NCBI GenBank assembly: GCA_010024875.1
Contig: RGFZ01000010.1
Location: forward strand, 4,728 to 68,727
Source: Oxalobacteraceae bacterium
GTDB taxonomy: Bacteria; Pseudomonadota; Gammaproteobacteria; Burkholderiales; Burkholderiaceae_D
Length of the DNA: 64,000 bases
Reading direction: 5' to 3'
Shown here: positions 1 through 64,000 of the stretch, piece by piece
Position numbering within the stretch: the first letter of the stretch is position 1
Layout of the letters: every line of letters starts with the position of its first letter
Program-made: the position numbers and the translations under genes
The notes under the pieces: generated by a model
What the model saw: the letters and a program-made list of their open reading frames with translations, nothing else
Told to the model about the DNA's origin: nothing
The model's database searches: none

Positions 1-1
1 G

Positions 2-979
2 CTGGATTTCCGCAAGCCGGAAGGTGTCGAGCTATTTAAGAAGCTGGTCGCCGAGAGCGATATCGTGCTTGAAAACTTCCGTCCCGGTACGCTGGAAAAA
101 TGGGGCATCGGCTATGAAGCACTGAAAGCCGTGAACCCCAAGCTGATCATGCTGCGCATCAGCGCTTATGGTCAGACCGGTCCGAAACGTCACGAACCAG
201 GCTTTGCGCGTATCGCGCACGCTTTCGGCGGGCTCTCCTATTTGTCTGGCGAACCCGATGGTCAGCCAGTGGTACCGGGATCAACGTCAGTGGCAGACTA
301 TGCATCCGGGATGTGGGGCGCGATCGGCGTGCTCGCCGCGCTACGCGCGCGTGATCGCCAAGGTATCGGCCAGTTCATCGATCTCGGCCTGTATGAATCC
401 GTGTTCCGCTTGCTGGATGAGATGGTGCCTGCATATGCAAAGTTCGGCTACGTGCGCGAGCGCATGGGCGCCGATACGCATGCCGCTGTCCCGCACAGCC
501 ACTATCAGACCGGTAGCGGTGAGTGGGTGGCGCTGGCCTGCACCAGCGACAAGATGTGGGAACGCTTTGCGCGGCTGATGGGAAAGCCCGAGCTTGCAGA
601 GAAGTATCCGACCAGCGCGACACGTGTAGAAAATCGTCACACAGTGAATGGCATCGTTGCCGACTGGGTGGGCAGCATGCCACTGACCCAAGTGCTTGAA
701 GAGACCAGCAAAGGCGAAGTGCCCTGCGCGCAGATCTATTCGGTCAAGGACATCTTCAGTGATGCGCAGTTCGCGGCGCGCGGCAACATGATGACTGTGA
801 ACGATGAGCGCGTCGGTGAGCTGGTATTGCCATCGCCTGTGCTAAAACTGTCCGAGACGCCGACCGTATTCAGGCATGCCGGCCGCGCGCTCGGTGCAGA
901 CAACGAATCCATATACCGCGAGCTGCTGGGCCTGAGCCCGGAGCAGGTACGCTCCTTCGCCGAAGCTGGCGTGATCTGA
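2..979 (+). CDS. CoA-transferase family III (CaiB/BaiF), 5'-truncated by window edge
   Basis: Frame is open from nt 2 (LDFRKPEG...ENFRPGTLEKWG); ISAYGQTGP, SVADYASG (catalytic Asp region) and LGADN C-terminal motifs. Confidence 0.93.
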   Translation: MDFRKPEGVELFKKLVAESDIVLENFRPGTLEKWGIGYEALKAVNPKLIMLRISAYGQTGPKRHEPGFARIAHAFGGLSYLSGEPDGQPVVPGSTSVADYASGMWGAIGVLAALRARDRQGIGQFIDLGLYESVFRLLDEMVPAYAKFGYVRERMGADTHAAVPHSHYQTGSGEWVALACTSDKMWERFARLMGKPELAEKYPTSATRVENRHTVNGIVADWVGSMPLTQVLEETSKGEVPCAQIYSVKDIFSDAQFAARGNMMTVNDERVGELVLPSPVLKLSETPTVFRHAGRALGADNESIYRELLGLSPEQVRSFAEAGVI

Positions 980-1003
980 TCACCTGAGAACACCGAGGCC
1001 GAC

Positions 1004-2218
1004 ATGAAAACACAATTAAAAATACTCGCAGCGGCCACTGTCAGTTCCCTTGCGCTAGGGTGGGGTGTGACGGCGACTGCACAGGTATCAGACGATGTCG
1101 TGAAGATTGGCTTCATCACCGATATCAGTGGTCCTTATTCGGATACTGATGGCACGGGTGGCGTGGAAGCCGTGAAAATGGCGATCGAAGATTTTGGCGG
1201 CAAAGTGAATGGCAAGAAGATCGAGTTCATCTATGCCGATCATCTGAACAAGGCTGATATCGCGGCGAGCAAGGCGCGCGAGTGGTTCGATGCTCAAGAC
1301 GTGGACATGATCCTTGGCGGCGCAAACTCAGGCGCGGCACTAGCCACTGCAAAGGTTGCCGTCGACAAGAAAAAAACCTACATCAATGTCGGTGCCGGAA
1401 CGGCACGCCTGACAAACGAAGAATGCAATCCCTACACCATCCATTACTCTTATGACACAGTAGCACTTGCCAAGGGGACCGGCGGCGCGGTATCGCGACA
1501 GGGTGGCAAGAGCTGGTATTTCATCACCGCCGACTACGCTTTCGGTACCTCCCTGGAAGGCGACACGACACGCATCGTCAAGGCGAATGGCGGCACGGTG
1601 CTCGGCTCGTCAAAGCACCCGGTCGGCGCATCGGACTTTTCTTCTTTCATGCTGCAAGCGCAGGCATCGAAGGCACAGATACTCGGGCTGGCGAACGCAG
1701 GCGATGATCTGGTGAATTCCATCAAGACGGCGAACGAGTTTGGCGTCAAAAAATCCATGAAAATCGCTGCCCTGCTGATGTACCTCAGCGATGTGCATGC
1801 CCTGGGCCTGCAACAGACCCAGGGCATGCTTCTTACCGATGCCTGGTACTGGGATACGAACGACCAAACGCGCGCCTGGGCCAAGCGTTATTTCGAGCGT
1901 GTGAAAAAAATGCCAAATAGCGGCCACGCCGGCGATTACTCTGCTGTCACGACCTACCTGAAAGCTGTGAAAGCGACGGGGACAGACAATCCTGAAAAAG
2001 TGATCGCCTGGATCAAGGCCAACAAGATTAATGACGTGTTCGCACAAAACGGTTACGTGCGCCCCGATGGCCGCATGGTACATGACATGCATCTCGTGCA
2101 GGTGAAGACACCTGCGGAGTCGAAACAGCCCTGGGATTATTTCAAGCTGATCGAGAAAATCCCTGGCGAGCAGGCATTTACAACGAAAGAAGAGAGCAAG
2201 TGCCCTAACTGGAAATAA
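1004..2218 (+). CDS. ABC transporter substrate-binding protein, branched-chain amino acid (PBP1/Liv) type; no adjacent permease
   Basis: Signal peptide; VKIGFITDISGPYSD, ADHLNKADIA, YFITADYAFG, GYVRPDGRMVHDM motifs. Confidence 0.9.
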   Translation: MKTQLKILAAATVSSLALGWGVTATAQVSDDVVKIGFITDISGPYSDTDGTGGVEAVKMAIEDFGGKVNGKKIEFIYADHLNKADIAASKAREWFDAQDVDMILGGANSGAALATAKVAVDKKKTYINVGAGTARLTNEECNPYTIHYSYDTVALAKGTGGAVSRQGGKSWYFITADYAFGTSLEGDTTRIVKANGGTVLGSSKHPVGASDFSSFMLQAQASKAQILGLANAGDDLVNSIKTANEFGVKKSMKIAALLMYLSDVHALGLQQTQGMLLTDAWYWDTNDQTRAWAKRYFERVKKMPNSGHAGDYSAVTTYLKAVKATGTDNPEKVIAWIKANKINDVFAQNGYVRPDGRMVHDMHLVQVKTPAESKQPWDYFKLIEKIPGEQAFTTKEESKCPNWK

Positions 2219-2333
2219 AAATAAGAGAAGCAAGTGCGCCAGCAGTAAACAACCATAAAAGAGCGCAGGGACGACAGTCTACGAAACTTGCCAATGCAGT
2301 GGGAGGAGCCGGATCCCCACCCGGTTCATTAAA

Positions 2334-2362
2334 AGGCGATCTCTGATCGCCTGTTGTTTTTT
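2334..2362 (+). terminator. Rho-independent terminator
   Basis: aggcgatc-tct-gatcgcct stem followed by gttgttttttt. Confidence 0.65.
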
Positions 2363-2403
2363 TAAAGGGTGAGAGATCCCGATGTCAGGATAAAAATCTT
2401 GTC

Positions 2404-4011
2404 ATGTCCAAGCACTACGACCTGATCATCATTGGTGCCGGCTCGGCCGGATGTGTGCTGGCGAATCGCCTGTCGGCAAAGTCTTCGCGCCGGGTGCTGC
2501 TGCTCGAGGCGGGCCCGGAAGACACGAATATCTGGACACGTGTGCCGGCAGGCGTGCCTCGCGTGGTTGCCCATCAAGCGATCAGCTGGGGCTATGTCAG
2601 CGAGCCCGAGCCAGGACTCAAGCACCGCCAGCTATTCTTGCCACGAGGACGTCTGGTCGGTGGCACCAGCTGCATCAATGGTCATGTCTACATGCGCGGC
2701 ACGCCAGAAGATTACGACGGCTGGCTGGCCGCCGGGAATCCGGGCTGGGGATGGGAGGATGTGCTGCCCCACTTCAAGCGGACGGAATCGCATCACCTCG
2801 GTGAATCGTCGCTGCACGGCAGTCGCGGTGAATTACATGTGACGCCGGTGATGGAACCCCACCCTGCGTCGCAGGCGTTCATTGAGGCCGCCATCGCCAA
2901 TGGCATGCCGTGGAATGCTGATTTCAATGGCAACACGCAAGAAGGTGTAGGCTATCTGGAGCTGATGATCAATGACGGAGTACGATCTTCCACCTCGCAG
3001 GCTTTCCTGACGCCCGTGCGCCACCGATCCAACCTTCAGGTGCAGACCCATGCGCTGGTTGAAAAAATCCTGCTGGAGGGAACGCGAGTCACCGGCGTAC
3101 GTTTCCGTGTCCATGGCCAATCGCATCAAGTACATGCGCCAGAGGTTGTGCTCTCCGCCGGCGCGATCAACTCACCGCACCTACTGATGCTCTCAGGGAT
3201 AGGCGATCCGCAGACCTTGCAACCCCATGGCCTGCGCGCGCTTCACGCTTTACCGGGCGTCGGTCAGAACCTGCAAGATCATGTCTATGCTCACTGTCTG
3301 GTGAGCGTCGACGATGCGTTCTCGCTGAACCGAAAAATCTCCAGCACATTGCGCATGATTCCAGATGTGCTGCGCTATCTGTTCACGCGACGCGGGCTGC
3401 TCAATTCGGCGGCAGCGCAAGTCGGCTTATTTACTTCCTCCCGAGTGCATGGTCCTCGCATCGACCTGCAGATACAGATGCGTCCGTTCAGCATGTTGGG
3501 CAAAGGAGGCATGTACCGCGCGGATCCGACACCAGCAGTCACTGCCTCCTGCGGACTGCTGCAGCCCTTCTCCACCGGCAGCGTGCAGCTGGCCTCTGCC
3601 GACCCGGCGGAGCGCATTCGGATCTATCCACGGCTGCTGAGTGACGAGCGCGACCTGATGCCGCTAGTGGAAGGTGTGCGCCTCATGCGTAAGCTATTCC
3701 ATAGCGAGCCCTTTGCTTCACGACTGAGAGCCGAGCTGATGCCCGGGCCCCAGTGCCAGTCGAACGAGGAACTGATCGACTATCTGCGCGAGCAGGCGCA
3801 GTCGATGTATCACCCGACCGGCACCTGCAAAATGGGCAACGATGCGATGGCGGTCGTTGACCATCGGCTGAGGGTGAGAGGCTTGAACGGACTGCGCATC
3901 GCTGACGCCTCGGTGATGCCGCGCGTCCCCTCGGGGAATACCAATGCACCGGTTATCATGATCGCCGACAAGGCGGCGGCCATGATGGAGGAAGACTGGC
4001 GCGATGCCTGA
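2404..4011 (+). CDS. GMC oxidoreductase (choline dehydrogenase-like)
   Basis: IIGAGSAGCVLANRLS FAD motif, RGRLVGGTSCING, GQNLQDH, YHPTGTCKMG, GNTNAP. Confidence 0.95.
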   Translation: MSKHYDLIIIGAGSAGCVLANRLSAKSSRRVLLLEAGPEDTNIWTRVPAGVPRVVAHQAISWGYVSEPEPGLKHRQLFLPRGRLVGGTSCINGHVYMRGTPEDYDGWLAAGNPGWGWEDVLPHFKRTESHHLGESSLHGSRGELHVTPVMEPHPASQAFIEAAIANGMPWNADFNGNTQEGVGYLELMINDGVRSSTSQAFLTPVRHRSNLQVQTHALVEKILLEGTRVTGVRFRVHGQSHQVHAPEVVLSAGAINSPHLLMLSGIGDPQTLQPHGLRALHALPGVGQNLQDHVYAHCLVSVDDAFSLNRKISSTLRMIPDVLRYLFTRRGLLNSAAAQVGLFTSSRVHGPRIDLQIQMRPFSMLGKGGMYRADPTPAVTASCGLLQPFSTGSVQLASADPAERIRIYPRLLSDERDLMPLVEGVRLMRKLFHSEPFASRLRAELMPGPQCQSNEELIDYLREQAQSMYHPTGTCKMGNDAMAVVDHRLRVRGLNGLRIADASVMPRVPSGNTNAPVIMIADKAAAMMEEDWRDA

Positions 4012-4067
4012 TGTATCAACTGATTTCGCTGTTGAACAGACCCACTGCTGAACCTTCGGAGACCGCA

Positions 4068-5459
4068 ATGAAAACCTACCAGCACTATATCGACGGACAG
4101 TATGTCGACCCCATTGGCAAGGAATGGCTGGATACCGTCAACCCCTACACCGGCAAAGCCTGGGCAAAAATACCGAAAGGCTGCGCAAAGGATGTCGATC
4201 GCGCAGTGCAGGCTGCCAAACGTGCAATGACCGACGGGCCTTACGCAAAAATGACAGCTACCGAGCGCGGCAAGATGATGCTGCGCCTCGCCGAGCTGGT
4301 GGCAAAACACGCCGAGCGTCTCGCTGAGATTGAGGTCATGGACAATGGCAAGCTGATCGCCGAGATGCGCGGCCAGATGAACTATCACCCGGAATGGTGG
4401 CGCTATTTCGGTGGACTGGCGGACAAGCTTGAAGGCTCGGTGATGCCCATCGACAAACCGGACATCTTCGCTTTCTCGCGCCATGAGCCGGTGGGTGTGG
4501 TGGCCGCACTCACCGCATGGAATTCACCCCTGCTGTTCGTTGCATGGAAGTGCGCACCCGCGATTGCTGCTGGCTGCTCGGTGGTGATCAAGCCCTCCGA
4601 ATTCACCTCAGCCTCCACGCTCGACTATGCGGCACTGACCAAAGAGGCTGGCTTCCCGGATGGCGTGTTCAATGTCGTCACCGGCTATGGCCCAGAGGCT
4701 GGCTCTGCGCTGGTCGATCATCCGGATGTTGCGAAGATCACTTTCACCGGCTCGGATGCGACGGGCGCGCGCATCTATGCGCAAGCGGCAAAGACCATGA
4801 AGCGCGTGACGCTGGAACTTGGTGGTAAATCGCCGAACATCGTGTTTGATGACTGCAATCTCGACAAGGCGGCTGCAGGCGTGATCTCGGGCATTTTTGC
4901 CGCAACCGGCCAGACCTGCATCGCCGGCTCGCGCCTGCTGGTGCAGAACTCGATCAAGGAAGCCTTCACCAAAAAAGTCGCCGAGCTGGGCGCGACCGCG
5001 CGCAAAGGTGACCCAATGGCTGCCGATACCAACATTGGCCCGGTGACCACGCCGGCGCAATATCAGAAGATTCTTGATTACATCGATATCGCGAAGAAGG
5101 AAGGTGCCACCTGGCGCATCGCCCGCGAAGAAGTGTTCGGACCCGTGCTGTCCATCATCGGTTTCGATACGGAAGAAGAGGCGATCCGTCTGGCGAATGA
5201 CTCCATCTATGGACTTGCCGCCGGTGTCTGGACCGAAAACATCGGTCGTGCAGTACGCATGTCCAAGGCACTGCGTGCCGGGACGGTCTGGGTGAATACC
5301 TATCGCGCGGTCAGTTACATGATGCCCTTTGGTGGCATGAAGCATTCTGGTATCGGTCGTGAAAGCGGCATGGAATCCGTACAGGGCTATCTAGAGACCA
5401 AGAGCACCTGGATCTCGTATGCCGAAGGTGCGCCAGCCAACCCTTTCATCATGCGCTGA
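4068..5459 (+). CDS. NAD-dependent aldehyde dehydrogenase with an apparent ~30-aa in-frame internal deletion (possibly non-functional)
   Basis: Start ATG 4068 after GGAGA; WNSP, KPSE, FTGS, LELGGKSP, GQTCIAG, EEVFGP present; EGA-T-WRIAREE lacks the usual LGG...G.FVEPT segment; 463 aa versus the ~490 aa usual for such ALDHs. Confidence 0.88.
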   Translation: MKTYQHYIDGQYVDPIGKEWLDTVNPYTGKAWAKIPKGCAKDVDRAVQAAKRAMTDGPYAKMTATERGKMMLRLAELVAKHAERLAEIEVMDNGKLIAEMRGQMNYHPEWWRYFGGLADKLEGSVMPIDKPDIFAFSRHEPVGVVAALTAWNSPLLFVAWKCAPAIAAGCSVVIKPSEFTSASTLDYAALTKEAGFPDGVFNVVTGYGPEAGSALVDHPDVAKITFTGSDATGARIYAQAAKTMKRVTLELGGKSPNIVFDDCNLDKAAAGVISGIFAATGQTCIAGSRLLVQNSIKEAFTKKVAELGATARKGDPMAADTNIGPVTTPAQYQKILDYIDIAKKEGATWRIAREEVFGPVLSIIGFDTEEEAIRLANDSIYGLAAGVWTENIGRAVRMSKALRAGTVWVNTYRAVSYMMPFGGMKHSGIGRESGMESVQGYLETKSTWISYAEGAPANPFIMR

Positions 5460-5486
5460 ATACCCTAACAAGCATCTGGAGACCCT

Positions 5487-6536
5487 ATGAAAGGCATCGT
5501 GTTCGCAGGAGATCGCAAGGTTGACATGCGCGAGTTTCCCGATCCCTCGCCGGGACCGAATGAGGTCGTGCTAGAGATTAGAGCTTCAGGCATGTGCGGC
5601 AGCGATCTGAAGGTTTATCGTGCACCGTTTGGCGAGGGGCTGAAAAACCTCGGCTATACCGAGGCCATGCATGTGATCGCCGGCCATGAGCCCTGCGGCG
5701 TGGTGGTGGCAGTCGGATCGAATGTGAATCCCAAACAGGCCTACGTCGGTCAGCGCGCGATGGTGCATCACTATCGTGGCTGCGGCGCCTGCCCGCACTG
5801 CTCGACCGGCTGGCAGCAGATGTGTGTGGAAGGTGTCGCAGAAATTTATGGCATTACCGGTCACGGCGCGCATGCGACTTATATGAAATGTCCGGCCAAC
5901 ACGATTGTTGAGTTACGTGATGAACTCTCCTTCGAAACCGGCGCAGCAATTGCCTGCGGTACCGGCACCGCTTGGGGAGCGCTGCACCGTCTGCAGATGA
6001 CGGGTGACCAGACCATCGCAGTCTTCGGTCAGGGCCCAGTCGGCTTGTCGGCCACCCAGCTCGCAGTCGCCATGGGTGCGCGCGTGATCGCCCTGGATGT
6101 CAGCGAAGAGCGTCTGGCTCGCGCCAAAGAGTTCGGTGCGGAGGCAGTCATCAACCCATCCAAAACAGATGCCGTGGCGGCAATCCGTCAGCTGACCCAT
6201 GGCCTTGGCGCGCATGCGTCGATGGATACCTCCTCCTCTCCCGACGCGCGTTTGCAGTCCGTGCAGTGCGTGCGTAGCTGGGGAAAGGCCTGCTTTGTCG
6301 GTGAAGGTGGCTCGGTCAGCATCGATGTCAGCCGCGACATGTTGCGTCGTCAGGTGACCGTGATGGGCTCATGGACTTTCTCAACCGTTGGGCAGAAAGC
6401 CTGCAATGACTTCATCGCGGATCGCAAGATTGATGTCGATGGCTTGTTCACTCACCGCTGGACGCTGGATCAAGGTGAAGAGGCTTATCGTATCTTCGAT
6501 CAGCAGAATGCCGGCAAGGGCGTATTTCTGATGTAA
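5487..6536 (+). CDS. Zn-dependent alcohol dehydrogenase (MDR superfamily)
   Basis: CGSD, GHE, structural-Zn CGACPHC...C, GQGPVG motifs. Confidence 0.93.
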   Translation: MKGIVFAGDRKVDMREFPDPSPGPNEVVLEIRASGMCGSDLKVYRAPFGEGLKNLGYTEAMHVIAGHEPCGVVVAVGSNVNPKQAYVGQRAMVHHYRGCGACPHCSTGWQQMCVEGVAEIYGITGHGAHATYMKCPANTIVELRDELSFETGAAIACGTGTAWGALHRLQMTGDQTIAVFGQGPVGLSATQLAVAMGARVIALDVSEERLARAKEFGAEAVINPSKTDAVAAIRQLTHGLGAHASMDTSSSPDARLQSVQCVRSWGKACFVGEGGSVSIDVSRDMLRRQVTVMGSWTFSTVGQKACNDFIADRKIDVDGLFTHRWTLDQGEEAYRIFDQQNAGKGVFLM

Positions 6537-6607
6537 GCAACCCGGCGGCGGGCTATGCCGCCGCGCGGTCGAGTCACTCTGGCCGCGGATTACTGGGACT
6601 TTTCCGA

Positions 6608-7651
6608 TCACCCTGGCCTATCCGCCTCGGCATGTCGGTGGCGGATTGAGGACCACAGCGACGCGAGAATGAAGGCGAGACCCAGCAATCCGGTCACCAG
6701 CTCGGGCACATGGTACTTGACGCTGGCAAACATGATGAGCGCGAGAATACCAATCGCATAATGCGCGCCATGCTCGAGATACACATACTCATCCAGCGTG
6801 CCCTGCCTCACGAGATAAACGGTCATCGAGCGAACGAACATCGCGCCTATCGCCAGCCCGAGCATGATGATCACGACATCATTGGTGATCGCGAATGCAC
6901 CGATGACGCCATCGAACGAGAATGAGGCATCTAATATCTCGAGGTACAGAAAACCGCCGATACCGCCGCTCTTTACTACGCCACCGATATCCAAATCCGT
7001 TTCGCTGTCGCGCTCCAACAGGGCACTGAGGAAGTCGACTGCTACATAGACAATCACTCCCCACATACCTGCGATCAAGACGACAAATTCCTGCTCAGGC
7101 TCTACCAGCGCAAGACTGCCAATGACCACCAGTAGCGCCACCAGCACCGGGACTGAGCCAATCTTGCCGAAGGAGGCGAGCTTGGCCTCGGCATGGCCCA
7201 GCCAGTGCAATTCCTTGGTCTCGTCCATCAGAAAATTCAGCGCCACGAGCAGCAGAAAAATACCGCCGAAAACAGCGACTTCATCATGATGGCGGCTGAG
7301 GTAGGCAGAAAACTGTTTGGGGTCTGTCAGCGCAAGATCCCAGACTTCGCCCATGCCAAGGTCTGCTGCAGCAGCCACGATCACCAGAGGGAAAATCAAT
7401 CGCATGCCGAAGACGGCAATCACGATACCGACGGTGAGGAAAATACGCTGCCAGAACTCATCCCAGTTCTTCAGCACCGAGGCATTCACCACGGCGTTGT
7501 CGAAAGAAAGTGACACCTCCATGACCCCGAGAATGAGAGCGATGCCAAACGCGGTCACTGCGCCAGGGACGCCGCCATGGGTGTAACCCCACCAGGCCGC
7601 GAGCGCTAGGCAGATGAACGATACGGCAAATGAGGTACTGAAGTGTTTCAC
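6608..7651 (-). CDS. DUF475 / TerC-like integral membrane protein
   Basis: GTG start 7651 after GGAGG; EVSLSFDNAVVNA, VFGMRL, DASFSFDGVIGAFAIT, YLEHGAHYAI motifs. Confidence 0.9.
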   Translation of the reverse strand: MKHFSTSFAVSFICLALAAWWGYTHGGVPGAVTAFGIALILGVMEVSLSFDNAVVNASVLKNWDEFWQRIFLTVGIVIAVFGMRLIFPLVIVAAAADLGMGEVWDLALTDPKQFSAYLSRHHDEVAVFGGIFLLLVALNFLMDETKELHWLGHAEAKLASFGKIGSVPVLVALLVVIGSLALVEPEQEFVVLIAGMWGVIVYVAVDFLSALLERDSETDLDIGGVVKSGGIGGFLYLEILDASFSFDGVIGAFAITNDVVIIMLGLAIGAMFVRSMTVYLVRQGTLDEYVYLEHGAHYAIGILALIMFASVKYHVPELVTGLLGLAFILASLWSSIRHRHAEADRPG

Positions 7652-7906
7652 GGCACGCCTCCAGGGATTGGCTCGAGCCCCTCTCGGGGGCGGGCTGGAA
7701 TCTATCAAAGAATACGGAGGTGTGACGCTATTCCCGTCAAACTGAAAGGTTAAGCAAGGATTAATGAAATGAGCCTCAAATTATGTTTGGCCGGCCAAAT
7801 GACGGCAAACCTTTGATTCTGCAGGGTTCTGCATCGCCCGCGATCACGAGGGGAGTGACTGGGCGCCTCCGCATGATCATACACAATAATGCCGTTTTAA
7901 TAATTT

Positions 7907-8224
7907 TTACAGTACCGGGCCCCAGGGAGCTGCCAGTAGAAGCTTGTTTTCTTGCGAGGCGACCAGTGGCCTGACTTTTTGCGCAAACGCGAGGAATTGT
8001 TCATCGGCGAACAGTCCGGCCCAGAACGCGCGACGATCGGCATCATCATCGAATTTCCAGAGATGCACGAGTTGGTGCAGCGCGCCGACATCGCCGGTGA
8101 AATAAGCGACCAGCTTTTTCGGATGACGTTCGATCGCGGGCCAGCCTTCTTTTTTGTACAAATCGACCACCTCGCCCATTTTTCCTACGATGACCTGATA
8201 AGTCCGCAGTTCGTAAATTGCCAT
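7907..8224 (-). CDS. NIPSNAP family protein
   Basis: MAIYELRTY...GDVGALHQLVHLW...R, ENKLL; ATG 8224 after GGCGAG. Confidence 0.88.
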   Translation of the reverse strand: MAIYELRTYQVIVGKMGEVVDLYKKEGWPAIERHPKKLVAYFTGDVGALHQLVHLWKFDDDADRRAFWAGLFADEQFLAFAQKVRPLVASQENKLLLAAPWGPVL

Positions 8225-8467
8225 CTCGCCTCCTTGTTTGTCGGTGCTGTGACGCCTATTGTTTTTGGCTCGGCGCGGAACGATGTTACCCGAAGCCTGC
8301 AGCAGTCCGCATGGCCTTTGCCAGCAGCGCAAGCATCGCCTGTATTACTGCCGCTCCGTAACGCAGGGTCGATCCGATACCGTTTATCATTCGGCTTTCG
8401 ACGATGCAGACCGGAGACCATCATTTCTTCCGGACCGCATCACTGGATTGAACACAGGAGAAGCAAG

Positions 8468-10087
8468 TTGGATATCACTACCGGCCGCCCGGCCACCCTC
8501 GCCCCGCGCGGCATGGTCACCTGCCCGCATTCGCTTGCATCAGAGGCTGGCGTTGATGTACTGCGTGCTGGCGGCTCGGCGATTGATGCCGCCATCGCTA
8601 CCAGTGCGGTGCTGTCGGTGATCTATCCGCACATGGTCGGTGTCGGTGGCGACGCGTTCTGGCTAATCCATGAAGCCGCCACGGGCGACGTGCATTTCTT
8701 GAACGGTGGCGGACGCGCTGCGGCATCGGCCAACATCGATTATTTCAGTAGCCGTGGCCTGACAGAGATTCCGTTTCGCGGCATCCTGCCGGCCAGCCTG
8801 ACCACACCAGGTTCGGTCGACAGCTGGTGCGAGGCGCATGCGAAATACGGCAAGCTGCCCCTGTCACGCAATCTGCAATCAGCGATCAGCTATGCACGCG
8901 AGGGCTTCCCGGTGACTGCGCGACTCGCGAGCTGGATCGCCAAAACCGAGCAGGAACTGAAATCCGAGCCGGATGCTGCAGCGATCTTCCTGAAGAATGG
9001 CATCCCCACGACGGGCTCGCTAATCCGCAACCCAGGACTGGCCAACACGCTTCAAGCAATTGGCAAAGAGGGCCGGCATGGCTTTTATGATGGCACCGTG
9101 GCTGATACCTTGGTCAACTACATTACTCAGCGCGGCGGCTTCTTCACGAAATCGGATTTGCAGGCGCAGCGTGCCGAATGGGGTAAGCCGCTGGTCGGTC
9201 AGTACCGCGATCTCACGCTCTATCAAACACCCGCCCCGACGCAAGGCTTTGCGGTCATCGAAATGCTGAACCTGCTCGAGCCGCTCGACGTGCAAAAGAC
9301 CGGCTTCCTCGGACCTGATCATGTGCACCTGCTAGTGCAGTCCAAGCAGATTGCGTATCACGACCGCGACCGCTATATCGCCGATCCTAAATTTTCGAAC
9401 ATCCCGATGGATAGGCTAATCTCCAAAGCCTATGCAGATGAGCGCCGCGCACTGATCGATCCGGCGCGTGCGCTGCCCTGGGACAGGGTGCCCTCGTACG
9501 GCAGCTTGTCGGGGGACACGGTTTACATCGCCGTCGTGGATGACGAGGGCAATGCGGTCTCGCTGATTCATAGCCTATATGGCGGCTTCGGTTCGACGGT
9601 CGTTGCAGGCGACACCGGCGTGTTACTGCAAAACCGCGGTGCGTATTTTTCGCTGGATACTTCGCATCCAAACAAACTCGAACCCGGCAAGATACCGCTT
9701 CACACATTGATCGCCTCGATGGGCAAACGCAACGGCAAGCTGTGGAGCGTGCTCGGCTGCATGGGTGCCGATGGCCAGCCGCAGATCCAGCTGCAAGCTT
9801 ATGTCGCGATGATGGATTTCGGTTGCGATATTCAGCAGGCACTAGAGACACCTCGCTGGCTGTCTGGACGCTTCGCGCTCGGCGAAAGCCGCGACACGCT
9901 GCATATCGAGGGACGCTTCCCTGCCGAGACGCTGAAGACGCTGGAACAGCGCGGTCATCTGCTAAACCGCTGGCCCGCATGGAATGAGCTGGCCGGCCAT
10001 GCACATGGCATCACCATTGATCCGTTGACCAACGTGAAATCCGGGGGGTCGGATCCACGCAGCGACGGGGCGGCAATAGGTTACTGA
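8468..10087 (+). CDS. ggt: Gamma-glutamyltransferase family (Ntn-hydrolase)
   Basis: TTG start after ACAGGAG; GGSAIDAAIA, GVGGDAFWL, GDT (autoprocessing Thr)-VYIAVVD, QNRG, P.HT, GADGQPQ, SDPRSDG. Confidence 0.92.
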   Translation: MDITTGRPATLAPRGMVTCPHSLASEAGVDVLRAGGSAIDAAIATSAVLSVIYPHMVGVGGDAFWLIHEAATGDVHFLNGGGRAAASANIDYFSSRGLTEIPFRGILPASLTTPGSVDSWCEAHAKYGKLPLSRNLQSAISYAREGFPVTARLASWIAKTEQELKSEPDAAAIFLKNGIPTTGSLIRNPGLANTLQAIGKEGRHGFYDGTVADTLVNYITQRGGFFTKSDLQAQRAEWGKPLVGQYRDLTLYQTPAPTQGFAVIEMLNLLEPLDVQKTGFLGPDHVHLLVQSKQIAYHDRDRYIADPKFSNIPMDRLISKAYADERRALIDPARALPWDRVPSYGSLSGDTVYIAVVDDEGNAVSLIHSLYGGFGSTVVAGDTGVLLQNRGAYFSLDTSHPNKLEPGKIPLHTLIASMGKRNGKLWSVLGCMGADGQPQIQLQAYVAMMDFGCDIQQALETPRWLSGRFALGESRDTLHIEGRFPAETLKTLEQRGHLLNRWPAWNELAGHAHGITIDPLTNVKSGGSDPRSDGAAIGY

Positions 10088-10154
10088 TACACTGCGCCTC
10101 GCTGCGTGGCCACTGCTACACTGCTCGGATACACCGTCCTTGCAGGAGGCTGCC

Positions 10155-11216
10155 ATGCATCACTCCCCCCGCTGGAAGCAAAGACCCTCAGGCTCAAACT
10201 GGGGAGATTTCGGTCCCGATGATCAACTGGGACGATTGAACCTGATCACTCAGCAGAAGATCTTGCAAGGTATCGCTGAGGTGCGGGAAGGCCTTGCTTT
10301 CAATCTCAGTTTGCCGCTGGATGTCCCAGGCGGGAATGTGCTGAACCCGCGACGATACCCTCCTGTGCTCCGTCCCACCCTGCGTAACCGGCAGCCCAAT
10401 TTGAATTACGTGTTGGGTAAGGATGATCCCACGCATACTGATGTCATCAGCGATGATCTCGTGATTCTTCACACGCAATACAGCACGCAGTGGGACAGTC
10501 TGGCACACGTAGGTTCTTTGTTCGATGCCGATGGCGATGGCCAAGCGGAGGCGGTGTACTACAACGGTTATCGCGCCGGCCAAGATGTTTTCGGACCAAG
10601 CGACCCCTCTGACTGCGGCGCCTTTGACCTGCCGCCGATCGGACAACGCTCCACTTCGCACGCGCGCGCACTGGGCATGGAACACATGGCCGAACGCTGC
10701 GTGCAGGGGCGCGCAGTGATGATTGATCTTCATGCACATGTCGGCAATCAACGCGTGAACGTCGACTATGCGATGCTGGCCGACATCCTGAACAAAGACA
10801 AAGTGCGGATCGAACCGGGCGATATGGTCTGCCTGCATACGGGCTTTGCAGAGCTTCTGCTCGGCATGAACCGACAACCGGATGGTGAACGACTCGCGAA
10901 CAGTTGCGCAGTGCTCGAAGGACGCGATCCTCGTCTGCTGCAGTGGATCACGGAGTCGCAACTGTCCGTGCTTATCGCGGATAACTATGCGGTCGAGGCT
11001 CACCCTGCCTCTTCACATGACGGTCATTGCGCAGCACTGCCGCTGCATGAGCATTGTCTGTTCAAGCTGGGCATTCATCTGGGCGAGCTGTGGCATCTGA
11101 CTCCACTGGCACGCTGGCTGCGTGCGAATCAACGTTCCTGCTTTCTGCTGACCGCACCACCACTGCGTTTGCCCGGTGCGGTGGGCTCGCCGGTCGCGCC
11201 AGTCGGCACGGTCTAG
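10155..11216 (+). CDS. Cyclase family (kynurenine formamidase-like) metal-dependent hydrolase
   Basis: SNWGDFGPDDQLGRLN, QYSTQWDSLAH, DNYAVE, LHEHCLFKLGIHLGELW. Confidence 0.88.
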   Translation: MHHSPRWKQRPSGSNWGDFGPDDQLGRLNLITQQKILQGIAEVREGLAFNLSLPLDVPGGNVLNPRRYPPVLRPTLRNRQPNLNYVLGKDDPTHTDVISDDLVILHTQYSTQWDSLAHVGSLFDADGDGQAEAVYYNGYRAGQDVFGPSDPSDCGAFDLPPIGQRSTSHARALGMEHMAERCVQGRAVMIDLHAHVGNQRVNVDYAMLADILNKDKVRIEPGDMVCLHTGFAELLLGMNRQPDGERLANSCAVLEGRDPRLLQWITESQLSVLIADNYAVEAHPASSHDGHCAALPLHEHCLFKLGIHLGELWHLTPLARWLRANQRSCFLLTAPPLRLPGAVGSPVAPVGTV

Positions 11217-11299
11217 CCGCCGATTGCGATTGTGCGAGAATTAAAGCCTCGGACAGCATCGTCTTATTCAAACACTTTTATAAAAACAAAGGAGACCTT

Positions 11300-12493
11300 A
11301 TGTCCCAGCATGTGCATGTCGTCGGCGTCGGCATGATCCCCTTCACCAAACCGGGCGCGAGCGATCCCTATCATCTGATGGGCGCACGCGCGATGCGGGC
11401 GGCACTGGAAGACGCGGGTCTCGATTACTCTGCGATCCAGCAAGTCTATGCGGGATATGTGTATGGCGATTCCTGCTGCGGACAGCGCGCCGTTTATGAA
11501 GTCGGCATGAGCGGTGTACCGGTCATCAATGTGAACAACAATTGCTCGACCGGCTCCACCGCGCTGTGGCTTGCGCGACAAGCCGTTGCTTCAGGCGCTG
11601 TTGACTGTGTAATGGCCGTCGGCTTTGAACAAATGAAGCCCGGCGCTCTCGGTAATGTGTATGAGGATCGTCCTTCGCCTTTTGATCGCTTCGATGAGAC
11701 CAGCAACCGACTGGTGCCTGCAGAAGGGATTCCGCTGGCGCTGCGCTATTTTGGCGGTGCGGGCCTGGCACACATGAAGCAATACGGCACCAAGCTGGAG
11801 ACTTTTGCGAAGATACGCGCCAAAGCTAGCCGCCATGCGGCGAACAATCCGCTGGCCTTGTTCAAAACCGTCGTGACTGAAGAAGAAGTGATGGCCGCAC
11901 CCGCAGTCTGGCCGGGCGTAATGACTCGACTGATGGCCTGCCCACCTACTTGCGGCGGCGCGGCAGCGATTGTCTGCTCGGAAGCCTTCGCGAAAAAACA
12001 TGGCCTGGATATGCGCGTTCGTATCCGTGCGCAGGCGATGACGACAGACTTCGATTCCACGTTTGGTGGCCCGCACAGCGATATGCGCCAGCTGGTCGGC
12101 TTCGATATGACCCATGCAGCGGCACAGCAAGTGTATGAAGTGGCGGGTGTGGATCCGAAAGATATTCCAGTCGTCGAGCTGCATGACTGCTTCGCGCACA
12201 ATGAACTCATCACCTACGAAGGACTGGGCCTGTGCCCCGAGGGTGGTGCGGAAAAATTCATCATGGATGGCGACAATACCTATGGCGGCCGCACGGTGAC
12301 GAATCCCTCCGGTGGTTTGCTATCCAAAGGCCACCCGCTGGGTGCAACGGGTCTAGCGCAGTGCACGGAACTGGTCAATCAGTTACGAGGTACCGCCGAC
12401 AAGCGTCAGGTTGAAGGCGCAGCACTCGCTTTGCAGCACAATCTCGGGCTGGGCGGTGCGTGTGTGGTGACACTCTATGAGAAGCTCGCCTGA
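11300..12493 (+). CDS. SCP-x-type thiolase (lipid-transfer protein family)
   Basis: ATG 11300 after GGAGA; NNNCSTGS, ELHDCFA, NPSGGLLSKGHPLGATG, HNLGLGG. Confidence 0.92.
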   Translation: MSQHVHVVGVGMIPFTKPGASDPYHLMGARAMRAALEDAGLDYSAIQQVYAGYVYGDSCCGQRAVYEVGMSGVPVINVNNNCSTGSTALWLARQAVASGAVDCVMAVGFEQMKPGALGNVYEDRPSPFDRFDETSNRLVPAEGIPLALRYFGGAGLAHMKQYGTKLETFAKIRAKASRHAANNPLALFKTVVTEEEVMAAPAVWPGVMTRLMACPPTCGGAAAIVCSEAFAKKHGLDMRVRIRAQAMTTDFDSTFGGPHSDMRQLVGFDMTHAAAQQVYEVAGVDPKDIPVVELHDCFAHNELITYEGLGLCPEGGAEKFIMDGDNTYGGRTVTNPSGGLLSKGHPLGATGLAQCTELVNQLRGTADKRQVEGAALALQHNLGLGGACVVTLYEKLA

Positions 12494-12506
12494 ATGCCGC
12501 AGAAAT

Positions 12507-12542
12507 AAAATGCCCTCTGCTCGTACAGGCAGAGGGCGTTTT
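12507..12542. terminator. Bidirectional intrinsic terminator between convergent genes
   Basis: aaaatgccctctgc...gcagagggcgtttt inverted repeat with A/T tails. Confidence 0.75.
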
Positions 12543-12559
12543 GTCGAATTTACGCGACA

Positions 12560-13762
12560 TCAGACGCGATTCTTGTTAATGAAATCCGTCATGCGTTGCA
12601 GACCTGCCGCGATCGCTTCGTCGGACGCGGCATAGCTGAAGCGGATGTGCTGACCATCGCCATCGACGCGCGGGCCGAAGTGAATATCTGCTAGCACCGC
12701 AACACCAGCTTCATTCAGCAAGCGACGACGAAATTCTTCTGAATCTTTTGCACCGATCAGCTTGCAGGCTTCCGTCACGTTCGGCCATGCATAGAACGCG
12801 CCGCCTGGTGTCTGGCAGCTCACGCCCGGTACTTGATTCAGCAGGCCGACGATCAGGTCGCGACGCTTGTGGAATATGTCGCGCATGCGATTCGCTTCAT
12901 CCTGCGGACCGTTCAGTGCCTCGACACCTGCCCACTGGGTGATCTGCGACGCACAAGACTCGGTATTCGTGATCCAGGTAGTAAAGTAAGGCGCAAGCTT
13001 TTTATTGGCGATAAAACCAAGTCGCCATCCAGTCATCGCCCAGGTCTTCGAGCAACCATCGGAAATGACGGTACGCTCCTGCATACCCGGCAGCGATGCG
13101 ATGGACACGAACTCGCCATCGTAGATCAGGCGGCCATAGATCTCGTCGGCAAATATCCACACCTGCGGATGCCTGCGCAGAATCTCGGCAATTGCTTCCA
13201 TGTCTTTCTTGGGGATGATGCCGCCGGTTGGGTTCTGCGGCGAGTTCAGGATCAGTAGCTTAGTTTTGGGCGTGATCTTGTCGGCCAGCTCTTGCGGATC
13301 AAAGCTGAAGTTACGCGACTCGCGCAGATAAATAGGCACGCCGACGGCGCCATTGGCCTTGATCTGCGATTCATAGATCGGGAAGCCTGGCACCGGATAG
13401 ATCACTTCATCGCCCGCACCGTAATCGGTGGTGGAGAGGATCGTATAACCGATAAAGGGTTTTGCACCAGCACCAACGACCACATCATCCGCAACGACCT
13501 TGATGCCACGCGTACGGCTGAAGTCTTCGGCAACTGCCTGACGCAACTCGGGAATACCCGCTGATGGCGTATAACCATGCTTGCCTTCACGGATGGCCTT
13601 GACACCTGCGTCCTGAATATGGATGGGCGTATGAAAATCTGGCTGGCCGATGCAGAAAGAGATGATGTCGCGGCCCTCGCGGATCAACTTGTTGACCTCC
13701 GCCAGCACGATGAAGGCATTCTCCGTGCCGAGGCTTTGCGCGCGTTGACTGACGTTGGCCAT
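12560..13762 (-). CDS. PLP-dependent aminotransferase class I/II (aspartate aminotransferase-like)
   Basis: ATG 13762; IGQPDF, YTPSAGIPELR, NSPQNPTG, DEIY, GCSKTWAMTGWRLG (PLP Lys). Confidence 0.95.
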   Translation of the reverse strand: MANVSQRAQSLGTENAFIVLAEVNKLIREGRDIISFCIGQPDFHTPIHIQDAGVKAIREGKHGYTPSAGIPELRQAVAEDFSRTRGIKVVADDVVVGAGAKPFIGYTILSTTDYGAGDEVIYPVPGFPIYESQIKANGAVGVPIYLRESRNFSFDPQELADKITPKTKLLILNSPQNPTGGIIPKKDMEAIAEILRRHPQVWIFADEIYGRLIYDGEFVSIASLPGMQERTVISDGCSKTWAMTGWRLGFIANKKLAPYFTTWITNTESCASQITQWAGVEALNGPQDEANRMRDIFHKRRDLIVGLLNQVPGVSCQTPGGAFYAWPNVTEACKLIGAKDSEEFRRRLLNEAGVAVLADIHFGPRVDGDGQHIRFSYAASDEAIAAGLQRMTDFINKNRV

Positions 13763-13995
13763 GATGTCTCCGGTTGTGTTTAATTTGCTAGGGTTTATGT
13801 TGTATGTTTTTGGTCGTTCAGGCCATTCAGCAGCACAGGGCGCTTGAAGTCTGGCGAAAAGGTTCGCTATGCTACCAAGAGCTGTTTGAATGTTCCACTG
13901 CAACGCCTGTGAGCCGAATGCACAATACCAGTTAAGCTGCAGAAAAGATTAACTTTTTAAGAACAACACATCCACACGAAAGAAAGCGAGCCCTC

Positions 13996-15153
13996 ATGAA
14001 ACGTCGTGCCTGCCTTGCCTTGATATCTTTTGCATGGTTATCTCCGGTGCTGATCGCGCCCTTCACTGCCGCACACGCGCAGGAAGTGACGATCAAGATT
14101 GGCCATGCCGGTCCCCTCACCGGCAATATCGCGCATCTGGGCAAAGATACCGAGAATGGCGTGCGCATGGCGGTCGACGAAATGAATGCGAAAGGCGTGA
14201 CCATCGGCGGCAAGAAAGCAAAGTTCGTGATGGTCTCGGAAGATGATGCCGCCGATCCCCGGCAAGCCACGCTGGTAGCGCAAAAGCTGGCCGACAGCAA
14301 GGTACAGGGGTTGATTGGTCATGTGAACTCCGGCACCACCATTCCTGCATCGAAGATCTATCACGATGCCGGTATCCCGCAAATCTCTCCTTCCGCGACC
14401 AATCCGAAATACACTCAACAGTCTTACAAGACCGCGTTTCGGGTAGTGACCAATGATGCGCAGGCGGGCAGCGTGATGGGGCGCTATGCGGCAGACACAC
14501 TGAAGCTGAAAAATATCGCGGTGGTCGACGACCGCTCTGCCTATGGTCAAGGCCTTGCGGATGAATTCCTCAAATCGGCGAAGGCGGCGGGCATCAACAT
14601 CGTCAGCCGTCAGTTCACCAATGACAAGGCCACCGACTTCAGCGCCATCCTGACCGCGATCAAGGCCAAAAATCCCGAAGCGATTTTCTTTGGTGGTATC
14701 GATGCGGTCGGCGGCCCGATGCTGAGGCAAATGAAGCAGCTCGGCATCAAGGCCAAATTCATGGGCGGCGATGGCGTGTGCTCGGAACAAATGCCGGTGC
14801 TGGCTGGAGAAGGCCTGATCGACGACATCGTGATCTGCTCCGAACCGGGCGGTATTGAAGCGTCACAGCAAAAAGTGATGGATGACTTCCGTGCGAGATA
14901 TCGCAAGAAGTACAACAGCAATGTGCAGATCTATGCACCCTATGCGTATGACGCAGCAACGCTGATGATGGAAGCCATGAAAAAGGCTGATTCTTCCGAT
15001 CCTGCGAAATATCTGCCGGTGATGGCCAGCACCAAACATCAAGGCGTGACCGGTCTGATCGAGTTCGACGCGAAAGGCGATGTGAAAAACAGCGCACTGA
15101 CGCTCTACACCTTCCGCAACAAAAAACGCGAGCAATTGGCAGTGGTTCGCTAA
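13996..15153 (+). CDS. livK: Branched-chain amino acid ABC transporter substrate-binding protein
   Basis: KIGHAGPLTGNIAHLGKD, EDDAADP, GHVNSGTTIPAS, SPSATNP, YAPYAYDA. Confidence 0.9.
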   Translation: MKRRACLALISFAWLSPVLIAPFTAAHAQEVTIKIGHAGPLTGNIAHLGKDTENGVRMAVDEMNAKGVTIGGKKAKFVMVSEDDAADPRQATLVAQKLADSKVQGLIGHVNSGTTIPASKIYHDAGIPQISPSATNPKYTQQSYKTAFRVVTNDAQAGSVMGRYAADTLKLKNIAVVDDRSAYGQGLADEFLKSAKAAGINIVSRQFTNDKATDFSAILTAIKAKNPEAIFFGGIDAVGGPMLRQMKQLGIKAKFMGGDGVCSEQMPVLAGEGLIDDIVICSEPGGIEASQQKVMDDFRARYRKKYNSNVQIYAPYAYDAATLMMEAMKKADSSDPAKYLPVMASTKHQGVTGLIEFDAKGDVKNSALTLYTFRNKKREQLAVVR

Positions 15154-15171
15154 GCGCTTGCGCAAGACAAA

Positions 15172-15197
15172 AGCGGCTCGCAGTAACGCGAGCCGCT
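15172..15197. terminator. GC-rich stem-loop between convergent genes (probable terminator)
   Basis: agcggctcgc-agtaac-gcgagccgct perfect 10-bp stem. Confidence 0.6.
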
Positions 15198-15204
15198 CGT
15201 ATTG

Positions 15205-15888
15205 TTAATGAATGTGCAAGCCGCCATTCACATCAAGCACCACGCCCGTCACAAAACGCGACATGTCGCTGCACAGATAAACAAAGGCATCGGCGATATC
15301 GAGAGGCGTGCCTAATCTGCCCAGGGGCGCGGAGTCTGCCACGCGCTGCTTCCCGGCGCCATCGATCTTACCGACCAACAGTTCGGTATCGATCAATCCG
15401 GGCGCTACCGCATTCACGCGTATGCCATCGGGCCCCAGCTCGCGCGCCATCGCCTTGGCCAGCGTCTGTACGCCACCCTTGGCCGCCGCATAATGCGGGC
15501 GTGAGCGAAGATGCGGTACCAGCGCGCGCGACATGTTGTACGCACCGCGCAGACTCACGTCCATCACCAGATCATAGTCATCCATTGTGCTGTCCATGAG
15601 CCGCTTGCTTTGGCTGACTCCCGCATTGTTGACCAGAATGTCCACGTGACCGAAATCGGCGATGATTTTCTCTACCACCTGCTGACATTGCGCAGCATCC
15701 CGTACATCGCAGACATAGCCTTGATGCGCATTGCCGATGGCCTTCGCTGCTTCCTGCACCGCACCCGCGTTCAGATCAAGCAGCGCTACCCGCGCGCCCT
15801 CTTCCGCAAAGCGTCGTGCAGTCGCCCAGCCTATGCCCTTCATCGATGCCGCACCGCTCACGATGGCTACTTTGTCTCTCATTAGCAT
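15205..15888 (-). pseudogene. Short-chain dehydrogenase/reductase with in-frame loss of the beta5/catalytic-Ser segment
   Basis: True start MLMRDKVAIVSGAASMKGIG at 15888; NNAG and YAAAK kept, but LVPHLRSR runs directly into PHYAAAK; 227 aa versus ~250 aa typical. Confidence 0.7.
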
Positions 15889-15908
15889 GTCTGTCTCGCC
15901 TTCGAAAA

Positions 15909-16937
15909 TCAAAAACCAGTAATCACGACTTTGCCGAAATGCGCGCCGCTGGCGAGATGCTGGAATGCTGCCTGTGCATCCTCCAGCACAAATTCGCGGT
16001 CCAGTACCGGCTTGATACGGTGAGTCTCGATCGCACGATTCATTTGCTCGAAACGCGTACGCGAACCTACCGCAATGCCCTGCACGCGGATCATCGGCCC
16101 GATCATCTGACGCAGCGGAATCGTGGCTTCGTAGCCCGCGACAAAACCGACCACACCGACAAAACCACCAAACACCGTGGATGCGAGCGATGTCGACAGC
16201 GTTGCGCCCGCTGTCTCGACCACGATATCCACGCCGCGGCCACCGGTCGCTTCCTTGACCTTCACGTCCCAGTCGGTGTGCGTCTTGTAGTTGATGGTGA
16301 CGTCGGCACCCAGCGCAATCGCGCGCGCGAGCTTCTCGTCGCTCGACGAGGTGATGATGACTGTCGCTCCAGCTGCCTTCGCAAACTGCAGCGCGAACAA
16401 GGCGACACCACCCGTCCCTTGCAGTAGCACCGTGTCGCCCGGCTTGATGCCGCCTTCCTGCAATGCCGACCAGGCGGTCAGTGCAGCGATGGGCAGCGTC
16501 GATGCTTCGGCGTCTGATAATGAAGGTGGCGGCGCGACTGCTTCCTCGGCTGGAACCGCGATGTATTGCTGAAGCACGCCGGTTAGCGGCATGCCGAGGG
16601 TTTGTTTGAAACGCTGCTGCGGGGTCGGCTTGCCGTCGTACCAGCCTTGTGTGTATACGGGTGTTACGCGGTCTCCCACTTTCCATTGCGTAACGTCCTC
16701 GCCCAGTTCCACCACCACGCCACAGGCATCCGAGCACGGCACCAGCGGCAACGGAAGACCGGGAATGTAATTACCTCCCAGGACAGCGAGGTCGCGGTAG
16801 TTGAGGCTGGCCGCGGATACTCTGATCAGGATTTCACCCCGCCTTGGACGGGGAACGTCGAGCTGTACAGGCTTGAATGCGTGCAGCGAAAAAGCGTGGG
16901 CTGCGATGCCCTTCATGGTGGTGGGAAGTGTCGTCAT
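15909..16937 (-). CDS. NAD(P)-dependent oxidoreductase, Zn-independent MDR / quinone oxidoreductase-like
   Basis: AASLNYRD, PCSDACG, LPIAALTAW, QGTGGVALFA, HFGKVV. Confidence 0.92.
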   Translation of the reverse strand: MTTLPTTMKGIAAHAFSLHAFKPVQLDVPRPRRGEILIRVSAASLNYRDLAVLGGNYIPGLPLPLVPCSDACGVVVELGEDVTQWKVGDRVTPVYTQGWYDGKPTPQQRFKQTLGMPLTGVLQQYIAVPAEEAVAPPPSLSDAEASTLPIAALTAWSALQEGGIKPGDTVLLQGTGGVALFALQFAKAAGATVIITSSSDEKLARAIALGADVTINYKTHTDWDVKVKEATGGRGVDIVVETAGATLSTSLASTVFGGFVGVVGFVAGYEATIPLRQMIGPMIRVQGIAVGSRTRFEQMNRAIETHRIKPVLDREFVLEDAQAAFQHLASGAHFGKVVITGF

Positions 16938-17186
16938 CGTGGTCTCCGGATTTTTATGATTATTGAGGTGCCCAGCCGTCGTACGGCATTGTGCTGTGAC
17001 CGACAGCGGTCAGGGTATTTGCATTTATTTGACACGGTATTAGGGAGAAGCTGAATAAATCCACGTTTTATGACGAGCCCGCGCAGCTGTGCGACGCGGA
17101 GATCGGTAAACTCAAATGCTTGGCGCGACTGACCTTGCCACAAAAGTTTCTGGATTTATTTAATCAGTGCTCCCTCAGGAACTGTT

Positions 17187-17924
17187 TTATCGCAGCCCGC
17201 AAGCGAACCGCGAGAATGTGGCGTTTAGTCCGAGTGCCACAATCAGCAGCAACAACGACAGTGCGGACAAACTGGCCGTGTCATTTAGCTCCATCGCGCT
17301 CATCAGCAGAAAACCCAGCCCTTTCTGCGCGCCGAACATCTCTCCGATCAGCACGCCCAGGAGTGTCAACGATGCGCCCAGCTTCAGCCCAGCGAGTACC
17401 GACGGCCAGATTGACGGCAGCATCACATGACGCAGGCAAGCAGTGCGCGACAGCCCCATGGCTTGTGCGGATTTCATCTGAATCAGTGGCAACTGGCGCA
17501 TGGCGCCGAGCGTAAACAGCAGGATCGGCAGCACACCATGCAGAAAGCCGAACACCAGCTTTGACGATAAACCCAGCCCGAAGATCAGCAGCACCATCGG
17601 GTAGAGCGTCACCTTGGGCAGAGAAGCCAGTGCGCTTACGAAGGGTTCAACGACCTGCCCGACACTACGGTACAAGCCCATCAGCATGCCAGTCATCACC
17701 CCGGTAAACGCCGCCAGCACAAAGGCCACGAGCCACACCGACAAGGTCACTGCCGCATGGGGCCACAAACGCGTGCCAGACAGCAAATCCGCCATGCGGC
17801 GTACTGTCGCGAGAGGAGACGCCAGCGCCTCGTCACCATACCCATGGTGCAGCGCCATCCACAGTGCCAACAGCATGATCACGGCCAGCAGACGGTCGGT
17901 GCGGACAGACAGGAAAGCCCGCAT
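17187..17924 (-). CDS. ABC transporter permease (NitT/TauT family)
   Basis: Multi-TM protein; SLPKVTLYP, EAA-like SAQAMG...VMLP, GEMFGAQKGLG. Confidence 0.9.
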   Translation of the reverse strand: MRAFLSVRTDRLLAVIMLLALWMALHHGYGDEALASPLATVRRMADLLSGTRLWPHAAVTLSVWLVAFVLAAFTGVMTGMLMGLYRSVGQVVEPFVSALASLPKVTLYPMVLLIFGLGLSSKLVFGFLHGVLPILLFTLGAMRQLPLIQMKSAQAMGLSRTACLRHVMLPSIWPSVLAGLKLGASLTLLGVLIGEMFGAQKGLGFLLMSAMELNDTASLSALSLLLLIVALGLNATFSRFACGLR

Positions 17925-18700
17925 TACTGACCCCCCAGCGTGGCGCGGTGAAGAAGCACTCGACGCTCCAACAGCAGTAGCATCAGCTGGACTGCGCCCG
18001 ACAAGATCAGCACCAGCAACATCAGTGCATACATGCTGCGCATGTCGAAGTCGTTATACGCATAGGCAATCGCATGCCCCAGCCCTTGCGTTGACAAAAT
18101 GAATTCTGCAGCGATCACGCCAATAAATGCGTACGTCGCCGCCAGCTTGAAGCCGGTGATCAGTGCCGGCAGCACGGCGGGCAGCATCAGACTGAACACG
18201 GTGCGCGCCGACGAGAGATGCATCAGCCGCGCCGACTTGACCACTGAAACAGGCAGACGATCTAGTCCATCCAGCGTATTGACAGCCATGACCACTACCG
18301 CGAACAAGGTTCCTATCGCAACCACTGGTCGCTGATTCAGTCCGAGCAAAGCGATCAGCATCGGATAAAAAGCGAAAACAGGCACCGCATACCATGAGGA
18401 CACGACCGGTTGCAGCACTGCGCGCAGACGCCCAAAGCGATGCATCAGCGCACCGCCAATCATTCCCAGAACGACCGCCAGCGACAGGGCCTGCACGGCG
18501 CTCGACAAGGTGGTGACCAAGTCAGCAGTGATCTTTCCTTGTGTGAGCAATCCCCACAGCGTGCAGACCATGACAAGCGGGCTGACCAGCGTCTGCGGCT
18601 TGACCCAGCGGAGCTCGCAGGCGAGCTGCAGCAGTAGCACGCCGACCACCGCAACACAGATTTGCGCCACCAGAATTCGCGAAACGCGCGGCATGTTCAC
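17924..18700 (-). CDS. ABC transporter permease (NitT/TauT family)
   Basis: AVPVFAFYP, AAEFILSTQGLG; overlaps neighbours by 1-4 nt. Confidence 0.9.
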   Translation of the reverse strand: MNMPRVSRILVAQICVAVVGVLLLQLACELRWVKPQTLVSPLVMVCTLWGLLTQGKITADLVTTLSSAVQALSLAVVLGMIGGALMHRFGRLRAVLQPVVSSWYAVPVFAFYPMLIALLGLNQRPVVAIGTLFAVVVMAVNTLDGLDRLPVSVVKSARLMHLSSARTVFSLMLPAVLPALITGFKLAATYAFIGVIAAEFILSTQGLGHAIAYAYNDFDMRSMYALMLLVLILSGAVQLMLLLLERRVLLHRATLGGQ

Positions 18701-19491
18701 ATCCGCATGGCAGCCTGCGCCTCATTGCGCAGCACTGACCATAGTGTATTCACATGCTGCGCAAACCGCGGATCAGAAACGATGCCGGCATCACGCTCAC
18801 GCGACCAGCCGGTGCGAAGTTCGTGCTTCAGTCTACCGGGACGCGCGCTCATCACCAGCACACGGTCGGACAACAACACTGCCTCCTCAAGGCTGTGTGT
18901 GATCAGCAGCACCGAGGCGGCACTCTGACGCCAGAGCCCCAATAATTCTTCGCCCATCAGCAGGCGCGTCTGCGGATCGAGCGCCGCAAATGGCTCGTCC
19001 AGCAACAGCAGCTGCGGACGCATCACCAGTGTCCGCGCAATCGACACGCGCTGACGCATGCCGCCGGAAAGTTGTGAAGGATAGTGATTTTCGAAACCGC
19101 TCAGACCCACTTGAACGATGGCCTGATCGACGCGTGCGGTGATGTCAGCCGCTGGCACCGATTGCCGTCCGTGACGAAGCCCAAAGGCAATGTTGTCGCG
19201 CACGGTCAGCCACGGGAAGCTCGCATCCTGTTGGAATACCATGCCGACCTGAGCCGGCACTGTGCCATTGATCAGCTGCCCGTCAAGTCTCACTTCGCCT
19301 GAGGTCGCTTGCATCAGCCCTGATACGCATTCCAGCAAGCTGGATTTGCCACAGCCCGAAGGCCCGACAACAGACACAAACTCGCCAGCAACGATGGCAA
19401 AACTCAGCGGACCAAAGGCATGGGTATCCTGCTGGCCACTGCTGCGATAGACCAGAGAGAGTTGGTCGACCTGCAACGAGACAGCCATCAA
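18697..19491 (-). CDS. ABC transporter ATP-binding protein (NitT/TauT family)
   Basis: GPSGCGKS, LSGGMRQR, LLLDEPF, THS. Confidence 0.95.
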   Translation of the reverse strand: MMAVSLQVDQLSLVYRSSGQQDTHAFGPLSFAIVAGEFVSVVGPSGCGKSSLLECVSGLMQATSGEVRLDGQLINGTVPAQVGMVFQQDASFPWLTVRDNIAFGLRHGRQSVPAADITARVDQAIVQVGLSGFENHYPSQLSGGMRQRVSIARTLVMRPQLLLLDEPFAALDPQTRLLMGEELLGLWRQSAASVLLITHSLEEAVLLSDRVLVMSARPGRLKHELRTGWSRERDAGIVSDPRFAQHVNTLWSVLRNEAQAAMRM

Positions 19492-20453
19492 CGCTTGAGG
19501 AAACTGCGGTCGATCAGCTTCGGCCAGTCCGGTGCGCCATCAATCACGCCCATCAGCTTCAGGCCCTCGGCCATCGCGTTCATGCCCGGCAGATCAAAGT
19601 CGCCGTTGCTCCAGTAATGTGCCTTCGCCATCGCCAGCATGGCTTCTTCCATGACCTTGGCGTCAAATGCATAGACTTTGGCGACGATGGCCGCCGCCTC
19701 TTTCGGGTTCTGGTAGATGAACTCGACACCGCGCCGACGCCCCTCGATGATGGCCTTCACTTTGTCGGGATTTGCCTTGGCAAATTCAGCGGTGGTGACA
19801 CCGACTGTCTGTGTCACATTCGCCTGCGGCAGCATATCGCGCGCGTGAAACAGCACTCGGAACTTGGCCTTGTTCTGCGAGTACACTGGCTCTCCCAGAT
19901 ACGCTGCATCGACTGCCTTCTGCTGTAGCGCGGTGATCTGTGCACCTATGCCGCCGACAGCCACGCGATCAACGCCCGTCACTTTCTGGTGATTGAGAAC
20001 CAGCGTGGAAACCATGTCGGTGACGCTCTTGGCCGTGGTGTAGCCGAGCTTTTTTCCCTTCAGGTCTTGCACACTCTTCAAAGGTGAATCCGGCAGCGTG
20101 ACCCACACCATATCGGAAAGATTTTGTACGCCGCCGCAAACGATGCGGATGTCCATGCCCTCGCGCGCGGCAGCAATGGCCGCACCCAAGGCAACTTCAC
20201 CAAAAGGCAAGCCCCCCTGAATCACGTTGCGTACCGTCGTGCCGCCGCCTTTGGAGCTGAGAACACCATCGATATCGATGCCAGCCTGTTTGAAGTAACC
20301 CTTCTCCATTGCGACCGCGTAGGGCGCGCCGTACAACAGCACACCCCAGTGAGTAACCGAGATCTGGTCGCCCGCTGACACAGGCAGGACGAGCAGCATC
20401 AGCGGCCAGAGGAACAACCCTACATATCGTCTGAACCGCCAATACATGCTCAT
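19488..20453 (-). CDS. ABC transporter substrate-binding protein (NitT/TauT/NMT1-like)
   Basis: Signal peptide; AVAMEKGYF, GGGTTVR, LKGKKLG; first gene of the four-gene operon. Confidence 0.88.
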   Translation of the reverse strand: MSMYWRFRRYVGLFLWPLMLLVLPVSAGDQISVTHWGVLLYGAPYAVAMEKGYFKQAGIDIDGVLSSKGGGTTVRNVIQGGLPFGEVALGAAIAAAREGMDIRIVCGGVQNLSDMVWVTLPDSPLKSVQDLKGKKLGYTTAKSVTDMVSTLVLNHQKVTGVDRVAVGGIGAQITALQQKAVDAAYLGEPVYSQNKAKFRVLFHARDMLPQANVTQTVGVTTAEFAKANPDKVKAIIEGRRRGVEFIYQNPKEAAAIVAKVYAFDAKVMEEAMLAMAKAHYWSNGDFDLPGMNAMAEGLKLMGVIDGAPDWPKLIDRSFLKR

Positions 20454-20475
20454 CTCCCCACGCGTGTTTCGACGA

Positions 20476-21213
20476 TCAGCCCGGCAGGAAGGCAGCGAGC
20501 TGCTTTTCCAGATCTTTCGGATCTTCTTTTAGAGCACCATTGATCCAGCCGGTCATGTCGCCGACATAGATATCCTCTTCGCCACTTTGTATACCAGCGA
20601 GGATGGCCTGCGCGACTTCTGCCGTCGTGTTCTTCGGACCATCATAGCCTTTCGCCATATCCGTATCGACCGCACCTGTCATTACCGAATGCACGGCGGT
20701 CTTCTGTGCGGCCAGTTCAGCGCGCACACTCTCGGTCATGCGCAGATTCGCGCCCTTGGAAGCGCTGTAAGAGCCATACGCGGGAATCGTGGCTTTGGCG
20801 ACAATGGAGATCACGTTTACCAGGGCACCGCCGCCATTGGCCTTGAGCGCGGGTGCGAAAGCGCGGCACATGGCCAGCGTGCCAAAATAATTGGTTTCCA
20901 TCTCAGCGCGAGCCGCCTGCAGCGACGGCGCGGAAATGCAGCCGGACGCATGGTTGGAGCCCGCGTTATTGATCAGCAGGTTTACGTCCTTGCAGTGCGC
21001 GACGGCAGCCGCGACCTGCGCATCATTGGTGATATCCAGCTGCACCGCCTCGACCTTGCCTCCGCCCGCCGCAACCAGATCTTTGATGCCATCAGTATTG
21101 CGCGCCGCAGCATAGACTTTGCGCGCACCGGCGGCAACCAGCGCCTCCACAATGGCGCGTCCCACGCCGCGGTTGGTACCTGTAACGAGGGCTACGCTGT
21201 TCTTGATGTCCAT
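20476..21213 (-). CDS. Short-chain dehydrogenase/reductase
   Basis: Start MDIKNSVALVTGTNRGVG at 21213; NNAG, YSASK. Confidence 0.92.
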   Translation of the reverse strand: MDIKNSVALVTGTNRGVGRAIVEALVAAGARKVYAAARNTDGIKDLVAAGGGKVEAVQLDITNDAQVAAAVAHCKDVNLLINNAGSNHASGCISAPSLQAARAEMETNYFGTLAMCRAFAPALKANGGGALVNVISIVAKATIPAYGSYSASKGANLRMTESVRAELAAQKTAVHSVMTGAVDTDMAKGYDGPKNTTAEVAQAILAGIQSGEEDIYVGDMTGWINGALKEDPKDLEKQLAAFLPG

Positions 21214-21338
21214 CTTGTTTGTCTCCTTATTGTTATCGGTGTGGGTCCAGCCTTCGTATGCTACCGTATCGGGCGAAACCGGCGTGCAAGAAAATCGCCG
21301 ATGCCAGAATCCCTTCAAGATCGCCCCGAGGACATGAC

Positions 21339-22598
21339 ATGAAAAATAACAGTTCGCCTTCCATCACTTCCCGCATGGTCAAGATCGAAGCCAGCGACGG
21401 CAGCGGCAAATTCGGCGCTTATCTCGCCAAGCCCGCGTCTGGCAAAGGCCCGGGTCTCGTGATCGCGCAAGAGATCTTTGGCGTGAACGCCAGCATGCGT
21501 CAGATCGCCGATTACTACGCAGAAGAAGGCTACATGGTGCTGGTGCCTGACTTGTTCTGGCGTCAGAAGCCGGGCGTGCAGCTCGGTTACACGCCGGAAG
21601 ACTGGCAAAAGGCGTTTGAGTTCTATAAAGGCTTTGATGAAGACTTAGGCGTAGAAGATATTCAGGATGCGATCACCACGCTGCGCGAGATGAAAGGCTG
21701 CACCGGCGATGTAGGTGTGCTCGGCTTCTGCCTCGGTGGCAAACTCGCGTATCTGTCAGCCTGCCGCACCGATGTCGATGTCGCGATCGGTTATTACGGC
21801 GTTGGCATTGAGAATGCACTAAAAGAAGCAGAAGACATCGAATGCCGGCTGGTACTTCATATTGCCGGTCTAGACCAATACTGTCCGCCCGAGGCGCAAG
21901 AGAAAATCAAGAAACGCCTCGGCAAATACGAAGGCATGGAAATCTATGTGTATCCCGATGCCGACCACGCCTTCGCGCGTCCGAACGGCGAGCATTATCA
22001 CAAGCCGTCGGCACTGATGGCGCATCAGCGCAGTATCGCCGCGCTGCGCGAAGAAATCGGCCCGCACTACGATCTGTCCGCGCTATGGGACAAGCACTGC
22101 GAATATGAATTCGCGACACGCAACGTGGATGACACCATGGCAACCATGGTCGCTGAGCCCTATGTCAACCACATTCCAACCATGACAGGCGGTGTCGGTT
22201 ACAAGGATCTCTACCGCTTCTACAAGCATCACTTCGTCAACAGCAATCCGCCTGATACCTCGCTGGTGCCGATCTCGCGTACCGTGGGCACGAATCAGGT
22301 GGTTGATGAAATGCTGTTCTGCTTCACGCACACCTGCGAGATACCGTGGATGCTGCCCGGCATACCACCGACGGGCAAGCGAGTGGAAATTCCGTTGCTC
22401 GCCGTCATTAAATTCAGAGGCGACAAGCTCTATCACGAACACATTTATTGGGATCAGGCGAGTGTGCTGGTGCAGATTGGCTTGCTCGATCCGAAAGGAT
22501 TGCCAGTCGCGGGCATCGAGCAGGGTAAGAAACTGCTGGATGAATCTCTGCCATCGAATACCTTGATGGCGGCCTGGATGGAGTCTGAGGGCAAGTGA
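21339..22598 (+). CDS. Dienelactone hydrolase fused to C-terminal SnoaL/NTF2-like domain
   Basis: QEIFGVN, GFCLGG nucleophile elbow, DHAFAR; C-terminal HCEYEF...PYVNHIPT...HEHIYWDQASVLVQ. Confidence 0.88.
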   Translation: MKNNSSPSITSRMVKIEASDGSGKFGAYLAKPASGKGPGLVIAQEIFGVNASMRQIADYYAEEGYMVLVPDLFWRQKPGVQLGYTPEDWQKAFEFYKGFDEDLGVEDIQDAITTLREMKGCTGDVGVLGFCLGGKLAYLSACRTDVDVAIGYYGVGIENALKEAEDIECRLVLHIAGLDQYCPPEAQEKIKKRLGKYEGMEIYVYPDADHAFARPNGEHYHKPSALMAHQRSIAALREEIGPHYDLSALWDKHCEYEFATRNVDDTMATMVAEPYVNHIPTMTGGVGYKDLYRFYKHHFVNSNPPDTSLVPISRTVGTNQVVDEMLFCFTHTCEIPWMLPGIPPTGKRVEIPLLAVIKFRGDKLYHEHIYWDQASVLVQIGLLDPKGLPVAGIEQGKKLLDESLPSNTLMAAWMESEGK

Positions 22599-22637
22599 CA
22601 TCCGCCCTGCTCGGCTGATTCACTGCCGGATTCAGCA

Positions 22638-22717
22638 TGGGTCCTGGCCTGCGCCGGGATGACCGTTTTAAGTTCGGAAAATTTATTCATCGTCACCCCG
22701 GCGCAGGCCGGGGTCCA
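22638..22717. repeat. Inverted pair of 26-bp REP-like palindromic elements
   Basis: tgggtcctggcctgcgccgggatgac (22638-22663) and gtcaccccggcgcaggccggggtcca (22692-22717) are near reverse complements 28 bp apart; each is internally palindromic. Confidence 0.75.
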
Positions 22718-22767
22718 ACGTCGCTACTACCGACACCGACAAACATTCGCTGCACACAATCACTCAA

Positions 22768-23835
22768 ATGCTCATCGAACCTCTGCACAACCCTCGCCCC
22801 GTCGAACTCCCCGAGAACCCTGGCTTCGGCGTGATGTACACCAACCGCATGTTCATCCAGCAGCACACGCAGGAGCATGGCTGGCATGATCAGCGCGTAA
22901 CCGCTTTTGGCCCGATATCCATGCACCCGGTAGCGCAAGTGCTGCATATTGGTCTGGATATTTTTGAAGGTACCAAGGCTTATCGCCGCCCAGATGGCAA
23001 CATCAATCTGTTCCGAGTGGACCGCAACATGGCCCGATTGAATCGTTCCGCAGTGCGTCTGGGCATGCCACAGATCGATTCGGATACGCATATCGACTAC
23101 ATCGAAACCCTGGTGAAACTCGAGCATGAATGGGTACCCACCCTACCCGGCTGCTCGCTGTATATCCGCCCAGTGATCTTCAGCAGCGAGCCGACATTGG
23201 AAGTGCGCGTTGGGCGCGAGTTCATGCACTACATTTTCTTGAGCCCGGTGGGCCCTTACTTTGCGAAGGGATTCAATCCTGTGTCGGTGCACATCTCGCA
23301 TGAATATGTGCGCGCCGTGCGAGGCGGCACTGGCGAGGCGAAGACGACAGCCAACTACGCGGGCACGGTGTGGGTCGCGGAGCAGGTGCGCCAGCAAGGC
23401 TATCAGCAGGTACTGTGGCTGGATGCGATCGAGCGTCGCTACATCGAAGAAGTCGGCGCGATGAACATCATGTTCGTGCGCGATGGCAAGCACATCATCA
23501 CGCCGGCGCTCACGGGTAGCATTCTTCACGGCGTTACGCGCGAATCCGTGCTGCACCTCGCCCCTGACCTAGGCTTCACCATCAGCGAGGAGCGCATTGA
23601 TGTGGATGAGATGCTGGCCGACATAGAAAAAGGCCGCATCACCGAAGCCTTTGGTGTGGGCACGGCGGCGGTCGTATCACCGGTCGGGAAATTCGGCTAC
23701 AAGGGCAAAGAGTATCGGATCAATGATGAAAAGACCGGGCCGGTGGCGCAAAAACTCTACACCGCGCTGACGGACATCCAATATGGCCGTGCGCCTGATC
23801 CTTATGGATGGACTAGGCAAATCAAGGTCAATTGA
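22768..23835 (+). CDS. ilvE: Branched-chain amino acid aminotransferase (class IV)
   Basis: FEGTKAY, LYIRP, GTGEAKT..NY, EEVGAMN, ILHGVTR, GTAAVVSPVG. Confidence 0.93.
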   Translation: MLIEPLHNPRPVELPENPGFGVMYTNRMFIQQHTQEHGWHDQRVTAFGPISMHPVAQVLHIGLDIFEGTKAYRRPDGNINLFRVDRNMARLNRSAVRLGMPQIDSDTHIDYIETLVKLEHEWVPTLPGCSLYIRPVIFSSEPTLEVRVGREFMHYIFLSPVGPYFAKGFNPVSVHISHEYVRAVRGGTGEAKTTANYAGTVWVAEQVRQQGYQQVLWLDAIERRYIEEVGAMNIMFVRDGKHIITPALTGSILHGVTRESVLHLAPDLGFTISEERIDVDEMLADIEKGRITEAFGVGTAAVVSPVGKFGYKGKEYRINDEKTGPVAQKLYTALTDIQYGRAPDPYGWTRQIKVN

Positions 23836-23870
23836 GCACCGTCTAATAATAAAAACAATAGAGAGACCCC

Positions 23871-24671
23871 ATGAGCGACAACCTGCTGCTCAACCGAGAC
23901 GAAGGCGTCGCGGTATTGACACTGAACCGTCCGGATTCACTGAACAGCCTGTCGCTGCAAGCAGTGAAAGATCTGTTGAGCACGCTCAGAACTCTGCACG
24001 CCGATGAGAGCGTGCGCGCGCTGTTAGTCACCGGCGCAGGACGCGGCTTTTGCGCCGGCTGGCAGCTCGAAGAGGGCGGCGTGCCTGGCTTGCCGGATGA
24101 ATCCTTTGGCGTGCGCCAGGCGCATTTGATGGCGGAATATTTCAACCCGGTGATTCAGGCGTTTCATGATCTGCCCTTTCCGGTGGTGGCCGCCGTGAAT
24201 GGCCCCTGCGCGGGTGCGGGCGTCAGCATTGCGCTGGCTGCCGACATCGTGCTTGCTGCGGAGTCGGCGTATTTCATGCTGACCTTTTCGCCGCGACTGG
24301 GATTGATTCCTGATCTTGGCGCAACATGGAAATTACCACGACTGATAGGCTGGGCGCGCGCGCAGGCCGCGACTCTGCTTGGCGACAAAATGTCGGCCAC
24401 CGATGCCGCTGCCTCAGGCATGATCTGGCGCTGCCTGCCCGATGTTTCGCTGCTTGCTGAAGCGACTGCCGTCGTATCACGGCTGGCGAAAGGCCCGCCC
24501 GGCATCGCGCGCGAAGTGCGTCATGCCTATCACGCTTCATCGAACAACACACTGGCAGAACAGCTCGATTATGAGCGCCTTCGTCAGCGCGAATTGCTCG
24601 ATTCTGCCGCCTTCAATGAAGGCCTGAAGGCCTTTGCAGACAAACGATCACCTGATTTTTATAAAAAATAA
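23871..24671 (+). CDS. Enoyl-CoA hydratase/isomerase (PaaG-like)
   Basis: LNRPDSLN, GRGFCAG, AVNGPCAGAG, GLIPDLG. Confidence 0.9.
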   Translation: MSDNLLLNRDEGVAVLTLNRPDSLNSLSLQAVKDLLSTLRTLHADESVRALLVTGAGRGFCAGWQLEEGGVPGLPDESFGVRQAHLMAEYFNPVIQAFHDLPFPVVAAVNGPCAGAGVSIALAADIVLAAESAYFMLTFSPRLGLIPDLGATWKLPRLIGWARAQAATLLGDKMSATDAAASGMIWRCLPDVSLLAEATAVVSRLAKGPPGIAREVRHAYHASSNNTLAEQLDYERLRQRELLDSAAFNEGLKAFADKRSPDFYKK

Positions 24672-24695
24672 AAAGCGAATAACAAGGACATACGC

Positions 24696-25565
24696 ATGAA
24701 CTACGAGACACTCAGCTGCGACCTTTCTGAAAATATCCTGACCGTCACATTGAACCGTCCCGAGAAGCTGAATGCTTTTACGGTGACGATGGCGAATGAA
24801 CTGATCGATGTCTTCAACCAATCAAGCGACAATGATGAGGTACGCGCGATCATTGTCACCGGCGCAGGGCGTGCATTCTGCGCAGGCATGGACCTCGCGG
24901 TATCGGGCAATGTATTCGGGCTGGATGAATCACAGCATCCGACCATGAACGACATGAACGAGCGTCTCGACGACCCCGCGATCGTCAAGGGCGTGCGCGA
25001 TACGGGTGGACGCGTATCGCTGTCCATCTTCAACTGCAAGAAACCCGTGATCGGCGCGATCAATGGCGCAGCGGTCGGTGTGGGCGTGACGATGCAGCTG
25101 CCGATGGATATACGGCTCGCGTCGGAACACGCAAAGTTCGGCTTCGTGTTTGGCAAGATCGGTATCGTGCCCGAGGCATGCTCGACCTGGTTCCTGCCGC
25201 GACTGGTCGGCCTGTCAAAGGCAATGGAGTGGGTGCATACCGCCGAGGTCTTCGGCGCCGAAGAGGCTCACCGTGCCGGATTGGTGAAAGAAATACTACC
25301 CGCAGACCAACTGCTGACGCGGGCGCGTGAACTCGCCCGCACGCTGGCTGAACGCTCTCCGGCATCGATGGCGATGGCGCGCCAGATGATGTATCGGAAC
25401 AGTGCATTCAGCCACCCGCTGGAAGCACACAAGGTAGAGTCGCTGGCCATGTTCTATGCGAGCATTGAGGATGGCAAGGAAGGCGTTACTGCATTCACCG
25501 AGAAACGCAAACCAGCATTCAAGACAAAGGCATCTCAGATGCCGGATTTTTATCCGTGGTGGTGA
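24696..25565 (+). CDS. Crotonase/enoyl-CoA hydratase family protein
   Basis: LNRPEKLNA, GRAFCAGMDL, INGAAVGVG, GIVPEACS. Confidence 0.92.
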   Translation: MNYETLSCDLSENILTVTLNRPEKLNAFTVTMANELIDVFNQSSDNDEVRAIIVTGAGRAFCAGMDLAVSGNVFGLDESQHPTMNDMNERLDDPAIVKGVRDTGGRVSLSIFNCKKPVIGAINGAAVGVGVTMQLPMDIRLASEHAKFGFVFGKIGIVPEACSTWFLPRLVGLSKAMEWVHTAEVFGAEEAHRAGLVKEILPADQLLTRARELARTLAERSPASMAMARQMMYRNSAFSHPLEAHKVESLAMFYASIEDGKEGVTAFTEKRKPAFKTKASQMPDFYPWW

Positions 25566-25567
25566 CA

Positions 25568-26131
25568 TCACAACACCAGGTAGGTACCATCGGACCGGAC
25601 AGCGATGCTATTCTTTCGCTCCAAGATAACAGTGTCGCAGAGTGTCTGTAGCTCCTTGAAGGGTTTTACTATGTTTCCTTCACTGGTATGAATCTCCTGA
25701 TTCGCGATCGTGGTGAAATGGTTGTTTGCCACATTCGTACCCAGCGCAATAATGCAGCGAGGCTTGCTTGAGGATTGAGACGCCATGTCAAGCAGGTTCA
25801 GCGTGTCTTTGATTAAGTCAGACACGGAAAGATTGGAGCCCACCACATGCATCAAGGACCGCCGCCCATACGTTCTGGTGGTCTCATCGTAATTTGTGCA
25901 AAGTATGATCGCGCTGCAGTCAGCCATATCTCGGGTGAAGATCAATTCATCGTTGATAGCGGTTTTCATCCAGCCCATGTCGACCTCGATCGCACCCGGC
26001 TGTTTTATCCATTCATTGAATGCCTGCGGGCCAGCGCTCAGTTCTGGAATGTCGGATTTTTCAATCTTCGCAAGCGTATCTTCGATTGACGCCAGCAACT
26101 CTCCGTGCCTGGCGGGGTTGGCAGGTTTCAT
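25568..26131 (-). CDS. Hypothetical protein with CNF1/CheD/YfiH-like Cys-His motif (putative deamidase/hydrolase)
   Basis: ATG 26131 after GAGGT; MADCSAIILC...RSLMHV spacing resembles YfiH ADCxPxxL...H and CheD SCVxV...H; lower GC than flanks. Function is inferred. Confidence 0.55.
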   Translation of the reverse strand: MKPANPARHGELLASIEDTLAKIEKSDIPELSAGPQAFNEWIKQPGAIEVDMGWMKTAINDELIFTRDMADCSAIILCTNYDETTRTYGRRSLMHVVGSNLSVSDLIKDTLNLLDMASQSSSKPRCIIALGTNVANNHFTTIANQEIHTSEGNIVKPFKELQTLCDTVILERKNSIAVRSDGTYLVL

Positions 26132-26239
26132 TGACACCTCTGGAGAACTCTCTCGTGGAAATAAAGTTTCTAATTTGTAATACTTTCCACTGCTTCGTTC
26201 CGGAGGAAATGTGTTCTTGATGGGCTAGACAGTCGGAAA

Positions 26240-26362
26240 TTAGAGAGAATTCACAAAAGCGATCAGATCTTCTCGCTCCTGGGGCTTCAGCTTTGCAAAT
26301 TTGTCGCGTGAGGCTCTCGCCTCGCCGTGATGCCAGAGGTTCGCTTCGAGCACATTACGCGC
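26240..26362 (-). pseudogene. 3' remnant of a di-heme oxidoreductase (DHOR/DUF1111-type) gene
   Basis: Manual translation ARNVLEANLWHHGEARASRDKFAKLKPQEREDLIAFVNSL* matches the family C-terminus (ARxLxEAILWHGGEA...LIAFLNSL); no matching 5' part upstream. Confidence 0.7.
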
Positions 26363-26907
26363 CTGTGCGCAGCAAGGGTACCAGGCATTCTGCAGACTGC
26401 ACCTTGGTTAACAGACGCTCTGCCCGTTTGACCTCGACCTTGTCCTGATGACGTGGCGACATGACGGAGCTCAAAATCCGCTGAGATCGACGAGGTCTGT
26501 CTATCAATTAATCCACCCGATTATTACTTTTTAGATAATGATGTCTATCGCTTGATGTCTGGCGCTCGATGTGCACCACTTTCAGCCTCGGGTACATCAC
26601 CGGGGATCTCGACTTTCGTCAGCATGACAACCTGACTGACAACGAGCCCCGGCCTGAAAAACACAGCCTTATTATTGTCTTTTGGCGCACGTGGATACCG
26701 TATACTCGATTCAACACATTCAGACTTTTCGGAGAGTCTGAATGAGAAGGTCAGTGCTGCGGCACAGCATAAAAAGCCGCTTCAGTAAAAATAAACGCGA
26801 CAAGGGCAACACCCGATAGCATTGAAACGGCATGACGCTTCAGCTTGAATAAACGGCACGCGCCGGCACCCCACCGAACGATTGCTGATCATTTGGGAGA
26901 CAAGACC

Positions 26908-28197
26908 ATGAGCACCAAAGGCGACAAAAAAACCGACAACCCACAATCCCCTCAACCGCAGCGCCGCAAGCTGCTGCAAGGCGCGACCGCGATGGCGGGC
27001 ATGGCCACGCTGGGCTTTCCTTACCTGTCGTTCTCGCAGAACAAGCCGATCCGCGTCGGCATGCCGACGATCCTGTCTGGACGCGTCGCGATGCTTGGTC
27101 AATCGTCGACCAATGCCGCACAGATGGAAGTGGAAAAATTCAATGCCGCCGGCGGCCTCGGCGGGCGCAAGATCGAACTGGTGATCCGCGACTCCAAGGG
27201 CCAGCCGCAAGAAGCAGCGCGCGTTGCGCGCGAACTGGTGACCGCCGAGGGCTGTGAAATTATTTACGATGCCGAGGCGTCTTCGGGTGCCTTTGCGGTG
27301 CATGAAGTCGCACGCGATCTGGGCGTACTGGTTATTCATACCTGCTCGGAGACGTCGGCGTTGTCGGCTGATCCCAAGCTGCGCACGCCGCTGGCATTCC
27401 GCTGCGCGCGGCAGGGTGTGCACGATGCGGTGATTGGTGGCGCTTACGCAGCCAAAGTCGCGAAAGAAAAGAATCTCAAGCGATGGATGACCTGCTCGCC
27501 CGATTATGCGTATGGTCGCGACACGACGGCAGAATTTGTCGACTACCTGAAATACTTCAACAAGGATGTGGAAGTCATTGGCGATGTCTGGCCCAAGCTG
27601 TTCCAAGCCGACTACAGCGAAAACATCACGCGTCTGCTGCAGGGCAATCCGCAAGCGGTGTATTCGTGCCTGTGGGGTGGCGACCTGACCTCATTCATCG
27701 ATCAGTCGACTATCTACGCACTATTCAAGGACAAACAGTTCTTTGGCGTGAACATGGCCGACTATGCGGTACTGCATAACGTCAAAGCCGTACCTGCCGG
27801 CCTGCATTCGGGCAATCGTTATCTGAAGAGCTTCCCGAATAACCCAGGCAATACCGCGTGGTCGAATGCGTATCAGGCGAAATACAAAGACCTACCCCTG
27901 AACTGGGCCTGGCAGAATGCTGCGGGCATCCAGTTCCTCACCACAGCCATGAAAAAAGCCAACAGCGCGGATGGCAAAAAAATCGCCGCTGCACTCACCG
28001 GCCTCAGCATCGATTCGCCTTTCGGCGCCAATGGCAAGCTGACGATGCGCGCGGAAGACCACACGCTCGTCGACTACGCACTCGGCTGGGGCGAATTGTC
28101 CGGCAAAGAACCTTTCATGCCGAACCCGGTGCCCGGCAATTGGAAACAAATCGCCGAACTGGAAGCTGAATGGAAAAAGCGCAAGGGCTTCGCCTGA
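26908..28197 (+). CDS. Liv-type ABC substrate-binding protein with twin-arginine signal
   Basis: ATG 26908 after GGAGA; QRRKLLQG Tat motif, RDSKGQP, PDYAYGRD. Confidence 0.9.
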   Translation: MSTKGDKKTDNPQSPQPQRRKLLQGATAMAGMATLGFPYLSFSQNKPIRVGMPTILSGRVAMLGQSSTNAAQMEVEKFNAAGGLGGRKIELVIRDSKGQPQEAARVARELVTAEGCEIIYDAEASSGAFAVHEVARDLGVLVIHTCSETSALSADPKLRTPLAFRCARQGVHDAVIGGAYAAKVAKEKNLKRWMTCSPDYAYGRDTTAEFVDYLKYFNKDVEVIGDVWPKLFQADYSENITRLLQGNPQAVYSCLWGGDLTSFIDQSTIYALFKDKQFFGVNMADYAVLHNVKAVPAGLHSGNRYLKSFPNNPGNTAWSNAYQAKYKDLPLNWAWQNAAGIQFLTTAMKKANSADGKKIAAALTGLSIDSPFGANGKLTMRAEDHTLVDYALGWGELSGKEPFMPNPVPGNWKQIAELEAEWKKRKGFA

Positions 28198-28208
28198 TGT
28201 ACTGCGCT

Positions 28209-28236
28209 CGCTGCCCGTCGATGGAGACGGGCAGCG
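28209..28236 (+). other. Intercistronic stem-loop after the binding-protein gene
   Basis: cgctgcccgtc-gatgga-gacgggcagcg, 11-bp stem, no U-tract. Confidence 0.55.
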
Positions 28237-28305
28237 GATTGCGCAGCATGACTCGCTAGCTACTCTCATGCTGCACTTCACCCGCCTGCCTTCCCGGAGT
28301 ATTGA

Positions 28306-29214
28306 GTGAATCCCACTGCATTGCTTGAATGCGTGAGCTCGATGTCCTGCATCGTCACGCAACTGTCCACCGGCCTGATCGTCGGCGCGCTACTCTTCCT
28401 CGTGGCCGCCGGTCTGACACTGATCTTCGGCGTGTTGGGCATCGTGAATTTTGCGCACGGTTCGTTTTATATGCTTGGCGCCTATCTGGCGCTTACCGCC
28501 TATCGCATGTCAGGCAGTTTCGTCATCGCGATACTCGCAGCCGGTCTCGGCGTCGGATTATTTGGCCTGATCTTCGAGCGCTTCTTCATGCGACGCGTGT
28601 ATAACGCCGATGTGCTGATGCAGCTGCTGGTCTGCTATGCACTGGTGCTGATGATGGATGATGTAGTCAAGATCGTCTGGGGCGCGGAATTCCAGTCAAT
28701 GGGCATGCCAGACGCGTTTCAGGCGCCGCCGTTATTCATTCTCGGCGGCATCGTGCCGCTGTTCTACGTGTACCTCATCGGCGCAGCAGCGCTGATCGCG
28801 CTGGTGCTATGGGTAATCCTGAATCACACACTGATGGGCAAAATCGTGCGCGCTGCCGCACAAAATCCCACCATGACCTCGGCGCTGGGCCTGAACACCA
28901 GCCTGATCTATGCGGGCGTGTTCGCCTTTGGCGGCGCGCTAGCCGGTATGGCCGGCGGACTGGCAGCGCCGGTGAGATCAATGTCGCCGGGCATGGGCTT
29001 CTCGATCCTGATTGAATCGTTCATCGTCACCGTGATCGGTGGCATGGGTTCGGTCAGTGGCGCACTGGTGGGCGCCTTGCTGATCGGTCTGATACGCGCA
29101 TTCGGCACGATAGGCTTCCCGCTGTTTGTGGAAGGTCTGATGTTCATTGCGATGGGGCTGATCCTGATACTGCGACCCAATGGTCTGCTCGGCAAGGAGG
29201 GCAGGACCGCATGA
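28306..29214 (+). CDS. livH: Branched-chain amino acid-type ABC permease (LivH family)
   Basis: GLTLIFGVLGIVNFAHG, GGMGSV.GA; start could be 28342. Confidence 0.9.
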   Translation: MNPTALLECVSSMSCIVTQLSTGLIVGALLFLVAAGLTLIFGVLGIVNFAHGSFYMLGAYLALTAYRMSGSFVIAILAAGLGVGLFGLIFERFFMRRVYNADVLMQLLVCYALVLMMDDVVKIVWGAEFQSMGMPDAFQAPPLFILGGIVPLFYVYLIGAAALIALVLWVILNHTLMGKIVRAAAQNPTMTSALGLNTSLIYAGVFAFGGALAGMAGGLAAPVRSMSPGMGFSILIESFIVTVIGGMGSVSGALVGALLIGLIRAFGTIGFPLFVEGLMFIAMGLILILRPNGLLGKEGRTA

Positions 29215-30179
29215 AATCCTCCACCTTCCGCACTGATTTGCTGTGGGCACTGGCCGCGCTGGTGTTGCTCGCCCTGCTGCCTGCACTGACCTCATCGCGC
29301 GTAATGCTGGATTACGTGATCCGGCTCGCGGCGATGGGTATCTTTGCCACCTCGCTGAACATCCTGATCGGTTATGGTGGGCTGGTGTCCTTCGGCCATG
29401 CGATGTTTTTTGGAGGTGGGGCCTATGCGTTTGCGTTGATGATGCAAAAGACCGGCTCCAGCATCCCGGTCGCCATGCTGGTGGCAATCGCCTTCTGCGC
29501 AATCATGGGTCTGGTCGTTGGCGCGATCTGTGTACGCCTGAAAGAGATTTATTTTTCTTTCATCACGCTGGCTTTTCAAATGCTGCTCTATAGCGTGATC
29601 CTGACCTGGACCTCGCTAACCGGTGGCGATCAGGGCCTGACCGGTGGTATTCCGCGAACGCCCTTCCTTGGTATTCATCTCGCTGATCCGATCCAGTTCT
29701 ACTGGTTTGCCTGCGCGCTCGGCGTGGGCAGCCTGCTGCTGATGCGCACGCTGCTGCAATCACCGTTCGGCTACACGTTGCGCATGGTGCGAGATAACGC
29801 GGAGCGAGCGCGCTATCTGGGCATTGATGTGTGGCGAGTGAAGCTATACGCGTTCATTCTCGCGGCTTCATTGGCCAGCGTGGGTGGGGTCCTGATGGCG
29901 CTGTTTGTCTCCGGCGCTTTCCCTGAGTTTAGTTACTGGACGATGTCGGGCGAAGCGACCTTCATGATCATGATGGGCGGCCTGCACATGTTCATCGGCC
30001 CGGTGGTTGGCGCGGGTCTGCTGCTGCTGTTCAATGATGTGATCACCCGAAGCACGGAATACCACGGACTCGCGCTGGGCATCGTCGTGCTGCTGTTCGC
30101 ACTGGGTTTCAAGCGTGGCATCATGGATTTTGCAGAACAACTACTACAAACAATAAAAAAGAAGGAAGACAAGCAATGA
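29211..30179 (+). CDS. livM: Branched-chain amino acid-type ABC permease (LivM family)
   Basis: GYGGLVSFGHA, LTGGDQG, SPFG...RDN. Confidence 0.9.
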   Translation: MKSSTFRTDLLWALAALVLLALLPALTSSRVMLDYVIRLAAMGIFATSLNILIGYGGLVSFGHAMFFGGGAYAFALMMQKTGSSIPVAMLVAIAFCAIMGLVVGAICVRLKEIYFSFITLAFQMLLYSVILTWTSLTGGDQGLTGGIPRTPFLGIHLADPIQFYWFACALGVGSLLLMRTLLQSPFGYTLRMVRDNAERARYLGIDVWRVKLYAFILAASLASVGGVLMALFVSGAFPEFSYWTMSGEATFMIMMGGLHMFIGPVVGAGLLLLFNDVITRSTEYHGLALGIVVLLFALGFKRGIMDFAEQLLQTIKKKEDKQ

Positions 30180-30958
30180 GCAAGAAACCCCTGACCGTTG
30201 TCACAGGTGGAGCGAGCGGCATTGGCGCAGCCTGTGCACGTCATCATGTGAAGCGCGGCGACACCGTGATCGTGCTCGACCTGCCTGCCGGCTGGTCGGA
30301 CGCCAAGGCCAAAGACCTCGGTGTCAAAGCATTTTATGCATGCGATGTACTGGATGACCAGCGTGTGCGCGACGTCGCAGCACTAATCGAACAAGAACAC
30401 GGCGCTATCGACTACCTAATCAACAGTGCCGGTATCCTGCAGCGCAAGCTGCCACCTGAACAGCTACCGATGGATCACTGGGATGCGGTCACTAACATTG
30501 ACTTGCGCGGCACCTACCTGTGCTGTGCAGTGTTCGGTTCACGCATGGCGGCGCGGGGGTACGGAGCCATCGTCAACATTGCCTCCATCACCAGCTTCCG
30601 CTCCTCTCCTTTGCATGCATATGGTCCAGCCAAGGCGGCAGTCGCATCGCTCACCATGGGACTCGCTGCAGAATGGGGACGTTCCGGTGTGCGAGTGAAT
30701 GCGGTCGCTCCTGGCTTCACGCTGACCGAGGGCTTGCAGGCGGCAATTGATCGTGGTGACCGTGATCCTGCGGAACTGGCGCAGCCCTCAGCAATGAACC
30801 GTCTGGTGATGCCCGATGAAGTCGCCGATGGCATCGGCTTCTTGTTGTCCGATGCGGCACGTGCCATCACGGGCATCACCATGCCCATCGACTGTGGCTG
30901 GATGGCCGGAAGCACCTGGGATACCTGGGGCGGCATGCAGGGCCCACGCAAATCCTGA
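30176..30958 (+). CDS. Short-chain dehydrogenase/reductase embedded in the ABC operon
   Basis: TGGASGIG, NSAG, NIAS, YGPAK; ATGA overlap with livM. Confidence 0.92.
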   Translation: MSKKPLTVVTGGASGIGAACARHHVKRGDTVIVLDLPAGWSDAKAKDLGVKAFYACDVLDDQRVRDVAALIEQEHGAIDYLINSAGILQRKLPPEQLPMDHWDAVTNIDLRGTYLCCAVFGSRMAARGYGAIVNIASITSFRSSPLHAYGPAKAAVASLTMGLAAEWGRSGVRVNAVAPGFTLTEGLQAAIDRGDRDPAELAQPSAMNRLVMPDEVADGIGFLLSDAARAITGITMPIDCGWMAGSTWDTWGGMQGPRKS

Positions 30959-30992
30959 ACGATCTTTGAGAGCATAACCACACGGACAGGCC

Positions 30993-31745
30993 ATGCTGAA
31001 AGTCGAGAATCTTCGCAAATCCTTCGGCGGGGTGGTCGCGACCTCGGATGTGTCGATCGACTTTGCCGCCGGCTCGCTGTCGGCAGTGATCGGCCCCAAT
31101 GGCGCGGGCAAGACCACCTTCTTCAATCTGATCTCGGGCGGCTTGCAGCCGGATTCCGGTCGCATCCTGCTTGATGGCGAGGATATCGTCGGCCTGCCCA
31201 GCAGCGAGATCGTGCGCAAAGGGATTGGTCGCGCATTCCAGGTCGCCAAGCTTTTCAAATCGCTGACCGTGGAAGAATCGCTGCGCGGCGCGCTGCAATC
31301 GCCGCTGGGGCAGTCGCTGCAGATGCGCGGCCGCTTTCCTACTGACGACACGCGCGATCGCGCCCATGAAGTGATGGAACAGCTTGGACTGCAGGACAAG
31401 GCTGATGTCGTCAGCGGCAATCTGTCGCACGGCGACCAGAAGCTGCTCGATATCGCGCTGGCGCTGGTGCTCAAACCCAAGGTGCTGCTGCTAGACGAAC
31501 CGGTGGCAGGCATGGGGCCTGAAGAACGCTGGCAGATGATCGACACGGTCTATGCGCTCTGGAAGCAAGGCGGCCTGACTGTCGTGCTCATCGAGCATGA
31601 CATGGAGATCGTGTTCAAGGTGTCGCAACATATTCATGTGCTCTCTTACGGCAAGCTGCTTGCGCAGGGAACACCGGATGAGATCCGCAACAACCCGGCA
31701 GTGATCGAGGCCTACCTGGGCACACCGAAAGAGGCCCACGCATGA
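30993..31745 (+). CDS. livG: ABC ATP-binding protein (LivG family)
   Basis: GPNGAGKT, LSHGDQK, LLLDEP, IEHDM, EAYLG. Confidence 0.93.
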   Translation: MLKVENLRKSFGGVVATSDVSIDFAAGSLSAVIGPNGAGKTTFFNLISGGLQPDSGRILLDGEDIVGLPSSEIVRKGIGRAFQVAKLFKSLTVEESLRGALQSPLGQSLQMRGRFPTDDTRDRAHEVMEQLGLQDKADVVSGNLSHGDQKLLDIALALVLKPKVLLLDEPVAGMGPEERWQMIDTVYALWKQGGLTVVLIEHDMEIVFKVSQHIHVLSYGKLLAQGTPDEIRNNPAVIEAYLGTPKEAHA

Positions 31746-32452
31746 GCGGCATGCTGACAGTCAAGTCCCTCGACGTGAGTTACGGCAGCAGCCAGGTACT
31801 GTTCGGACTACAGCTCAACGTGAACCAAGGCGAGACGCTCGCGCTATTGGGACGCAATGGTGCCGGCAAGAGCACAACCATGAAAGCCATCGCCGGTGTG
31901 ATTCCTGCGAAACGCGGCAGTATCGAGCTGCAAGGCAAATCCATCACCGGCCAGCCTTCGCACAAGATCGCACGCGCCGGCATCGGCTTCGTGCCGGAAG
32001 ACCGACAGATCTTCATTGATCTCTCCGTTGATGACAACCTGCGCATCGCCGCCAAGCGCGGCGTGCATGGCGAAGAGGACTGGAGCATAGAACGCGTATA
32101 CGACATGCTGCCGCTGCTAAAACCCTTGCGCGAGCGTCTGGGTGGACAGCTGTCGGGCGGTGAACAGCAGATGCTGACTATCGGCCGCTCATTAATGGGC
32201 AATCCCAGCCTGCTGCTATTGGACGAACCCAGCGAAGGCTTAGCACCCATCATGGTTCAAAAAATCGGCGAGCTCGTCGATAACCTGCGCAAGCTTGGCA
32301 CCACCATTATTCTGGCCGAGCAAAATCTGCATTTCTGCCTTGGCCTAGCAGATCGCGCGGTGGTGATCGATAAAGGCTGCGACGTTTTCGAGGGCAGCAT
32401 TCGCGAGTTGGAAGCCAATGCGGAAGTGAAGCAGCGCTATCTGTCCGTATAA
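31742..32452 (+). CDS. livF: ABC ATP-binding protein (LivF family)
   Basis: GRNGAGKS, LSGGEQQ, LLLDEPSEGLAP, EQN. Confidence 0.93.
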   Translation: MSGMLTVKSLDVSYGSSQVLFGLQLNVNQGETLALLGRNGAGKSTTMKAIAGVIPAKRGSIELQGKSITGQPSHKIARAGIGFVPEDRQIFIDLSVDDNLRIAAKRGVHGEEDWSIERVYDMLPLLKPLRERLGGQLSGGEQQMLTIGRSLMGNPSLLLLDEPSEGLAPIMVQKIGELVDNLRKLGTTIILAEQNLHFCLGLADRAVVIDKGCDVFEGSIRELEANAEVKQRYLSV

Positions 32453-32516
32453 GAGCGGCGCTTTGCCCAATGCCAGTCAGTTAAGCCGAAACGTCCCGAT
32501 ATACGACATGAGACAC

Positions 32517-32595
32517 TGGGTCTCGGCCCGCGCCGGGACGACGATATTGAGACCCGTAGCACCTAAAATGTCACCCCGGCGCGGATCGGGATCTT
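32517..32595. repeat. Second, more diverged inverted pair of the same REP-like element
   Basis: tgggtctcggcccgcgccgggacgac (32517-32542; 22/26 identical to 22638-22663) and gtcaccccggcgcggatcggg (from 32570), 27-bp spacer. Confidence 0.65.
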
Positions 32596-32658
32596 GCGAC
32601 TTTACGATGAGCAGCGACAATCGCCATCCTAAGCAGACTTCAAACCCAGAGAGGCCTC

Positions 32659-33405
32659 ATGAGTTCTACCCTTCCCAAAGCCTTCGACATGCAAGGCCTG
32701 CGCGTGCTGATCACTGGTGCTGCGGGCGGCATTGGTTCTGAAACCGCAAAATTATGCAGCCAGCTGGGCGCAACGACGGTACTCACCGATGTCGCCAGTA
32801 GTTTGGAGAGAATGGCGATGCAGGCTTCTGCGCTGCCTGGTATCGAAGCAGTTGAGCCTCTGGACATTGCGGATCGCCGCGCGGTCGAGACACTGGTTGC
32901 CAGCCACGCTCCCTTTGATGCGCTGATCGATACCGCCGCAATATGTCCCTTCGATGAAGACTGGATGCAGCCGGAATGGGACGACAAATTTCATCGGGTG
33001 ATGAAAGTGAATGTGCTCGGGCCAATCAATCTGGTCAGAGCCGTCATGCCCGGCATGATAAAGCGCAAGCAGGGCAGCATTGCGCTGTGCGGCTCGATTG
33101 CAGGCTGGATGGGCGGCCTGCTGGCTGCCCCGCATTATGCGGCTTCGAAAGGCAGCGTCCATGCGCTGGTCCGATGGTTTGCGCAGCGCGCCACGCCTCA
33201 TCATGTGAGAGTGAATGCGGTCGCCCCTGGGCCGATAGCCACCGGGATGACCGATGGACAGCCCTACAACAAAGACAATTACCCGATGAAGCGCATGGGG
33301 GATCCGCAAGAGATTGCGAATGCGCTCGTGTTTTTATCCTCGCCTGCAGCGTCATTCATTGCGGGCAGCGTGATGGATGTGAATGGTGGTGTGCTGATGC
33401 GTTAA
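32659..33405 (+). CDS. Short-chain dehydrogenase/reductase
   Basis: TGAAGGIG, CGSIAG, HYAASKG, NAVAPG. Confidence 0.92.
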   Translation: MSSTLPKAFDMQGLRVLITGAAGGIGSETAKLCSQLGATTVLTDVASSLERMAMQASALPGIEAVEPLDIADRRAVETLVASHAPFDALIDTAAICPFDEDWMQPEWDDKFHRVMKVNVLGPINLVRAVMPGMIKRKQGSIALCGSIAGWMGGLLAAPHYAASKGSVHALVRWFAQRATPHHVRVNAVAPGPIATGMTDGQPYNKDNYPMKRMGDPQEIANALVFLSSPAASFIAGSVMDVNGGVLMR

Positions 33406-33412
33406 CGAGATA

Positions 33413-35035
33413 TTAGGTGCTTAGAGAGAAACCCTGATACCCCGCCTGCGTCCTCTCTTCGACAATCTTGCGGTATTTCGCAAAACCCCCAGCATACGGC
33501 ATGAACACCCGCGGCTTGCCAGGCACATTCGCGCCAAGGTACCAAGAGTGGGTTGCACTGGGCAGCAAGGTGGAGTTGGCAGCTTCGTTCACCTCCAACA
33601 CCCAGCTGTGGGCAGCTTGATCGTCTGCTTCGATGCACCGCACGCCATGCTCTCGCATATGCGCGATGCAATTGGTGATCCAGTCCACATGATGCTCGAT
33701 TGCGGGCGGCATATTGCAAAGCACGGAAGGACTGCCCGGACCTGTCACGGTGAACATATTCGGGAAACCCGGTACCTGCAGTCCCAGATAATTGCGTGGA
33801 CCGGCGTGCCATGCGTCCTTGAGCCTCAGCCCATCCCGGCCCTCGATATCAATTTTCAGTAGCGAGCCAGTCATCGCATCGAATCCTGTTGCGAAGACGA
33901 TGATATCGAGCGGATACACTTTTTCTGCAGTTTTTATACCGCTGCTCGTAATGCGCTCGATAGGATGCTTGCGAATGTTGACCAGGTCGACATGCGGCAG
34001 GTTGTAGGTCTCGAAGTAATGCGAATCTACTGGTGGCCGCTTGGCGGCAAACGGATGGTCGATATCGGCTAGCAGTTCAGCTGTAGTCTCGTCTTTTACG
34101 ATAGCGCGGATCTTGCGCCGAATGAAATCAGCAACCACTTTGTTCGCGCGCGCATCAAGCAAGGTGTCAGAAAATTCGGCACGAAATGCGAGCCCACCTT
34201 TGGCCCAAGCTGCTTCAAAGATCTGCTCGCGCTCGTCATCACTGACGTCGAACACTGAGCGGCTCTTGATATAGAAAGGGTGCGCATTGGTGTTCGAATT
34301 CATGATCACATGAATATCGTTCGCATGCTCTTTAGCGTAGCGCTTGAATTCTTCAGTAAGCGGCGCATTGCGCGCAGGGATGCTGTAGTTTGCCGTGCGC
34401 TGAAATACCGTCAGGTGCTTGGCTTGCGCAGCGATCACGGGTATCGCCTGTATGCCCGTCGATCCGGTACCAACCACGCCGACCCGCTTACCAGTGAAAT
34501 CTACACCTTCGTGCGGCCATTGCCCGGTGTGATACCAATCTCCACCAAAATCATTGAGTCCATCGATCTTGGGTACATTGGCTGACGACAAACAACCCAC
34601 TGCAGTAATGAAGTAGGTGCATTGGAAGATCTCTCCCTGCTCGGTCGTCACCGTCCAGCGATTGGCAGCTTTGTCGTAACGCGCGGATTTGACGCGTGTA
34701 TTCAGCTGAATATCACGGCGCAGATCAAAACGATCAGCGACATGATTCAGGTAGCGCAGAATCTCGGGCTGCTCCGGGTAGCGTTCGGTCCAGTTCCATT
34801 CGGCCAGCAACTCTTTGGAGAAGTAGTAAGAATAGGAATGACTCTCCGAATCGCAGCGCGCCCCAGGATAGCGGTTCCAGTACCAAGTGCCACCCAACCC
34901 ATCGGCGGCCTCCAACACCCGGGCCTTGAGCCCCAACTTGTCGCGCAGCGAGAGAAGTTGATACATTCCGGAAAAACCAGCACCGATGATTACCGCGTCA
35001 AATTCCTGAGCAACGACTGAAGCAGCTAATGCCAT
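33413..35035 (-). CDS. Type I Baeyer-Villiger monooxygenase (cyclohexanone/phenylacetone monooxygenase family)
   Basis: GAGFSG, GGTWYWNRYPGARCD, fingerprint FGGDWYHTGQWP, GTGSTG, ATGFDA; start 35035 (AGGA RBS) or 35074. Confidence 0.95.
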   Translation of the reverse strand: MALAASVVAQEFDAVIIGAGFSGMYQLLSLRDKLGLKARVLEAADGLGGTWYWNRYPGARCDSESHSYSYYFSKELLAEWNWTERYPEQPEILRYLNHVADRFDLRRDIQLNTRVKSARYDKAANRWTVTTEQGEIFQCTYFITAVGCLSSANVPKIDGLNDFGGDWYHTGQWPHEGVDFTGKRVGVVGTGSTGIQAIPVIAAQAKHLTVFQRTANYSIPARNAPLTEEFKRYAKEHANDIHVIMNSNTNAHPFYIKSRSVFDVSDDEREQIFEAAWAKGGLAFRAEFSDTLLDARANKVVADFIRRKIRAIVKDETTAELLADIDHPFAAKRPPVDSHYFETYNLPHVDLVNIRKHPIERITSSGIKTAEKVYPLDIIVFATGFDAMTGSLLKIDIEGRDGLRLKDAWHAGPRNYLGLQVPGFPNMFTVTGPGSPSVLCNMPPAIEHHVDWITNCIAHMREHGVRCIEADDQAAHSWVLEVNEAANSTLLPSATHSWYLGANVPGKPRVFMPYAGGFAKYRKIVEERTQAGYQGFSLST

Positions 35036-35096
35036 GATGTCCTGTCCGGTGGGTAGTTCTTCTAAATTCAGCATTTTTTAGGATGCCATACTGATA

Positions 35097-35756
35097 TCAG
35101 GTTAGCGGACATTCAACACCTGCCTCGGCCAGCGCCTGCTTGAGCAAAGCCCGCGCCATCCAGCGCGCAGTGGCTTCGGTCTCCGAAATGGAGGCATCCC
35201 AGATGTCTTTGAACACTACATAGGATTCTATGCCGTAAATCAGGGACAGCGCGCGAACCAGTCGGTCGAAGCGACGCTTGCCCAGCGTGGTCTTCAGCGG
35301 TTTTGCCGCCTCGGTCAGGAGTTTGCGCCGAAAGCCTCGCTTGTACTGATCTTCTTTCAGCGCGCCCGCCTGTGCGAGCAACTGATGCTCCAACGAGACT
35401 AACAGCGCGGCACGCAGCTGGGTTTCATATTCCTTAAAGCGCGGGAACGTGTTTTCAAAAAGCTCCATGACGCGATCAACACCGTCCTCGTGCCCGGATA
35501 CCCAGCTACGCACCGGGCCAAGGCTGAAATCGGTCAGGTCGGCGATTAGCCGCGCGCGGGTTGGAAAGTGGCGGTAAGCCGTAGCTCTCGAGACACCGGC
35601 CTCATTCGCAAGCTCGGTCACTGAGGGCAGCCTTCCTCGATTGACCATCTCTACTGCGGTCTCGAGCAAGGTCGCGCGCATGCGTGCCGACACATTCGAC
35701 AACTGTATTTCTTTCTGCTCGCGATTATTTGCTCTAGTTGTTGTACTGGCATTCAT
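35097..35756 (-). CDS. TetR/AcrR family transcriptional regulator
   Basis: HTH SVTELANEAGVSRATAYRHFPTR; start uncertain (35756 chosen). Confidence 0.9.
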   Translation of the reverse strand: MNASTTTRANNREQKEIQLSNVSARMRATLLETAVEMVNRGRLPSVTELANEAGVSRATAYRHFPTRARLIADLTDFSLGPVRSWVSGHEDGVDRVMELFENTFPRFKEYETQLRAALLVSLEHQLLAQAGALKEDQYKRGFRRKLLTEAAKPLKTTLGKRRFDRLVRALSLIYGIESYVVFKDIWDASISETEATARWMARALLKQALAEAGVECPLT

Positions 35757-35873
35757 GCTTGTTGAATTAATGTGGTGTGCTGATTTCGATAACCAAGGAT
35801 TTGGAAAACCAATAAGTAATTTTTTATCACTTGTCGTAATGAATAATTTGGTGCGTCGCACGACATGAATTGA

Positions 35874-35937
35874 TTGACTCTTGTATTTTTAATCCACTAC
35901 GATGAACTCAGAAAAAGAGACTGCAGTATCGTTTTTT
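35874..35937 (+). promoter_or_regulatory. Putative sigma70 promoter and overlapping palindromic operator for the 36005 operon
   Basis: TTGACT(35874)-18 nt-TACGAT(35898); imperfect palindrome AAAAAGAGACTGCAGTATCGTTTTT at 35912-35937 near the predicted +1. Confidence 0.5.
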
Positions 35938-36004
35938 CCAGTAGCGCCCGCAAGACCTCTCTGATGATGGAGAGCACTCAAAACAATAATGGAGATCGGG
36001 ACCT

Positions 36005-36898
36005 GTGAAAATCGTCACCTATCAATGGGGTGGGCAACGTCATGTTGGTCGCTTGTCTGCGGACGGTAAGGATGTCACGCCGTTTCAGTTCGAGGGTAAG
36101 TGGCGTGAGCGCGCGAGCAGCCGGGGAGCGCTGGCGCTGATCGAGATGCAGACAGAAGGCCATACACCCCTCTCGATGGGCGCGCCCAGCCTTCCATTTT
36201 CTGCAATTACCCTAGAAGCACCGATACCACGGCCCAGACGGAATATTTTCTGCGTCGGCAAAAATTACACCGAACATGCAAAGGAATTCGCCGGCAGCGG
36301 CTTCGATTCCAGCGCGACGAAACCGGGCGATGACCTACCTGAAGCTCCCTATGTTTTTTCCAAAGTGCCCGAGTGCGTGATTGCGCCCGGTGCCACGATA
36401 CGCATCCCTTCAAAAATATCAACCGCGATCGACTACGAGGGCGAGCTAGCTGTTGTGATCGGCAAGGGCGGCTACAGCATTTCGAAGGCGCGCGCGCTCG
36501 ATCATGTATGGGGCTACACCATCCTGAATGATGTGACCTCGCGCGACTGGCAGCAGCGCCACAAGCAATGGCACATGGGAAAGAGCTTCGATACCTTTGG
36601 ACCGATGGGACCTTGCCTAGTGTCAGCAGATGAATGCGATGGCACGAACACGAGGCTGCGCACCTGGGTGAATGGCGAGTTGCGGCAGGATGCGCATACC
36701 ACAGATCTGATTTTCGATATTCCGACGCTGATCGAATGTATCTCCTCCGGTATCACGCTCTATCCCGGCGACATCATCGCGACGGGTACGCCAGTCGGTG
36801 TCGGTATCGGTTTCAAGCCGCCGAAGTATCTGCGGGCAGGCGACAAGGTACGCATCGACATCGACGGTATCGGTACGCTAGAGAACCCTGTCTTATAG
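36005..36898 (+). CDS. Fumarylacetoacetate hydrolase family protein
   Basis: CVGKNY..H, DYEGEL, NDVTSRD, GKSFDTF.PMGP, TGTP.GVG. Confidence 0.93.
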   Translation: MKIVTYQWGGQRHVGRLSADGKDVTPFQFEGKWRERASSRGALALIEMQTEGHTPLSMGAPSLPFSAITLEAPIPRPRRNIFCVGKNYTEHAKEFAGSGFDSSATKPGDDLPEAPYVFSKVPECVIAPGATIRIPSKISTAIDYEGELAVVIGKGGYSISKARALDHVWGYTILNDVTSRDWQQRHKQWHMGKSFDTFGPMGPCLVSADECDGTNTRLRTWVNGELRQDAHTTDLIFDIPTLIECISSGITLYPGDIIATGTPVGVGIGFKPPKYLRAGDKVRIDIDGIGTLENPVL

Positions 36899-36906
36899 GA
36901 GCGCTC

Positions 36907-38193
36907 ATGGGCCAATTTGTCTTTACAAATGTCCGCATCTTCGACGGCACGGGCGAGCTGCCTTACAGCGGGGAGGTGCAGGTCGAAGGCAATCGCATCA
37001 CGCGCGTTGCGCGCGGCACTCGCTCACTAGCTACGCCGGGCGCATTGGTGATCGATGGTGCGGGTGCGACGCTGATGCCCGGCATGACCGAGGCGCACAC
37101 GCACTTCAGCTGGAATGATGCGCCCTCTCTAGGGCAGATACAGCGAATGCCGCCAGAAGAACACATTCTCTGGTGCGCGCATGTTGCTGAGCGTCTGCTG
37201 AAGGCAGGCTGGACATCCTGCGTCGGTGCGGCGACAGCCAAGCCGCGACTGGATGTAGTCACCCGCAACGCGATCAACTCCGGACAAATTCCCGGTCCGC
37301 GCTATCTGGCGGCAAGTCAGGAAATCACCGTACCCGGCGGGCTCGGCGATGAGACTTTGCCTCACCTACCGTTTGAAGAATTCAGCTTTGGCGCAGTGGT
37401 GAATGGTGCAGATGAAATGCGCAAAGTCGTGCGCATGTTCTTGAAGTACGGTGTTGATACGATCAAGCTCAACCTCTCGGGCGAATATATTGCCGGAATA
37501 CCTGCTGAATTTACCCCAATGACCGATGCAGAGGTCGCGGTTGCGGTAGAAGAAGCCCGTATGCGTGGCAAGCGCCTCTCAGCGCATGCACGCTCTTGCG
37601 GCTCGGTACGGCAATGTGTGAAACATGGCATTGATCTCATTTATCACGCCAGCTTCACCGATGATGAAACGCTGGACATGCTGGAAGCGAAGAAAGACAA
37701 GCATTTTGTCGCGCCGGGTCTTGCTTGGTTGATCAACACTTCGTATCACGCATCCGAATGGGGCGTGACGCCGGAGATGGCGAAGGACATGGGCTATCAC
37801 CGCGAGCTGGAAGTAGCCATCGACAGCCTGAAGAAAATGCATAAACGCGGCATTCGCATCCTGCCGGGCGGCGACTATGGCTTTGCCTGGACCAAGCATG
37901 GCACGAATGCGAAAGACCTCGAGTATTTCGTAAAGTACCTCGGCATGACACCAATGGAAGCGCTGATCTCCGCCACGAAGTATGGCGGTCAGATCATGAT
38001 GCAACCGCATGAACTGGGACAGATCAAGGAGGGCTATCTGGCTGACATGCTTCTGGTGGATGGCGATCCACTCGCGAATATCAGCGTTCTGCAAGATCAG
38101 ACACGCATTCTCGCGGTGATGAAAGATGGCAAATTCTACAAAGAGCCGGTGATGCGCTCGGAACGCAGCGTGTATTCGCTGTCTGCAGCATAG
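36907..38193 (+). CDS. Metal-dependent amidohydrolase (prolidase/ochratoxinase-like subgroup), copy 1
   Basis: PGMTEAHTH, IKLNLSG, AHAR, IYHA, GGDYG, G.IKEGYLAD. Confidence 0.9.
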   Translation: MGQFVFTNVRIFDGTGELPYSGEVQVEGNRITRVARGTRSLATPGALVIDGAGATLMPGMTEAHTHFSWNDAPSLGQIQRMPPEEHILWCAHVAERLLKAGWTSCVGAATAKPRLDVVTRNAINSGQIPGPRYLAASQEITVPGGLGDETLPHLPFEEFSFGAVVNGADEMRKVVRMFLKYGVDTIKLNLSGEYIAGIPAEFTPMTDAEVAVAVEEARMRGKRLSAHARSCGSVRQCVKHGIDLIYHASFTDDETLDMLEAKKDKHFVAPGLAWLINTSYHASEWGVTPEMAKDMGYHRELEVAIDSLKKMHKRGIRILPGGDYGFAWTKHGTNAKDLEYFVKYLGMTPMEALISATKYGGQIMMQPHELGQIKEGYLADMLLVDGDPLANISVLQDQTRILAVMKDGKFYKEPVMRSERSVYSLSAA

Positions 38194-38206
38194 AGGAAAC
38201 CTTCGA

Positions 38207-38983
38207 ATGAGCTTGCATACCGTCGACCGTATGGCTTACGAGATCCAAGGAGAAGGCGATGCCGTGCTGATGATTCACGGCCTCGGTGGAAGCTCGAATG
38301 TCTGGACGCCGCTGATGGGGGCGTTTTCGCGCAACACGGTATTACGCTTGGATTTGCCCGGCTCGGCGCGTTCAAGCCGCGTCGAAGGTCCTCTCAGCAT
38401 TGCCAAATATGTAGATGCCTGTGTGCGCGTGATGGGTGTAGCCGGCATTGAGCGCGCGCATGTCATCGGACACTCGATGGGCACTATCGTCGCCACACAT
38501 CTCGCCGTGAGCGAACCCTCGATGGTGAAAAGCCTCGCGCTGTTCGGTCCGCTGCTCGCTCCGCCAGACCCAGCGCGATCGGCGCTGCGCACACGCGGCG
38601 CAAAGGCGCGTGATGAGGGATTACAGGGAATGCATACGATCGCAGAGACGCTGGCTGCGGCATCAATCTCGACCAGCAACCGCACACGCAAACCTGTCGC
38701 GCTCGCCTATGTGCGCGAATCGCTGATGCGGCAAGATCCTGAGGGCTATGCGCGTTCCTGTGAAGCACTGGCTGATGCGCAGCCCGCCGATGTATCAATG
38801 CTCGATTGCCCGGTGCTATTGGTGACCGGCGACGAAGACGCGGTCGCACCTGCGCAATCGGTACGAATGATGACTGATAAATTCAAGCAGGCGCGTATGG
38901 AAGTGCTGCGTGACTGCGGACACTGGACACCGACCGAGCAGCCGGAAGAATGCATGCGGCTGCTGGAGCGTTTTTACGCGTAA
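38207..38983 (+). CDS. Alpha/beta-fold hydrolase (enol-lactonase-like)
   Basis: HGLGG, GHSMG nucleophile, GDED, CGHW. Confidence 0.9.
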   Translation: MSLHTVDRMAYEIQGEGDAVLMIHGLGGSSNVWTPLMGAFSRNTVLRLDLPGSARSSRVEGPLSIAKYVDACVRVMGVAGIERAHVIGHSMGTIVATHLAVSEPSMVKSLALFGPLLAPPDPARSALRTRGAKARDEGLQGMHTIAETLAAASISTSNRTRKPVALAYVRESLMRQDPEGYARSCEALADAQPADVSMLDCPVLLVTGDEDAVAPAQSVRMMTDKFKQARMEVLRDCGHWTPTEQPEECMRLLERFYA

Positions 38984-39042
38984 AAATTTGTGCGCCTGCA
39001 TCGGGCGCTGATCACTGCAACACCACCGGGGAGGAGGCAGCG

Positions 39043-40335
39043 ATGGCTAACGTGCTGTTCACCAATGTGCAAATTCTGGATGGATCAGGCAATCAGCCCT
39101 ATCGGGGTGAGGTACTGATCGAGGGAAAGCGTATCTCGCGTGTATCACCAGCGGGTACGGGAATGCCCATGGCGGGTGTGACCGTCATCGATGGCGCGGG
39201 TGCGACACTGATGCCAGGCATGGTCGAAGGTCACACCCATTTCGCTTGGAATAATGCAGCGACGCTGGACGGCATTCAGGTGATGCCGCCGGAAGAGCAT
39301 ACGCTATGGACCGCGGGTGTTGCGAAGACTTATCTGTCGCATGGCTGGACGTCCTGCATGGGTGCGGCAACAGCTAAGCCTCGCCTTGATGTGGTGGTAC
39401 GCAATGCCATCAATAGCGGCATGATTCCCGGTCCACGTTATCTGGCGGCGAGCCAGGAGATCACTGTCGCCGGGTCGCTCGGCGACGATATTCCGGTGCA
39501 CATGCCCTACCCCGAATTCAGCTTTGGTCAGGTCGTCAGCGGTCCAGAAGAGATGCGCAAGGTAGTGCGCATGTTCCTGAAATTCGGCGTGGACTCGATC
39601 AAGCTGAATCTGTCAGGCGACAACATCATGAAAGATGCAGACGCTACGACAACCTGGATGAGCGATGAGGAAGTCGCGATCGCCGTCAAAGAAACTAAGC
39701 TGCGCGGCAAGCGCGTGATCGTGCATGCGCGCTCGGCTGAATCCGTGAAGCAGGCAATCCGGCATGGCATCGACCTGATCTTCCATTCGACTTATTGGGA
39801 TGAAGAGTCTCTGGATATGCTCGAATCGGTGAAGGATCGCGTGTTCGTCGTTCCCGGTCTGTCAGTAGTCGTCAAACTCCTGTACGAGGGTGAGCCTTAC
39901 GGATTCACTCGTCAGAAAGCAATAGAGCACGGTTATGAAGACGAGCTGTCAGCTGCAACGGAAGGCCTGACCCGCATGCACAAGCGCGGTATTCGCGTGC
40001 TCCCCGGCGGTGACTATGGTTTTGCCTGGGCGCGTCATGGCGAGAATGCAATGGACCTGCAATATCTGGTCAAGTACGCGGGCATGACACCCATGGAATC
40101 CTTGGTCGCAGCGACCAAACATGGCGGCGCGATCATGATGCAGGAGCATGAACTGGGCCTGATCAAAGAAGGCTATCTTGCCGACCTGCTACTGGTCGAT
40201 GGCAATCCGGCGGCTGATCTAAACATCCTGCTCGACCAGAAAAAGCTTCTGGCCATTATGAAAGATGGCGAGTTCTTCAAAGAGCCCGAGGGCCGTCATG
40301 GCCTAGCCGGACGCTTTGGCCGATTGGCTGCCTGA
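39043..40335 (+). CDS. Metal-dependent amidohydrolase, copy 2 (paralogue of 36907)
   Basis: ATG 39043 after GAGGAGG; PGMVEGHTH, IKLNLSG, VHAR, GGDYG. Confidence 0.9.
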   Translation: MANVLFTNVQILDGSGNQPYRGEVLIEGKRISRVSPAGTGMPMAGVTVIDGAGATLMPGMVEGHTHFAWNNAATLDGIQVMPPEEHTLWTAGVAKTYLSHGWTSCMGAATAKPRLDVVVRNAINSGMIPGPRYLAASQEITVAGSLGDDIPVHMPYPEFSFGQVVSGPEEMRKVVRMFLKFGVDSIKLNLSGDNIMKDADATTTWMSDEEVAIAVKETKLRGKRVIVHARSAESVKQAIRHGIDLIFHSTYWDEESLDMLESVKDRVFVVPGLSVVVKLLYEGEPYGFTRQKAIEHGYEDELSAATEGLTRMHKRGIRVLPGGDYGFAWARHGENAMDLQYLVKYAGMTPMESLVAATKHGGAIMMQEHELGLIKEGYLADLLLVDGNPAADLNILLDQKKLLAIMKDGEFFKEPEGRHGLAGRFGRLAA

Positions 40336-40355
40336 TCGCAGGAACGGAGAAGACG

Positions 40356-41300
40356 GTGAAAAAAGCCTGGGTCTGGTTCTGGTGGATCGTGATTGCCGTA
40401 CCGTTGCTCGCGGGCGCGATCTGGGCCATCGATGACAACGCGAAGCTGTTCTTCCTCACGCTGATGAATGGGCTGACGCTAGCTGCATTATATTTTTTGG
40501 TAGCGAGCGGCTTCACACTCGTGTTCGGCCTGATGCGCAATGTGAACCTTGCGCATGGCTCGCTCTATCTCCTGGGCGCGTATCTCGGCTTCGTGATCGG
40601 TGATGCGACCGGCTCTTGGGTGCTGGCGGTGATTGCGGGATTCATCTCCTCAGCGCTAGTCGGCTTGTTTCTTCAGATTGCTGTGTTTCGCTTCATGCAG
40701 GGACAAGACCTGCGGCAAACGATGGTCACAATCGGAATCTCGATTGTGCTGGCCGATATTATGTTGTGGATTTTTGGCGGAGAGATCTATCAGTTTGATC
40801 CGCCGAGCTGGATGATAGGCACACTGCGTCTGCCAGTGGTCGAGGCTTTCCCCGTGTACCGCGTACTGGTACTGCTGGCAGCCATCGTGATCGGTGTCGC
40901 GCTCTGGTGGTTCCTGAACAAGACTCGCGTGGGCATGATGATCCGTGCTGGCGTGGATGATCGCGCGATGCTCGCGGCTTCCGGTATCAATGTACAACTG
41001 GTGTTCGCGGTGACGTTCGCGGTTGGCGCCGGCCTAGCCGGATTCGCGGGTGTGGTCGGCGGCACCGCACTGTCGATCGCGCCCGGTGAGGATTCACGTT
41101 ACCTGCTCGCGTCATTGGTGGTGGTGATCGTCGGCGGCATGGGTAGCGTGACCGGCGCTGCTGTCGGTGCGATCGTGATTGCGGTTGCCGAACAGCTTGG
41201 TCTGGCGTACGCGCCGACCTACGGGATTGTGTTTACGTTTGCGATCATGGCCTTTGCGCTGGCGTTCCGCCCGCAAGGCCTTCTGGGAAAGAAGGTGTAG
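40356..41300 (+). CDS. livH: ABC permease (LivH family)
   Basis: GFTLVFGLMRNVNLAHG, GGMGSV.GA. Confidence 0.9.
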   Translation: MKKAWVWFWWIVIAVPLLAGAIWAIDDNAKLFFLTLMNGLTLAALYFLVASGFTLVFGLMRNVNLAHGSLYLLGAYLGFVIGDATGSWVLAVIAGFISSALVGLFLQIAVFRFMQGQDLRQTMVTIGISIVLADIMLWIFGGEIYQFDPPSWMIGTLRLPVVEAFPVYRVLVLLAAIVIGVALWWFLNKTRVGMMIRAGVDDRAMLAASGINVQLVFAVTFAVGAGLAGFAGVVGGTALSIAPGEDSRYLLASLVVVIVGGMGSVTGAAVGAIVIAVAEQLGLAYAPTYGIVFTFAIMAFALAFRPQGLLGKKV

Positions 41301-41303
41301 GCC

Positions 41304-42419
41304 ATGAGTGCAGCGTACTGGCGCAGGGCAATGCAGAGCGGCAGCGGCCATCCAACGGCTACCTCGCCAAAGCTATCCATCACCGGCGTGGTATCGCGTG
41401 ACGTATCGCACGATATCCATGGCCGTCGCATTATGGGAACACCTTGGCCCTGGCTCGCGCCACGCTATGTGATCGTAATGATCTTCCTGCTGATCTACCC
41501 ATTCATCGCCACACCCTTCTTCACATTCCAGATCGGTGCGCAGACACTGGTGCTGGGTACGATTGCACTATCGCTCACTTTTCTGGGCGGTTATGGTGGC
41601 ATGGTGTCACTGTCGCAGATGTCGATTGCTGGCATCACCGGTTACATGGTCGCGATCTGCGGTACCAGCGGCACGATGTCGATCAGCATGGGCTGGCCCT
41701 GGTGGCTGGCGGTGGCCGATGCGCTGTTGGTCGCAGTGATCGCTGCCACACTGATTGGCTGGTTATCGGTGCGCACCGAAGGCATCTATACGATCATGAT
41801 CACGCTGGCCGTCGGTGTGGCGTTCTTTTATTTCGCGCAGCAAAATTATTCGGTGTTCGCGGGCTTCCGGGGCTTCCAGAAAGTCATGCCACCCGATCTG
41901 TTCGGTGTGCAGTGGCGCGAACCGCTGCCCTTTTATTTTCTGTGCCTGTTCTGGGCGCTGGTCTGTTACTCCTTCATCCAGTATCTGGTACGCACGCCCT
42001 TTGGGATTGCTCTACAGGGCATCCGCGACAATGCGCGCCGCATGAATGCGCTCGGTTTCAATGTGACCGCGCACCGTGTCGCGGCACACAGTCTGGCGGG
42101 ACTGATTGCGGGCATCGGTGGGGTGCTCTCGGTCTGGTACAACGGAATGATCTCGCCAGGCTCGGTGAACTCGGGTGCGATGATCAATATTCTGGTCATT
42201 GCTGTCTTGGGTGGTATGCGTCGCAGCATCGGTGCGTATATCGGTGCGCTGATCTTTGTGCTACTCCAGAATTTTGCTATCGATGTATTTGATCGCGAGC
42301 GATTCAACCTTGTCATTGGCGCAGTGTTCCTGCTGATCGTGCTGTTCTCACCGGACGGCGTGCTGGGCCTATGGGCACGGCTGCGCGCGCGGCTTTCGGC
42401 AGATCGCAGGATGAAATGA
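41304..42419 (+). CDS. livM: ABC permease (LivM family)
   Basis: GYGGMVSLSQ, TPFG..LQGIRDN. Confidence 0.9.
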   Translation: MSAAYWRRAMQSGSGHPTATSPKLSITGVVSRDVSHDIHGRRIMGTPWPWLAPRYVIVMIFLLIYPFIATPFFTFQIGAQTLVLGTIALSLTFLGGYGGMVSLSQMSIAGITGYMVAICGTSGTMSISMGWPWWLAVADALLVAVIAATLIGWLSVRTEGIYTIMITLAVGVAFFYFAQQNYSVFAGFRGFQKVMPPDLFGVQWREPLPFYFLCLFWALVCYSFIQYLVRTPFGIALQGIRDNARRMNALGFNVTAHRVAAHSLAGLIAGIGGVLSVWYNGMISPGSVNSGAMINILVIAVLGGMRRSIGAYIGALIFVLLQNFAIDVFDRERFNLVIGAVFLLIVLFSPDGVLGLWARLRARLSADRRMK

Positions 42420-42564
42420 ATTCTGTCGCCGTCACCTGGCGGCAGCAGCTTGCAGTAGTGAAGTAGCAGTACCAAGTAGTCATAGTGGTTTGTTTGAGTG
42501 TTGCATCGCCCGATGATGGGCATGCGGCGTTGTGCGTTACAACAAGCAGCAGAGGAGACTGAGG

Positions 42565-43818
42565 ATGACAAGTAACAAAAGAACTTTCATGCGTGCAGCC
42601 ATCGGCGTCGCCGTGCTGGCCGCATTTTCCATCAACGCGCATGCTGCCGACACGCTGAAAGTCGGCTTGCTCGCCACGCTGGAAGGCCCATTCGCGGTAC
42701 CCGGTCAGGATGGCATTCGTGGCGCAGAACTAGCGCTGAAACAAAAGGGGGGCATGGCTGGCGGCAAGAAGATCGAGTTCATCAAGGGCTCATCGGATGG
42801 TACGCCTGACAAGGCTGTCAACGCGACCCGCAAACTGGTCGAACAGGACAAGGTGCAGATCATGATCGGCCCGCTGTCTGGTGACGAGGGCGTCGCAGTG
42901 AAGAACTACGCGAAGTCAAAGCCCGACATCACCTTCGTCAACGGTTCCTCGGGCGCACAGGCCGCGACGCTGGTCGACCCTTCGGCGAACTTCTTCCGCT
43001 TCAACAGCGAAGGCGCACAGTGGATGGTTGGTCTGGGCGAGCATGCGCTCGGCAAAGGCTACAAGAAGATGTTCCTGATTGCCGAAGACTATGGGTTCCC
43101 CTACTCGCAAGTGCAGGGCTTCATGGCCAGCTACTGTGCGAAAGGTGGCAAGGTCGTGGACAAAGCCTGGGTACCGCTGGGCACCAAGGATTACTCGACC
43201 GTGATCGCAAAGATCCCGAAAGATATCGACGCGCTCCTGGTCGTGCTGGGCGGTTCCGATGCAGTGAACTTTCTGACGCAGTATGAGCAGGCCGGCGGCA
43301 GCAAGCCGATGGTCGGTGGTTCGATCACGGTAGATCAGACCGTACTGAACTACAAGGGCAAGCGTCGCGAGTCGCTGCTGGGTACAGCCTCCGCTGGTCC
43401 GATGGCGGATTCGATCGACACCGGCGAGTGGAAAAAATTCGTTGCGGACTACAAGGCCGCTTTCAAGGATGGCTTCCCGAGTCCGTCACTGTTCGCCTAT
43501 CTGTACTACATCAACACCAAGGCGGCACTGGATGGTCTGGATGCGGTAAAGGGTGATTTGGGCGGTGGCCAAAAGGCTTACCGTGCAGCGCTACAGAAAA
43601 CGAGCTTCGCAGGCCCCGCCGGTCCGGTGAAGATCGATGACAACCGCAATGGCGTGGGTACCACCTACATCACCGAAGTTGTGAAGACGGCCGATGGCTC
43701 CTTCACCAACAAGGTGGTGAAGCAGGTACCGAATGTCACGCAGACACTGGGTCTGTCGAAAGCCGAGTTCGACAAGATGGGCCTGGGATCACGCGACGTG
43801 CCTGACTGCCGCAAGTAA
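42565..43818 (+). CDS. Liv-type ABC substrate-binding protein
   Basis: Signal peptide; KVGLLATLEG, GPLSGDEG, AEDYGFPY. Confidence 0.9.
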   Translation: MTSNKRTFMRAAIGVAVLAAFSINAHAADTLKVGLLATLEGPFAVPGQDGIRGAELALKQKGGMAGGKKIEFIKGSSDGTPDKAVNATRKLVEQDKVQIMIGPLSGDEGVAVKNYAKSKPDITFVNGSSGAQAATLVDPSANFFRFNSEGAQWMVGLGEHALGKGYKKMFLIAEDYGFPYSQVQGFMASYCAKGGKVVDKAWVPLGTKDYSTVIAKIPKDIDALLVVLGGSDAVNFLTQYEQAGGSKPMVGGSITVDQTVLNYKGKRRESLLGTASAGPMADSIDTGEWKKFVADYKAAFKDGFPSPSLFAYLYYINTKAALDGLDAVKGDLGGGQKAYRAALQKTSFAGPAGPVKIDDNRNGVGTTYITEVVKTADGSFTNKVVKQVPNVTQTLGLSKAEFDKMGLGSRDVPDCRK

Positions 43819-43833
43819 ACAGCAAAGGTCTAA

Positions 43834-43931
43834 TGCCTCTGTAAAACGTTGATAGCTAGGCGTGCTGCCGCAGACAGTGTGGTGGCACGGCAAGGCAGTG
43901 TAATAACGCTAGCGACGTTTTGTCAGAGGCA
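43834..43931 (+). other. ~100-nt nested stem-loop between binding-protein and ATPase genes
   Basis: tgcctctgtaaaacgt pairs with acgttttgtcagaggca; inner gctag/ctagc and tgccg/cggca arms. Confidence 0.5.
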
Positions 43932-43964
43932 CTTAACGCACTATCGCACTCACGGAGAAACCTG

Positions 43965-44747
43965 ATGCTGCACAGCGCAGACATGCACAGAATCAGCGGC
44001 GATGCTCTCATACTTGAGGGCGTCACCCGCGCGTTCGGTGCACTGAAGGCTATCGATGATGTGACATTCAGCGTGCCGGCCGGCGAGCGCCGCGCCGTGC
44101 TGGGAGCGAATGGTGCGGGCAAGACCACGCTGTTCAATGCGATCACGGGCGATTTTCCGCCCACGGCGGGCCGGGTGATGTTCTTTGGCGAGGACATCAC
44201 CCGACTGCCGCCCTATGAACGCATACGACGCGGCATGCGCCGCACGTATCAGTCTTCTTTGTTGTTCCGCGAACTGTCGGTACGGGATAACCTGTATCTC
44301 GCCACGCAAGGCATCAGCGGCGGACGTTTCAGCGTGCTGCGCCGGCGCGATGATGACGCGCTGCTGGCAGCGACTCAGATCCTACTGGACCTGGTGCATC
44401 TCGACCACCTATCGGAGATGCCCGTCAGCCTGCTCTCGCACGGCCAGCAACGTCAGCTGGAAGTCGGCATGGCGCTGGCCGGTGCGCCCCGCCTCATTCT
44501 GTTTGATGAGCCAGCCGCCGGGCTGTCACCCGCCGAACGTCGCGAGCTGGTGAATATCCTGCAAGGCTTACCGCGGCATATAGGCTTTGTGCTCATCGAG
44601 CATGACCTCGACATCGCGCTGCGCGTGGTCGATCGCGTGACCATCATGCACAATGGTCGACTGCTCAAGCACGGCACGCCGCAGGAAATCGAGAACGATG
44701 CCGAAGTGCAGGCAATCTACATGGGGAGCGGTCATCATGGCCATTAA
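43965..44747 (+). CDS. livG: ABC ATP-binding protein (LivG family)
   Basis: GANGAGKT, LSHGQQRQ, LFDEP, IEHD. Confidence 0.92.
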   Translation: MLHSADMHRISGDALILEGVTRAFGALKAIDDVTFSVPAGERRAVLGANGAGKTTLFNAITGDFPPTAGRVMFFGEDITRLPPYERIRRGMRRTYQSSLLFRELSVRDNLYLATQGISGGRFSVLRRRDDDALLAATQILLDLVHLDHLSEMPVSLLSHGQQRQLEVGMALAGAPRLILFDEPAAGLSPAERRELVNILQGLPRHIGFVLIEHDLDIALRVVDRVTIMHNGRLLKHGTPQEIENDAEVQAIYMGSGHHGH

Positions 44748-46992
44748 GTTCTTTGGCCGCGGTGGCGGCAACAGCCCCATTCTCGAGATCTCGAATCTCG
44801 ATATTTACTATGGCAAGGCGCATGCGGTGCAAGGCGTCTCGCTGACTTTACAAAAAGGCGTGCTCGGCGTAGTCGGCAAAAACGGCATGGGCAAGACTTC
44901 GCTATGCAATGCGATCACCGGATTGGTACCGGCGCGCGGCAGCATCAAGCTGGCCGGTGAAGAAATCCTTGGCCTGCCGCCGCATGCGATCACGGCGAAA
45001 GGTATAGGCTATGTGCCGCAGGGACGACGTGTATGGCCATCGCTGTCGGTCGATGAGCACTTGCGTCTGGCTGCAAAAAGCGTACGCAGTGGCGAGTGGA
45101 CAGTGGAGCGCATTTATCAATTGTTTCCCCGTCTGGGCGAGCGCAAGAGTAATGGCGGCTCGCAACTGTCAGGCGGCGAGCAGCAAATGCTGGCGATCGG
45201 CCGCGCGCTGCTGTTCAATCCGCGCCTGCTGGTGATGGACGAGCCCACCGAAGGACTGGCGCCGGTGATCGTCGAGCATGTCGCTGACACGCTGAAGACC
45301 CTGGCCAGCGAAGGCAATATTTCAGTGCTGCTGATCGAGCAGAACCTGGGCGTCGCGGTCGATGTGGCCGACAACGTCGCAGTGATGATGAACGGCCGTG
45401 TCGCGCGTACCCTGCCCGCACGCGAGCTGGCTGCCGATGTGAATCTGCAGCATCAGCTGCTGGGCGTCAGACAGTCTGCCGACGACGAGGGCGGTGCAGA
45501 AGCTTTAACGGTACCCGAAGTCGATGATGAGACGCCAGTGCGCGTATTCACAGTAGCGCGCGCGGAGGACAATGGACTGCCGCGTAATGATGCGACGACC
45601 GATGCTTCGCGCACCGTACGCAACTTCAATCGCTGGAATCAGGGTGCCACAGGTGCGACATTGAAGGATCTTTCGCTGGGCGATCGTCCGTCGGAAGCAA
45701 GTTTTGAACATGTTTCGGCACCCATCGAGCATAAAGCGCAAGTCTTCGAATTCAGTGTTGCGCATACTGCGAACCGTGCAGCCTACATCGCCGGCACCTT
45801 CGACACCAAGGGCCGCGAGCTGTTCTTCCTCAAGAACTGCATGGAAAAGCTTGGCCTTCGCACGGTGACCGTCGATCTATCGACATCGGGCAAACCATCG
45901 CCGGCGAACATTCATCCGCGTGAGATCGCGCGTTTTCATCCCAAGGGCGAACGCGGCGTATTTACCGATGACCGTGGCACGGCGGTCACTGCCATGGCGC
46001 TCGCATTCGAAAATTTCATTGTGTCGCGGCGCGATCTGGGCGGCATGATTTCTGCAGGTGGATCGGGCGGGACCGCGCTGGCCACGCCCGCAATGCGCCG
46101 CCTGCCCGTGGGCATGCCCAAGGTGATGGTGTCTACCGTCGCTTCGGGTGACGTCAAGCCTTATGTAGGCCCAAGCGATATCTGCATGATGTATTCCGTC
46201 ACGGATGTGTCGGGCATCAATCGCATCAGCGAGCGCGTGCTATCGAATGCTGCGCATGCGCTTGCCGGCATGATTGCTTACGCACGTGAAGAATCCAAGG
46301 ACAGCAAGCCGGCGATTGGGTTAACGATGTTCGGCGTCACTACGCCGTGCGTGCAGGCGACGACGAAACTACTGGAAGAGGAATTCGACTGTCTGGTATT
46401 TCATGCGACCGGCACCGGTGGCCAGTCCATGGAAAAACTGGTCGACAGCGGACTCATCTCTGGTGTGATCGATGTCTCCACCACAGAGATCGCTGACGAG
46501 ATCGGCGGTGGCATACTCTCGGCAGGAACGGAGCGCATGGACGCGATCATCCGCTCGCGCATTCCGTATGTCGGTACCTGCGGCGCTCTGGACATGGTGA
46601 ATTTCTGGGCGCGCGACACCGTCCCCTCGAGATTGAATGATCGCCTGTTCTATCAGCACAATCCGAATGTCACGCTGATGCGCACCACTGTTGAAGAGAA
46701 TATCAAGATCGGCGAGTTTATCGCCGGCAAGCTCAATCAAATGGAAGGCCCGGTGCGTTTCGTGTTGCCGATGGGCGGCGTGTCAGCGCTGGATGCGCCC
46801 GGCAAGGCGTTCTGGAATCCCGAAGCGGACAATGCGCTGTTCCAGACCATAGAAAAAAACTTCAGACCGGGCAGTCAGCGACGGCTGATCAAGTCGCCAC
46901 TGCATCTGAATGATCCGCAGTTCGCGGAAGAGCTCGCAAAACATTTTCACGAGTTGAATGCGCAGTCCGGTGCGCGTCGCCGGGCGCTGTGA
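44737..46992 (+). CDS. Fusion: LivF-type ABC ATPase + Tm-1-like ATP-binding (UPF0261) domain
   Basis: N-terminal GKNGMGKT, LSGGEQQ, MDEP, EQN; acidic linker; C-terminal GTFDTKG.E, GGSGGT, P.G.PK.MVST, TMFGVTTPCV, FHATGTGG, GALDMVNF; single open frame. Confidence 0.9.
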   Translation: MAIKFFGRGGGNSPILEISNLDIYYGKAHAVQGVSLTLQKGVLGVVGKNGMGKTSLCNAITGLVPARGSIKLAGEEILGLPPHAITAKGIGYVPQGRRVWPSLSVDEHLRLAAKSVRSGEWTVERIYQLFPRLGERKSNGGSQLSGGEQQMLAIGRALLFNPRLLVMDEPTEGLAPVIVEHVADTLKTLASEGNISVLLIEQNLGVAVDVADNVAVMMNGRVARTLPARELAADVNLQHQLLGVRQSADDEGGAEALTVPEVDDETPVRVFTVARAEDNGLPRNDATTDASRTVRNFNRWNQGATGATLKDLSLGDRPSEASFEHVSAPIEHKAQVFEFSVAHTANRAAYIAGTFDTKGRELFFLKNCMEKLGLRTVTVDLSTSGKPSPANIHPREIARFHPKGERGVFTDDRGTAVTAMALAFENFIVSRRDLGGMISAGGSGGTALATPAMRRLPVGMPKVMVSTVASGDVKPYVGPSDICMMYSVTDVSGINRISERVLSNAAHALAGMIAYAREESKDSKPAIGLTMFGVTTPCVQATTKLLEEEFDCLVFHATGTGGQSMEKLVDSGLISGVIDVSTTEIADEIGGGILSAGTERMDAIIRSRIPYVGTCGALDMVNFWARDTVPSRLNDRLFYQHNPNVTLMRTTVEENIKIGEFIAGKLNQMEGPVRFVLPMGGVSALDAPGKAFWNPEADNALFQTIEKNFRPGSQRRLIKSPLHLNDPQFAEELAKHFHELNAQSGARRRAL

Positions 46993-47004
46993 CGGGAGAC
47001 AAGC

Positions 47005-47838
47005 ATGGCACGCATACCCAGAGAAAAAATACTCGCGAAACTGCACGGCATGATCGCGCGCGGCGAGCCCATCATCGGCGGCGGTGCAGGCACCGGACTG
47101 TCCGCAAAATGCGAAGAGTTGGCTGGTATCGATCTGATCGTGATCTACAACTCAGGCCGTTACAGGATGGCGGGCCGCGGCTCGCTCGCCGGGCTGCTTG
47201 CCTACGGTAATGCCAATGACATCGTAGTCGACATGGCGAAAGAGGTGCTGCCGGTCGTGAAGCACACGCCGGTGCTGGCGGGCGTGAACGGCACCGATCC
47301 TTTCATGTCGCCCGAACCCTTCCTGAAAAAACTGATGGAGATGGGCTTCTCCGGCATACAGAATTTTCCAACGGTCGGCCTGATCGATGGCCTGTTCCGT
47401 GCAAACCTCGAAGAAACCGGCATGGGCTATGGGCTCGAGGTCGAGGTCGTTCGGCTGGCGCGGAAAATGGACCTACTGACCACGCCCTATGTGTTCTCCG
47501 AGCAGAACGCGATCGATATGGCAAAGGCTGGTGCGGACATCATCGTCTGCCATATGGGCTTGACCACCGGCGGGACGATCGGTGCCGATACCGCGCTGAA
47601 GCTACCAGACTGCGTGCCACTGATCGACCAGTGGTGTGCGGCCGCAAAGAAAGTCAATCCAGACGTGATTCTCCTTTGCCATGGGGGGCCGATTGCGATG
47701 CCCGAGGATGCTGGCTATATCCTCAAACATTGTCCGCAGTTGCACGGCTTTTATGGCGCATCGAGCATGGAAAGACTACCGACCGAAGTCGCGATCACTG
47801 AACAGACCAGACAGTTCAAAAAAATAAGCCGCAATTAA
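47005..47838 (+). CDS. PEP-hydrolase-like / TIM-barrel signal-transduction family protein
   Basis: [57 protein letters not shown]. Confidence 0.9.
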
Positions 47839-47890
47839 TCCATTAACCCTTCATCTGAGCATCAGAAGAACGTAAAACCAGGAGACCACC

Positions 47891-49609
47891 ATGAGCGGAA
47901 GTGATTTTGGGAGCTTCATACTGGGTCTGATCGTCGTCGCCATTGTCGTGGCCATCGGTGTATGGCTGCTGCATTGGCTCTACCTCAGGTCATCCAAAGA
48001 GCGTGCATTCGTGCGCACGGGCCTGGGCGGGCAGAAAGTCGTGCTGAACGGTGGCGCTTTCGTGCTGCCCATCGTGCATGACGTGATCCCGGTCAACATG
48101 AACACGCTGCGACTGGAAGTCTCGCGCGGACGCGACAAGGCGCTGATCACCTTTGACCGTATGCGCGTGGATGTGATCGCTGAGTTTTATGTGCGCGTAC
48201 AAGCCTCGCCTGCGGCGATCGCCAATGCCGCGCAAACTCTTGGTCAGCGCACGATGCAGCCGGAATTGCTCAAGGAACTACTAGAAGGTAAGTTCGTCGA
48301 TGCGCTGCGCACTGTAGCGGCTGAAATGAGCATGGAAGCGCTGCATGAGAAGCGCGGTGAATTCATCAAGCGCGTGCGCGCGGTGGTGTCGGAAGACCTG
48401 ATGCAGAACGGTCTGGAGCTAGAATCGGCCTCGCTGACGCAACTGGATCAGACGGCGATGGAATTCTTCAATCCATCTAACGCCTTCGATGCAGAAGGCC
48501 TGACCCGTCTGACCGAGACCATCGAGAAACGCAAGAAACTGCGAAATGACATTGAGCAGGACACCCTGATCCAGATCCGCAACAAGAATCTGGAAACCGA
48601 AAAGCTGGCGCTGGAGATCGACCTCGAAGCAGAGGAAGCCAAGCTCGCGCAGGAACGCACACTGGAAATCGCCCGAATCGAGCAAGCGACAGCACTTACA
48701 CAGGATCGCGCCGCGAAGAAACAGCAGGCGGATCGTGCTGAGATTACCGCGCGCGAAGCCGTGGAAAAGGCGCGCATCGTATCCGAAAAACTGATCGAGG
48801 AAGAGCGGATCAAGAAGGAGCTGGAGATACAGTCGGCCGAGATCGATCGCCGCAAGCAGATCGAGCTCGCTGAGCAGCAGCGCGCGATCGACACGGCTGA
48901 ACAATCGAAGGCCGAGTTCGAGGCACGCGCGGCTGCTGACAAGGCGCGTGCACTGGCGGTTACCGAGGAAGAGCGCGTGTTCACTGCACGCGAGACCGAG
49001 ATGGCTAATCGCAAGAAAGTGATCGAGCTGATCTCTGCCGCACAAGAGGCCGAGCGCGAGGCGATTCGCCTGACCATTGCGGCGACCGCAGAAAAAAATG
49101 CGGCAGCCGACCGTGGCGCCGCGATCCGCGCCGAAGCGGAGGCCTTGGCCGATGCAGAGCGCATCCGTGTCGCCGTAACTGAGCTACGCACGCAGGTCGA
49201 GGCCGAAGGCCTAAAGCTGATGAACGAGGCGCACAACATGCTGACGCAAGAGGCACGCATCTCGGCGCTGCGGATGAAGCTGGTCGAAAAACTCGATTCC
49301 ATCGTGCGCGAGAGCGTCAAGCCAATGGAGCGCATCGAGAGCATCAAGATCCTGCATGTCGATGGGCTGGCAGGCGGCGGCAGTGGTGGTGGAGATGGCA
49401 GTGGCGGCGGTGGCAACAATTTCACCGACAGCGTAGTGAACTCAGCGCTGCGCTACCGTGCGCAAGCGCCGCTGGTCGATCAGATGTTGTCGGAGATCGG
49501 TGTGAAGACCGGTGACATCGGCAAGCTTGCCGGCGCCTTCAGCGCGATCACTGCGGCCGAGGGCGCGGAGCCGGCTGAGCTGACCCACAAGAAGGACAAG
49601 GCGAAGTGA
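47891..49609 (+). CDS. Flotillin / SPFH domain protein
   Basis: N-terminal TM, AFVRTGLGG.KVV, SPFH core (LRTVAAEM..E.LH.KR.EF), long EA-rich coiled coil, C-terminal KPME.IESIKI...YR..APL. Confidence 0.92.
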   Translation: MSGSDFGSFILGLIVVAIVVAIGVWLLHWLYLRSSKERAFVRTGLGGQKVVLNGGAFVLPIVHDVIPVNMNTLRLEVSRGRDKALITFDRMRVDVIAEFYVRVQASPAAIANAAQTLGQRTMQPELLKELLEGKFVDALRTVAAEMSMEALHEKRGEFIKRVRAVVSEDLMQNGLELESASLTQLDQTAMEFFNPSNAFDAEGLTRLTETIEKRKKLRNDIEQDTLIQIRNKNLETEKLALEIDLEAEEAKLAQERTLEIARIEQATALTQDRAAKKQQADRAEITAREAVEKARIVSEKLIEEERIKKELEIQSAEIDRRKQIELAEQQRAIDTAEQSKAEFEARAAADKARALAVTEEERVFTARETEMANRKKVIELISAAQEAEREAIRLTIAATAEKNAAADRGAAIRAEAEALADAERIRVAVTELRTQVEAEGLKLMNEAHNMLTQEARISALRMKLVEKLDSIVRESVKPMERIESIKILHVDGLAGGGSGGGDGSGGGGNNFTDSVVNSALRYRAQAPLVDQMLSEIGVKTGDIGKLAGAFSAITAAEGAEPAELTHKKDKAK

Positions 49610-50049
49610 TACGCGTCTATACCTCCAGCGTGATCGATGCCCCGGCGGAGGCGGTCTGGGGCATGATCCGCGACTTCAACGGACTGCCGAAGTGGCATCC
49701 AGCGATTGCGGAATCACGGATCGAAAACTACAGGAAAGCGGATGAGGTCGGCTGCGTGCGGCTGTTCTCGATGAAGGATGGCGGCATCATCCGCGAAAAG
49801 CTGTTGGCCCTGTCGGATTTCGAGTACTCGTGCACCTACTCGATACTTGAATCGCCGATGGGCGTGGACAACTATGTGGCGACACTGAAGCTCACGCCGA
49901 TCACCGATGGGGACCGCACCTTTGCCGAATGGAGCGCCGAGTTCGATTGCGCACCCGGTCGCGAACAGGCACTATCAGACAATATCGGCCAAGGCGTGTT
50001 CCAGGGCGGCTTCGATGCATTGAAGCGCCTGTTGCGGGAACGACGGTAA
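49606..50049 (+). CDS. SRPBCC (START/polyketide cyclase-like) family protein
   Basis: SSVIDAPAEAVW.MIRDFNGLPKWHP, GCVR, REKL; GTGA overlap with flotillin stop. Confidence 0.88.
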   Translation: MIRVYTSSVIDAPAEAVWGMIRDFNGLPKWHPAIAESRIENYRKADEVGCVRLFSMKDGGIIREKLLALSDFEYSCTYSILESPMGVDNYVATLKLTPITDGDRTFAEWSAEFDCAPGREQALSDNIGQGVFQGGFDALKRLLRERR

Positions 50050-50064
50050 ACGATCAGGCCCGCC

Positions 50065-51534
50065 GTGATTCGCGTCACTCGCTCCTCGGTCATTGACGCG
50101 CCCATCGAACGGGTGTGGGCGGTCCTGCGCGACTTCAATAGTCATATCGACTGGCATCCGGCGATTGCGCACTCCGAAATCGAGAACGGTGAAAAGCCTG
50201 ATCAGGTCGGCTGCGTACGTGCGTTTAGCCTGAAAAACGGTGCGGTGCTGCGCGAACAACTGCTGACGCTGTCGGATGAAAACTATGTATCCACCTACTG
50301 CATACTGGATTCGACGATACCGCTCAAACGCTACGTCGCGACAGTGAAACTCTCGCCCGTCACGGATGGCAACCGGACTTTCTGGCATTGGGAGTCGACT
50401 TTCTCGACCCCGCCTGGCATGGAGGCGGAGCTGTCAAATGCGGTGGGCACCGGCGTCTACGAAACCGGCTTCAAGGCCTTGCAGGAGTATCTGCGCAGGC
50501 CGGGCGCGAACAACAAGACGACCAAAGCGCCTGCCAACGTCAGCACACCGACCGGGACAGCGCATTCGATCATGATGAGCCGCCACGGCGGATCGGAGGT
50601 CTTCAGCTTTGCGGAGACGACATTACGCTCGCCACAGGCGGGGCAAGTCACGCTAAAGCATACCGCCATCGGCGTCAACTACATCGATGTCTATGTGCGC
50701 AATGGTTTGTATGGCGCGCTGATCGAATTGCCGGGTACACCGGGCATGGAGGCGGCGGGTGTGGTCACTGTCCTTGGTCCGGGGGTGACGGAATTCGCGG
50801 TCGGCGATCGCGTCGCCTACGCATGCCCGCCGGTCGGCGCGTACACAACCGCTCGCACGATGGATATTGGCCAACTGGTGAAGCTGCCCGCGAACATCAG
50901 CGACGACATCGCTGCTGCAGTGATGCTGAAGGGCATGAGCGCAGAATATCTGCTGCATCGCATACGTCCAGTAAAGGCCGGTGACACGGTGCTGGTGCAT
51001 GCCGCTGCGGGCGGCGTAGGATTGCTACTCTGCCAGTGGGCGTCGCGCCTCGGTGCCAAAGTGATCGGCACGGTGTCATCGGAAGCGAAAGCACAGCTGG
51101 CCGCAGAGAATGGCTGCGGGCTGCCCATTGTCACGCGCGACTACCACTTCGCGGATGCGGTACTGGAAGCGACTGGCGGCAAAGGTGCGGACATCGTGTT
51201 CGACGGTCTAGGCAAGCTGGCGTTTGAGGAAAACCTTCGCGCACTCGCCTTGTGCAGTCATTGGGTGAGCTTCGGTCAGGCCAGCGGCCCGCATGATGCG
51301 GTCGCGCTAGAGCGTCTGGGCAGCAAATCGATTGCATTGTCGCGTCCGGTGCTTTTCCATTACACCGCCGACCTGGACACGCTGAAGCAAATGGCGAGCA
51401 ATGTGTTCGCGGCGATACGCGCCGGCGTAATACAGCCGCATATCGGCGCGCGCTTTCCACTGGTAGAAGCGGCGAAAGCACATGACTTTCTGGAATCTCG
51501 TGCGAGCACCGGCGCGATTATTCTCGAACCCTGA
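50065..51534 (+). CDS. Fusion: SRPBCC domain + quinone oxidoreductase (Zn-independent MDR)
   Basis: N-terminal SRPBCC paralogous to 49606; C-terminal IGVNYIDVY.R.G, PG.EAAG, AAAGGVG, FGQASG, STGAIIL. Confidence 0.88.
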   Translation: MIRVTRSSVIDAPIERVWAVLRDFNSHIDWHPAIAHSEIENGEKPDQVGCVRAFSLKNGAVLREQLLTLSDENYVSTYCILDSTIPLKRYVATVKLSPVTDGNRTFWHWESTFSTPPGMEAELSNAVGTGVYETGFKALQEYLRRPGANNKTTKAPANVSTPTGTAHSIMMSRHGGSEVFSFAETTLRSPQAGQVTLKHTAIGVNYIDVYVRNGLYGALIELPGTPGMEAAGVVTVLGPGVTEFAVGDRVAYACPPVGAYTTARTMDIGQLVKLPANISDDIAAAVMLKGMSAEYLLHRIRPVKAGDTVLVHAAAGGVGLLLCQWASRLGAKVIGTVSSEAKAQLAAENGCGLPIVTRDYHFADAVLEATGGKGADIVFDGLGKLAFEENLRALALCSHWVSFGQASGPHDAVALERLGSKSIALSRPVLFHYTADLDTLKQMASNVFAAIRAGVIQPHIGARFPLVEAAKAHDFLESRASTGAIILEP

Positions 51535-51560
51535 TGTTCTGATTCCTGCACGGAGATAGC

Positions 51561-52040
51561 GTGAAACTCAACGGACTGGCCCACTTGGCGATACGCACCG
51601 CCGATCTGGAAAAAACACTGCAGTTTTATACCGAGGTGATGGGCTTCGTCGAAGTGCCGCGTCCCAGCGGACTGACCTTCCCGGGTGCCTGGCTAGCGTT
51701 GCCGGGCCATGAGTCTGCGGCGATCCTCCATTTTTATGCGGGCAGCGCGGCGGCAGGGCCGGATGGCGGCATCCCGGCAGACAACGATGAAGGTATCGCG
51801 GATCATCTAGCGCTGTCGGCCAGCGGTTTCATCGCTTTTCGTGATCGCTTTATTCAGCACGATATCGCATGGCGCGCGCAGCATCTAAAGGGATCAAATA
51901 ACTGGCAGATGTTCGTGCACGATCCGAACGGCCTGAAGATCGAGCTGGCGTTCAATCAGCAGTATGAGCAAGGCCTGCCGGTGGAAATACCTGAATCTAA
52001 CCGCTACAAGGCTGCCGAACGATTTTTTGCGTCGGCCTGA
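51561..52040 (+). CDS. VOC / glyoxalase superfamily protein
   Basis: LAHLAIRT.DLE..L.FY, DHLAL, QMFVHDPNG..IEL. Confidence 0.88.
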   Translation: MKLNGLAHLAIRTADLEKTLQFYTEVMGFVEVPRPSGLTFPGAWLALPGHESAAILHFYAGSAAAGPDGGIPADNDEGIADHLALSASGFIAFRDRFIQHDIAWRAQHLKGSNNWQMFVHDPNGLKIELAFNQQYEQGLPVEIPESNRYKAAERFFASA

Positions 52041-52076
52041 AGCACTTCTTTCGCAGTCAACCTGTGAGCACGAACT

Positions 52077-52421
52077 ATGGACGCAAACTGGCTCTCTGAA
52101 TTCTGGCGGTCGGCCATGATGTTCCTTGGCCAAAGCGTAGAATCGGCATCGATCGATGCCGGCTGGCTGGTTGGCACTGTCGCGGCGGTGCTGGTGATTA
52201 GCTTTCTGCTGTCGCTGCCAAATCAGTACAGCCTGATGTGTCGGGGCTTGCTGGTGAATTTCGCCGAGTGGGCCGTGGACCGACTGGTGTCGATGATCTT
52301 CGGTTTCATCGGCACCCTCTTCATCGGTTTTTTGTTTGTGGTCAGCCTGATTGCAATCTGCGGCATTCTGGGCGGCCTACTAGTGTTCGGCGTCAAGCAC
52401 CTGCTGGTGGTCTTTCAGTGA
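52077..52421 (+). CDS. Hypothetical membrane protein
   Basis: 114 aa with 2-3 hydrophobic segments; last co-directional gene of the operon. Confidence 0.55.
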   Translation: MDANWLSEFWRSAMMFLGQSVESASIDAGWLVGTVAAVLVISFLLSLPNQYSLMCRGLLVNFAEWAVDRLVSMIFGFIGTLFIGFLFVVSLIAICGILGGLLVFGVKHLLVVFQ

Positions 52422-52441
52422 CCACCAGCATGGTCAGCCCA

Positions 52442-53254
52442 TCAAGCAGAGAAGCTGCAACCCACCTGCCCCAAACTACCAAAGTCGGCATGCACCGCAT
52501 CGCCGGGCTCCACCTTGACCGGCACCCGGCAAGTACCCGTCGTGACGAATTGACCAGCCTTCATCGTCACGCCTATCGATGACAGTTCGTTCACGATCCA
52601 GGTGAGTGCCACACGCGGATCGCCGAGCACGTTGCGGCCATAGCCCGAATCGATCGCTTTGCCATTCAGCGTCACGGTGATGGCCTGATTCAGGTAATCA
52701 AAATCTTTCCAATCGGCGGCGGAAGGGCCCAGGATGAACAGACAGGCGCAGGCATTGTCAGCGATCAGTTGCGCGGTGCCGACCTTCACAAAATCTTCGT
52801 AGCGCGAATCCGGCACTTCGATTGACGGATGCACAGAGGCGACTGCAGTCAACACGTCGTCCACCGTGTACTCGGCCGCGCGAGGCGGCAGATCCTGGGC
52901 GAAGCGGAACGCGAACTCGATCTCGGCCACATGCATCAGATTGTCTTTCAGCGACACGGTCGCGCCAACTGGCAGCAGGCGGTCTTGATAGATGCGGCCA
53001 GCGAGGGGCCCATCGACATTGATATGGCGCTGACCATCGACGCTGGTAGCGGCGATCTTCCAGCCGGACACGGTCTGGCCATTGATCTGCTCGAACGCCT
53101 GCTGTACGGCATAGCCGTCGCGGCGAGTCGAGGGGCGAATATTTTCTGGCAGCGCAGCAAAGCGACCTCTGCGGATCCAGAGTCCGTGCAGGGTGCGCGC
53201 GGCTTCCTGCTGGGCTGAAGTCGGTGCAATCGGGGGATATGCGGGAGTACTCAT
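52442..53254 (-). CDS. 2-keto-4-pentenoate hydratase family (FAH superfamily)
   Basis: GWKIAATS, EIEFAF, IEVPDSRY, ADNA, NVLGDP..AL.W, TTGT. Confidence 0.9.
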   Translation of the reverse strand: MSTPAYPPIAPTSAQQEAARTLHGLWIRRGRFAALPENIRPSTRRDGYAVQQAFEQINGQTVSGWKIAATSVDGQRHINVDGPLAGRIYQDRLLPVGATVSLKDNLMHVAEIEFAFRFAQDLPPRAAEYTVDDVLTAVASVHPSIEVPDSRYEDFVKVGTAQLIADNACACLFILGPSAADWKDFDYLNQAITVTLNGKAIDSGYGRNVLGDPRVALTWIVNELSSIGVTMKAGQFVTTGTCRVPVKVEPGDAVHADFGSLGQVGCSFSA

Positions 53255-53444
53255 ATTGCCTGGTCCTGTTCTTGTTTTAGTAATGGCCGGATCTTACCCG
53301 TCGCCGGGAGGCCACGGGGCTTTGTAATACAAAAAGAGATCTTCACACAAATTCTCAAGCGGGGGCAAACCGGTTAAGCTGGCAGCTTAGAGAGTGTAGA
53401 ACCCTCTGCGCAGCTCCTGCAACAATCACTCCAAGGAGACGAGC

Positions 53445-54287
53445 ATGCCTTCCATCTTCACCCCAGAGCAGCAAATCGCCTACGAGCGTGACGGCTATGT
53501 GCTGGTACGTTCACTGTTTGACCAGGAAGAAATCGCGATACTGCGCGGCGCGATCGAGACGGACCCCCAGCTACAGGCCAGTCTGTATGACCGGCACGAT
53601 GCATCTGGTAAGTCCACGCGCATGGCGACCTGGAACCATCCGGGCGATAGCGTCTATGGGCTGGCGGCCCGGTCACATCGCGTGGTCGATACGATGGAAT
53701 CGATGCTCGGAGGGGAGGTGTATCACTATCACTCGAAGCTGACCGCAAAAGAGCCGCTGGAAGGCGGCGCCTGGGAATGGCATCAGGACTATGGCTACTG
53801 GTACCACAACGGCTGCACTTTCCCCTACATGGCGAGCATGATGCTCGCCCTGGACAAGACCACGCGCGAGAATGGCTGCCTGCAGGTGATTCGCGGGTCG
53901 CATCATGCGGGACGTGTCGATCATGGCGTACTACCTGGCGAGCAAGTGGGCGCCGACCCGCGCCGGGTTGAAGAAATGCTCAAAACCCTTGAACGAGTGT
54001 ATTGCGAGATGGAGCCCGGCGATGGCTTGTTCTTCCATGCGAATGTGATGCATCGCTCGGATCAGAACCGCTCTCCGAACCGTCGCTGGACGGTACTCTT
54101 CTGCTACAACGCGGCGCGCAATAATCCCTATCTGGAGCACCATCATCCGCAATACACACCGCTACACAAGGTCGATGACAACGCAATCAAGATGACCGGT
54201 GTGAAGTACTCGGAAAACTCACCGGATTATTTCCGCAAGAATTTCTCAAATCCACCCGAGCTGAAGAAAACGATGTCCACATCCTGA
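53445..54287 (+). CDS. Fe(II)/2-oxoglutarate dioxygenase, phytanoyl-CoA dioxygenase (PhyH) family
   Basis: HQD iron motif (WHQDYGYW), ENGCLQVIRGSH, H.S..NRS...R. Confidence 0.9.
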   Translation: MPSIFTPEQQIAYERDGYVLVRSLFDQEEIAILRGAIETDPQLQASLYDRHDASGKSTRMATWNHPGDSVYGLAARSHRVVDTMESMLGGEVYHYHSKLTAKEPLEGGAWEWHQDYGYWYHNGCTFPYMASMMLALDKTTRENGCLQVIRGSHHAGRVDHGVLPGEQVGADPRRVEEMLKTLERVYCEMEPGDGLFFHANVMHRSDQNRSPNRRWTVLFCYNAARNNPYLEHHHPQYTPLHKVDDNAIKMTGVKYSENSPDYFRKNFSNPPELKKTMSTS

Positions 54288-54320
54288 AGACAACAACAAT
54301 AACGAGGAGATTTTGCTGTC

Positions 54321-56051
54321 ATGAGCAACGACGATAAAAAGAACAAGCCTTTGCGCAGCACGGCTTGGTTTGGCAAGCCGGACAAAGATGGTTTTCTACA
54401 CCGCAGCTGGACCAAAGCTTCGGGCCATCCTCATGATCAATTCGATGGCCGTCCCGTGATCGGCATCTGCAATACCTTTTCTGATCTCACCTCATGCAAC
54501 AGCCATTTCCGCACGCTAGCAGAGTATGTAAAGCGCGGTGTGTACGAAGCCGGTGGCTTTCCGCTGGAATTCCCGGTGATGTCCTTGGGTGAAGCACAAC
54601 TGCGCCCGACCGCGATGTTGTTTCGCAATCTGGCGAGCATGGACGTCGAAGAATCGATACGCGGTAATCCCATCGATGGCGTCGTGCTGCTAATGGGCTG
54701 CGACAAGACTACGCCGTCGCTGATGATGGGCGCCGCTAGTTGCAACCTGCCGACTATCGGCCTCTCGGGTGGCCCTATGCTGAATGGTAAGTTCCGGGGC
54801 GAAGACATTGGCTCCGGCACCGGTGTCTGGATGATGTCGGAAATGGTGCGCGCGGGCCAAATGACGCAGGAAGAATTCATTGAAGCCGAATCCTGCATGA
54901 ACCGCTCGCACGGCCATTGCATGACTATGGGCACGGCCTCGACGATGGCGAGCATGGTCGAAGCATTGGGCATGGCCTTGCCGGAGAATGCGGCGATTCC
55001 TGCTGTCGATGGGCGTCGAAATCGTCTCGCGCAACTGACGGGCCGACGCATCGTGCAAATGGTGAAGGACAATCTCACCATGGACAAGATCATGACCCGC
55101 GAGGCCTTCGAGAATGCGATCAAGGTGAATGCCGCGATCGGCGGATCGACGAATGCGGTCGTACACCTGCTGGCAATGGCAGGACGCATGGGTGTACCAC
55201 TGACGCTGGAAGACTGGGACAAGCTGGCCAGTCAGTTGCCCTGCCTACTGAACCTGCAGCCCTCAGGCAAATATCTGATGGAAGATTTTTTCTATGCTGG
55301 TGGACTGCCATCGCTGATGAGAGAAATTTCCAAGGAACTTCACCTTCATGCGCTCACCGTGAACGGCAAGACCATCGGCGAGAACATCAAGGATGCGCCT
55401 TGCTACAACCGCGACGTGATCACGCCGATCGACAAGCCGTTCAAGCCTGCCGCAGGCATTGCGGTATTGAAAGGTAATCTCGCTCCGGACGGCGCGGTGA
55501 TCAAGCCGTCAGCCTCATCGCCGCATTTGCTCAAGCATCGCGGACGCGCGGTGGTTTTCGAGAGCACCGAACACTTCCGCGAGCGGATTGAGGACGACAA
55601 TCTCGATATCGATGAAAACTGCGTCATGGTCTTGAAGAACTGCGGCCCGGTCGGTTATCCCGGCATGGCCGAAGTTGGCAACATGGCGCTGCCCAAGAAA
55701 GTGCTGAAGAAAGGGATTACCGATATGGTGCGCATTTCCGATGCCCGCATGAGCGGCACGGCCTATGGCACGGTCGTGCTGCATGTGTCGCCCGAAGCCA
55801 GTATCGGCGGGCCACTGGCACTGGTAAAGGATGGCGATATGGTCGAGCTGGATGTGCCGGGTCGCCGATTGCATCTGGATGTCAGCGATGAAGAGCTCGC
55901 GCGCCGCAAGGCGGCGTGGCAGCCGCCAGAAAAACCTGCGCGCGGCTATGTGAAGCTCTATGTCGAGCATGTGCAGCAGGCGCATCTCGGCGCGGACCTG
56001 GATTTTCTCGTCGGCGGCAGCGGCGCGGAGGTGCCGCGCGAGTCACATTGA
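54321..56051 (+). CDS. IlvD/Edd family dehydratase (sugar-acid dehydratase clade, L-arabinonate dehydratase-like)
   Basis: RPTAMLFRNL, GCDKTTP, GHCMTMGTASTM, GGSTNA, DARMSGTAYG. Confidence 0.92.
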   Translation: MSNDDKKNKPLRSTAWFGKPDKDGFLHRSWTKASGHPHDQFDGRPVIGICNTFSDLTSCNSHFRTLAEYVKRGVYEAGGFPLEFPVMSLGEAQLRPTAMLFRNLASMDVEESIRGNPIDGVVLLMGCDKTTPSLMMGAASCNLPTIGLSGGPMLNGKFRGEDIGSGTGVWMMSEMVRAGQMTQEEFIEAESCMNRSHGHCMTMGTASTMASMVEALGMALPENAAIPAVDGRRNRLAQLTGRRIVQMVKDNLTMDKIMTREAFENAIKVNAAIGGSTNAVVHLLAMAGRMGVPLTLEDWDKLASQLPCLLNLQPSGKYLMEDFFYAGGLPSLMREISKELHLHALTVNGKTIGENIKDAPCYNRDVITPIDKPFKPAAGIAVLKGNLAPDGAVIKPSASSPHLLKHRGRAVVFESTEHFRERIEDDNLDIDENCVMVLKNCGPVGYPGMAEVGNMALPKKVLKKGITDMVRISDARMSGTAYGTVVLHVSPEASIGGPLALVKDGDMVELDVPGRRLHLDVSDEELARRKAAWQPPEKPARGYVKLYVEHVQQAHLGADLDFLVGGSGAEVPRESH

Positions 56052-56088
56052 GGCAGACGCCTCGGTCCGGGGCTACCGCTACAATGGG

Positions 56089-56118
56089 GGCGTCTCCCAT
56101 CTGGGTGGCGCCTTTTTT
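56089..56118 (+). terminator. Possible intrinsic terminator
   Basis: ggcgtctccca-tc-tgggtggcgcc followed by tttttt. Confidence 0.5.
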
Positions 56119-56156
56119 GTTATCGAGACGATTCCCCCACAAATCAAAACAACACC

Positions 56157-57695
56157 ATGTCGAATTCCATCGCTCCTTTCATACGCCTGCATCCGCAGGA
56201 TGATGTGCTGATCGCCCGTCAGCAGCTGGTCGGCGGGACCGCCGTTGAAAACATCACGGTCAAAGGCCTAGTACCGGCGGGTCACAAGGTCGCGGTTCGC
56301 GATATCACCACGGGTCAGCCAATACGCCGCTACAACCAGATCATCGGGTTTGCCAGCAAACCGATCCAGGCAGGCGAGCATGTTCATGTACACAACTGCA
56401 CGATCGGCGATGAGAAAGGCGGCTTCGAGCGCGATTATGCTTTCTGCGCTGACGTGCAGCCCGAGAAGCCGCGCAGACACCGCGAGTTCATGGGCTATGT
56501 GCGCAAGAACGGACAAGTCGCTACGCGTAACTACATCGGTGTGCTGTCCAGCGTGAACTGCTCGGCGACCGTCGCGCGCGGCATTGCCGATTTTTTTTCG
56601 CGACGGATGAACCCGGGCGCGCTCGAAGATTTTCCGCAAATCGATGGCGTGGTCGCGCTCACGCATGGCACTGGCTGCGGCATGGATACTACCGGCCCCG
56701 GCATGCAGCTGCTGCGGCGCACGCTGGCCGGTTATGCGACGCATGCGAACTTTGCCGGCGTGCTGGTGGTCGGTTTGGGATGCGAGAGCAATCAGCTGGC
56801 AGCCTGGCTGGATCACAGTCACTTGGCGGAGGGGCCACTTCTGCGCACCTTTAATATTCAGGACAGCGGCGGTACCGCAAGGACCATCGAGAAAGGCATC
56901 GCACTGATCAAAGACATGCTGCCGATCGCGAATGACTGTTCGCGTGTGTCGTGTGATGTGTCGCATCTGACCGTGGGGCTGCAATGCGGTGGCTCGGATG
57001 GATACTCGGGCATCAGTGCCAATCCTGCCCTGGGCGTGGCGGTTGATTTGCTGGTCGAGCACGGCGGTACGGCGATCTTGTCGGAGACGCCGGAGATCTA
57101 TGGTGCGGAGCACTTGCTGACACGCCGTGCGATTAGCAAAGAAGTTGGCGAAAAACTGGTGCATCGCATACGCTGGTGGGAACACTACACTGCGGTGAAC
57201 GAAGGCGAGATGGACAACAATCCCTCACCAGGCAACAAAGCGGGCGGCTTGACGACCATCCTCGAAAAATCGCTCGGCGCAGTCGCCAAGGGGGGCACCA
57301 GTGCACTACGCGCTGTCTATGAGTATGCCGAACGGGTGACAGAGCATGGTTTCGTGTACATGGACACCCCGGGCTATGATCCGGTGAGTGCCACTGGCCA
57401 AGTGGCCGGCGGTGCAAAGCTGATCTGCTTTACCACGGGTCGCGGCAGCGCCTATGGTTGCGCGCCCTCACCTTCGCTCAAATTATCGACTAACTCTGCA
57501 CTCTGGCAGCGCCAGCAGGATGATATTGATATCAACTGCGGCGAAATCATCGATGGCAGCAGCAGCTTGCAGCAGATGGGGGAGCGTATTTTCGAGCTCA
57601 TGATCCAGACCGCCTCAGGCCAGTCAAGCAAGAGCGAACAGCACGGCTACGGACAGAACGAGTTCGTACCCTGGCAAGTCGGCGCAGTGATGTAA
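56157..57695 (+). CDS. Altronate/galactarate dehydratase family (SAF + UxaA domains)
   Basis: GHKVA, YNQIIG, VHVHN, HGTGCG, CGGSDGYSG..ANP, NNPSPGNK.GGL, FTTGRGS. Confidence 0.93.
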   Translation: MSNSIAPFIRLHPQDDVLIARQQLVGGTAVENITVKGLVPAGHKVAVRDITTGQPIRRYNQIIGFASKPIQAGEHVHVHNCTIGDEKGGFERDYAFCADVQPEKPRRHREFMGYVRKNGQVATRNYIGVLSSVNCSATVARGIADFFSRRMNPGALEDFPQIDGVVALTHGTGCGMDTTGPGMQLLRRTLAGYATHANFAGVLVVGLGCESNQLAAWLDHSHLAEGPLLRTFNIQDSGGTARTIEKGIALIKDMLPIANDCSRVSCDVSHLTVGLQCGGSDGYSGISANPALGVAVDLLVEHGGTAILSETPEIYGAEHLLTRRAISKEVGEKLVHRIRWWEHYTAVNEGEMDNNPSPGNKAGGLTTILEKSLGAVAKGGTSALRAVYEYAERVTEHGFVYMDTPGYDPVSATGQVAGGAKLICFTTGRGSAYGCAPSPSLKLSTNSALWQRQQDDIDINCGEIIDGSSSLQQMGERIFELMIQTASGQSSKSEQHGYGQNEFVPWQVGAVM

Positions 57696-57708
57696 GGGAG
57701 GACTGCGC

Positions 57709-58122
57709 ATGGAGGCGCTGATGACACTGATCGTCTGTCTGTCCGGGTGCGGGCCCTCGGTGTCCCGCGATGATGAATTGGGCCGATTGGCGGGAAGTTA
57801 CACACAACTGTGCGCGGAAATGCAGTACCTCAAGCAAAACCACTGCCCGGAGTTGCAAATACCCGTGATGCTGCAGTGCGTGAATGAGGTGGAAAGTGCC
57901 CTGAGCCTGAAGCGTGCCCGAGAATTCCGCGAGGGGCTGAAGGTACTGATGCAGCGCTACCCCACGGACTTGCCGCCCCAAGTTCAGCAAAAATACAACC
58001 GCGCGCTACCGGGTAATGAAAACGACGCGGCGAAGTCTTGTCTGTGGCTGGCGCAGGAAAACAACCGCCAGCGTTTCCAGCAGCTGCAAACTATCCGCGG
58101 CCTGGAAAAGAAACGCGACTAA
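57709..58122 (+). CDS. Hypothetical protein, possible lipoprotein
   Basis: GGGAGG RBS; hydrophobic N-terminus ending in LSGC lipobox; three further Cys. Confidence 0.55.
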   Translation: MEALMTLIVCLSGCGPSVSRDDELGRLAGSYTQLCAEMQYLKQNHCPELQIPVMLQCVNEVESALSLKRAREFREGLKVLMQRYPTDLPPQVQQKYNRALPGNENDAAKSCLWLAQENNRQRFQQLQTIRGLEKKRD

Positions 58123-58130
58123 GTACCGCC

Positions 58131-59036
58131 TCAGGTCAACCCTTTCTCTTCCCTCACCTGCGCGGCAATCGCCTCCACCTGCTCGTCGCTGATGCCCAGA
58201 CGCTTCTTGAGTTCTTCGAGCTTGATGCGCTCTTCATCGGTAACGATGCCATCGGCTAGCGCCTCGCGTATCTCCATCTCGTACATCACCGCGCGACGCT
58301 CGACCTGCGTGGTGTAGGCCGTCGCTACCACACCGGTAAGGATAGCCGCCAGTGCAATGCCCAGCACCTGGGTCAGTACCACCAGCACGGTACCGAATAA
58401 CGATTGTGGATCGGCATTACCCCAACCCGAAATAATGGTCAGCAAATACCATTTCATCGTGGACGGGATGGAGGGAAAGACTTCAGGCTGCAGATGTCCT
58501 TCGGCGATGTAGATCAGCGACGAACACAACAGGCAGGAGATCATTAGCAGAAACAATGCCGACGTGAAGGAATCGCGCTCGGCTTTGACTGCTTCGACCA
58601 GATCGGTCAGTGCGCTGTTGTACCTCGAGAGCTTGAAAATACGCATCAGCCTGAACAGTCGCAGGAAGCGCAGGTCGAGGCCGGGAAACAGCAGCTGCAG
58701 GTAAAAAGGTATGGTCCCGAAAAAATCGATGAATCCGTAGAAGCTGAAAATATACTCTTTGCGGCCACGCCAGGCACCGCCCTCATCGGCAGAGTACTTC
58801 ATTGCATAAGACCACACACGCAGTACATATTCGGCTGTAAAGATCATGACGCTCACCACATCGAAAATGTGGAAAAAGTCCGCATAGGCCTCGTGCAGCT
58901 CGTGTACAGACTCGAGAATGATCGCGACTACATTGAGCACCACCACGGAGGCGATAAAAATCTCGCAGTAGCGCGCAGCTTTTTCCTCGACGGAGCCATC
59001 GAGTATCTTGTACAGACGTGTCTGGAAGGATTTCAT
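58131..59036 (-). CDS. 6-TM voltage-gated K+-channel-like ion transporter with non-canonical filter and TerB-like C-terminal helix bundle
   Basis: S1-S4 with LRFLRLFRLMRIFKLSR; pore region PEVFPSIPSTMKWYLLTIISGWGNADP; tail LADGIVTDEE. Confidence 0.85.
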   Translation of the reverse strand: MKSFQTRLYKILDGSVEEKAARYCEIFIASVVVLNVVAIILESVHELHEAYADFFHIFDVVSVMIFTAEYVLRVWSYAMKYSADEGGAWRGRKEYIFSFYGFIDFFGTIPFYLQLLFPGLDLRFLRLFRLMRIFKLSRYNSALTDLVEAVKAERDSFTSALFLLMISCLLCSSLIYIAEGHLQPEVFPSIPSTMKWYLLTIISGWGNADPQSLFGTVLVVLTQVLGIALAAILTGVVATAYTTQVERRAVMYEMEIREALADGIVTDEERIKLEELKKRLGISDEQVEAIAAQVREEKGLT

Positions 59037-59450
59037 CGCCGTTGGTTCAATGGTCGCTGTTGGGTAGTGTCCGTGATCTGGGCAAACCCACCGAATACCC
59101 GTATTTTTATTAATGTTTAGGCTCTCTATTATTCAATAAATTTCCCGGACCGTAAGCGAAAAATATGAACCCTACCGAGATTATTAAGAAACCAATAACA
59201 GTACGCTCAACCAGCGCCGAAAAAGCTGACGCATTTCTGACGAACATCCTCTGAAGGGGTCAATCTGTGGGTTCAGGTACGCCGCGCCGAAGGCCATTGG
59301 AAACTTCATTTCATTAAAGACAATTCCTGGTACTAGACTTGAGGGAAATAAGTTTCAAAAATTCCGGGCTTTCAATAAAATCACGGCGGTGCACTGGACG
59401 CGTTGGCGCTCGGTCTTGATTTTTGACTCATTCACTTACAGGGAATAGAC

Positions 59451-59792
59451 ATGGCAGTCGATAAAGATTACGGCAATCTGCTGGTCGGCAAAGGCGTGAC
59501 GATCAATGGCGTCTTTCAGGTTCCTGGCGAAGCGTTCATCGATGGCAAGGCCGAGGGGGAGCTTACCGCAGATGCGATCAATGTGACCGCGAATGGTGTC
59601 GTGACCGGCAATGCCGTAGCCAGCCACGTGAAGGTAGCCGGACTGATGGAAAAATCAATCACTGCCAAGACCTCGCTCCTGGTTGAATCGACCGGCTCGG
59701 TTCGTGGCTCCATCACCTACTCTGATCTCGAGATCCGCAAAGGCGGCGAGGTGGAAGGAAATATCGTCATTCTTGGCAGTGGCAGCAAGTAA
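59451..59792 (+). CDS. Bactofilin (polymer-forming cytoskeletal protein)
   Basis: LLVGKGVTINGVF...IDGKAEGEL...G.V.GSITY..LEI.KGG.VEG beta-helix repeats. Confidence 0.88.
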   Translation: MAVDKDYGNLLVGKGVTINGVFQVPGEAFIDGKAEGELTADAINVTANGVVTGNAVASHVKVAGLMEKSITAKTSLLVESTGSVRGSITYSDLEIRKGGEVEGNIVILGSGSK

Positions 59793-59815
59793 GGCCTGCC
59801 ATCTCCTGATTAATC

Positions 59816-60625
59816 ATGACCACCGTCTCTCTGCGCGTGCCGGGCTGGCGCGGCGCGATAGAGCGCTTTGTGATGCACCCGTGGATACAACATCTGCTGG
59901 TGGTGCTGATCGTTTTGAACGCGCTGATTCTGGGGTTAGAGACGGATGCCCGGATCCACGAATCGATAGGCCATTATCTGATGGCTATCGACCATATGAT
60001 CCTGGTAATCTTTATCGCGGAACTGGTGCTGTTGATATCAGCACGCGGCCTGCGGTTCTTTACTGATCCGTGGTGCGTGTTCGATTTCATCGTGGTCGGC
60101 ATTGCACTGGTGCCCGCGACGGGCAGCTTGTCAGTGCTGCGTGCGCTCAGGGTCTTGCGGGTACTTCGCTTGATCAACAAAGTGGAGAGCATGCGCAAAG
60201 TGGTCAGTGGCTTGCTGACCTCCCTGCCCAGCCTGGGCTCGGTGTTCAGCCTGATAGTCATCATCTTCTATGTGTCGTCGGTCATCGCCACCAACACGTT
60301 CGGTGCAGCATTTCCCGAGCTGTTTGGTGACATGTTCTTGAGCGCTTTCACGCTGTTTCAGGTGATGACACTGGAGGGCTGGTCGGAGGGTATAGCGCGG
60401 CCGGTGATGCAGGTATTTCCTTACGCATGGATCTTTTTTCTGCTTTTCATCCTGATCGCGACTTTTGTGATCGTGAATCTGTTCATTGCAGTGATCGTTG
60501 ATTCACTGAACTCTCCGTCCAAGTCGGCTCATCCGCCGCTCGCAGAATCGGAACTGAAGGCGCTGCGCGAAGAAATTGCCGAGCTGCGTCAGCTACTGAT
60601 CGAGCAGAAAAAAACTGAACATTAG
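59816..60625 (+). CDS. Bacterial voltage-gated Na+/Ca2+ channel (BacNav family)
   Basis: DPWCVFDFIVV, S4 LRALRVLRVLRL, FPELFG, filter TLEGWSE-GIARPV, NLFIAVIVD, C-terminal coiled coil. Confidence 0.92.
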   Translation: MTTVSLRVPGWRGAIERFVMHPWIQHLLVVLIVLNALILGLETDARIHESIGHYLMAIDHMILVIFIAELVLLISARGLRFFTDPWCVFDFIVVGIALVPATGSLSVLRALRVLRVLRLINKVESMRKVVSGLLTSLPSLGSVFSLIVIIFYVSSVIATNTFGAAFPELFGDMFLSAFTLFQVMTLEGWSEGIARPVMQVFPYAWIFFLLFILIATFVIVNLFIAVIVDSLNSPSKSAHPPLAESELKALREEIAELRQLLIEQKKTEH

Positions 60626-60640
60626 GTAAATACGCAAGCA

Positions 60641-60680
60641 CAATAAAAAATGCCGCAGCACGCTGCGGCATTTTTTATTG
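60641..60680. terminator. Bidirectional intrinsic terminator
   Basis: caataaaaaatgccgcagc-ac-gctgcggcattttttattg, 19-bp perfect inverted repeat. Confidence 0.85.
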
Positions 60681-60686
60681 TACGAA

Positions 60687-60791
60687 TTATCTTTTCTTCA
60701 TCCGCTCGATATTTTGCCGGTTGAAGTGATTGGCCATCATGAAACCCGCGCCAACAACCCAGATGAACAACAGAATTTGCCAGATCTTCAT
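60687..60791 (-). CDS. Small single-TM protein (34 aa), downstream of pucBA
   Basis: MKIWQILLFIWVVGAGFMMANHFNRQNIERMKKR; GGAGAG RBS; stops just before the terminator. Confidence 0.55.
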   Translation of the reverse strand: MKIWQILLFIWVVGAGFMMANHFNRQNIERMKKR

Positions 60792-61086
60792 GCGACTCTC
60801 CCGATGAATTTGTGGTGGAACGTTCCTGCTTTGCTGTGGCCAGTCCACGCTGAACCTAGATTCCGCCTGCCGAATCACCCCTGCGGAAACAGCCCGGGAA
60901 CGCGGGCTCTTTACACGTCCCTTATATCCCTATTATTGCCTAAATCTGGCGATCGGGTGCCAGCGGGGCTGACGCCCGCCACCGATGCCGGCACACCTGC
61001 AGAGCGTCTCTCAGAATCATCCCGACGCGCCGGATGATTGTGAAAGCGTCCCTGACCTATCGTTTTATCTGCTTGCACTACGTGGC

Positions 61087-61117
61087 CGAAGTCCGGGACC
61101 GTGGGTCCCGGACTTCG
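61087..61117 (-). other. Strong stem-loop 8 nt downstream of pucA
   Basis: cgaagtccgggacc-gtg-ggtcccggacttcg, 14-bp perfect stem. Confidence 0.65.
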
Positions 61118-61125
61118 AAGGACGA

Positions 61126-61347
61126 CTATTTTCGTCCCACTTCCTGCAAACTCAATGCCGCCACCTGTGGCGACTCGGGCTGGATGCTCGATACCTGAGC
61201 AGCGCTGCCATTGAGGAACTTCTTGACCCAGGTGGTATTCAGGGTCAGGGCCAGATGCACCGAAAACGACGCGACTGCGACCGCTCCGATGACGATGGGA
61301 ATACCCACCGACGGCTTAACAACGCACCACATTTTTCCATAGATCAT
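61126..61347 (-). CDS. pucA: Light-harvesting complex 2 alpha apoprotein
   Basis: MIYGKMWCVVKPSVGIP...A.S.SVH(31)...TTW(40); typical LH2 alpha layout with extended C-terminus. Confidence 0.93.
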   Translation of the reverse strand: MIYGKMWCVVKPSVGIPIVIGAVAVASFSVHLALTLNTTWVKKFLNGSAAQVSSIQPESPQVAALSLQEVGRK

Positions 61348-61365
61348 GTCTAGTCTCCCCTTCCC

Positions 61366-61518
61366 TTAGTGAAGCCAGGGTGAATAGATATACGCGAGCA
61401 GATGAGCGAATGCTGCGATCATTCCGAAAAGCTGCGTACCTTGGATCAAATGACGGTGTATTTCTTCTGATTCGGCCTCCGTTAAACCGGTCGGCCAAAC
61501 TTTGTCTTTGTCAGACAT
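61366..61518 (-). CDS. pucB: Light-harvesting complex 2 beta apoprotein
   Basis: ATG 61518 after AGGAGG; VWPTGLTEAESEEIH...AAFAHLLAYIYSPWLH. Confidence 0.95.
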   Translation of the reverse strand: MSDKDKVWPTGLTEAESEEIHRHLIQGTQLFGMIAAFAHLLAYIYSPWLH

Positions 61519-61617
61519 CGTGACACCTCCTAGAAAGACATCGCTTACGACTGGATCCATCTCGACGCATCAGCGAGGACACGCAGAATGGCATTGACCA
61601 ACTATCGGTGTAATCGG

Positions 61618-61661
61618 TGTAAGGCCTTCATTACACTTCTAATTGTCCATGAATATTGACA
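61618..61661. promoter_or_regulatory. Tandem PpsR/CrtJ binding palindromes upstream of pucBA
   Basis: TGT-aaggccttcatt-ACA (61618-61635) and TGT-ccatgaatattg-ACA (61644-61661): both exact TGT-N12-ACA, 8 bp apart. Confidence 0.85.
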
Positions 61662-61777
61662 ATTTTTCGGGCGCTAGTCAACCAACTGGTCAGAAAAAAT
61701 ACGCCCAGAATGCAAAAATCCCCGGGATTCCGGGGATTTAGTTAACAGATGCTTACTGTTTCGTTTCGAAAAGGATA

Positions 61778-62677
61778 TCAGTCTGCTCTTCCGCAAAACG
61801 CCAGTATCTCGTCTGCGATCCGCTGCGGAGACTCTCGTTGAGGGAAATGCCCGAGTCCTTCCAACACCACACGCTTGTAGGGGCCATTGAACCAACGCTC
61901 TTTGTCCGCCGAGCTTTGCACGGGATTGACGCCATCCTCCACACCGTGCAGCACCAGCATCGGGGCGTCGAGTACAGGCAAGGGCTTGAGCGCGGCTTCG
62001 TCAGCATCATAGGCAGGGTCGCCCGCCACTAATCCCCAGCGATGACGGTAGGAAGTCAGCACGACGCTGACCCAGTCGGGATTGTCAAACGCCTTGGCGG
62101 TCGCCTCGAATTCTTCCTCGTCATACCAGCCCGCAGGCGCCCACGTCTCCCACATGATGCGGGCAAATCCGCGCCTGTCTTGCGCGAGTGATTTCGCGCC
62201 CAGCGGCGTATCCATGTACCAGTGGTACCAGTAGTTTTTTGCCTGCTGCAGAGACATCGGCTGGCTGGGATCGTTGGTGCCATAACCTACAGACACCATC
62301 ACAAGGTGCGAACCTATGCCGCGCACCAGAGCACCGGCGATCGCCACCGCTCTCGCACCCCAATCGTGCCCGACCAGCACGGGCCGGTCGAGCTTCAGCA
62401 TGTGGACCAATTCAATGAGATCGCGTCCCAGCGCCGCCAGCTGACCGCTGCGCGGCGTATCGGCGGATAAAAATCGCGTACCGGCATATCCGCGCACCGA
62501 TGGCGCGATGACTCGGTATCCAGCACTCGCCAACAAAGGCGCGGTGGTAAACCAGGTGCGGACTGAGTCTGGCCAGCCATGGACCAGCACGGCCGTGCGT
62601 CGGCCTTCGGGATTCCACTCGAGATATTCGATCTCGAGACGCGATGTGTTCACTGAGTGCGCCGTGTATGTGCTCAT
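61778..62677 (-). CDS. Alpha/beta hydrolase (epoxide hydrolase-like)
   Basis: HGWPD, RGYAGT, GHDWGA (Asp nucleophile), GHFPQRE. Confidence 0.9.
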   Translation of the reverse strand: MSTYTAHSVNTSRLEIEYLEWNPEGRRTAVLVHGWPDSVRTWFTTAPLLASAGYRVIAPSVRGYAGTRFLSADTPRSGQLAALGRDLIELVHMLKLDRPVLVGHDWGARAVAIAGALVRGIGSHLVMVSVGYGTNDPSQPMSLQQAKNYWYHWYMDTPLGAKSLAQDRRGFARIMWETWAPAGWYDEEEFEATAKAFDNPDWVSVVLTSYRHRWGLVAGDPAYDADEAALKPLPVLDAPMLVLHGVEDGVNPVQSSADKERWFNGPYKRVVLEGLGHFPQRESPQRIADEILAFCGRAD

Positions 62678-63094
62678 GATGTCGCCGTAGTGCAGATGCG
62701 CTGGATAAAAAAATGGACAAGGTGCGCGCGAGGTTTTCGCGCGCTGTGGGCGACTATAGCCTCAAGCAAAGCCGGCGGCTATTTGTGGATCGTGAACCAA
62801 AGTTTGCAAACGCTACCTGAGCCGCGCAAAAGGTTTTAAATTTATTAATCGATGTGGGCTATCCGCCTTCATTTGCCTCTTTTGAGCGCATCCGAGCTGA
62901 TTTCGCAGCCAAAAATTGCACACATGTTTTGAATGATGGGTCGTTTGATGGCACAATTTCGAGCTTTGCTATTTATCTTCGAGAAGCGAGCGTTGTCGAA
63001 CTTGCCACATCTTTCGACGCGCAGGCACGGTCTTGCAGAGCCGGCTGTGGTGCGTGGATCAAGAACTCTATCCTGGATAAATACGACTTAAAAA

Positions 63095-64000
63095 ATGCAA
63101 GGATTACATCTCACCGCCGATCTGGCCGGATGCCGACAAAACCTGTCGCTGATGACAGATGTCGACATGCTGCGCAGCACCTGCCTGAATCTCGTCGAGG
63201 CCTCTGGCCTCACCGTGGTGGGAGAGCTGTTCCATGCCTTCCCCGGCCTCACCGAGGGCGAGAGTGGCGGTATCACCGGGACTGTGCTTCTGGCTGAATC
63301 GCATCTGGCTCTGCACACCTGGCCTGAGCAACAAGCGGTAACGCTGGATGTCTACGTGTGTAACTTCTCTACGGATAACAGCAACAAGGCGACGCAATTG
63401 CTGGATTCGCTGATCGGTCTGTTCAACCCCGAAGACGCAAACCGCCAAAGCCTGCTGCGCGGAGAGGTCGGCCGTGCGCACTCGGGCGCTGATGCGGCGA
63501 TGGGCCACGAATACCTGAACAAAAACAGTTCCTACGCCTATCGTCTTGGACCGCTGCTACATCGTGAACAGTCTCAGTACCAGCTAATCGAGGTGCATGA
63601 ATCGCCGCAATTCGGCAAGCTGTTCCGGCTGGATGGCGACTACATGACCTCCGAAGGTGAAGAATTTTTTTACCACGAGGCTCTGGTGCATCCTGCTGCG
63701 CTTTCGCATGGCAATATTCGCACGGCGCTGATCCTTGGCGGCGGTGACGGCGGCTCCGCAGAAGAATTGCTGAAGTATCCGAGCGTTGAGCGCATCGTAC
63801 TGGCAGAACTCGACGAGGCGGTCGTTCGCATTTCGCGCGAATTTTTCGGCAATATTCACAAAGGCGCGCTCGACGATGCGCGGGTCGATATCCGCATCGG
63901 TGACGGGCTGGGCTATGTGCGCGACAGCAGCCAGCGTTTCGATCTCGTCCTACTCGATCTGACTGATCCCGACACGCCAGCATCACAGCTCTACACTGCA
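63095..64000 (+). CDS. speE: S-adenosylmethionine decarboxylase-spermidine synthase fusion (SpeD-SpeE), 3'-truncated by window edge
   Basis: Not in the ORF track. Manual translation from ATG 63095 is open to the end: MQGLHLTADL...LLAE/SHLALHTWPE (pyruvoyl cleavage site)...DVYVCN, linker, then SQYQ.I, FGKLFRLDG, FFYHEALVHP, LILGGGDGG, ELD, GDG, LDLTDP. Confidence 0.92.
   Translation, partial: MQGLHLTADLAGCRQNLSLMTDVDMLRSTCLNLVEASGLTVVGELFHAFPGLTEGESGGITGTVLLAESHLALHTWPEQQAVTLDVYVCNFSTDNSNKATQLLDSLIGLFNPEDANRQSLLRGEVGRAHSGADAAMGHEYLNKNSSYAYRLGPLLHREQSQYQLIEVHESPQFGKLFRLDGDYMTSEGEEFFYHEALVHPAALSHGNIRTALILGGGDGGSAEELLKYPSVERIVLAELDEAVVRISREFFGNIHKGALDDARVDIRIGDGLGYVRDSSQRFDLVLLDLTDPDTPASQLYTA

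Follow-up and report, generated by a model that had tools for sequence, protein, structure and literature searches.

A conserved operon-like cluster combining a HAAT/Urt-type importer, a LivF::UPF0261 fusion and a dedicated flotillin

The window, that is, the whole analyzed stretch of 64,000 nucleotides, contains one conserved, operon-like unit that combines a HAAT/Urt-type ABC importer with a LivF::UPF0261 fusion, a TIM barrel, a flotillin, SRPBCC proteins and hydrolases. The conserved core consists of two COG1228 amidohydrolases, an alpha/beta hydrolase, LivH, LivM, the substrate-binding protein (SBP), LivG, LivF::UPF0261, the PEP_hydrolase TIM barrel, flotillin, SRPBCC and SRPBCC::quinone reductase. 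A divergent TetR gene is usual, FAH and VOC genes are frequent accessories, and a membrane ORF and a BVMO gene are lineage-specific. Judged from the sequence, the likeliest role of the operon, which we hold tentatively and at somewhat less than even chances, would be uptake and processing, under TetR control, of a hydrophobic or aromatic compound with an amide or ester link that is modified at the transporter. The sequence-only reading knew of no described pathway for this combination, and indeed no description of an importer-UPF0261-flotillin cluster was found in the literature searched.

Fourteen genes and a terminal ORF occupy positions 36005-52421 of the plus strand, and their Pfam families are those initially claimed. 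The cluster starts with genes for an FAH-family enzyme (36005..36898, FAA_hydrolase, 9.5e-73), amidohydrolase 1 from the carboxypeptidase/ochratoxinase-like group of COG1228 (~36907..38193, Amidohydro_1), an alpha/beta-fold hydrolase (38207..38983, Abhydrolase_1) and amidohydrolase 2, a paralogue of the former (~39043..40335, Amidohydro_1). They are followed by the LivH/UrtB-type (40356..41300) and LivM/UrtC-type (41304..42419) permeases, both with BPD_transp_2, the periplasmic SBP with a Sec signal peptide (42565..43818, Peripla_BP_6), the LivG/UrtD-type ATPase (43965..44747, ABC_tran and BCA_ABC_TP_C) and the fusion (44737-46992). Downstream are the PEP_hydrolase-like TIM barrel corresponding to the C-terminal half of Tm-1 (47005..47838, Pfam 1.8e-130), flotillin (47891..49609, Band_7 and Flot), an SRPBCC protein (49606..50049, Polyketide_cyc2), a fusion of SRPBCC with an MDR domain resembling NADPH:quinone reductase (50065..51534, SRPBCC and ADH_N/ADH_zinc_N), an accessory VOC/glyoxalase-fold protein (51561..52040, Glyoxalase) and a membrane protein of 114 aa with no Pfam match (52077..52421). 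The spacing between these genes varies from -11 to 146 nt, the LivG gene overlaps the fusion by 11 nt, and the flotillin stop overlaps the SRPBCC start codon. In other loci, stop/start overlaps were observed at the TIM/Flot, Amd/LivH and LivH/LivM junctions. GGAG-type ribosome-binding sites precede most gene starts, and no intergenic terminators were found in the cluster.

As had also been claimed, a TetR-family regulator (35097..35861, TetR_N) and an FMO/BVMO-like gene (33413-35074) are divergently transcribed from the minus strand. In the maximal ORF, the helix-turn-helix of the regulator spans residues 80-107, and its counterpart in the related locus L081 was called at 174 aa; the true start is probably internal, at the Met codon at ~35756 or ~35681. 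Divergent TetR genes occur in L081, L086, L087 and L088 as well. A candidate operon promoter TTGACT-18-TACGAT is located at 35874-35903 of the plus strand, and just 3' of it there is an imperfect palindrome (35912-35935), a candidate TetR operator. The promoter/palindrome stretch is nearly invariant between the window and L081, whereas the flanking intergenic DNA has diverged. The operon probably has its promoter in this stretch (~35874-35935), under TetR control.

The conservation of the block was assessed with the flotillin gene as an anchor in 80 metagenome loci, the denominators below being the loci whose contig reaches the neighbour. The sequence-only reading had staked its proposal on the block being kept as a unit, and everything from LivH through the first SRPBCC is retained in 100% of such loci: LivH in 18/18, LivM in 20/20, the SBP in 25/25, LivG in 32/32, LivF in 37/37, UPF0261 in 41/41, the TIM barrel in 50/50 and the first SRPBCC in 60/60. 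The SRPBCC and MDR parts of the downstream fusion are present in 47/51 and 40/44 loci, respectively. The alpha/beta hydrolase is kept in all loci with 10-kb flanks, and both amidohydrolase copies in L083, L085-L088 and Variovorax. Gene order is identical in all related loci long enough to show it, including Herminiimonas, Reyranella, Arenicellales, Casimicrobiaceae, Methylomirabilota and the cultured Variovorax paradoxus VAI-C. The cluster is thus shared by many soil and freshwater bacteria, among Beta-, Alpha- and Gammaproteobacteria and Methylomirabilota, and its arrangement goes far beyond what chance would give.

The LivF::UPF0261 fusion, noted already in the sequence-only reading, is real and widespread. 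It is a single uninterrupted ORF of 751 aa (ABC_tran, UPF0261 N and UPF0261 C), independent gene callers assigned the same start and length in other assemblies, and clustering of its homologues at 90% identity gives more than 120 clusters, all of ~750 aa, while at 50% identity there are at least 12 distinct ones. An ordinary LivF of 236 aa elsewhere in the same window provides an internal control. The ATPase domain (residues 1-243, 44737..45465, ABC_tran; nearest NCBIfam UrtE) has Walker A, LSGGEQQ signature and Walker B motifs that are invariant in 60 homologues, and it is confidently modelled by AF2 over residues 12-243. Residues 244-343 (45466..45765) have pLDDT below 50 and no secondary structure in the model; they are predicted to be a disordered linker of ~100 residues, which covalently tethers the LivF/UrtE-type ATPase to the UPF0261 domain (45766..46992, UPF0261 and UPF0261_C). 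The linker contains conserved short motifs, R275 and R299-W300-N301, and the P-T/N-R-W motif persists in fusions as distant as 38-40% identity. The database label of the fusion, "ABC transporter permease", is a misannotation.

The UPF0261 domain scores 617 against NCBIfam NF002673 (cut-off 520). Together with the TIM barrel, which matches the bacterial homologue Mll9387 (PDB 2p10) at 8e-123, it represents the two halves of plant Tm-1, as had been recognized from the sequence (PDB 3wry, 3e-97; PMC5028733). Both halves are adjacent and highly similar to those of Tm-1; however, in the plant protein they form one chain (PDB 3WRY; PMC5028733), whereas here UPF0261 is joined to an ABC ATPase, and a separate gene encodes the TIM barrel. 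The domain is closer to Tm-1, for which no catalysis is known, than to MarK (9mpy, 3e-55). The latter, Saro_1862 of Novosphingobium aromaticivorans (PDB 9MPY), is an ATP-dependent aromatic kinase that converts ATP to ADP, and the sole characterized member of the UPF0261 family (PMC12624787). The two share the two-lobed UPF0261 fold, and the MarK residues D14, T15, K16, G195, H219 and H304 are conserved in the window domain; the ATP-site D-T-K and the Gly and two His residues that contact the phenol in MarK are invariant across 60 homologues. On the other hand, the window domain lacks the ketone-binding His348 of MarK and the hydrophobic wall (V534, M620, N622, L685). MarK is also a free homodimer with neither a TIM partner nor an ABC fusion, encoded in the acvCDEF carboxylase operon. 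Since MarK needs no TIM partner, the TIM barrel is not accounted for by this analogy. The earlier proposal of nucleotide-dependent sensing or modification is sharpened by the MarK precedent (PMC12624787) towards phosphorylation, and by analogy the window domain may be a kinase.

The importer has the composition of the HAAT systems LivJHMGF and UrtABCDE: two BPD_transp_2 permeases, a Peripla_BP_6 SBP, and LivG- and LivF-type ATPases. The ATPase motifs are intact, but LivF has a C-terminal extension of 500 residues, and the SBP gene follows those of the permeases and precedes those of the ATPases. The best PDB match of the SBP is 4zpj, followed by the aromatic-acid binders of R. palustris (4evq, 4ey3, 4evs, 4f06) and then by urea binders; both the SBP and the LivF half resemble urea-type systems as well. 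Amidohydrolase 1 contains a visible HxH motif, is 62% identical to amidohydrolase 2, and has its best PDB matches in Cc2672 (3mtw), an Arg carboxypeptidase (3be7) and ochratoxin-degrading amidohydrolases; the pair is nearest to N-acyl-amino-acid/dipeptide carboxypeptidases and ochratoxinases. The alpha/beta hydrolase is nearest to PcaD-type enol-lactonases (134.8 bits, below the pcaD cut-off of 255.85), the FAH enzyme to HpaG-C (below cut-off), and the MDR domain to the quinone reductase PRK10754 (272 bits, below the cut-off of 348). The proposed substrate class leans on these similarities and on the Mo-hydroxylase, cyclase, ABM and PEP-utilizing genes present in related loci. However, every enzyme except UPF0261 falls below its NCBIfam family cut-off, and the enzyme chemistry is therefore a family-level guess. 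No ring-cleavage or oxygenase step that would complete a catabolic route is conserved among the loci compared, and the claim of a complete pathway is not supported, as there is no conserved enzyme set for full mineralization.

The flotillin has an N-terminal membrane anchor, an SPFH domain, a long Ala/Glu-rich region and a Flot domain, and most of the protein is predicted to lie on the cytoplasmic side. It is dedicated to the cluster: the closest metagenome flotillins (80/80) lie between the TIM and SRPBCC genes and never elsewhere. Its role, suggested by this co-occurrence, may be analogous to that of FloA in S. aureus, which is needed for heme import by IsdF/FhuC (PMC10147376), another functional link of an ABC importer with a flotillin scaffold. 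However, FloA is a general scaffold encoded elsewhere, whereas the flotillin considered here is hard-wired in the importer operon of every relative examined, and there is no NfeD partner gene. The PDB relatives of the SRPBCC protein (7tmu, 3f08, 3cnw) are uncharacterized; the N-domain of the SRPBCC::MDR protein is 56% identical to it.

The following scheme may be suggested. A compound that has an amide or ester link and is partly hydrophobic or aromatic would be captured in the periplasm and imported. Leaving the transporter, it would meet the tethered UPF0261 domain and the TIM barrel, which, by analogy with MarK, might use ATP to phosphorylate a hydroxyl, trapping or activating the compound. 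Cytoplasmic hydrolases would cut amide, ester or lactone bonds and the FAH enzyme, where present, beta-diketone bonds; SRPBCC proteins could hold the poorly soluble substrate or product, the fused reductase could reduce a quinone or enone, and flotillin might keep the components together at one membrane patch; the ligand shuttling and the organization at the membrane put forward in the sequence-only reading are likewise inferences. Phosphorylation on entry also traps the substrate in PTS-type group translocation, but this is a works-like analogy only: the proteins are unrelated, the donor would be ATP rather than PEP, and the coupling is entirely hypothetical.

Extra C-terminal domains of importer ATPases are usually regulatory. 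One possibility, with perhaps one chance in a few, is that UPF0261 and the TIM barrel form a sensor that binds ATP and/or the cytoplasmic substrate and gates the ABC ATPase by trans-inhibition or energy sensing, like the C-terminal domains of MalK, MetN, ModC and OpuAA. Tm-1 acts through binding rather than catalysis, the TIM-barrel family carries a signal-transduction annotation (PMC5028733), and the TIM barrel adjoins sigma-54 regulators in rhizobial and Azospirillum loci. Moreover, there are divergent fusions in which the D-T-K and His residues have been lost, and thus the tethered domain can persist without catalysis. However, in 60 clade members these catalytic-type residues are invariant, and MarK demonstrates that the UPF0261 fold can be a kinase. 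The MalK-type domains are also attached to the C-terminus of the nucleotide-binding subunit, but they are small, rigidly joined ligand sensors, in contrast to an enzyme-type domain of 400 residues on a predicted disordered tether. Finally, UPF0261/TIM pairs also exist unfused, with other transporter classes and, on a Vibrio plasmid, without any transporter. In Thermomicrobium the unfused pair immediately follows LivF, actinobacterial loci have it beside Liv genes, and in NGR234 its neighbour is a CUT1-type importer, placements that link UPF0261/TIM with uptake; in L060 and Azospirillum it is accompanied by SRPBCC.

SRPBCC/START-like folds bind lipids and quinones, and animals have SPFH proteins fused to lipid-transfer domains. 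The importer, flotillin, SRPBCC and SRPBCC::quinone reductase might therefore handle membrane lipids or quinones instead of serving catabolism. For instance, they could salvage or detoxify a hydrophobic compound of quinone-like or isoprenoid nature, which SRPBCC would carry while flotillin provides the membrane platform. The similarity of the MDR domain to NADPH:quinone reductase is consistent with this, as is the replacement of the reductase by a UbiB/ABC1 gene in L087 and by a Mo-hydroxylase with SRPBCC neighbours in Yoonia. Yet we consider it improbable, since three to four soluble hydrolases are equally tightly conserved, the SBP looks like a binder of small aromatic acids or urea, not of lipids, and the SRPBCC match is strong for Polyketide_cyc2 and weak for the COQ10-type family. 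Least credible is the view that independent units with no common pathway were inherited together, namely a hydrolase/importer operon, a Tm-1-like pair and a flotillin/SRPBCC stress module. The spacers of 145-146 nt on both sides of the SBP gene could hold internal promoters, accessory genes vary by locus, and flotillin-less versions exist in Falsiroseomonas (L005) and actinomycetes (L006/L007). Nevertheless, the 18-60 informative loci show 100% synteny although their amino-acid identity is only ~70% and they come from different phyla, a covalent fusion forms one junction and others have overlapping stop/start codons, and the 80 closest flotillins are never found outside the cluster.

The originally proposed unit of fourteen genes and a terminal ORF is too broad, as several members vary. 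VOC is present in 16/41 flotillin-anchored loci, and also in Herminiimonas and Variovorax; FAH is patchy, being found in L081, L085, L087, L088 and Variovorax and absent in L083 and L086; BVMO is confined to the closest relatives. The terminal membrane ORF was found in 0/38 flotillin-anchored loci and only in L081/L082. However, its substitutions relative to L081 are concentrated at the third codon position (23/11/48 by position), and thus the 114-aa ORF is probably a real gene.

The six-frame ORFs and Pfam scans of the window reproduce exactly the gene list of the sequence-only reading, which described fourteen genes and a terminal membrane ORF as one uptake-and-processing operon. On the plus strand, the cluster (36005-52421) begins with genes encoding an FAH protein (36005-36898), an amidohydrolase (36907-38193), an alpha/beta hydrolase (38207-38983) and a second amidohydrolase (39043-40335). 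These are followed by genes of two BPD_transp_2 permeases, LivH and LivM (40356-41300 and 41304-42419), a Peripla_BP_6 substrate-binding protein, or SBP (42565-43818), and a LivG-type ATPase (43965-44747). The next gene (44737-46992) is a single ORF of 751 amino acids that combines ABC_tran with the UPF0261 N and C domains, denoted here LivF::UPF0261. The gene of the PEP_hydrolase TIM barrel (47005-47838) starts 12 nt past its end. Further downstream lie genes of a Band_7/Flot flotillin (47891-49609), an SRPBCC protein (49606-50049), an SRPBCC protein fused to an MDR oxidoreductase (50065-51534) and a VOC protein (51561-52040), and a hydrophobic ORF of 114 amino acids (52077-52421). On the minus strand, a TetR gene (35097-35861) and an FMO/BVMO-like gene (33413-35074) are divergent from the cluster. 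The 114-aa ORF was identified as an ORF, and all other genes by both ORF and Pfam match.

Genes of the cluster are co-directional and tightly spaced, with intergenic gaps from -11 to 146 nt and GGAG-type sites at most starts, and their order is conserved. In the window, the LivG/LivF and flotillin/SRPBCC junctions overlap; elsewhere, overlaps occur at the TIM/flotillin, amidohydrolase/LivH and LivH/LivM junctions. These overlaps support the predicted co-translation. A site of sigma-70 type (35874-35903), followed by a palindrome (35912-35935), lies in a stretch that is nearly invariant in comparison with L081, a close relative at 91% identity, and the surrounding spacer has diverged. The terminator scan of the window gave no excess over shuffled sequences, and no candidate was intergenic; the window contains no Rfam or tRNA features. 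One polycistronic transcript is a prediction, for which the available signs are the promoter-like site, whose footprint is conserved, and the lack of terminators between the genes.

The spacer between the SBP and LivG genes (43819-43964) carries an insertion of about 101 nt (43832-43932) relative to L081. The computed fold of this spacer is a long, imperfect hairpin (dG -56.9 kcal/mol; z = -4.1 relative to shuffled sequences). The insertion has no second copy in the window. It could represent a palindromic element of the REP/MITE type; alternatively, it could stabilise the mRNA between cistrons, behind the SBP gene. The maximal TetR ORF has a GTG start and encodes 254 amino acids, with the HTH at residues 80-107; the L081 relative is called at 174 amino acids. 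The maximal ORF is probably too long, and internal methionines near 35756 or 35681 are likelier starts.

Ten loci containing homologues of the fusion (approximately 53-91% identity) have a common order through the whole block: amidohydrolase/alpha-beta hydrolase/amidohydrolase, LivH, LivM, SBP, LivG, LivF::UPF0261, TIM, flotillin, SRPBCC and SRPBCC::MDR. The internal order of the three upstream hydrolase genes varies; the divergent TetR gene is usual, and the FAH gene is often the first one. The contig search with the fusion alignment had its patterns in the ABC domain, and most of its 80 loci are ordinary livF genes; the usable ones were L001-L009 and L060. An independent test used the flotillin as an anchor in metagenome contigs, whose flanks were searched for homologues of the window proteins; the denominators are loci whose contig extends far enough. 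Upstream neighbours were always present: TIM in 50/50 loci, UPF0261 in 41/41, LivF in 37/37, LivG in 32/32, SBP in 25/25, LivM in 20/20 and LivH in 18/18. Among the other neighbours, SRPBCC-1 was found in 60/60 loci, SRPBCC-2 in 47/51, MDR in 40/44 and VOC in 16/41, and the 114-aa ORF in 0/38. Therefore dispersal of the block, the outcome that would have spoken against the proposed unit, was not observed, as the genes from LivH to SRPBCC-1 are present in 100% of informative flotillin-anchored loci. The conserved core stands, and the unit is smaller than had been claimed: the membrane ORF and the BVMO gene are confined to the nearest relatives. The 114-aa ORF is lineage-restricted, although it evolves like a coding sequence.

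More than 120 clusters of fusion homologues at 90% identity were found by protein search. All are approximately 750 amino acids long and have the same three domains, with identity of 66-93%; the source names include Herminiimonas, Elsteraceae, Casimicrobiaceae, Methylomirabilota, Alpha- and Betaproteobacteria. A library of representatives at 50% identity adds at least 12 full-length fusion clusters, down to about 40% identity. The 751-aa product is called identically by independent gene callers in three other assemblies. Read-through or a sequencing artefact is rejected, given the more than 120 homologues of full length and the agreement of the calls between independent assemblies. A second, ordinary HAAT-type operon lies upstream (26845-32452) and encodes an SBP, two permeases, an SDR, LivG and an unfused LivF of 236 amino acids, thus providing an internal control for the normal LivF length. 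It is followed by another SDR gene (32659-33405). Members of the fusion family are frequent in metagenomes from soil and fresh water. They are named "ABC transporter permease" by NCBI (e.g. INQ48_40445 in CP063167.1 and several MAG records); this name is wrong, as the fusion has no membrane domain.

AlphaFold2 (60 homologues) predicts two confident domains in the fusion, residues 12-243 and 345-745. The linker (residues 244-343) has pLDDT below 50 and no secondary structure, and within it R275 and R299-W300(-N301) are invariant. The P-T/N-R-W motif is retained in fusions as distant as 38-40% identity and is the signature of a putative short linear docking motif for some partner. Several divergent fusions (P0129, P0133, P0134, P0145, P0148 and P0165 in alignment A5) have lost the D-T-K motif and the FHATG histidine of UPF0261. 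In P0128 the ABC half is degenerate instead, in its Walker A and signature motifs. In these seven, one of the two halves is thus a pseudo-enzyme. Since either half may degenerate while the fusion persists, tethering itself seems to be under selection.

The importer is of the HAAT family by its composition: two BPD_transp_2 permeases, LivG- and LivF-type ATPases and an exported Peripla_BP_6 SBP. The Walker A, signature and Walker B motifs are invariant in the importer ATPase domain of the fusion. Among the cluster proteins, only the SBP has a signal peptide, MTSNKRTFMRAAIGVAVLAAFSINAHA. The closest PDB match of the SBP is 4zpj, followed by aromatic-acid binders of Rhodopseudomonas palustris and then by urea binders. 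The nearest NCBIfam model for LivF is UrtE, under the curated cut-off.

The UPF0261 half matches PF06792 (206 bits) and PF23189 (301 bits) above the curated cut-offs, and passes the equivalog model NF002673 (617, cut-off 520). In the PDB it is closer to plant Tm-1, which has UPF0261 and TIM in one chain (3wry, 3e-97), than to MarK, Saro_1862 of Novosphingobium aromaticivorans (9mpy, 3e-55). Of the UPF0261 proteins, MarK was the first to have its activity established: it phosphorylates phenolic hydroxyls with ATP and releases ADP (PMC12624787). The ATP-binding D-T-K motif (Tm-1 K20, MarK K16) is D356-T357-K358 in the fusion. MarK residues D14-T15-K16, G195, H219 and H304 correspond to D356, T357, K358, G533, H556 and H641, all invariant in 60 homologues. 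Thus the contacts with the phenolic hydroxyl (Gly195 N, His219) and the stacking His304 are kept. However, the ketone contact His348 and the hydrophobic wall Thr196/Phe283/Ile285 are replaced by L685, V534, M620 and N622. The carboxylase genes acvCDEF/hpeCBAD, neighbours of MarK, were found neither in the cluster nor in related loci. Orthology with MarK is rejected by the residue mapping. With the ATP-site and substrate-contact residues kept and these four replaced, the UPF0261 domain therefore looks catalytically competent, with a substrate different from that of MarK.

The TIM barrel matches PF09370 (434 bits) and Mll9387 in the PDB (2p10, 8e-123), an uncharacterised structural-genomics protein. 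The PEP_hydrolase TIM gene adjoins UPF0261, as in a two-part module of the Tm-1 type, and is present in 50/50 flotillin-anchored loci. Elsewhere the pair occurs in varied contexts. In Thermomicrobium roseum (L175, NC_011961.1, 9013-18926), a separate UPF0261 gene starts 13 nt after livF and is followed by TIM and then by genes of cyclase, PEP/pyruvate-binding, FAD-binding, FAH, ABM, PEP-utilising and Mo-hydroxylase proteins. The split PEP/pyruvate-binding and PEP-utilising genes resemble two-component phenol and acetovanillone kinases. In actinobacterial and other loci, unfused pairs adjoin Liv genes, sometimes with SRPBCC. Azospirillum has a UPF0261-TIM-SRPBCC trio; in S. fredii NGR234 and Mesorhizobium the pair adjoins a sugar-type ABC importer and a sigma-54 regulator; on a Vibrio plasmid it is accompanied only by TetR and a small membrane protein. 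Plasmid NZ_CP151764.1 of Yoonia sp. SS1-5 (L174, 14093-23589) encodes the fusion, a flotillin-domain protein, two SRPBCC proteins and then a Mo-hydroxylase, with the quinone reductase replaced. Its 1129-aa flotillin is annotated as "flotillin domain-containing protein", and the SRPBCC genes precede genes of FAD-binding and molybdopterin-binding subunits, MoxR and VWA proteins. In a further related locus, L087, a UbiB gene stands in place of the reductase. Thus the pair is a portable module, repeatedly coupled to uptake systems and SRPBCC proteins. The LivF fusion with a dedicated flotillin is its elaborated proteobacterial form.

Both amidohydrolases are nearest to the Cc2672/Arg-carboxypeptidase/ochratoxinase group (COG1228; best PDB matches 1e-41 to 7e-44). 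They have the HxH metal motif as HTHF and score 235 and 211 with the NCBIfam Xaa-Pro dipeptidase model (cut-off 500). The families nearest to the alpha/beta hydrolase and FAH proteins, PcaD enol-lactonases and HpaG respectively, are also under the curated cut-offs. The SRPBCC domains match Polyketide_cyc2 (89.5 and 73.8 bits), and their solved structural relatives are uncharacterised. The fused MDR part contains ADH_N and ADH_zinc_N and is nearest to NADPH:quinone reductase (PRK10754, 272 bits, cut-off 348). The flotillin has SPFH/Band_7 and Flot domains. Its N-terminal membrane anchor, a hydrophobic stretch (residues ~9-31), is followed by RSSKER, so the bulk of the protein should be cytoplasmic. 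It is not a FloT equivalog (NF058507, 52.7 bits against the cut-off of 700), and none of the locus tables contains a gene for an NfeD partner.

We tentatively read the cluster as an operon under TetR control for the uptake and processing of a hydrophobic or aromatic compound with an amide or ester linkage. The imported molecule would be modified at the transporter, probably by phosphorylation, through the tethered UPF0261 domain and the TIM barrel, and the hydrolases would cleave it. A poorly soluble or quinone-like moiety would be handled by the SRPBCC proteins and the fused reductase, and the flotillin would keep the assembly together. The architecture, its conservation and the conserved residues are observed, and each chemical step and the flotillin role are inferred. 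A regulatory, trans-inhibition role of the UPF0261/TIM pair is unlikely. It is rather improbable that the system serves lipid or quinone handling, to which the SRPBCC proteins and the quinone reductase-like domain could be assigned and the aromatic-acid and urea binders related to the SBP could not. A mosaic of independent units is very unlikely beside the invariant LivH to SRPBCC-1 block.

A more specific possibility, also improbable, is group translocation coupled to an ABC importer in a flotillin-bounded membrane patch. Here the kinase tethered to the transporter ATPase would phosphorylate the emerging substrate. On the cytoplasmic side, the dedicated flotillin assembly would act with the SRPBCC carriers to retain a hydrophobic or reactive intermediate until it has been processed by the hydrolases and the reductase. 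A flotillin-dependent ABC importer has a precedent in S. aureus (PMC10147376). However, the S. aureus flotillin is a general scaffold, whereas that of the window is dedicated and encoded in the importer operon. If real, uptake-coupled phosphorylation in such a patch would be categorically new, and would show which biochemical function is ancestral to the plant Tm-1 family.

The component families are all known; the unusual and testable features arise within a known type of operon, that of ABC importers. The literature searched contains no description of the fusion, of the cluster, or of a flotillin encoded within an importer operon. This would be the first case found in which an operon for nutrient import has a flotillin gene built into it. 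The role of bacterial flotillins has long been debated, and here it could be tested with a defined client. The covalent tether between a kinase-type enzyme and an ABC ATPase suggests that import and chemical modification are coupled, which to our knowledge is not a described feature of ABC importers. The UPF0261 protein and its TIM partner occur widely, in bacteria, archaea and (as Tm-1-like proteins) all land plants, and we know of only one catalytic activity; the conserved SBP and TetR offer two handles for fishing out the natural ligand of the pair.

The cultured Variovorax paradoxus VAI-C carries the whole cluster on its chromid (INQ48_40485-40420, CP063167.1) and is a candidate experimental host, any member of the conserved clade being equally suitable as a model. 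VAI-C utilises N-acyl-homoserine lactones, which brought these up as the substrate; this was rejected as a coincidence and not evidence.

Genes downstream of the cluster (52442-57695) encode an FAH-like protein (minus strand), a PhyH dioxygenase, an IlvD/Edd dehydratase and a galactarate/altronate dehydratase, and look like a separate sugar-acid set. They also follow the cluster in the related loci L081 and L082, and not in more distant ones. Within the cluster there are two tandem pairs of paralogues, the amidohydrolases (36907-38193 and 39043-40335, 62% identity) and the SRPBCC domains (49606-50049 and 50065-50520, 56% identity). Both pairs are kept across the clade and are ancient duplications.

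Follow-up and report, generated by a model that had tools for sequence, protein, structure and literature searches.

The window analysed here, a 64,000-nucleotide stretch of DNA from an Oxalobacteraceae bacterium, carries on its plus strand (59816-60625) an open reading frame for a one-domain voltage-gated cation channel of 269 amino acids. Its assignment to the NavAb-like BacNavs draws on the reading frame itself, on Pfam, PDB and Foldseek comparisons, and on dN/dS. A Pfam search finds a single 6TM domain (Ion_trans, 1.4e-40). The best PDB matches, which extend over nearly the whole length of the protein, are to NavMs (5hvx, 1.7e-67) and to NavAb and CavAb entries (about 1e-62). When the channel model is compared with Foldseek, all of the top 50 hits are NavMs, NavAb or CavAb chains. 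This AF2 model is a monomer with a pLDDT of 69 and a pTM of 0.38, and it supports the helix layout and the fold family, not the geometry of the selectivity filter.

A bactofilin gene (59451-59792, plus strand; Pfam Bactofilin, 1.1e-18) ends 23 nucleotides upstream of the channel gene. It is 99-100% identical in the three closest relatives of this locus (L001-L003). The linkage of bactofilin to the channel is confined to these relatives, and was for this reason rejected as a general clue to function. A divergently oriented gene on the minus strand (58131-59036) encodes a Kv-like 6TM channel, recognised by Pfam, in which SGWGN replaces the K+ signature TxGYGD. Across genera, this protein retains 63-99% identity, and its gene is linked to a BacNav homologue in other genera. 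In Limnohabitans/Comamonadaceae, the BacNav homologue lies within a same-strand array of four to five genes of the voltage-gated channel type. The filters of the Kv-like members of this array are GYGD, SGYGN, SGWGN and GYGD, the last in a 530-residue protein with two voltage-sensor-like halves. Downstream of the channel gene, an LH antenna alpha/beta gene pair (61126-61560, minus strand) is very abundant in river metatranscriptomes, which suggests that the host is phototrophic.

The helices of the AF2 model fit S1-S4, the S4-S5 linker, S5, the P1 pore helix (residues 173-184; 60332-60367), the P2 helix (189-200), the S6 inner helix (204-232; 60425-60511), which is also apparent from sequence comparison, and a C-terminal helix (243-268; 60542-60619), all encoded on the plus strand. 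The last of these is probably the BacNav neck and coiled coil, and the C terminus of NavAb can be aligned to it up to residue 260. Both the voltage sensor and the pore are intact in an alignment of 64 homologues. The S4 helix (residues 105-122; 60128-60181, plus strand) bears four arginines, one at every third position (R109, R112, R115 and R118), followed by K122. These five residues are invariant, as are the acidic countercharges E42, D59, E69 and D90 in S1-S3. The invariant core of the pore comprises T179-Q182 (T179, L180, F181 and Q182), M184-L186, W189, A194-P196, N221 and D229. P1 ends in FQVM, as it does in NavAb and NavMs.

The selectivity filter, TLEGWSE, occupies 60368-60388 of the plus strand, where the codons ACA CTG GAG GGC TGG TCG GAG specify residues 185-191 of the channel. 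The motif had been noticed in the sequence alone, and translation confirms it; the reverse strand of the same interval encodes nothing meaningful. In its context, FQVM-TLEGWSE-GIARPVM, the filter pairs column for column with that of NavMs in a HMMER alignment (fqvmtlegwsegiarpvm against fqvmtleswsmgivrpvm). A chance occurrence of the motif is ruled out by the Ion_trans and NavMs matches given above. Numbering the filter from 1 to 7, Glu3 would provide the high-field-strength ring. Gly4 (codon GGC, 60377-60379) falls at the position of NavAb Ser178, one transition away from the AGC/AGT serine codons of sister sequences. Glu7 (codon GAG, 60386-60388) falls at the position of NavAb Met181 and would place an acidic ring in the outer vestibule of a tetramer. 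The TLEGWSE filter is retained in the three syntenic genomes L001-L003, which are separated from the window by a dS of 0.2-0.65.

The best matches of the window protein in both sequence and fold are NavMs from Magnetococcus marinus and NavAb from Arcobacter butzleri. It shares with them the 6TM architecture, the four-arginine S4, the FQVMTLExW segment, the P1 and P2 helices, the spacing of the pore elements and the C-terminal helix. It differs in having Gly4 in place of serine and Glu7 in place of methionine, in its overall identity of only 43-45%, and in belonging to a freshwater betaproteobacterial host. Two reference motifs on which the original prediction relied, TLESWSM for NavAb and NavMs and TLEGWVD for CavMr, are both correct. 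CavMr, the native Ca2+ channel of Meiothermus ruber, belongs to the AnclNav branch. It has the same TLEGW at filter positions 1-5 and is likewise acidic at position 7. In other respects CavMr is distant, with 34% identity, Val6, Asp7, a 17-residue Cys-containing insertion between P2 and S6, and FSIL instead of FQVM at the end of P1.

Several measures place the window protein on the NavAb side of this divide. From the first filter threonine to the S6 asparagine there are 36 residues and no cysteine, exactly as in NavAb, NavMs and NaChBac. The corresponding spacing is 53 in CavMr and 55 in NavPp, each with two cysteines, and the 17-19-residue P2-S6 insertion responsible is absent from the window protein. 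Across the P1-filter-P2 segment, 21 of 29 positions match NavAb and eight of 29 match CavMr. With reference BacNav sequences taken from the CavMr paper (Shimomura et al. 2020, source data for Figure 1), blastp identities are 49% to NavSp, 45% to NavMs (229 bits), 43% to NavAb, 39% to NaChBac and 34% to CavMr (101 bits). The window protein lies deep within the NavAb-like set of a neighbour-joining tree of 192 sequences (100 bootstraps, rooted on CavMr and NavPp). The node that separates this set from NaChBac and NsvBa has a bootstrap value of 88, and the deeper nodes inside the set have low values. Identities and tree thus agree in upholding the lineage to which the channel had been assigned.

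The filter itself is the point of departure. Canonical BacNav filters read TLESW(S/A)(M/S), with Ser4; the window protein deviates here and conforms to the other canonical features that could be compared. Of four CavMr/AnclNav features, it has Gly4 and lacks the other three, namely the branch, the Cys-paired P2-S6 loop and Val6, for which it has serine. The aspartate at position 4 that defines engineered CavAb and CaChBac (TLEDW or TLDDW) is also missing, since this position is glycine. Judged by its sequence, the protein is a canonical scaffold of the NavAb/NavMs branch with a filter that is naturally equivalent to NavAb S178G together with M181E.

The channel gene is under purifying selection. 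Compared with L001-L003, which are river and lake MAGs assigned to Oxalobacteraceae or to unclassified Pseudomonadota, its dN/dS is 0.09-0.18 at a dS of 0.2-0.65. Amino-acid changes cluster at the N terminus, in the region of S1 and S2, and in the C-terminal neck. Within the pore only residue 192, directly after the filter, varies; it is either Gly or Glu. Neighbouring genes are somewhat more constrained than the channel, with dN/dS values of 0-0.035 for bactofilin and 0.07-0.09 for an alpha/beta hydrolase.

The gene is also transcribed in situ. Metagenomes from fresh water, rivers and drinking water contain this DNA, as do eight riverine metatranscriptomes. RNA contigs from four metatranscriptomes provide continuous cover of 59364-60603 on the plus strand, an apparent transcription unit. 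The depth of RNA contigs falls to about 0-2 immediately upstream (59116-59363) and to 0-8 downstream (60604-60727). One RNA contig of 907 nucleotides (59495-60401) has no mismatches and spans both the bactofilin-channel junction and the filter codons, so that the two genes are apparently co-transcribed. DNA carry-over into the RNA libraries may account for part of the cover, but real transcripts are favoured by the intergenic gaps and by a depth on the adjacent antenna genes that is 100-400-fold higher. A promoter-like site at 59354-59381 matches no better than expected by chance. Two low-depth RNA contigs skip 83 nucleotides (60387 to 60471), with no repeat that would explain it, and this gap was treated as an artefact of assembly or alignment.

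Filters of this kind are widespread. Among the best 120 database proteins, the filters found are TLEGWSQ (29), TLESWSE (28), TLESWAD (20), TLEGWSE (16), TLESWSD (12) and TLEGWSD (9), and Gly4 is present in 57 of these 120 closest homologues. Of 47 single-domain proteins that represent clusters at 50% identity, 12 have Gly4, and in nine it is combined with Asp or Glu at position 7. A back-translated pattern search recovers QVMTLEGWSE from 44 species-representative genomes. Among the carriers are about 14 cultured Thioalkalivibrio strains, Desulfonatronospira, Oxalobacteraceae, Polynucleobacter, Alphaproteobacteria and Bdellovibrionales. The source data that Shimomura et al. 2020 give for their Figure 1 include NavAb-like channels with TLEGWSE from Thioalkalivibrio sp. 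HL-EbGR7 and Desulfonatronospira thiodismutans, and others with TLEGWAD from Tabrizicola and Asticcacaulis. TLEGWSE is therefore neither rare nor new in the NavAb-like lineage. BacNavs with Gly4 and an acid at position 7 are common there, and the window channel is one more natural case.

Around the window protein, the neighbour-joining tree contains a clade of 123 freshwater Burkholderiales sequences, mostly from Limnohabitans, Comamonadaceae and Oxalobacteraceae MAGs. Position 4 in this clade is Gly in 59 members and Ser in 64. Position 7 is Glu in 51, Asp in 41 and Gln in 31, and methionine is found in none. The window protein belongs to a subclade of seven tips with TLEGW[S/A]E (bootstrap 95), whose sister proteins, 73-80% identical, carry TLESWSE or TLESWSD (joint bootstrap 99). 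More broadly, Limnohabitans/Comamonadaceae channels with TLESWAD or TLESWSE share the acid at position 7, differ in having Ser4, and are 63-80% identical to the window protein. Parsimony on this tree calls for at least four changes between Gly and Ser at position 4, and either residue may be the ancestral one. Serine codons at this position are AGC or AGT in 25 of 25 loci and glycine codons are GGY or GGA in 21 of 21; each switch can therefore be made by a single transition.

A second acidic position accompanies Gly4. Residue 192, here called position 8, is glycine in NavAb and acidic in 44 of the 59 Gly4 members of the freshwater clade, compared with none of the 64 Ser4 members. The association recurs in separate Gly4 blocks, as TLEGWSQ followed by E or D and as TLEGWSEE in the window subclade, and outside the clade as TLEGWSED in Thioalkalivibrio and Desulfonatronospira. 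This pattern suggests that the vestibule may be under selection. Across the freshwater clade, position 7, position 8 or both always carry a carboxylate. Such residues could form an outer ring of charge that raises the affinity for divalent ions or captures cations, which is compatible with all of the readings considered below.

Three accounts of ion selectivity can be set against these observations. The most ambitious is that the window gene encodes a native channel with high selectivity for Ca2+ (PCa/PNa well above 30), which evolved within the canonical BacNav lineage, with Gly4 and Glu7 reproducing the mechanism of CavMr and of Cav domains I and III. The combination of Gly4 with a polar or acidic residue at position 7 is indeed what CavMr and the mammalian Cav domains I and III display. 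The role claimed for Gly4 in the original prediction is borne out in the AnclNav scaffold, where PCa/PNa falls from 218 in wild-type CavMr to 11.9 in G4S, and reaches 41 in NavPp-D4G (TLEGWTD) and 215 in NavPp-Mr (Shimomura et al. 2020). The value for NavPp-D4G also means that a synergistic gain of Ca2+ selectivity from Gly4 plus Glu7 is possible. Under the 'beacon' classification, Gly at HFS+1 of a one-domain channel predicts selectivity for Ca2+. The freshwater host could be cited on the same side. In fresh water Na+ is scarce, and Ca2+ is present at levels comparable to those of Na+.

The same substitution fails to confer Ca2+ permeability in canonical scaffolds, however. NaChBac S192G (LEGWAS) has a PCa/PNa of 0.15, which is indistinguishable from wild type. 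NavAb S178G (TLEGWSM, 'LivAb', PDB 9UC3) remains below 0.05 and gains only in Li+ selectivity, with a PLi/PNa of 2.18 (J Gen Physiol 2026, PMC12919392). Because both mutants stay without Ca2+ permeability, Gly4 alone is no Ca2+ determinant in a canonical scaffold. CavMr also depends on a residue that the window protein lacks, since V6T lowers PCa/PNa to 40, and can dispense with one that is similar, since D7M retains 144 (Shimomura et al. 2020). These authors stress that the same filter acts differently in AnclNav and canonical scaffolds, and the window protein is canonical, without the AnclNav loop.

Ecology provides a further objection. The homologues from Thioalkalivibrio sp. HL-EbGR7 and Desulfonatronospira thiodismutans have the same QVMTLEGWSE on a canonical scaffold with the 36-residue spacing. 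In the tree they branch outside the freshwater clade; their identity to the window protein is 43-47%, they carry Asp at position 8 and they belong to haloalkaliphiles of soda lakes. In soda lakes free Ca2+ is very low. The argument from fresh water to Ca2+ is weakened by the occurrence of an identical filter in such hosts. Taken together, we consider a highly Ca2+-selective channel quite unlikely.

Data on position 7 complicate the picture in a different way. The original prediction held that extra acidic residues at the last filter position favour Ca2+, and this does not hold as a general rule. NaChBac S195D (LESWAD) has a PCa/PNa of 17 accompanied by strong Ca2+ block. Like the window protein, this mutant is a BacNav acidic at position 7, but it has Ser4. 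Counter-cases are the persistence of Ca2+ selectivity in CavMr D7M, the Na+ selectivity of EhEukCatB1, a natural eukaryotic one-domain channel with the filter TGESWSE (EukCat preprint), and the NavMs LESWSD mutant, which gives no current. That this mutant is non-functional indicates that scaffold context matters. In NavAb, exchange of Met181 for alanine, with or without S178G, raises PCa/PNa about ten-fold to 0.36-0.47, the double mutant reaching 0.47 (PMC12919392). M181A, alone or with S178G, also loses discrimination between Li+ and Na+, with a PLi/PNa of about 1 in the double mutant (PMC12919392). Position 7 does influence divalent ions, with results that conflict from one case to another.

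At the opposite extreme, the channel could be strictly Na+-selective like NavAb, with Gly4 and Glu7 either near-neutral or tuning conductance, gating or the capture of cations from dilute water by means of charges ringed around the outer pore, while Ca2+ stays excluded. NaChBac S192G and NavAb S178G both remain Na+-selective, and the natural Na+ selectivity of EhEukCatB1 implies that Glu7 may change nothing. Four or more single-transition interchanges of Gly and Ser among close relatives are what would be expected if the functional cost were low. Moreover, the outer acidic rings at HFS+3 and HFS+4 have been described as attracting cations, not as setting selectivity. Against this stand the ten-fold rise in PCa/PNa on removal of NavAb Met181 and the values obtained with Asp7 in NaChBac. 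None of the 123 freshwater-clade sequences retains Met7, and among them an acidic residue 192 always accompanies Gly4; both observations suggest a directed remodelling of the vestibule more than drift. We consider strict Na+ selectivity rather unlikely, though less so than high Ca2+ selectivity.

The reading we prefer lies between these two, and we judge that it has about an even chance of being right. The window channel is predicted to be Na+-permeable with weakened exclusion of Ca2+, Ca2+ block, or both, and to have a PCa/PNa of roughly 0.1-20. This prediction follows from the insufficiency of Gly4 in a canonical scaffold, combined with the modulation of divalent ions by position 7. The functionally closest characterised channels are NavAb S178G, NavAb S178G/M181A and NaChBac S195D. 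The two NavAb mutants have the most similar filters among those studied experimentally. They share TLEGW on a canonical scaffold, and the double mutant, like the window protein, is without Met7; position 7 is Met or Ala in these mutants and Glu in the window protein. A search of the literature for the filter motifs found no electrophysiology on natural NavAb-like channels with TLEGW[S/A][E/D]. Motif variants, when searched, led only to the EukCat preprint and to the NavMs mutant LESWSD, which does not function, and a search on voltage-gated sodium channels of Thioalkalivibrio led only to a general review of alkaliphiles. Selectivity and physiological role are matters that we infer.

Under this preferred reading of weakened Ca2+ exclusion, the protein would assemble as a homotetrameric, voltage-gated one-domain cation channel in a freshwater Burkholderiales (Oxalobacteraceae-like) host. 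Glu3 would still serve as the high-field-strength ring. Gly4 would remove the layer of serine hydroxyls and widen the outer mouth, as observed in the crystal structure of NavAb S178G (PMC12919392). At position 7, the methionine that helps NavAb to exclude divalent ions would give way to Glu7, whose four carboxylates would form a ring in the vestibule. The predicted outcome is that Na+ still permeates, and that Ca2+ permeability, Ca2+ block or both become measurable, but that selectivity does not approach the values above 100 seen in CavMr. The original prediction, that this is a candidate for a natural Ca2+-selective or mixed channel, is on the whole partly supported. A mixed channel is still a reasonable candidate, and is more likely than Ca2+ selectivity of the CavMr kind.

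A broader interpretation, which we regard as very doubtful, is that the freshwater clade constitutes a natural allelic series on a single scaffold, varying at position 4 (Gly/Ser), position 7 (Glu/Asp/Gln) and position 8 (Gly/Glu/Asp). The members that combine Gly4 with acidic residues, the window channel among them, would then be genuine Ca2+-selective channels of canonical BacNav descent. In planktonic bacteria they would work with the linked Kv-like channels as a module for voltage-gated Ca2+ signalling. If this were true, the 'glycine' route to Ca2+ selectivity would have evolved repeatedly by way of a single A-to-G transition.

The window gene is an ordinary member of the BacNav family, and its value is that of a convenient natural test, not of a discovery in itself. 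Sister proteins that are 73-80% identical and carry Ser4 provide a natural means of examining the rule that glycine equals calcium. Proof of Ca2+ selectivity would make the window channel the first native Cav in the BacNav scaffold whose structure is best understood. If the channel turns out otherwise, as the mutant data suggest, the glycine mechanism would be confirmed as dependent on the scaffold.

The text of Shimomura et al. 2020 (PMC7041947) and a 2021 review describe the combination of Gly at filter position 4 and an acidic residue at position 7 as unobserved in canonical BacNavs. However, the Figure 1 source data FASTA of the same paper (PMC7041947) includes NavAb-like sequences from Thioalkalivibrio, Desulfonatronospira, Tabrizicola and Asticcacaulis whose filters read TLEGWSE or TLEGWAD.

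Among the homologous loci compared with the window (L001-L047), Ser at filter position 4, where the window has Gly (60377-60379), is encoded by AGY in all 25 loci that carry it, TLESWSM outgroup loci included. Gly (GGY) and Asn (AAY) are therefore each a single step from Ser, and Asp and Ala are each one further step away via Gly. Ser at position 6 is encoded by TCN. Within the 123-tip freshwater Burkholderiales clade around the window protein, the residue following the filter, position 8, is acidic in 44 of 59 Gly4 sequences, compared to none of 64 with Ser4. The window protein has Gly at this position (residue 192, 60389-60391), and its nearest relatives, the database proteins P0001 and P0003 and the syntenic loci L001 and L002, have Glu.

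Upstream of the channel, with 23 nt between its end and the channel's start, is a bactofilin gene (59451-59792, + strand; Pfam 1.1e-18), and the two genes are joined on contigs assembled from river metatranscriptomes. This linkage is found only in the closest relatives, the river and lake loci L001-L003, where identity is 99-100% for the bactofilin and 89-93% for the channel. In two RNA contigs of low depth, from runs X12 and X14, position 60387 is followed directly by 60471; the 83 nt left out lie immediately past the filter, and their loss would change the reading frame. No repeat was found that accounts for this joint, and it is therefore probably an assembly or alignment artefact.

On the other side of the channel lies a light-harvesting antenna alpha/beta gene pair (61126-61347 and 61366-61560, - strand; Pfam LHC), with no reaction-centre genes within the adjoining 3 kb. 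In three of four river metatranscriptomes, RNA contig depth for this pair exceeds that for the channel operon by a factor of 100-400. An anoxygenic phototroph is the probable host.

A second six-transmembrane channel gene (58131-59036, - strand; 301 aa) has Kv7, Kv4 and Shaker as its best PDB matches. Aligned to PDB Kv channels, it carries IISGWGNADP in place of the K+ signature TTIGYGDKYP, with GWG for GYG and Ser for Thr. The SGWGN motif is kept across genera in orthologues 63-99% identical, and this gene is therefore no pseudogene. In Limnohabitans and Comamonadaceae, the BacNav homologue (TLESWAD) is one of several voltage-gated-type channel genes arrayed on the same strand (L008, 38-6378, + strand). 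The array also includes three Kv-like genes, bearing TLASVGYGD, TITSGYGN and TIISGWGN, as well as genes for a membrane protein of 214 aa and for a 530-aa protein that combines two VSD-like halves with a GYGD pore. The layout is repeated in L004, L005, L011, L016, L017, L018, L020 and L024, and is absent from TLEGWSQ-type loci among the homologous loci compared. This array has the look of a conserved cluster of 'excitability' genes.

Follow-up and report, generated by a model that had tools for sequence, protein, structure and literature searches.

Which near-infrared wavelengths would be harvested by the antenna encoded at this locus? Rivers and lakes hold abundant aerobic anoxygenic phototrophs of the Burkholderiales, and the colour of their antenna sets the near-infrared light that they can use. 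The window, that is, the whole 64-kb stretch of DNA that was analysed, contains a small gene pair of the puc type, and the initial annotation had read its alpha chain as that of an LH3-type antenna absorbing at about 820 nm, a kind often linked to low-light adaptation. The gene pair and the parts of it that bear on this question are:

61126..61347, minus strand: pucA, LH2 alpha chain, 73 aa plus stop (ORF translation, PF00556, match to 7ze3_A, homologues)
61267..61269, minus strand: pucA codon 27, Ser (His-4), the equivalent of Rba. sphaeroides alpha-Ser27 (alignment, PMC9618040)
61213..61227, minus strand: pucA codons 41-45, Val-Lys-Lys-Phe-Leu (direct reading, hydrogen-bond table of PMC9618040, clade statistics)
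61129..61206, minus strand: pucA C-terminal extension, residues 48-73 (homologue comparison, AlphaFold)
61366..61518, minus strand: pucB, LH2 beta chain, 50 aa plus stop (PF00556, ungapped PDB matches)

The product of pucA, read directly from the minus-strand ORF 61347..61126, is the 73-aa protein MIYGKMWCVVKPSVGIPIVIGAVAVASFSVHLALTLNTTWVKKFLNGSAAQVSSIQPESPQVAALSLQEVGRK. It matched the Pfam family PF00556 (LHC) with 30.4 bits against a gathering score of 23, and a PDB search aligned its residues 3-54 without gaps to solved LH2 alpha chains, so that residue numbering transfers directly. Its N-terminal length is that of nonameric LH2s. The best PDB match was 7ze3_A, the PucD alpha chain of Rps. 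palustris (E 5.2e-16), followed by 7ze8, 7zcu, 7zdi and the B800-820 chains 9dwz and 1ijd. PDB 9LT4 ('B-800/814') also matched, but weakly (E 2e-7).

The upstream gene, pucB, is preceded by an AGGAGG ribosome-binding site and encodes the 50-aa protein MSDKDKVWPTGLTEAESEEIHRHLIQGTQLFGMIAAFAHLLAYIYSPWLH; 18 nt separate its stop from the start of pucA, giving the gene order beta then alpha, and pucB calls on metagenome contigs likewise yielded a 50-aa gene. The beta chain matched PF00556 with 35.4 bits (cut-off 23) and aligned ungapped to 7zdi_B (E 9e-22) and 7ze3_B (E 7e-20). Furthermore, it ends in AHLLAYIYSPWLH, essentially the same C-terminus as in the beta chains of Rps. palustris, that of PucD-LH2 among them. 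His31 of alpha and His39 of beta align with the ligand His of solved LH2s. The top PDB matches were all LH2, and LH1 chains scored far below LH2 for alpha and lower for beta. As judged from these alignments, pucA is an LH2 alpha chain and forms with pucB a predicted LH2 peripheral antenna pair. On balance, we consider that the pair encodes a putative functional BChl-binding peripheral antenna.

The initial annotation had described an LH2 alpha chain with His31, Val41, Phe44 and Leu45, and direct reading, the PF00556 match and the ungapped LH2 alignment all agreed with that description: His31, the BChl ligand, is encoded by CAT (61257-61255), Val41 by GTC (61227-61225), Phe44 by TTC (61218-61216) and Leu45 by CTC (61215-61213). 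Its estimate of a C-terminal extension of about 27 aa was also fair, as 26 residues follow Gly47 and the acidophilus chains, at 53 aa, are 20 aa shorter. The extension is polar, has basic residues at its end, and is variable in length and poorly conserved across the clade. AlphaFold gave it no confident structure (pLDDT 44-48 against a mean of 65, with the alpha chain modelled alone).

The residues at positions 41, 44 and 45 matter for the colour of the ring. A cryo-EM comparison of nine LH2 structures associates hydrogen bonds to both C3-acetyls with absorption at ~850 nm, one bond with ~825 nm and none with ~800 nm (PMC9618040). In Rbl. acidophilus 10050, the acetyl donors are Trp45 and Tyr44, whereas in the B800-820 complex of strain 7050 the single remaining acetyl bond comes from alpha-Tyr41, and the PucD-LH2 of Rps. 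palustris, with no acetyl bond, has a single band at 803 nm (PMC9618040). The corresponding PDB sequences read ...TTWFPAYWQGG for 1kzu_A, ...TTWYAAFLQGG (Y41/F44/L45) for 1ijd_A, and V41/F44/M45 with Val27 for 7ze3_A; the 1ijd_A sequence bears out the earlier statement that the B800-820 complex of acidophilus 7050 has Phe44/Leu45. The blue shift to about 826 nm that had been quoted for the Rba. sphaeroides Tyr-Tyr to Phe-Leu mutant is likewise documented: the Y44F/Y45L mutant is a B800-826 complex, with the shift measured at 77 K, and it retains the bond of alpha-Ser27 to the C13(1) keto group of the beta-B850 pigment (PMC9618040). In Phs. molischianum and Mch. purpuratum, a Trp of the beta chain serves as acetyl donor (PMC9618040).

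Read against this table, positions 41, 44 and 45 of pucA cannot donate a hydrogen bond to the C3-acetyls of B850-type BChls, if the alignment holds. The V41/F44/L45 combination thus reproduces the donor pattern of PucD and not that of LH3. Since residues 44 and 45 cannot supply the pair of hydrogen bonds by which B850 is kept near 850 nm, a blue-shifted ring would be expected for the pucA LH2, and this expectation is well supported. Without alpha-chain donors for the C3-acetyls, the Qy band of the coupled ring would lie at much shorter wavelengths than 850 nm. Ser27 of pucA matches Ser27 of Rba. sphaeroides (7pbw) and may, like its counterpart there, form a bond with the C13(1) keto group.

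A protein search returned 786 relatives of the pucA alpha chain, and a scan in which each prokaryotic species was represented by one genome returned 476 encoding stretches. The relatives are nearly all from freshwater Burkholderiales, and the majority are MAGs that bear the label Oxalobacteraceae, Burkholderiaceae, Comamonadaceae or Limnohabitans. A few records lack a MAG flag; one of these is the cultured Limnohabitans sp. 2KL-17, whose 90% cluster also holds Limnohabitans Rim28 and WS1, and all three cultured strains carry the same signature. Among the related loci, several 'Oxalobacteraceae bacterium' records without a MAG flag (AM_0228, MsE-6, GE-M3 and MaE-M21) may also be cultures. Among the 204-205 unique clade sequences, M1, S27, F28, H31, N37, T38, V41, L45 and G47 were invariant, while residue 44 was Phe in 165-166 (81%), Tyr in 38 (19%) and Cys in one. 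The invariance of Leu45, Val41 and Ser27, together with Phe44 in four fifths of the clade, indicates that the Phe-Leu signature is not a chance feature. The beta motif QGTQ[IL]F is also clade-wide, with QGAQ in one locus (L045) as the single exception.

An HMM built from 120 alpha homologues and a phmmer search with the beta chain, both run against all six-frame fragments, revealed no second antenna pair in the window, and each of the related loci that were fetched held one pair. The proposed link to low-light adaptation finds no footing here, as the signature appears fixed lineage-wide and a single pucBA pair is present in the window and in each fetched locus. We accordingly lean towards a S27/V41/F-L signature that is a fixed property of the lineage rather than the mark of a low-light paralogue.

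The population from which the window derives is present on freshwater metagenome contigs (L001-L005) at more than 99.5% nucleotide identity, and the metagenome runs with the pucBA locus come from rivers or other fresh waters. L007, the closest species-representative genome, shares only ~92% identity over 12.8 kb and thus belongs to a neighbouring species, not to the window's own. The host is, with moderate confidence, a planktonic freshwater (riverine) bacterium of the Burkholderiales.

The closest cultured counterpart is the LH2 of Limnohabitans, encoded by pucBAC in these freshwater Comamonadaceae; it falls in the same PucA clade. Its alpha chains are 62-65% identical to the window protein (cultured-type sequences) and share the N-terminus MIYGKMWCVVKPSVG, the motif NTTWVK-x-F-L-NG and the residues S27/V41/F44/L45, and QGTQ[IL]F...SPWL is common to the beta chains of both. 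They differ in that the window extension is longer, polar and unrelated in sequence, and the window beta chain ends in His instead of Lys. Furthermore, the Limnohabitans puc genes lie in a photosynthesis gene cluster with pucC, whereas the window pucBA sits among housekeeping genes without pucC. A 2025 review gives antenna bands at 799 and 813 nm and an LH1 band at 865 nm for Limnohabitans planktonicus (PMC12654162); the 799/813 nm values are tied to the V41/F44/L45 signature through other Limnohabitans strains and not through the PucA of L. planktonicus itself.

From these values, we favour, by a modest degree, a functional pucBA LH2 whose long-wavelength band would lie at ~813 nm, within 803-826 nm. 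That range is the one spanned by published FL/FM antennae, and the ~813 nm point estimate, which is taken from the 799/813 nm of L. planktonicus, is soft. The missing hydrogen bonds come from direct reading and alignment, whereas the wavelength is extrapolated from the structures and spectra of other species. The spectrum would show two bands, or a merged one, with the long-wavelength band near 813 nm.

In mutagenesis of Rba. sphaeroides, losing the B800-binding Arg blue-shifts B800 by several nanometres. Gln29 of pucB (61434-61432) takes the place of Arg26 in the beta chain of Rps. palustris PucA (7zcu_B), the residue, printed as 'alpha-Arg-26', that fixes the B800 BChl by a hydrogen bond (PMC9618040). 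The 799-nm band of Limnohabitans suggests that the effect of Gln at this position may be small in the clade.

Among antennae of solved structure, PucD-LH2 of Rps. palustris (the low-light 'LH4', PDB 7ZE3, 803 nm) gave the best PDB match for alpha and the second-best for beta, and it shares V41, F44, a donor-free residue 45, the chain register and the beta C-terminus with the window pair. It differs in having M45 and Val27 where the window protein has L45 and Ser27, and a B800-binding Arg where the window beta chain has Gln. PucD is one of five paralogues, is found in low light only and forms a complex with a gamma subunit (PMC9618040); the window signature, in contrast, would be a fixed lineage trait. 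The sphaeroides alpha Y44F/Y45L mutant carries the same S27/F44/L45 as the window protein, although it was engineered in another background, with Leu41 and a different beta chain. The window LH2 would work most like PucD-LH2 or the sphaeroides mutant.

How far does the LH3 reading survive? A B800-820 antenna of the LH3 type, with ~818-826 nm as its long-wavelength maximum, would agree with the F44/L45 of Rbl. acidophilus 7050 LH3 (PDB 1IJD), which is identical to that of the window protein within a shared overall chain register, and with the sphaeroides mutant, which likewise has Ser27 and absorbs at 826 nm. It also has a betaproteobacterial precedent: Rhodoferax antarcticus, with F44/F45, peaks at 819 nm (PMC5374385), and in this 'LH3 only' organism a sole peripheral antenna carries the donor-free 44/45 as a fixed trait. 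Rhodoferax antarcticus is, however, an anaerobic purple nonsulfur phototroph with its puc genes in a photosynthesis gene cluster with pucC, and it was absent from the retrieved clade members. The ~820 nm of acidophilus LH3 depends on the hydrogen bond given by Tyr41, whereas Val is invariant at this position here; the window protein lacks one defining feature of acidophilus-type LH3. That LH3 is a conditionally expressed paralogue with Ala27 and no extension, whereas the window protein has Ser27 and an extension. The 826 nm of the mutant is linked to measurements at 77 K, and the nearest cultured genus, Limnohabitans, is reported at 813 nm. We therefore retain the blue shift of the initial annotation, which follows from the absence of donors at 44 and 45, and regard its LH3 label as too specific. 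An LH3-type spectrum is unlikely, and ~820 nm becomes the upper part of the plausible range instead of the expected value, Ser27 leaving room for it as in the 826-nm mutant.

The PucD likeness could also be taken to its end, with a coupled ring merged with B800 into one band at ~803-806 nm, as in an LH4-like 'B800-only' antenna. PucD alpha is the best PDB match (7ze3_A), has V41, lacks donors at 44 and 45 and absorbs at 803 nm, and the F44L45 antennae of Roseobacter-group aerobic phototrophs are reported as LH4-like, at ~806 nm (PMC12654162). We consider such a merged band improbable: Ser27 replaces the Val of PucD, the Limnohabitans bands are resolved at 799 and 813 nm, and in Rps. palustris the complexes include a gamma subunit that brings extra B800 pigments. 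A band near 813 nm remains the preferred reading for the Phe44 protein.

Residue 44 is the one position of this signature that varies. A Tyr44 protein (P0021) was located in a fully syntenic neighbourhood, and we rejected on this ground the idea that the Tyr44 forms are paralogues. As far as synteny can tell, Tyr44 and Phe44 are allelic states of a single orthologous locus. Each is found in several subgroups, and some Phe/Tyr pairs are only two residues apart. We also considered residue 44 as an exceptional substitution hotspot and rejected this idea, as the 18-22 changes counted on a crude tree resemble those of other conservatively varying sites; because this count is ordinary, positive selection is not claimed. 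Tyr44 should restore one hydrogen bond in the relatives that carry it and give a redder antenna.

The regulatory and transcript features around the genes are:

61644-61661 and 61618-61635: two TGT-N12-ACA palindromes, a PpsR/CrtJ-type operator pair with an 8-bp spacer over the puc promoter
61676..61681, minus strand: TTGACT, a conserved -35-like box upstream of the palindromes (consensus scan and upstream alignment; weak alone)
61135..61623, minus strand: pucBA transcript with high RNA depth (river metatranscriptome contigs)
61086..61118, minus strand: G+C-rich 15-bp hairpin that starts 8 nt after the pucA stop and lacks a T run

By chance the window should hold 0.02 copies of the double palindrome, and it holds one. 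Single TGT-N12-ACA sites are no more common than chance would give (13 against 11); what carries meaning is their paired arrangement together with its conservation. In dozens of species-level genomes the two palindromes recur at about -143/-117 relative to pucB, with divergent inner 12 bases. The same motif and spacing (8-9 bp) are described for PpsR/CrtJ at pucB promoters, including that of the betaproteobacterium Rubrivivax gelatinosus (PMC4452267). The pair is a predicted PpsR/CrtJ-type operator, and its conservation implies that pucBA behaves as part of a photosynthesis regulon, though no other such gene lies in the window. Pfam scans of about 50 window ORFs found no PpsR-like gene and no reaction-centre, LH1, puf, puh or bch genes; we infer that the source genome is phototrophic. 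A sigma-70 consensus scan gave weak matches only.

The pucBA sequence is contained in 15 river metatranscriptome runs, and RNA contigs span both pucB and pucA. In four river metatranscriptomes, word depth reached hundreds to thousands over 61135-61623 against 2-6 over the flanking genes, a difference of about a hundredfold, contig depth being a rough measure of expression that pools strains at at least 90% identity. The pucBA mRNA is among the organism's most abundant in river water. No variant of codon 44 reached 10% in the metatranscriptome runs. Contigs stop at 61623 in two runs, with one contig passing directly into adapter, so the RNA 5' end is probably near this position. At the other end, the hairpin has a dG of -30 kcal/mol (z -4.7; none of 200 shuffles was as stable) and RNA depth drops there; it is probably a terminator or an mRNA-stabilising 3' stem-loop. 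Transcription would start within or just after the PpsR-type operator pair and end at this strong hairpin.

In model species, pucC directs the assembly of LH2. A pucC gene (PF03209, E 2e-145 for L028) directly follows pucA in 64 other clade loci, and this is the arrangement in most of the clade. No PucC-like sequence was found in the 64-kb window or in 21 related loci, among which are the near-identical contigs L001-L006 from the window's own population, and no pucC remnant was detected in the 334-nt gap after pucA. One could argue from this loss that pucBA is transcribed with little or no LH2 assembled, the antenna being on its way out in this sublineage. Such decay is very improbable, as alpha, beta and the operator pair are clearly constrained across many pucC-less species and the transcript is extremely abundant in situ; moreover, a pucC or lhaA paralogue probably lies elsewhere in the genome. 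An ordinary B800-850 antenna with compensating donors elsewhere (beta Trp or Tyr, Lys42/43, Asn46) is scarcely credible, even though some LH2s take an acetyl donor from a beta-chain Trp and the database name is 'B-800-850 alpha chain', a generic label, since the beta C-terminus resembles that of the 803-nm PucD-LH2 beta chain and the cultured Limnohabitans relatives lack an 850-nm band. As an annotation, 'B-800-850 alpha chain' is misleading for the whole clade.

The pucBA pair also has a conserved downstream neighbour:

60687..60791, minus strand: 34-aa single-helix ORF, MKIWQILLFIWVVGAGFMMANHFNRQNIERMKKR, downstream of the puc genes

In 34 loci this ORF, with one hydrophobic helix and a basic tail, lies 3' of pucBA or pucBAC and is co-directional with them. 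It is kept despite differing outer neighbours, which are a histidine kinase and an iron-type binding protein in one locus (L028) and a hydrolase and ion channels in the window. Differences by codon position were 1620/1138/5084, mostly at the third position. The ORF had no Pfam match, a 63-aa reading of it matched just 4 unnamed proteins, and its RNA depth on the metatranscriptome contigs was low. Its product is a possible puc-associated small membrane protein, the link being positional and the membership one that we infer.

That freshwater Betaproteobacteria such as Limnohabitans and Rhodoferax antarcticus can have a blue-shifted LH2 has already been published, as have the roles of residues 41, 44 and 45, and the pucBA locus leaves that known picture unchanged. 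Of note are its very high in-situ expression, the pucC-less operon, the Phe/Tyr series of alleles and the small ORF without annotation. An antenna that is very highly transcribed in river water carries the signature of 'no acetyl hydrogen bond', and the clade offers a natural series, with S27/V41/L45 fixed and Phe or Tyr at 44, for testing the LH2 hydrogen-bond rule outside the classic purple bacteria. A more far-reaching interpretation, which we put forward tentatively and regard as unlikely, is that Phe/Tyr at residue 44 would be a natural one-residue colour switch from ~813 nm to ~830-840 nm, thrown many times among near-identical orthologous alleles in bacteria abundant in rivers and lakes, that may tune planktonic antennae to the narrow near-infrared range transmitted by water, in a pucC-less sublineage that keeps, beside the puc genes, a hitherto undescribed 34-aa membrane protein, possibly a new LH2 subunit or assembly factor.

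Two pigment-contact residues of the LH2 chains were compared with those of relatives and of Rps. palustris.

61432-61434 (-), codon of beta residue 29, Gln, compared with Rps. palustris LH2 beta chains
61216-61218 (-), codon of alpha residue 44, with Tyr forms compared in the related loci L087-L090, L044 and L056

At beta residue 29, the LH2 beta chains of Rps. palustris carry an Arg that is reported to hydrogen-bond the B800 BChl, whereas the beta chain encoded here has Gln. The surrounding QGTQ motif is conserved across the freshwater Burkholderiales clade, Limnohabitans included, with QGAQ as the sole exception (related locus L045). At alpha residue 44, Tyr replaces Phe in 19% of the unique clade sequences. 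The Tyr44 forms are found in several subgroups and occupy the same syntenic locus as the Phe44 forms, and certain F/Y44 pairs differ by just 2 residues. Tyr44 is predicted to restore one acetyl hydrogen bond.

Non-canonical contact residues were also observed in further LH2 alpha chains of the PDB, namely 8z81_a (71 aa; S27/Y41/F44/F45), 9dwz_A, labelled 'B-800/820' (F41/F44/Q45), and 9lt4_A, labelled 'B-800/814'.

Upstream of the puc genes, two conserved elements were identified.

61618-61661, PpsR/CrtJ-type operator pair made up of two TGT-N12-ACA palindromes 8 bp apart, conserved across dozens of species
61714-61739 (-), textbook intrinsic terminator, AAATCCCCGG-AAT-CCCGGGGATTTTT, conserved in close relatives

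The palindrome pair overlaps what are probably the puc promoter and the RNA 5' end. The terminator closes the upstream alpha/beta-hydrolase gene (61778-62677) and sets the puc promoter apart from it.

On the other side of the puc genes, 64 related loci carry pucC directly after pucA, as in L028 (10242-11708), in contrast to the gap found at this position here (60792-61125), in which no pucC remnant was detectable. pucC is absent both from the sublineage to which this locus belongs and from the whole of the 64-kb window. Further downstream lie the following features.

60687-60791 (-), unannotated 34-aa ORF, single helix, MKIWQILLFIWVVGAGFMMANHFNRQNIERMKKR, examined for conservation across loci
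58131-60625, bactofilin gene flanked by genes for two ion channels of the voltage-gated type (Ion_trans), 301 aa and 269 aa long

In 34 loci whose flanks differ, the 34-aa ORF is kept 3' of pucBA or pucBAC, and its substitutions are biased to the third codon position. It has no match in Pfam, and its database matches are only 4 proteins, all unnamed. Its product may be a small membrane protein associated with puc. The Ion_trans/bactofilin/Ion_trans block lies immediately downstream of the puc locus, a synteny kept in close relatives.

Elsewhere in the window lie the following features.

44653-46992 (+), 779-aa ORF with an ABC-transporter ATPase domain and both UPF0261 domains
47005-47838, PEP-hydrolase-like gene, after the 779-aa ORF
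1004-43818, at least four genes for Peripla_BP_6 binding proteins, which are of the branched-chain amino-acid type

The 779-aa ORF overlaps another ORF (43920-44747) and could either be a genuine fusion or have been called too long. No photosynthesis genes were found in region 1004-43818, which is a region for heterotrophic uptake and catabolism and also encodes several sets of permeases and ATPases, together with many dehydrogenases and hydratases.
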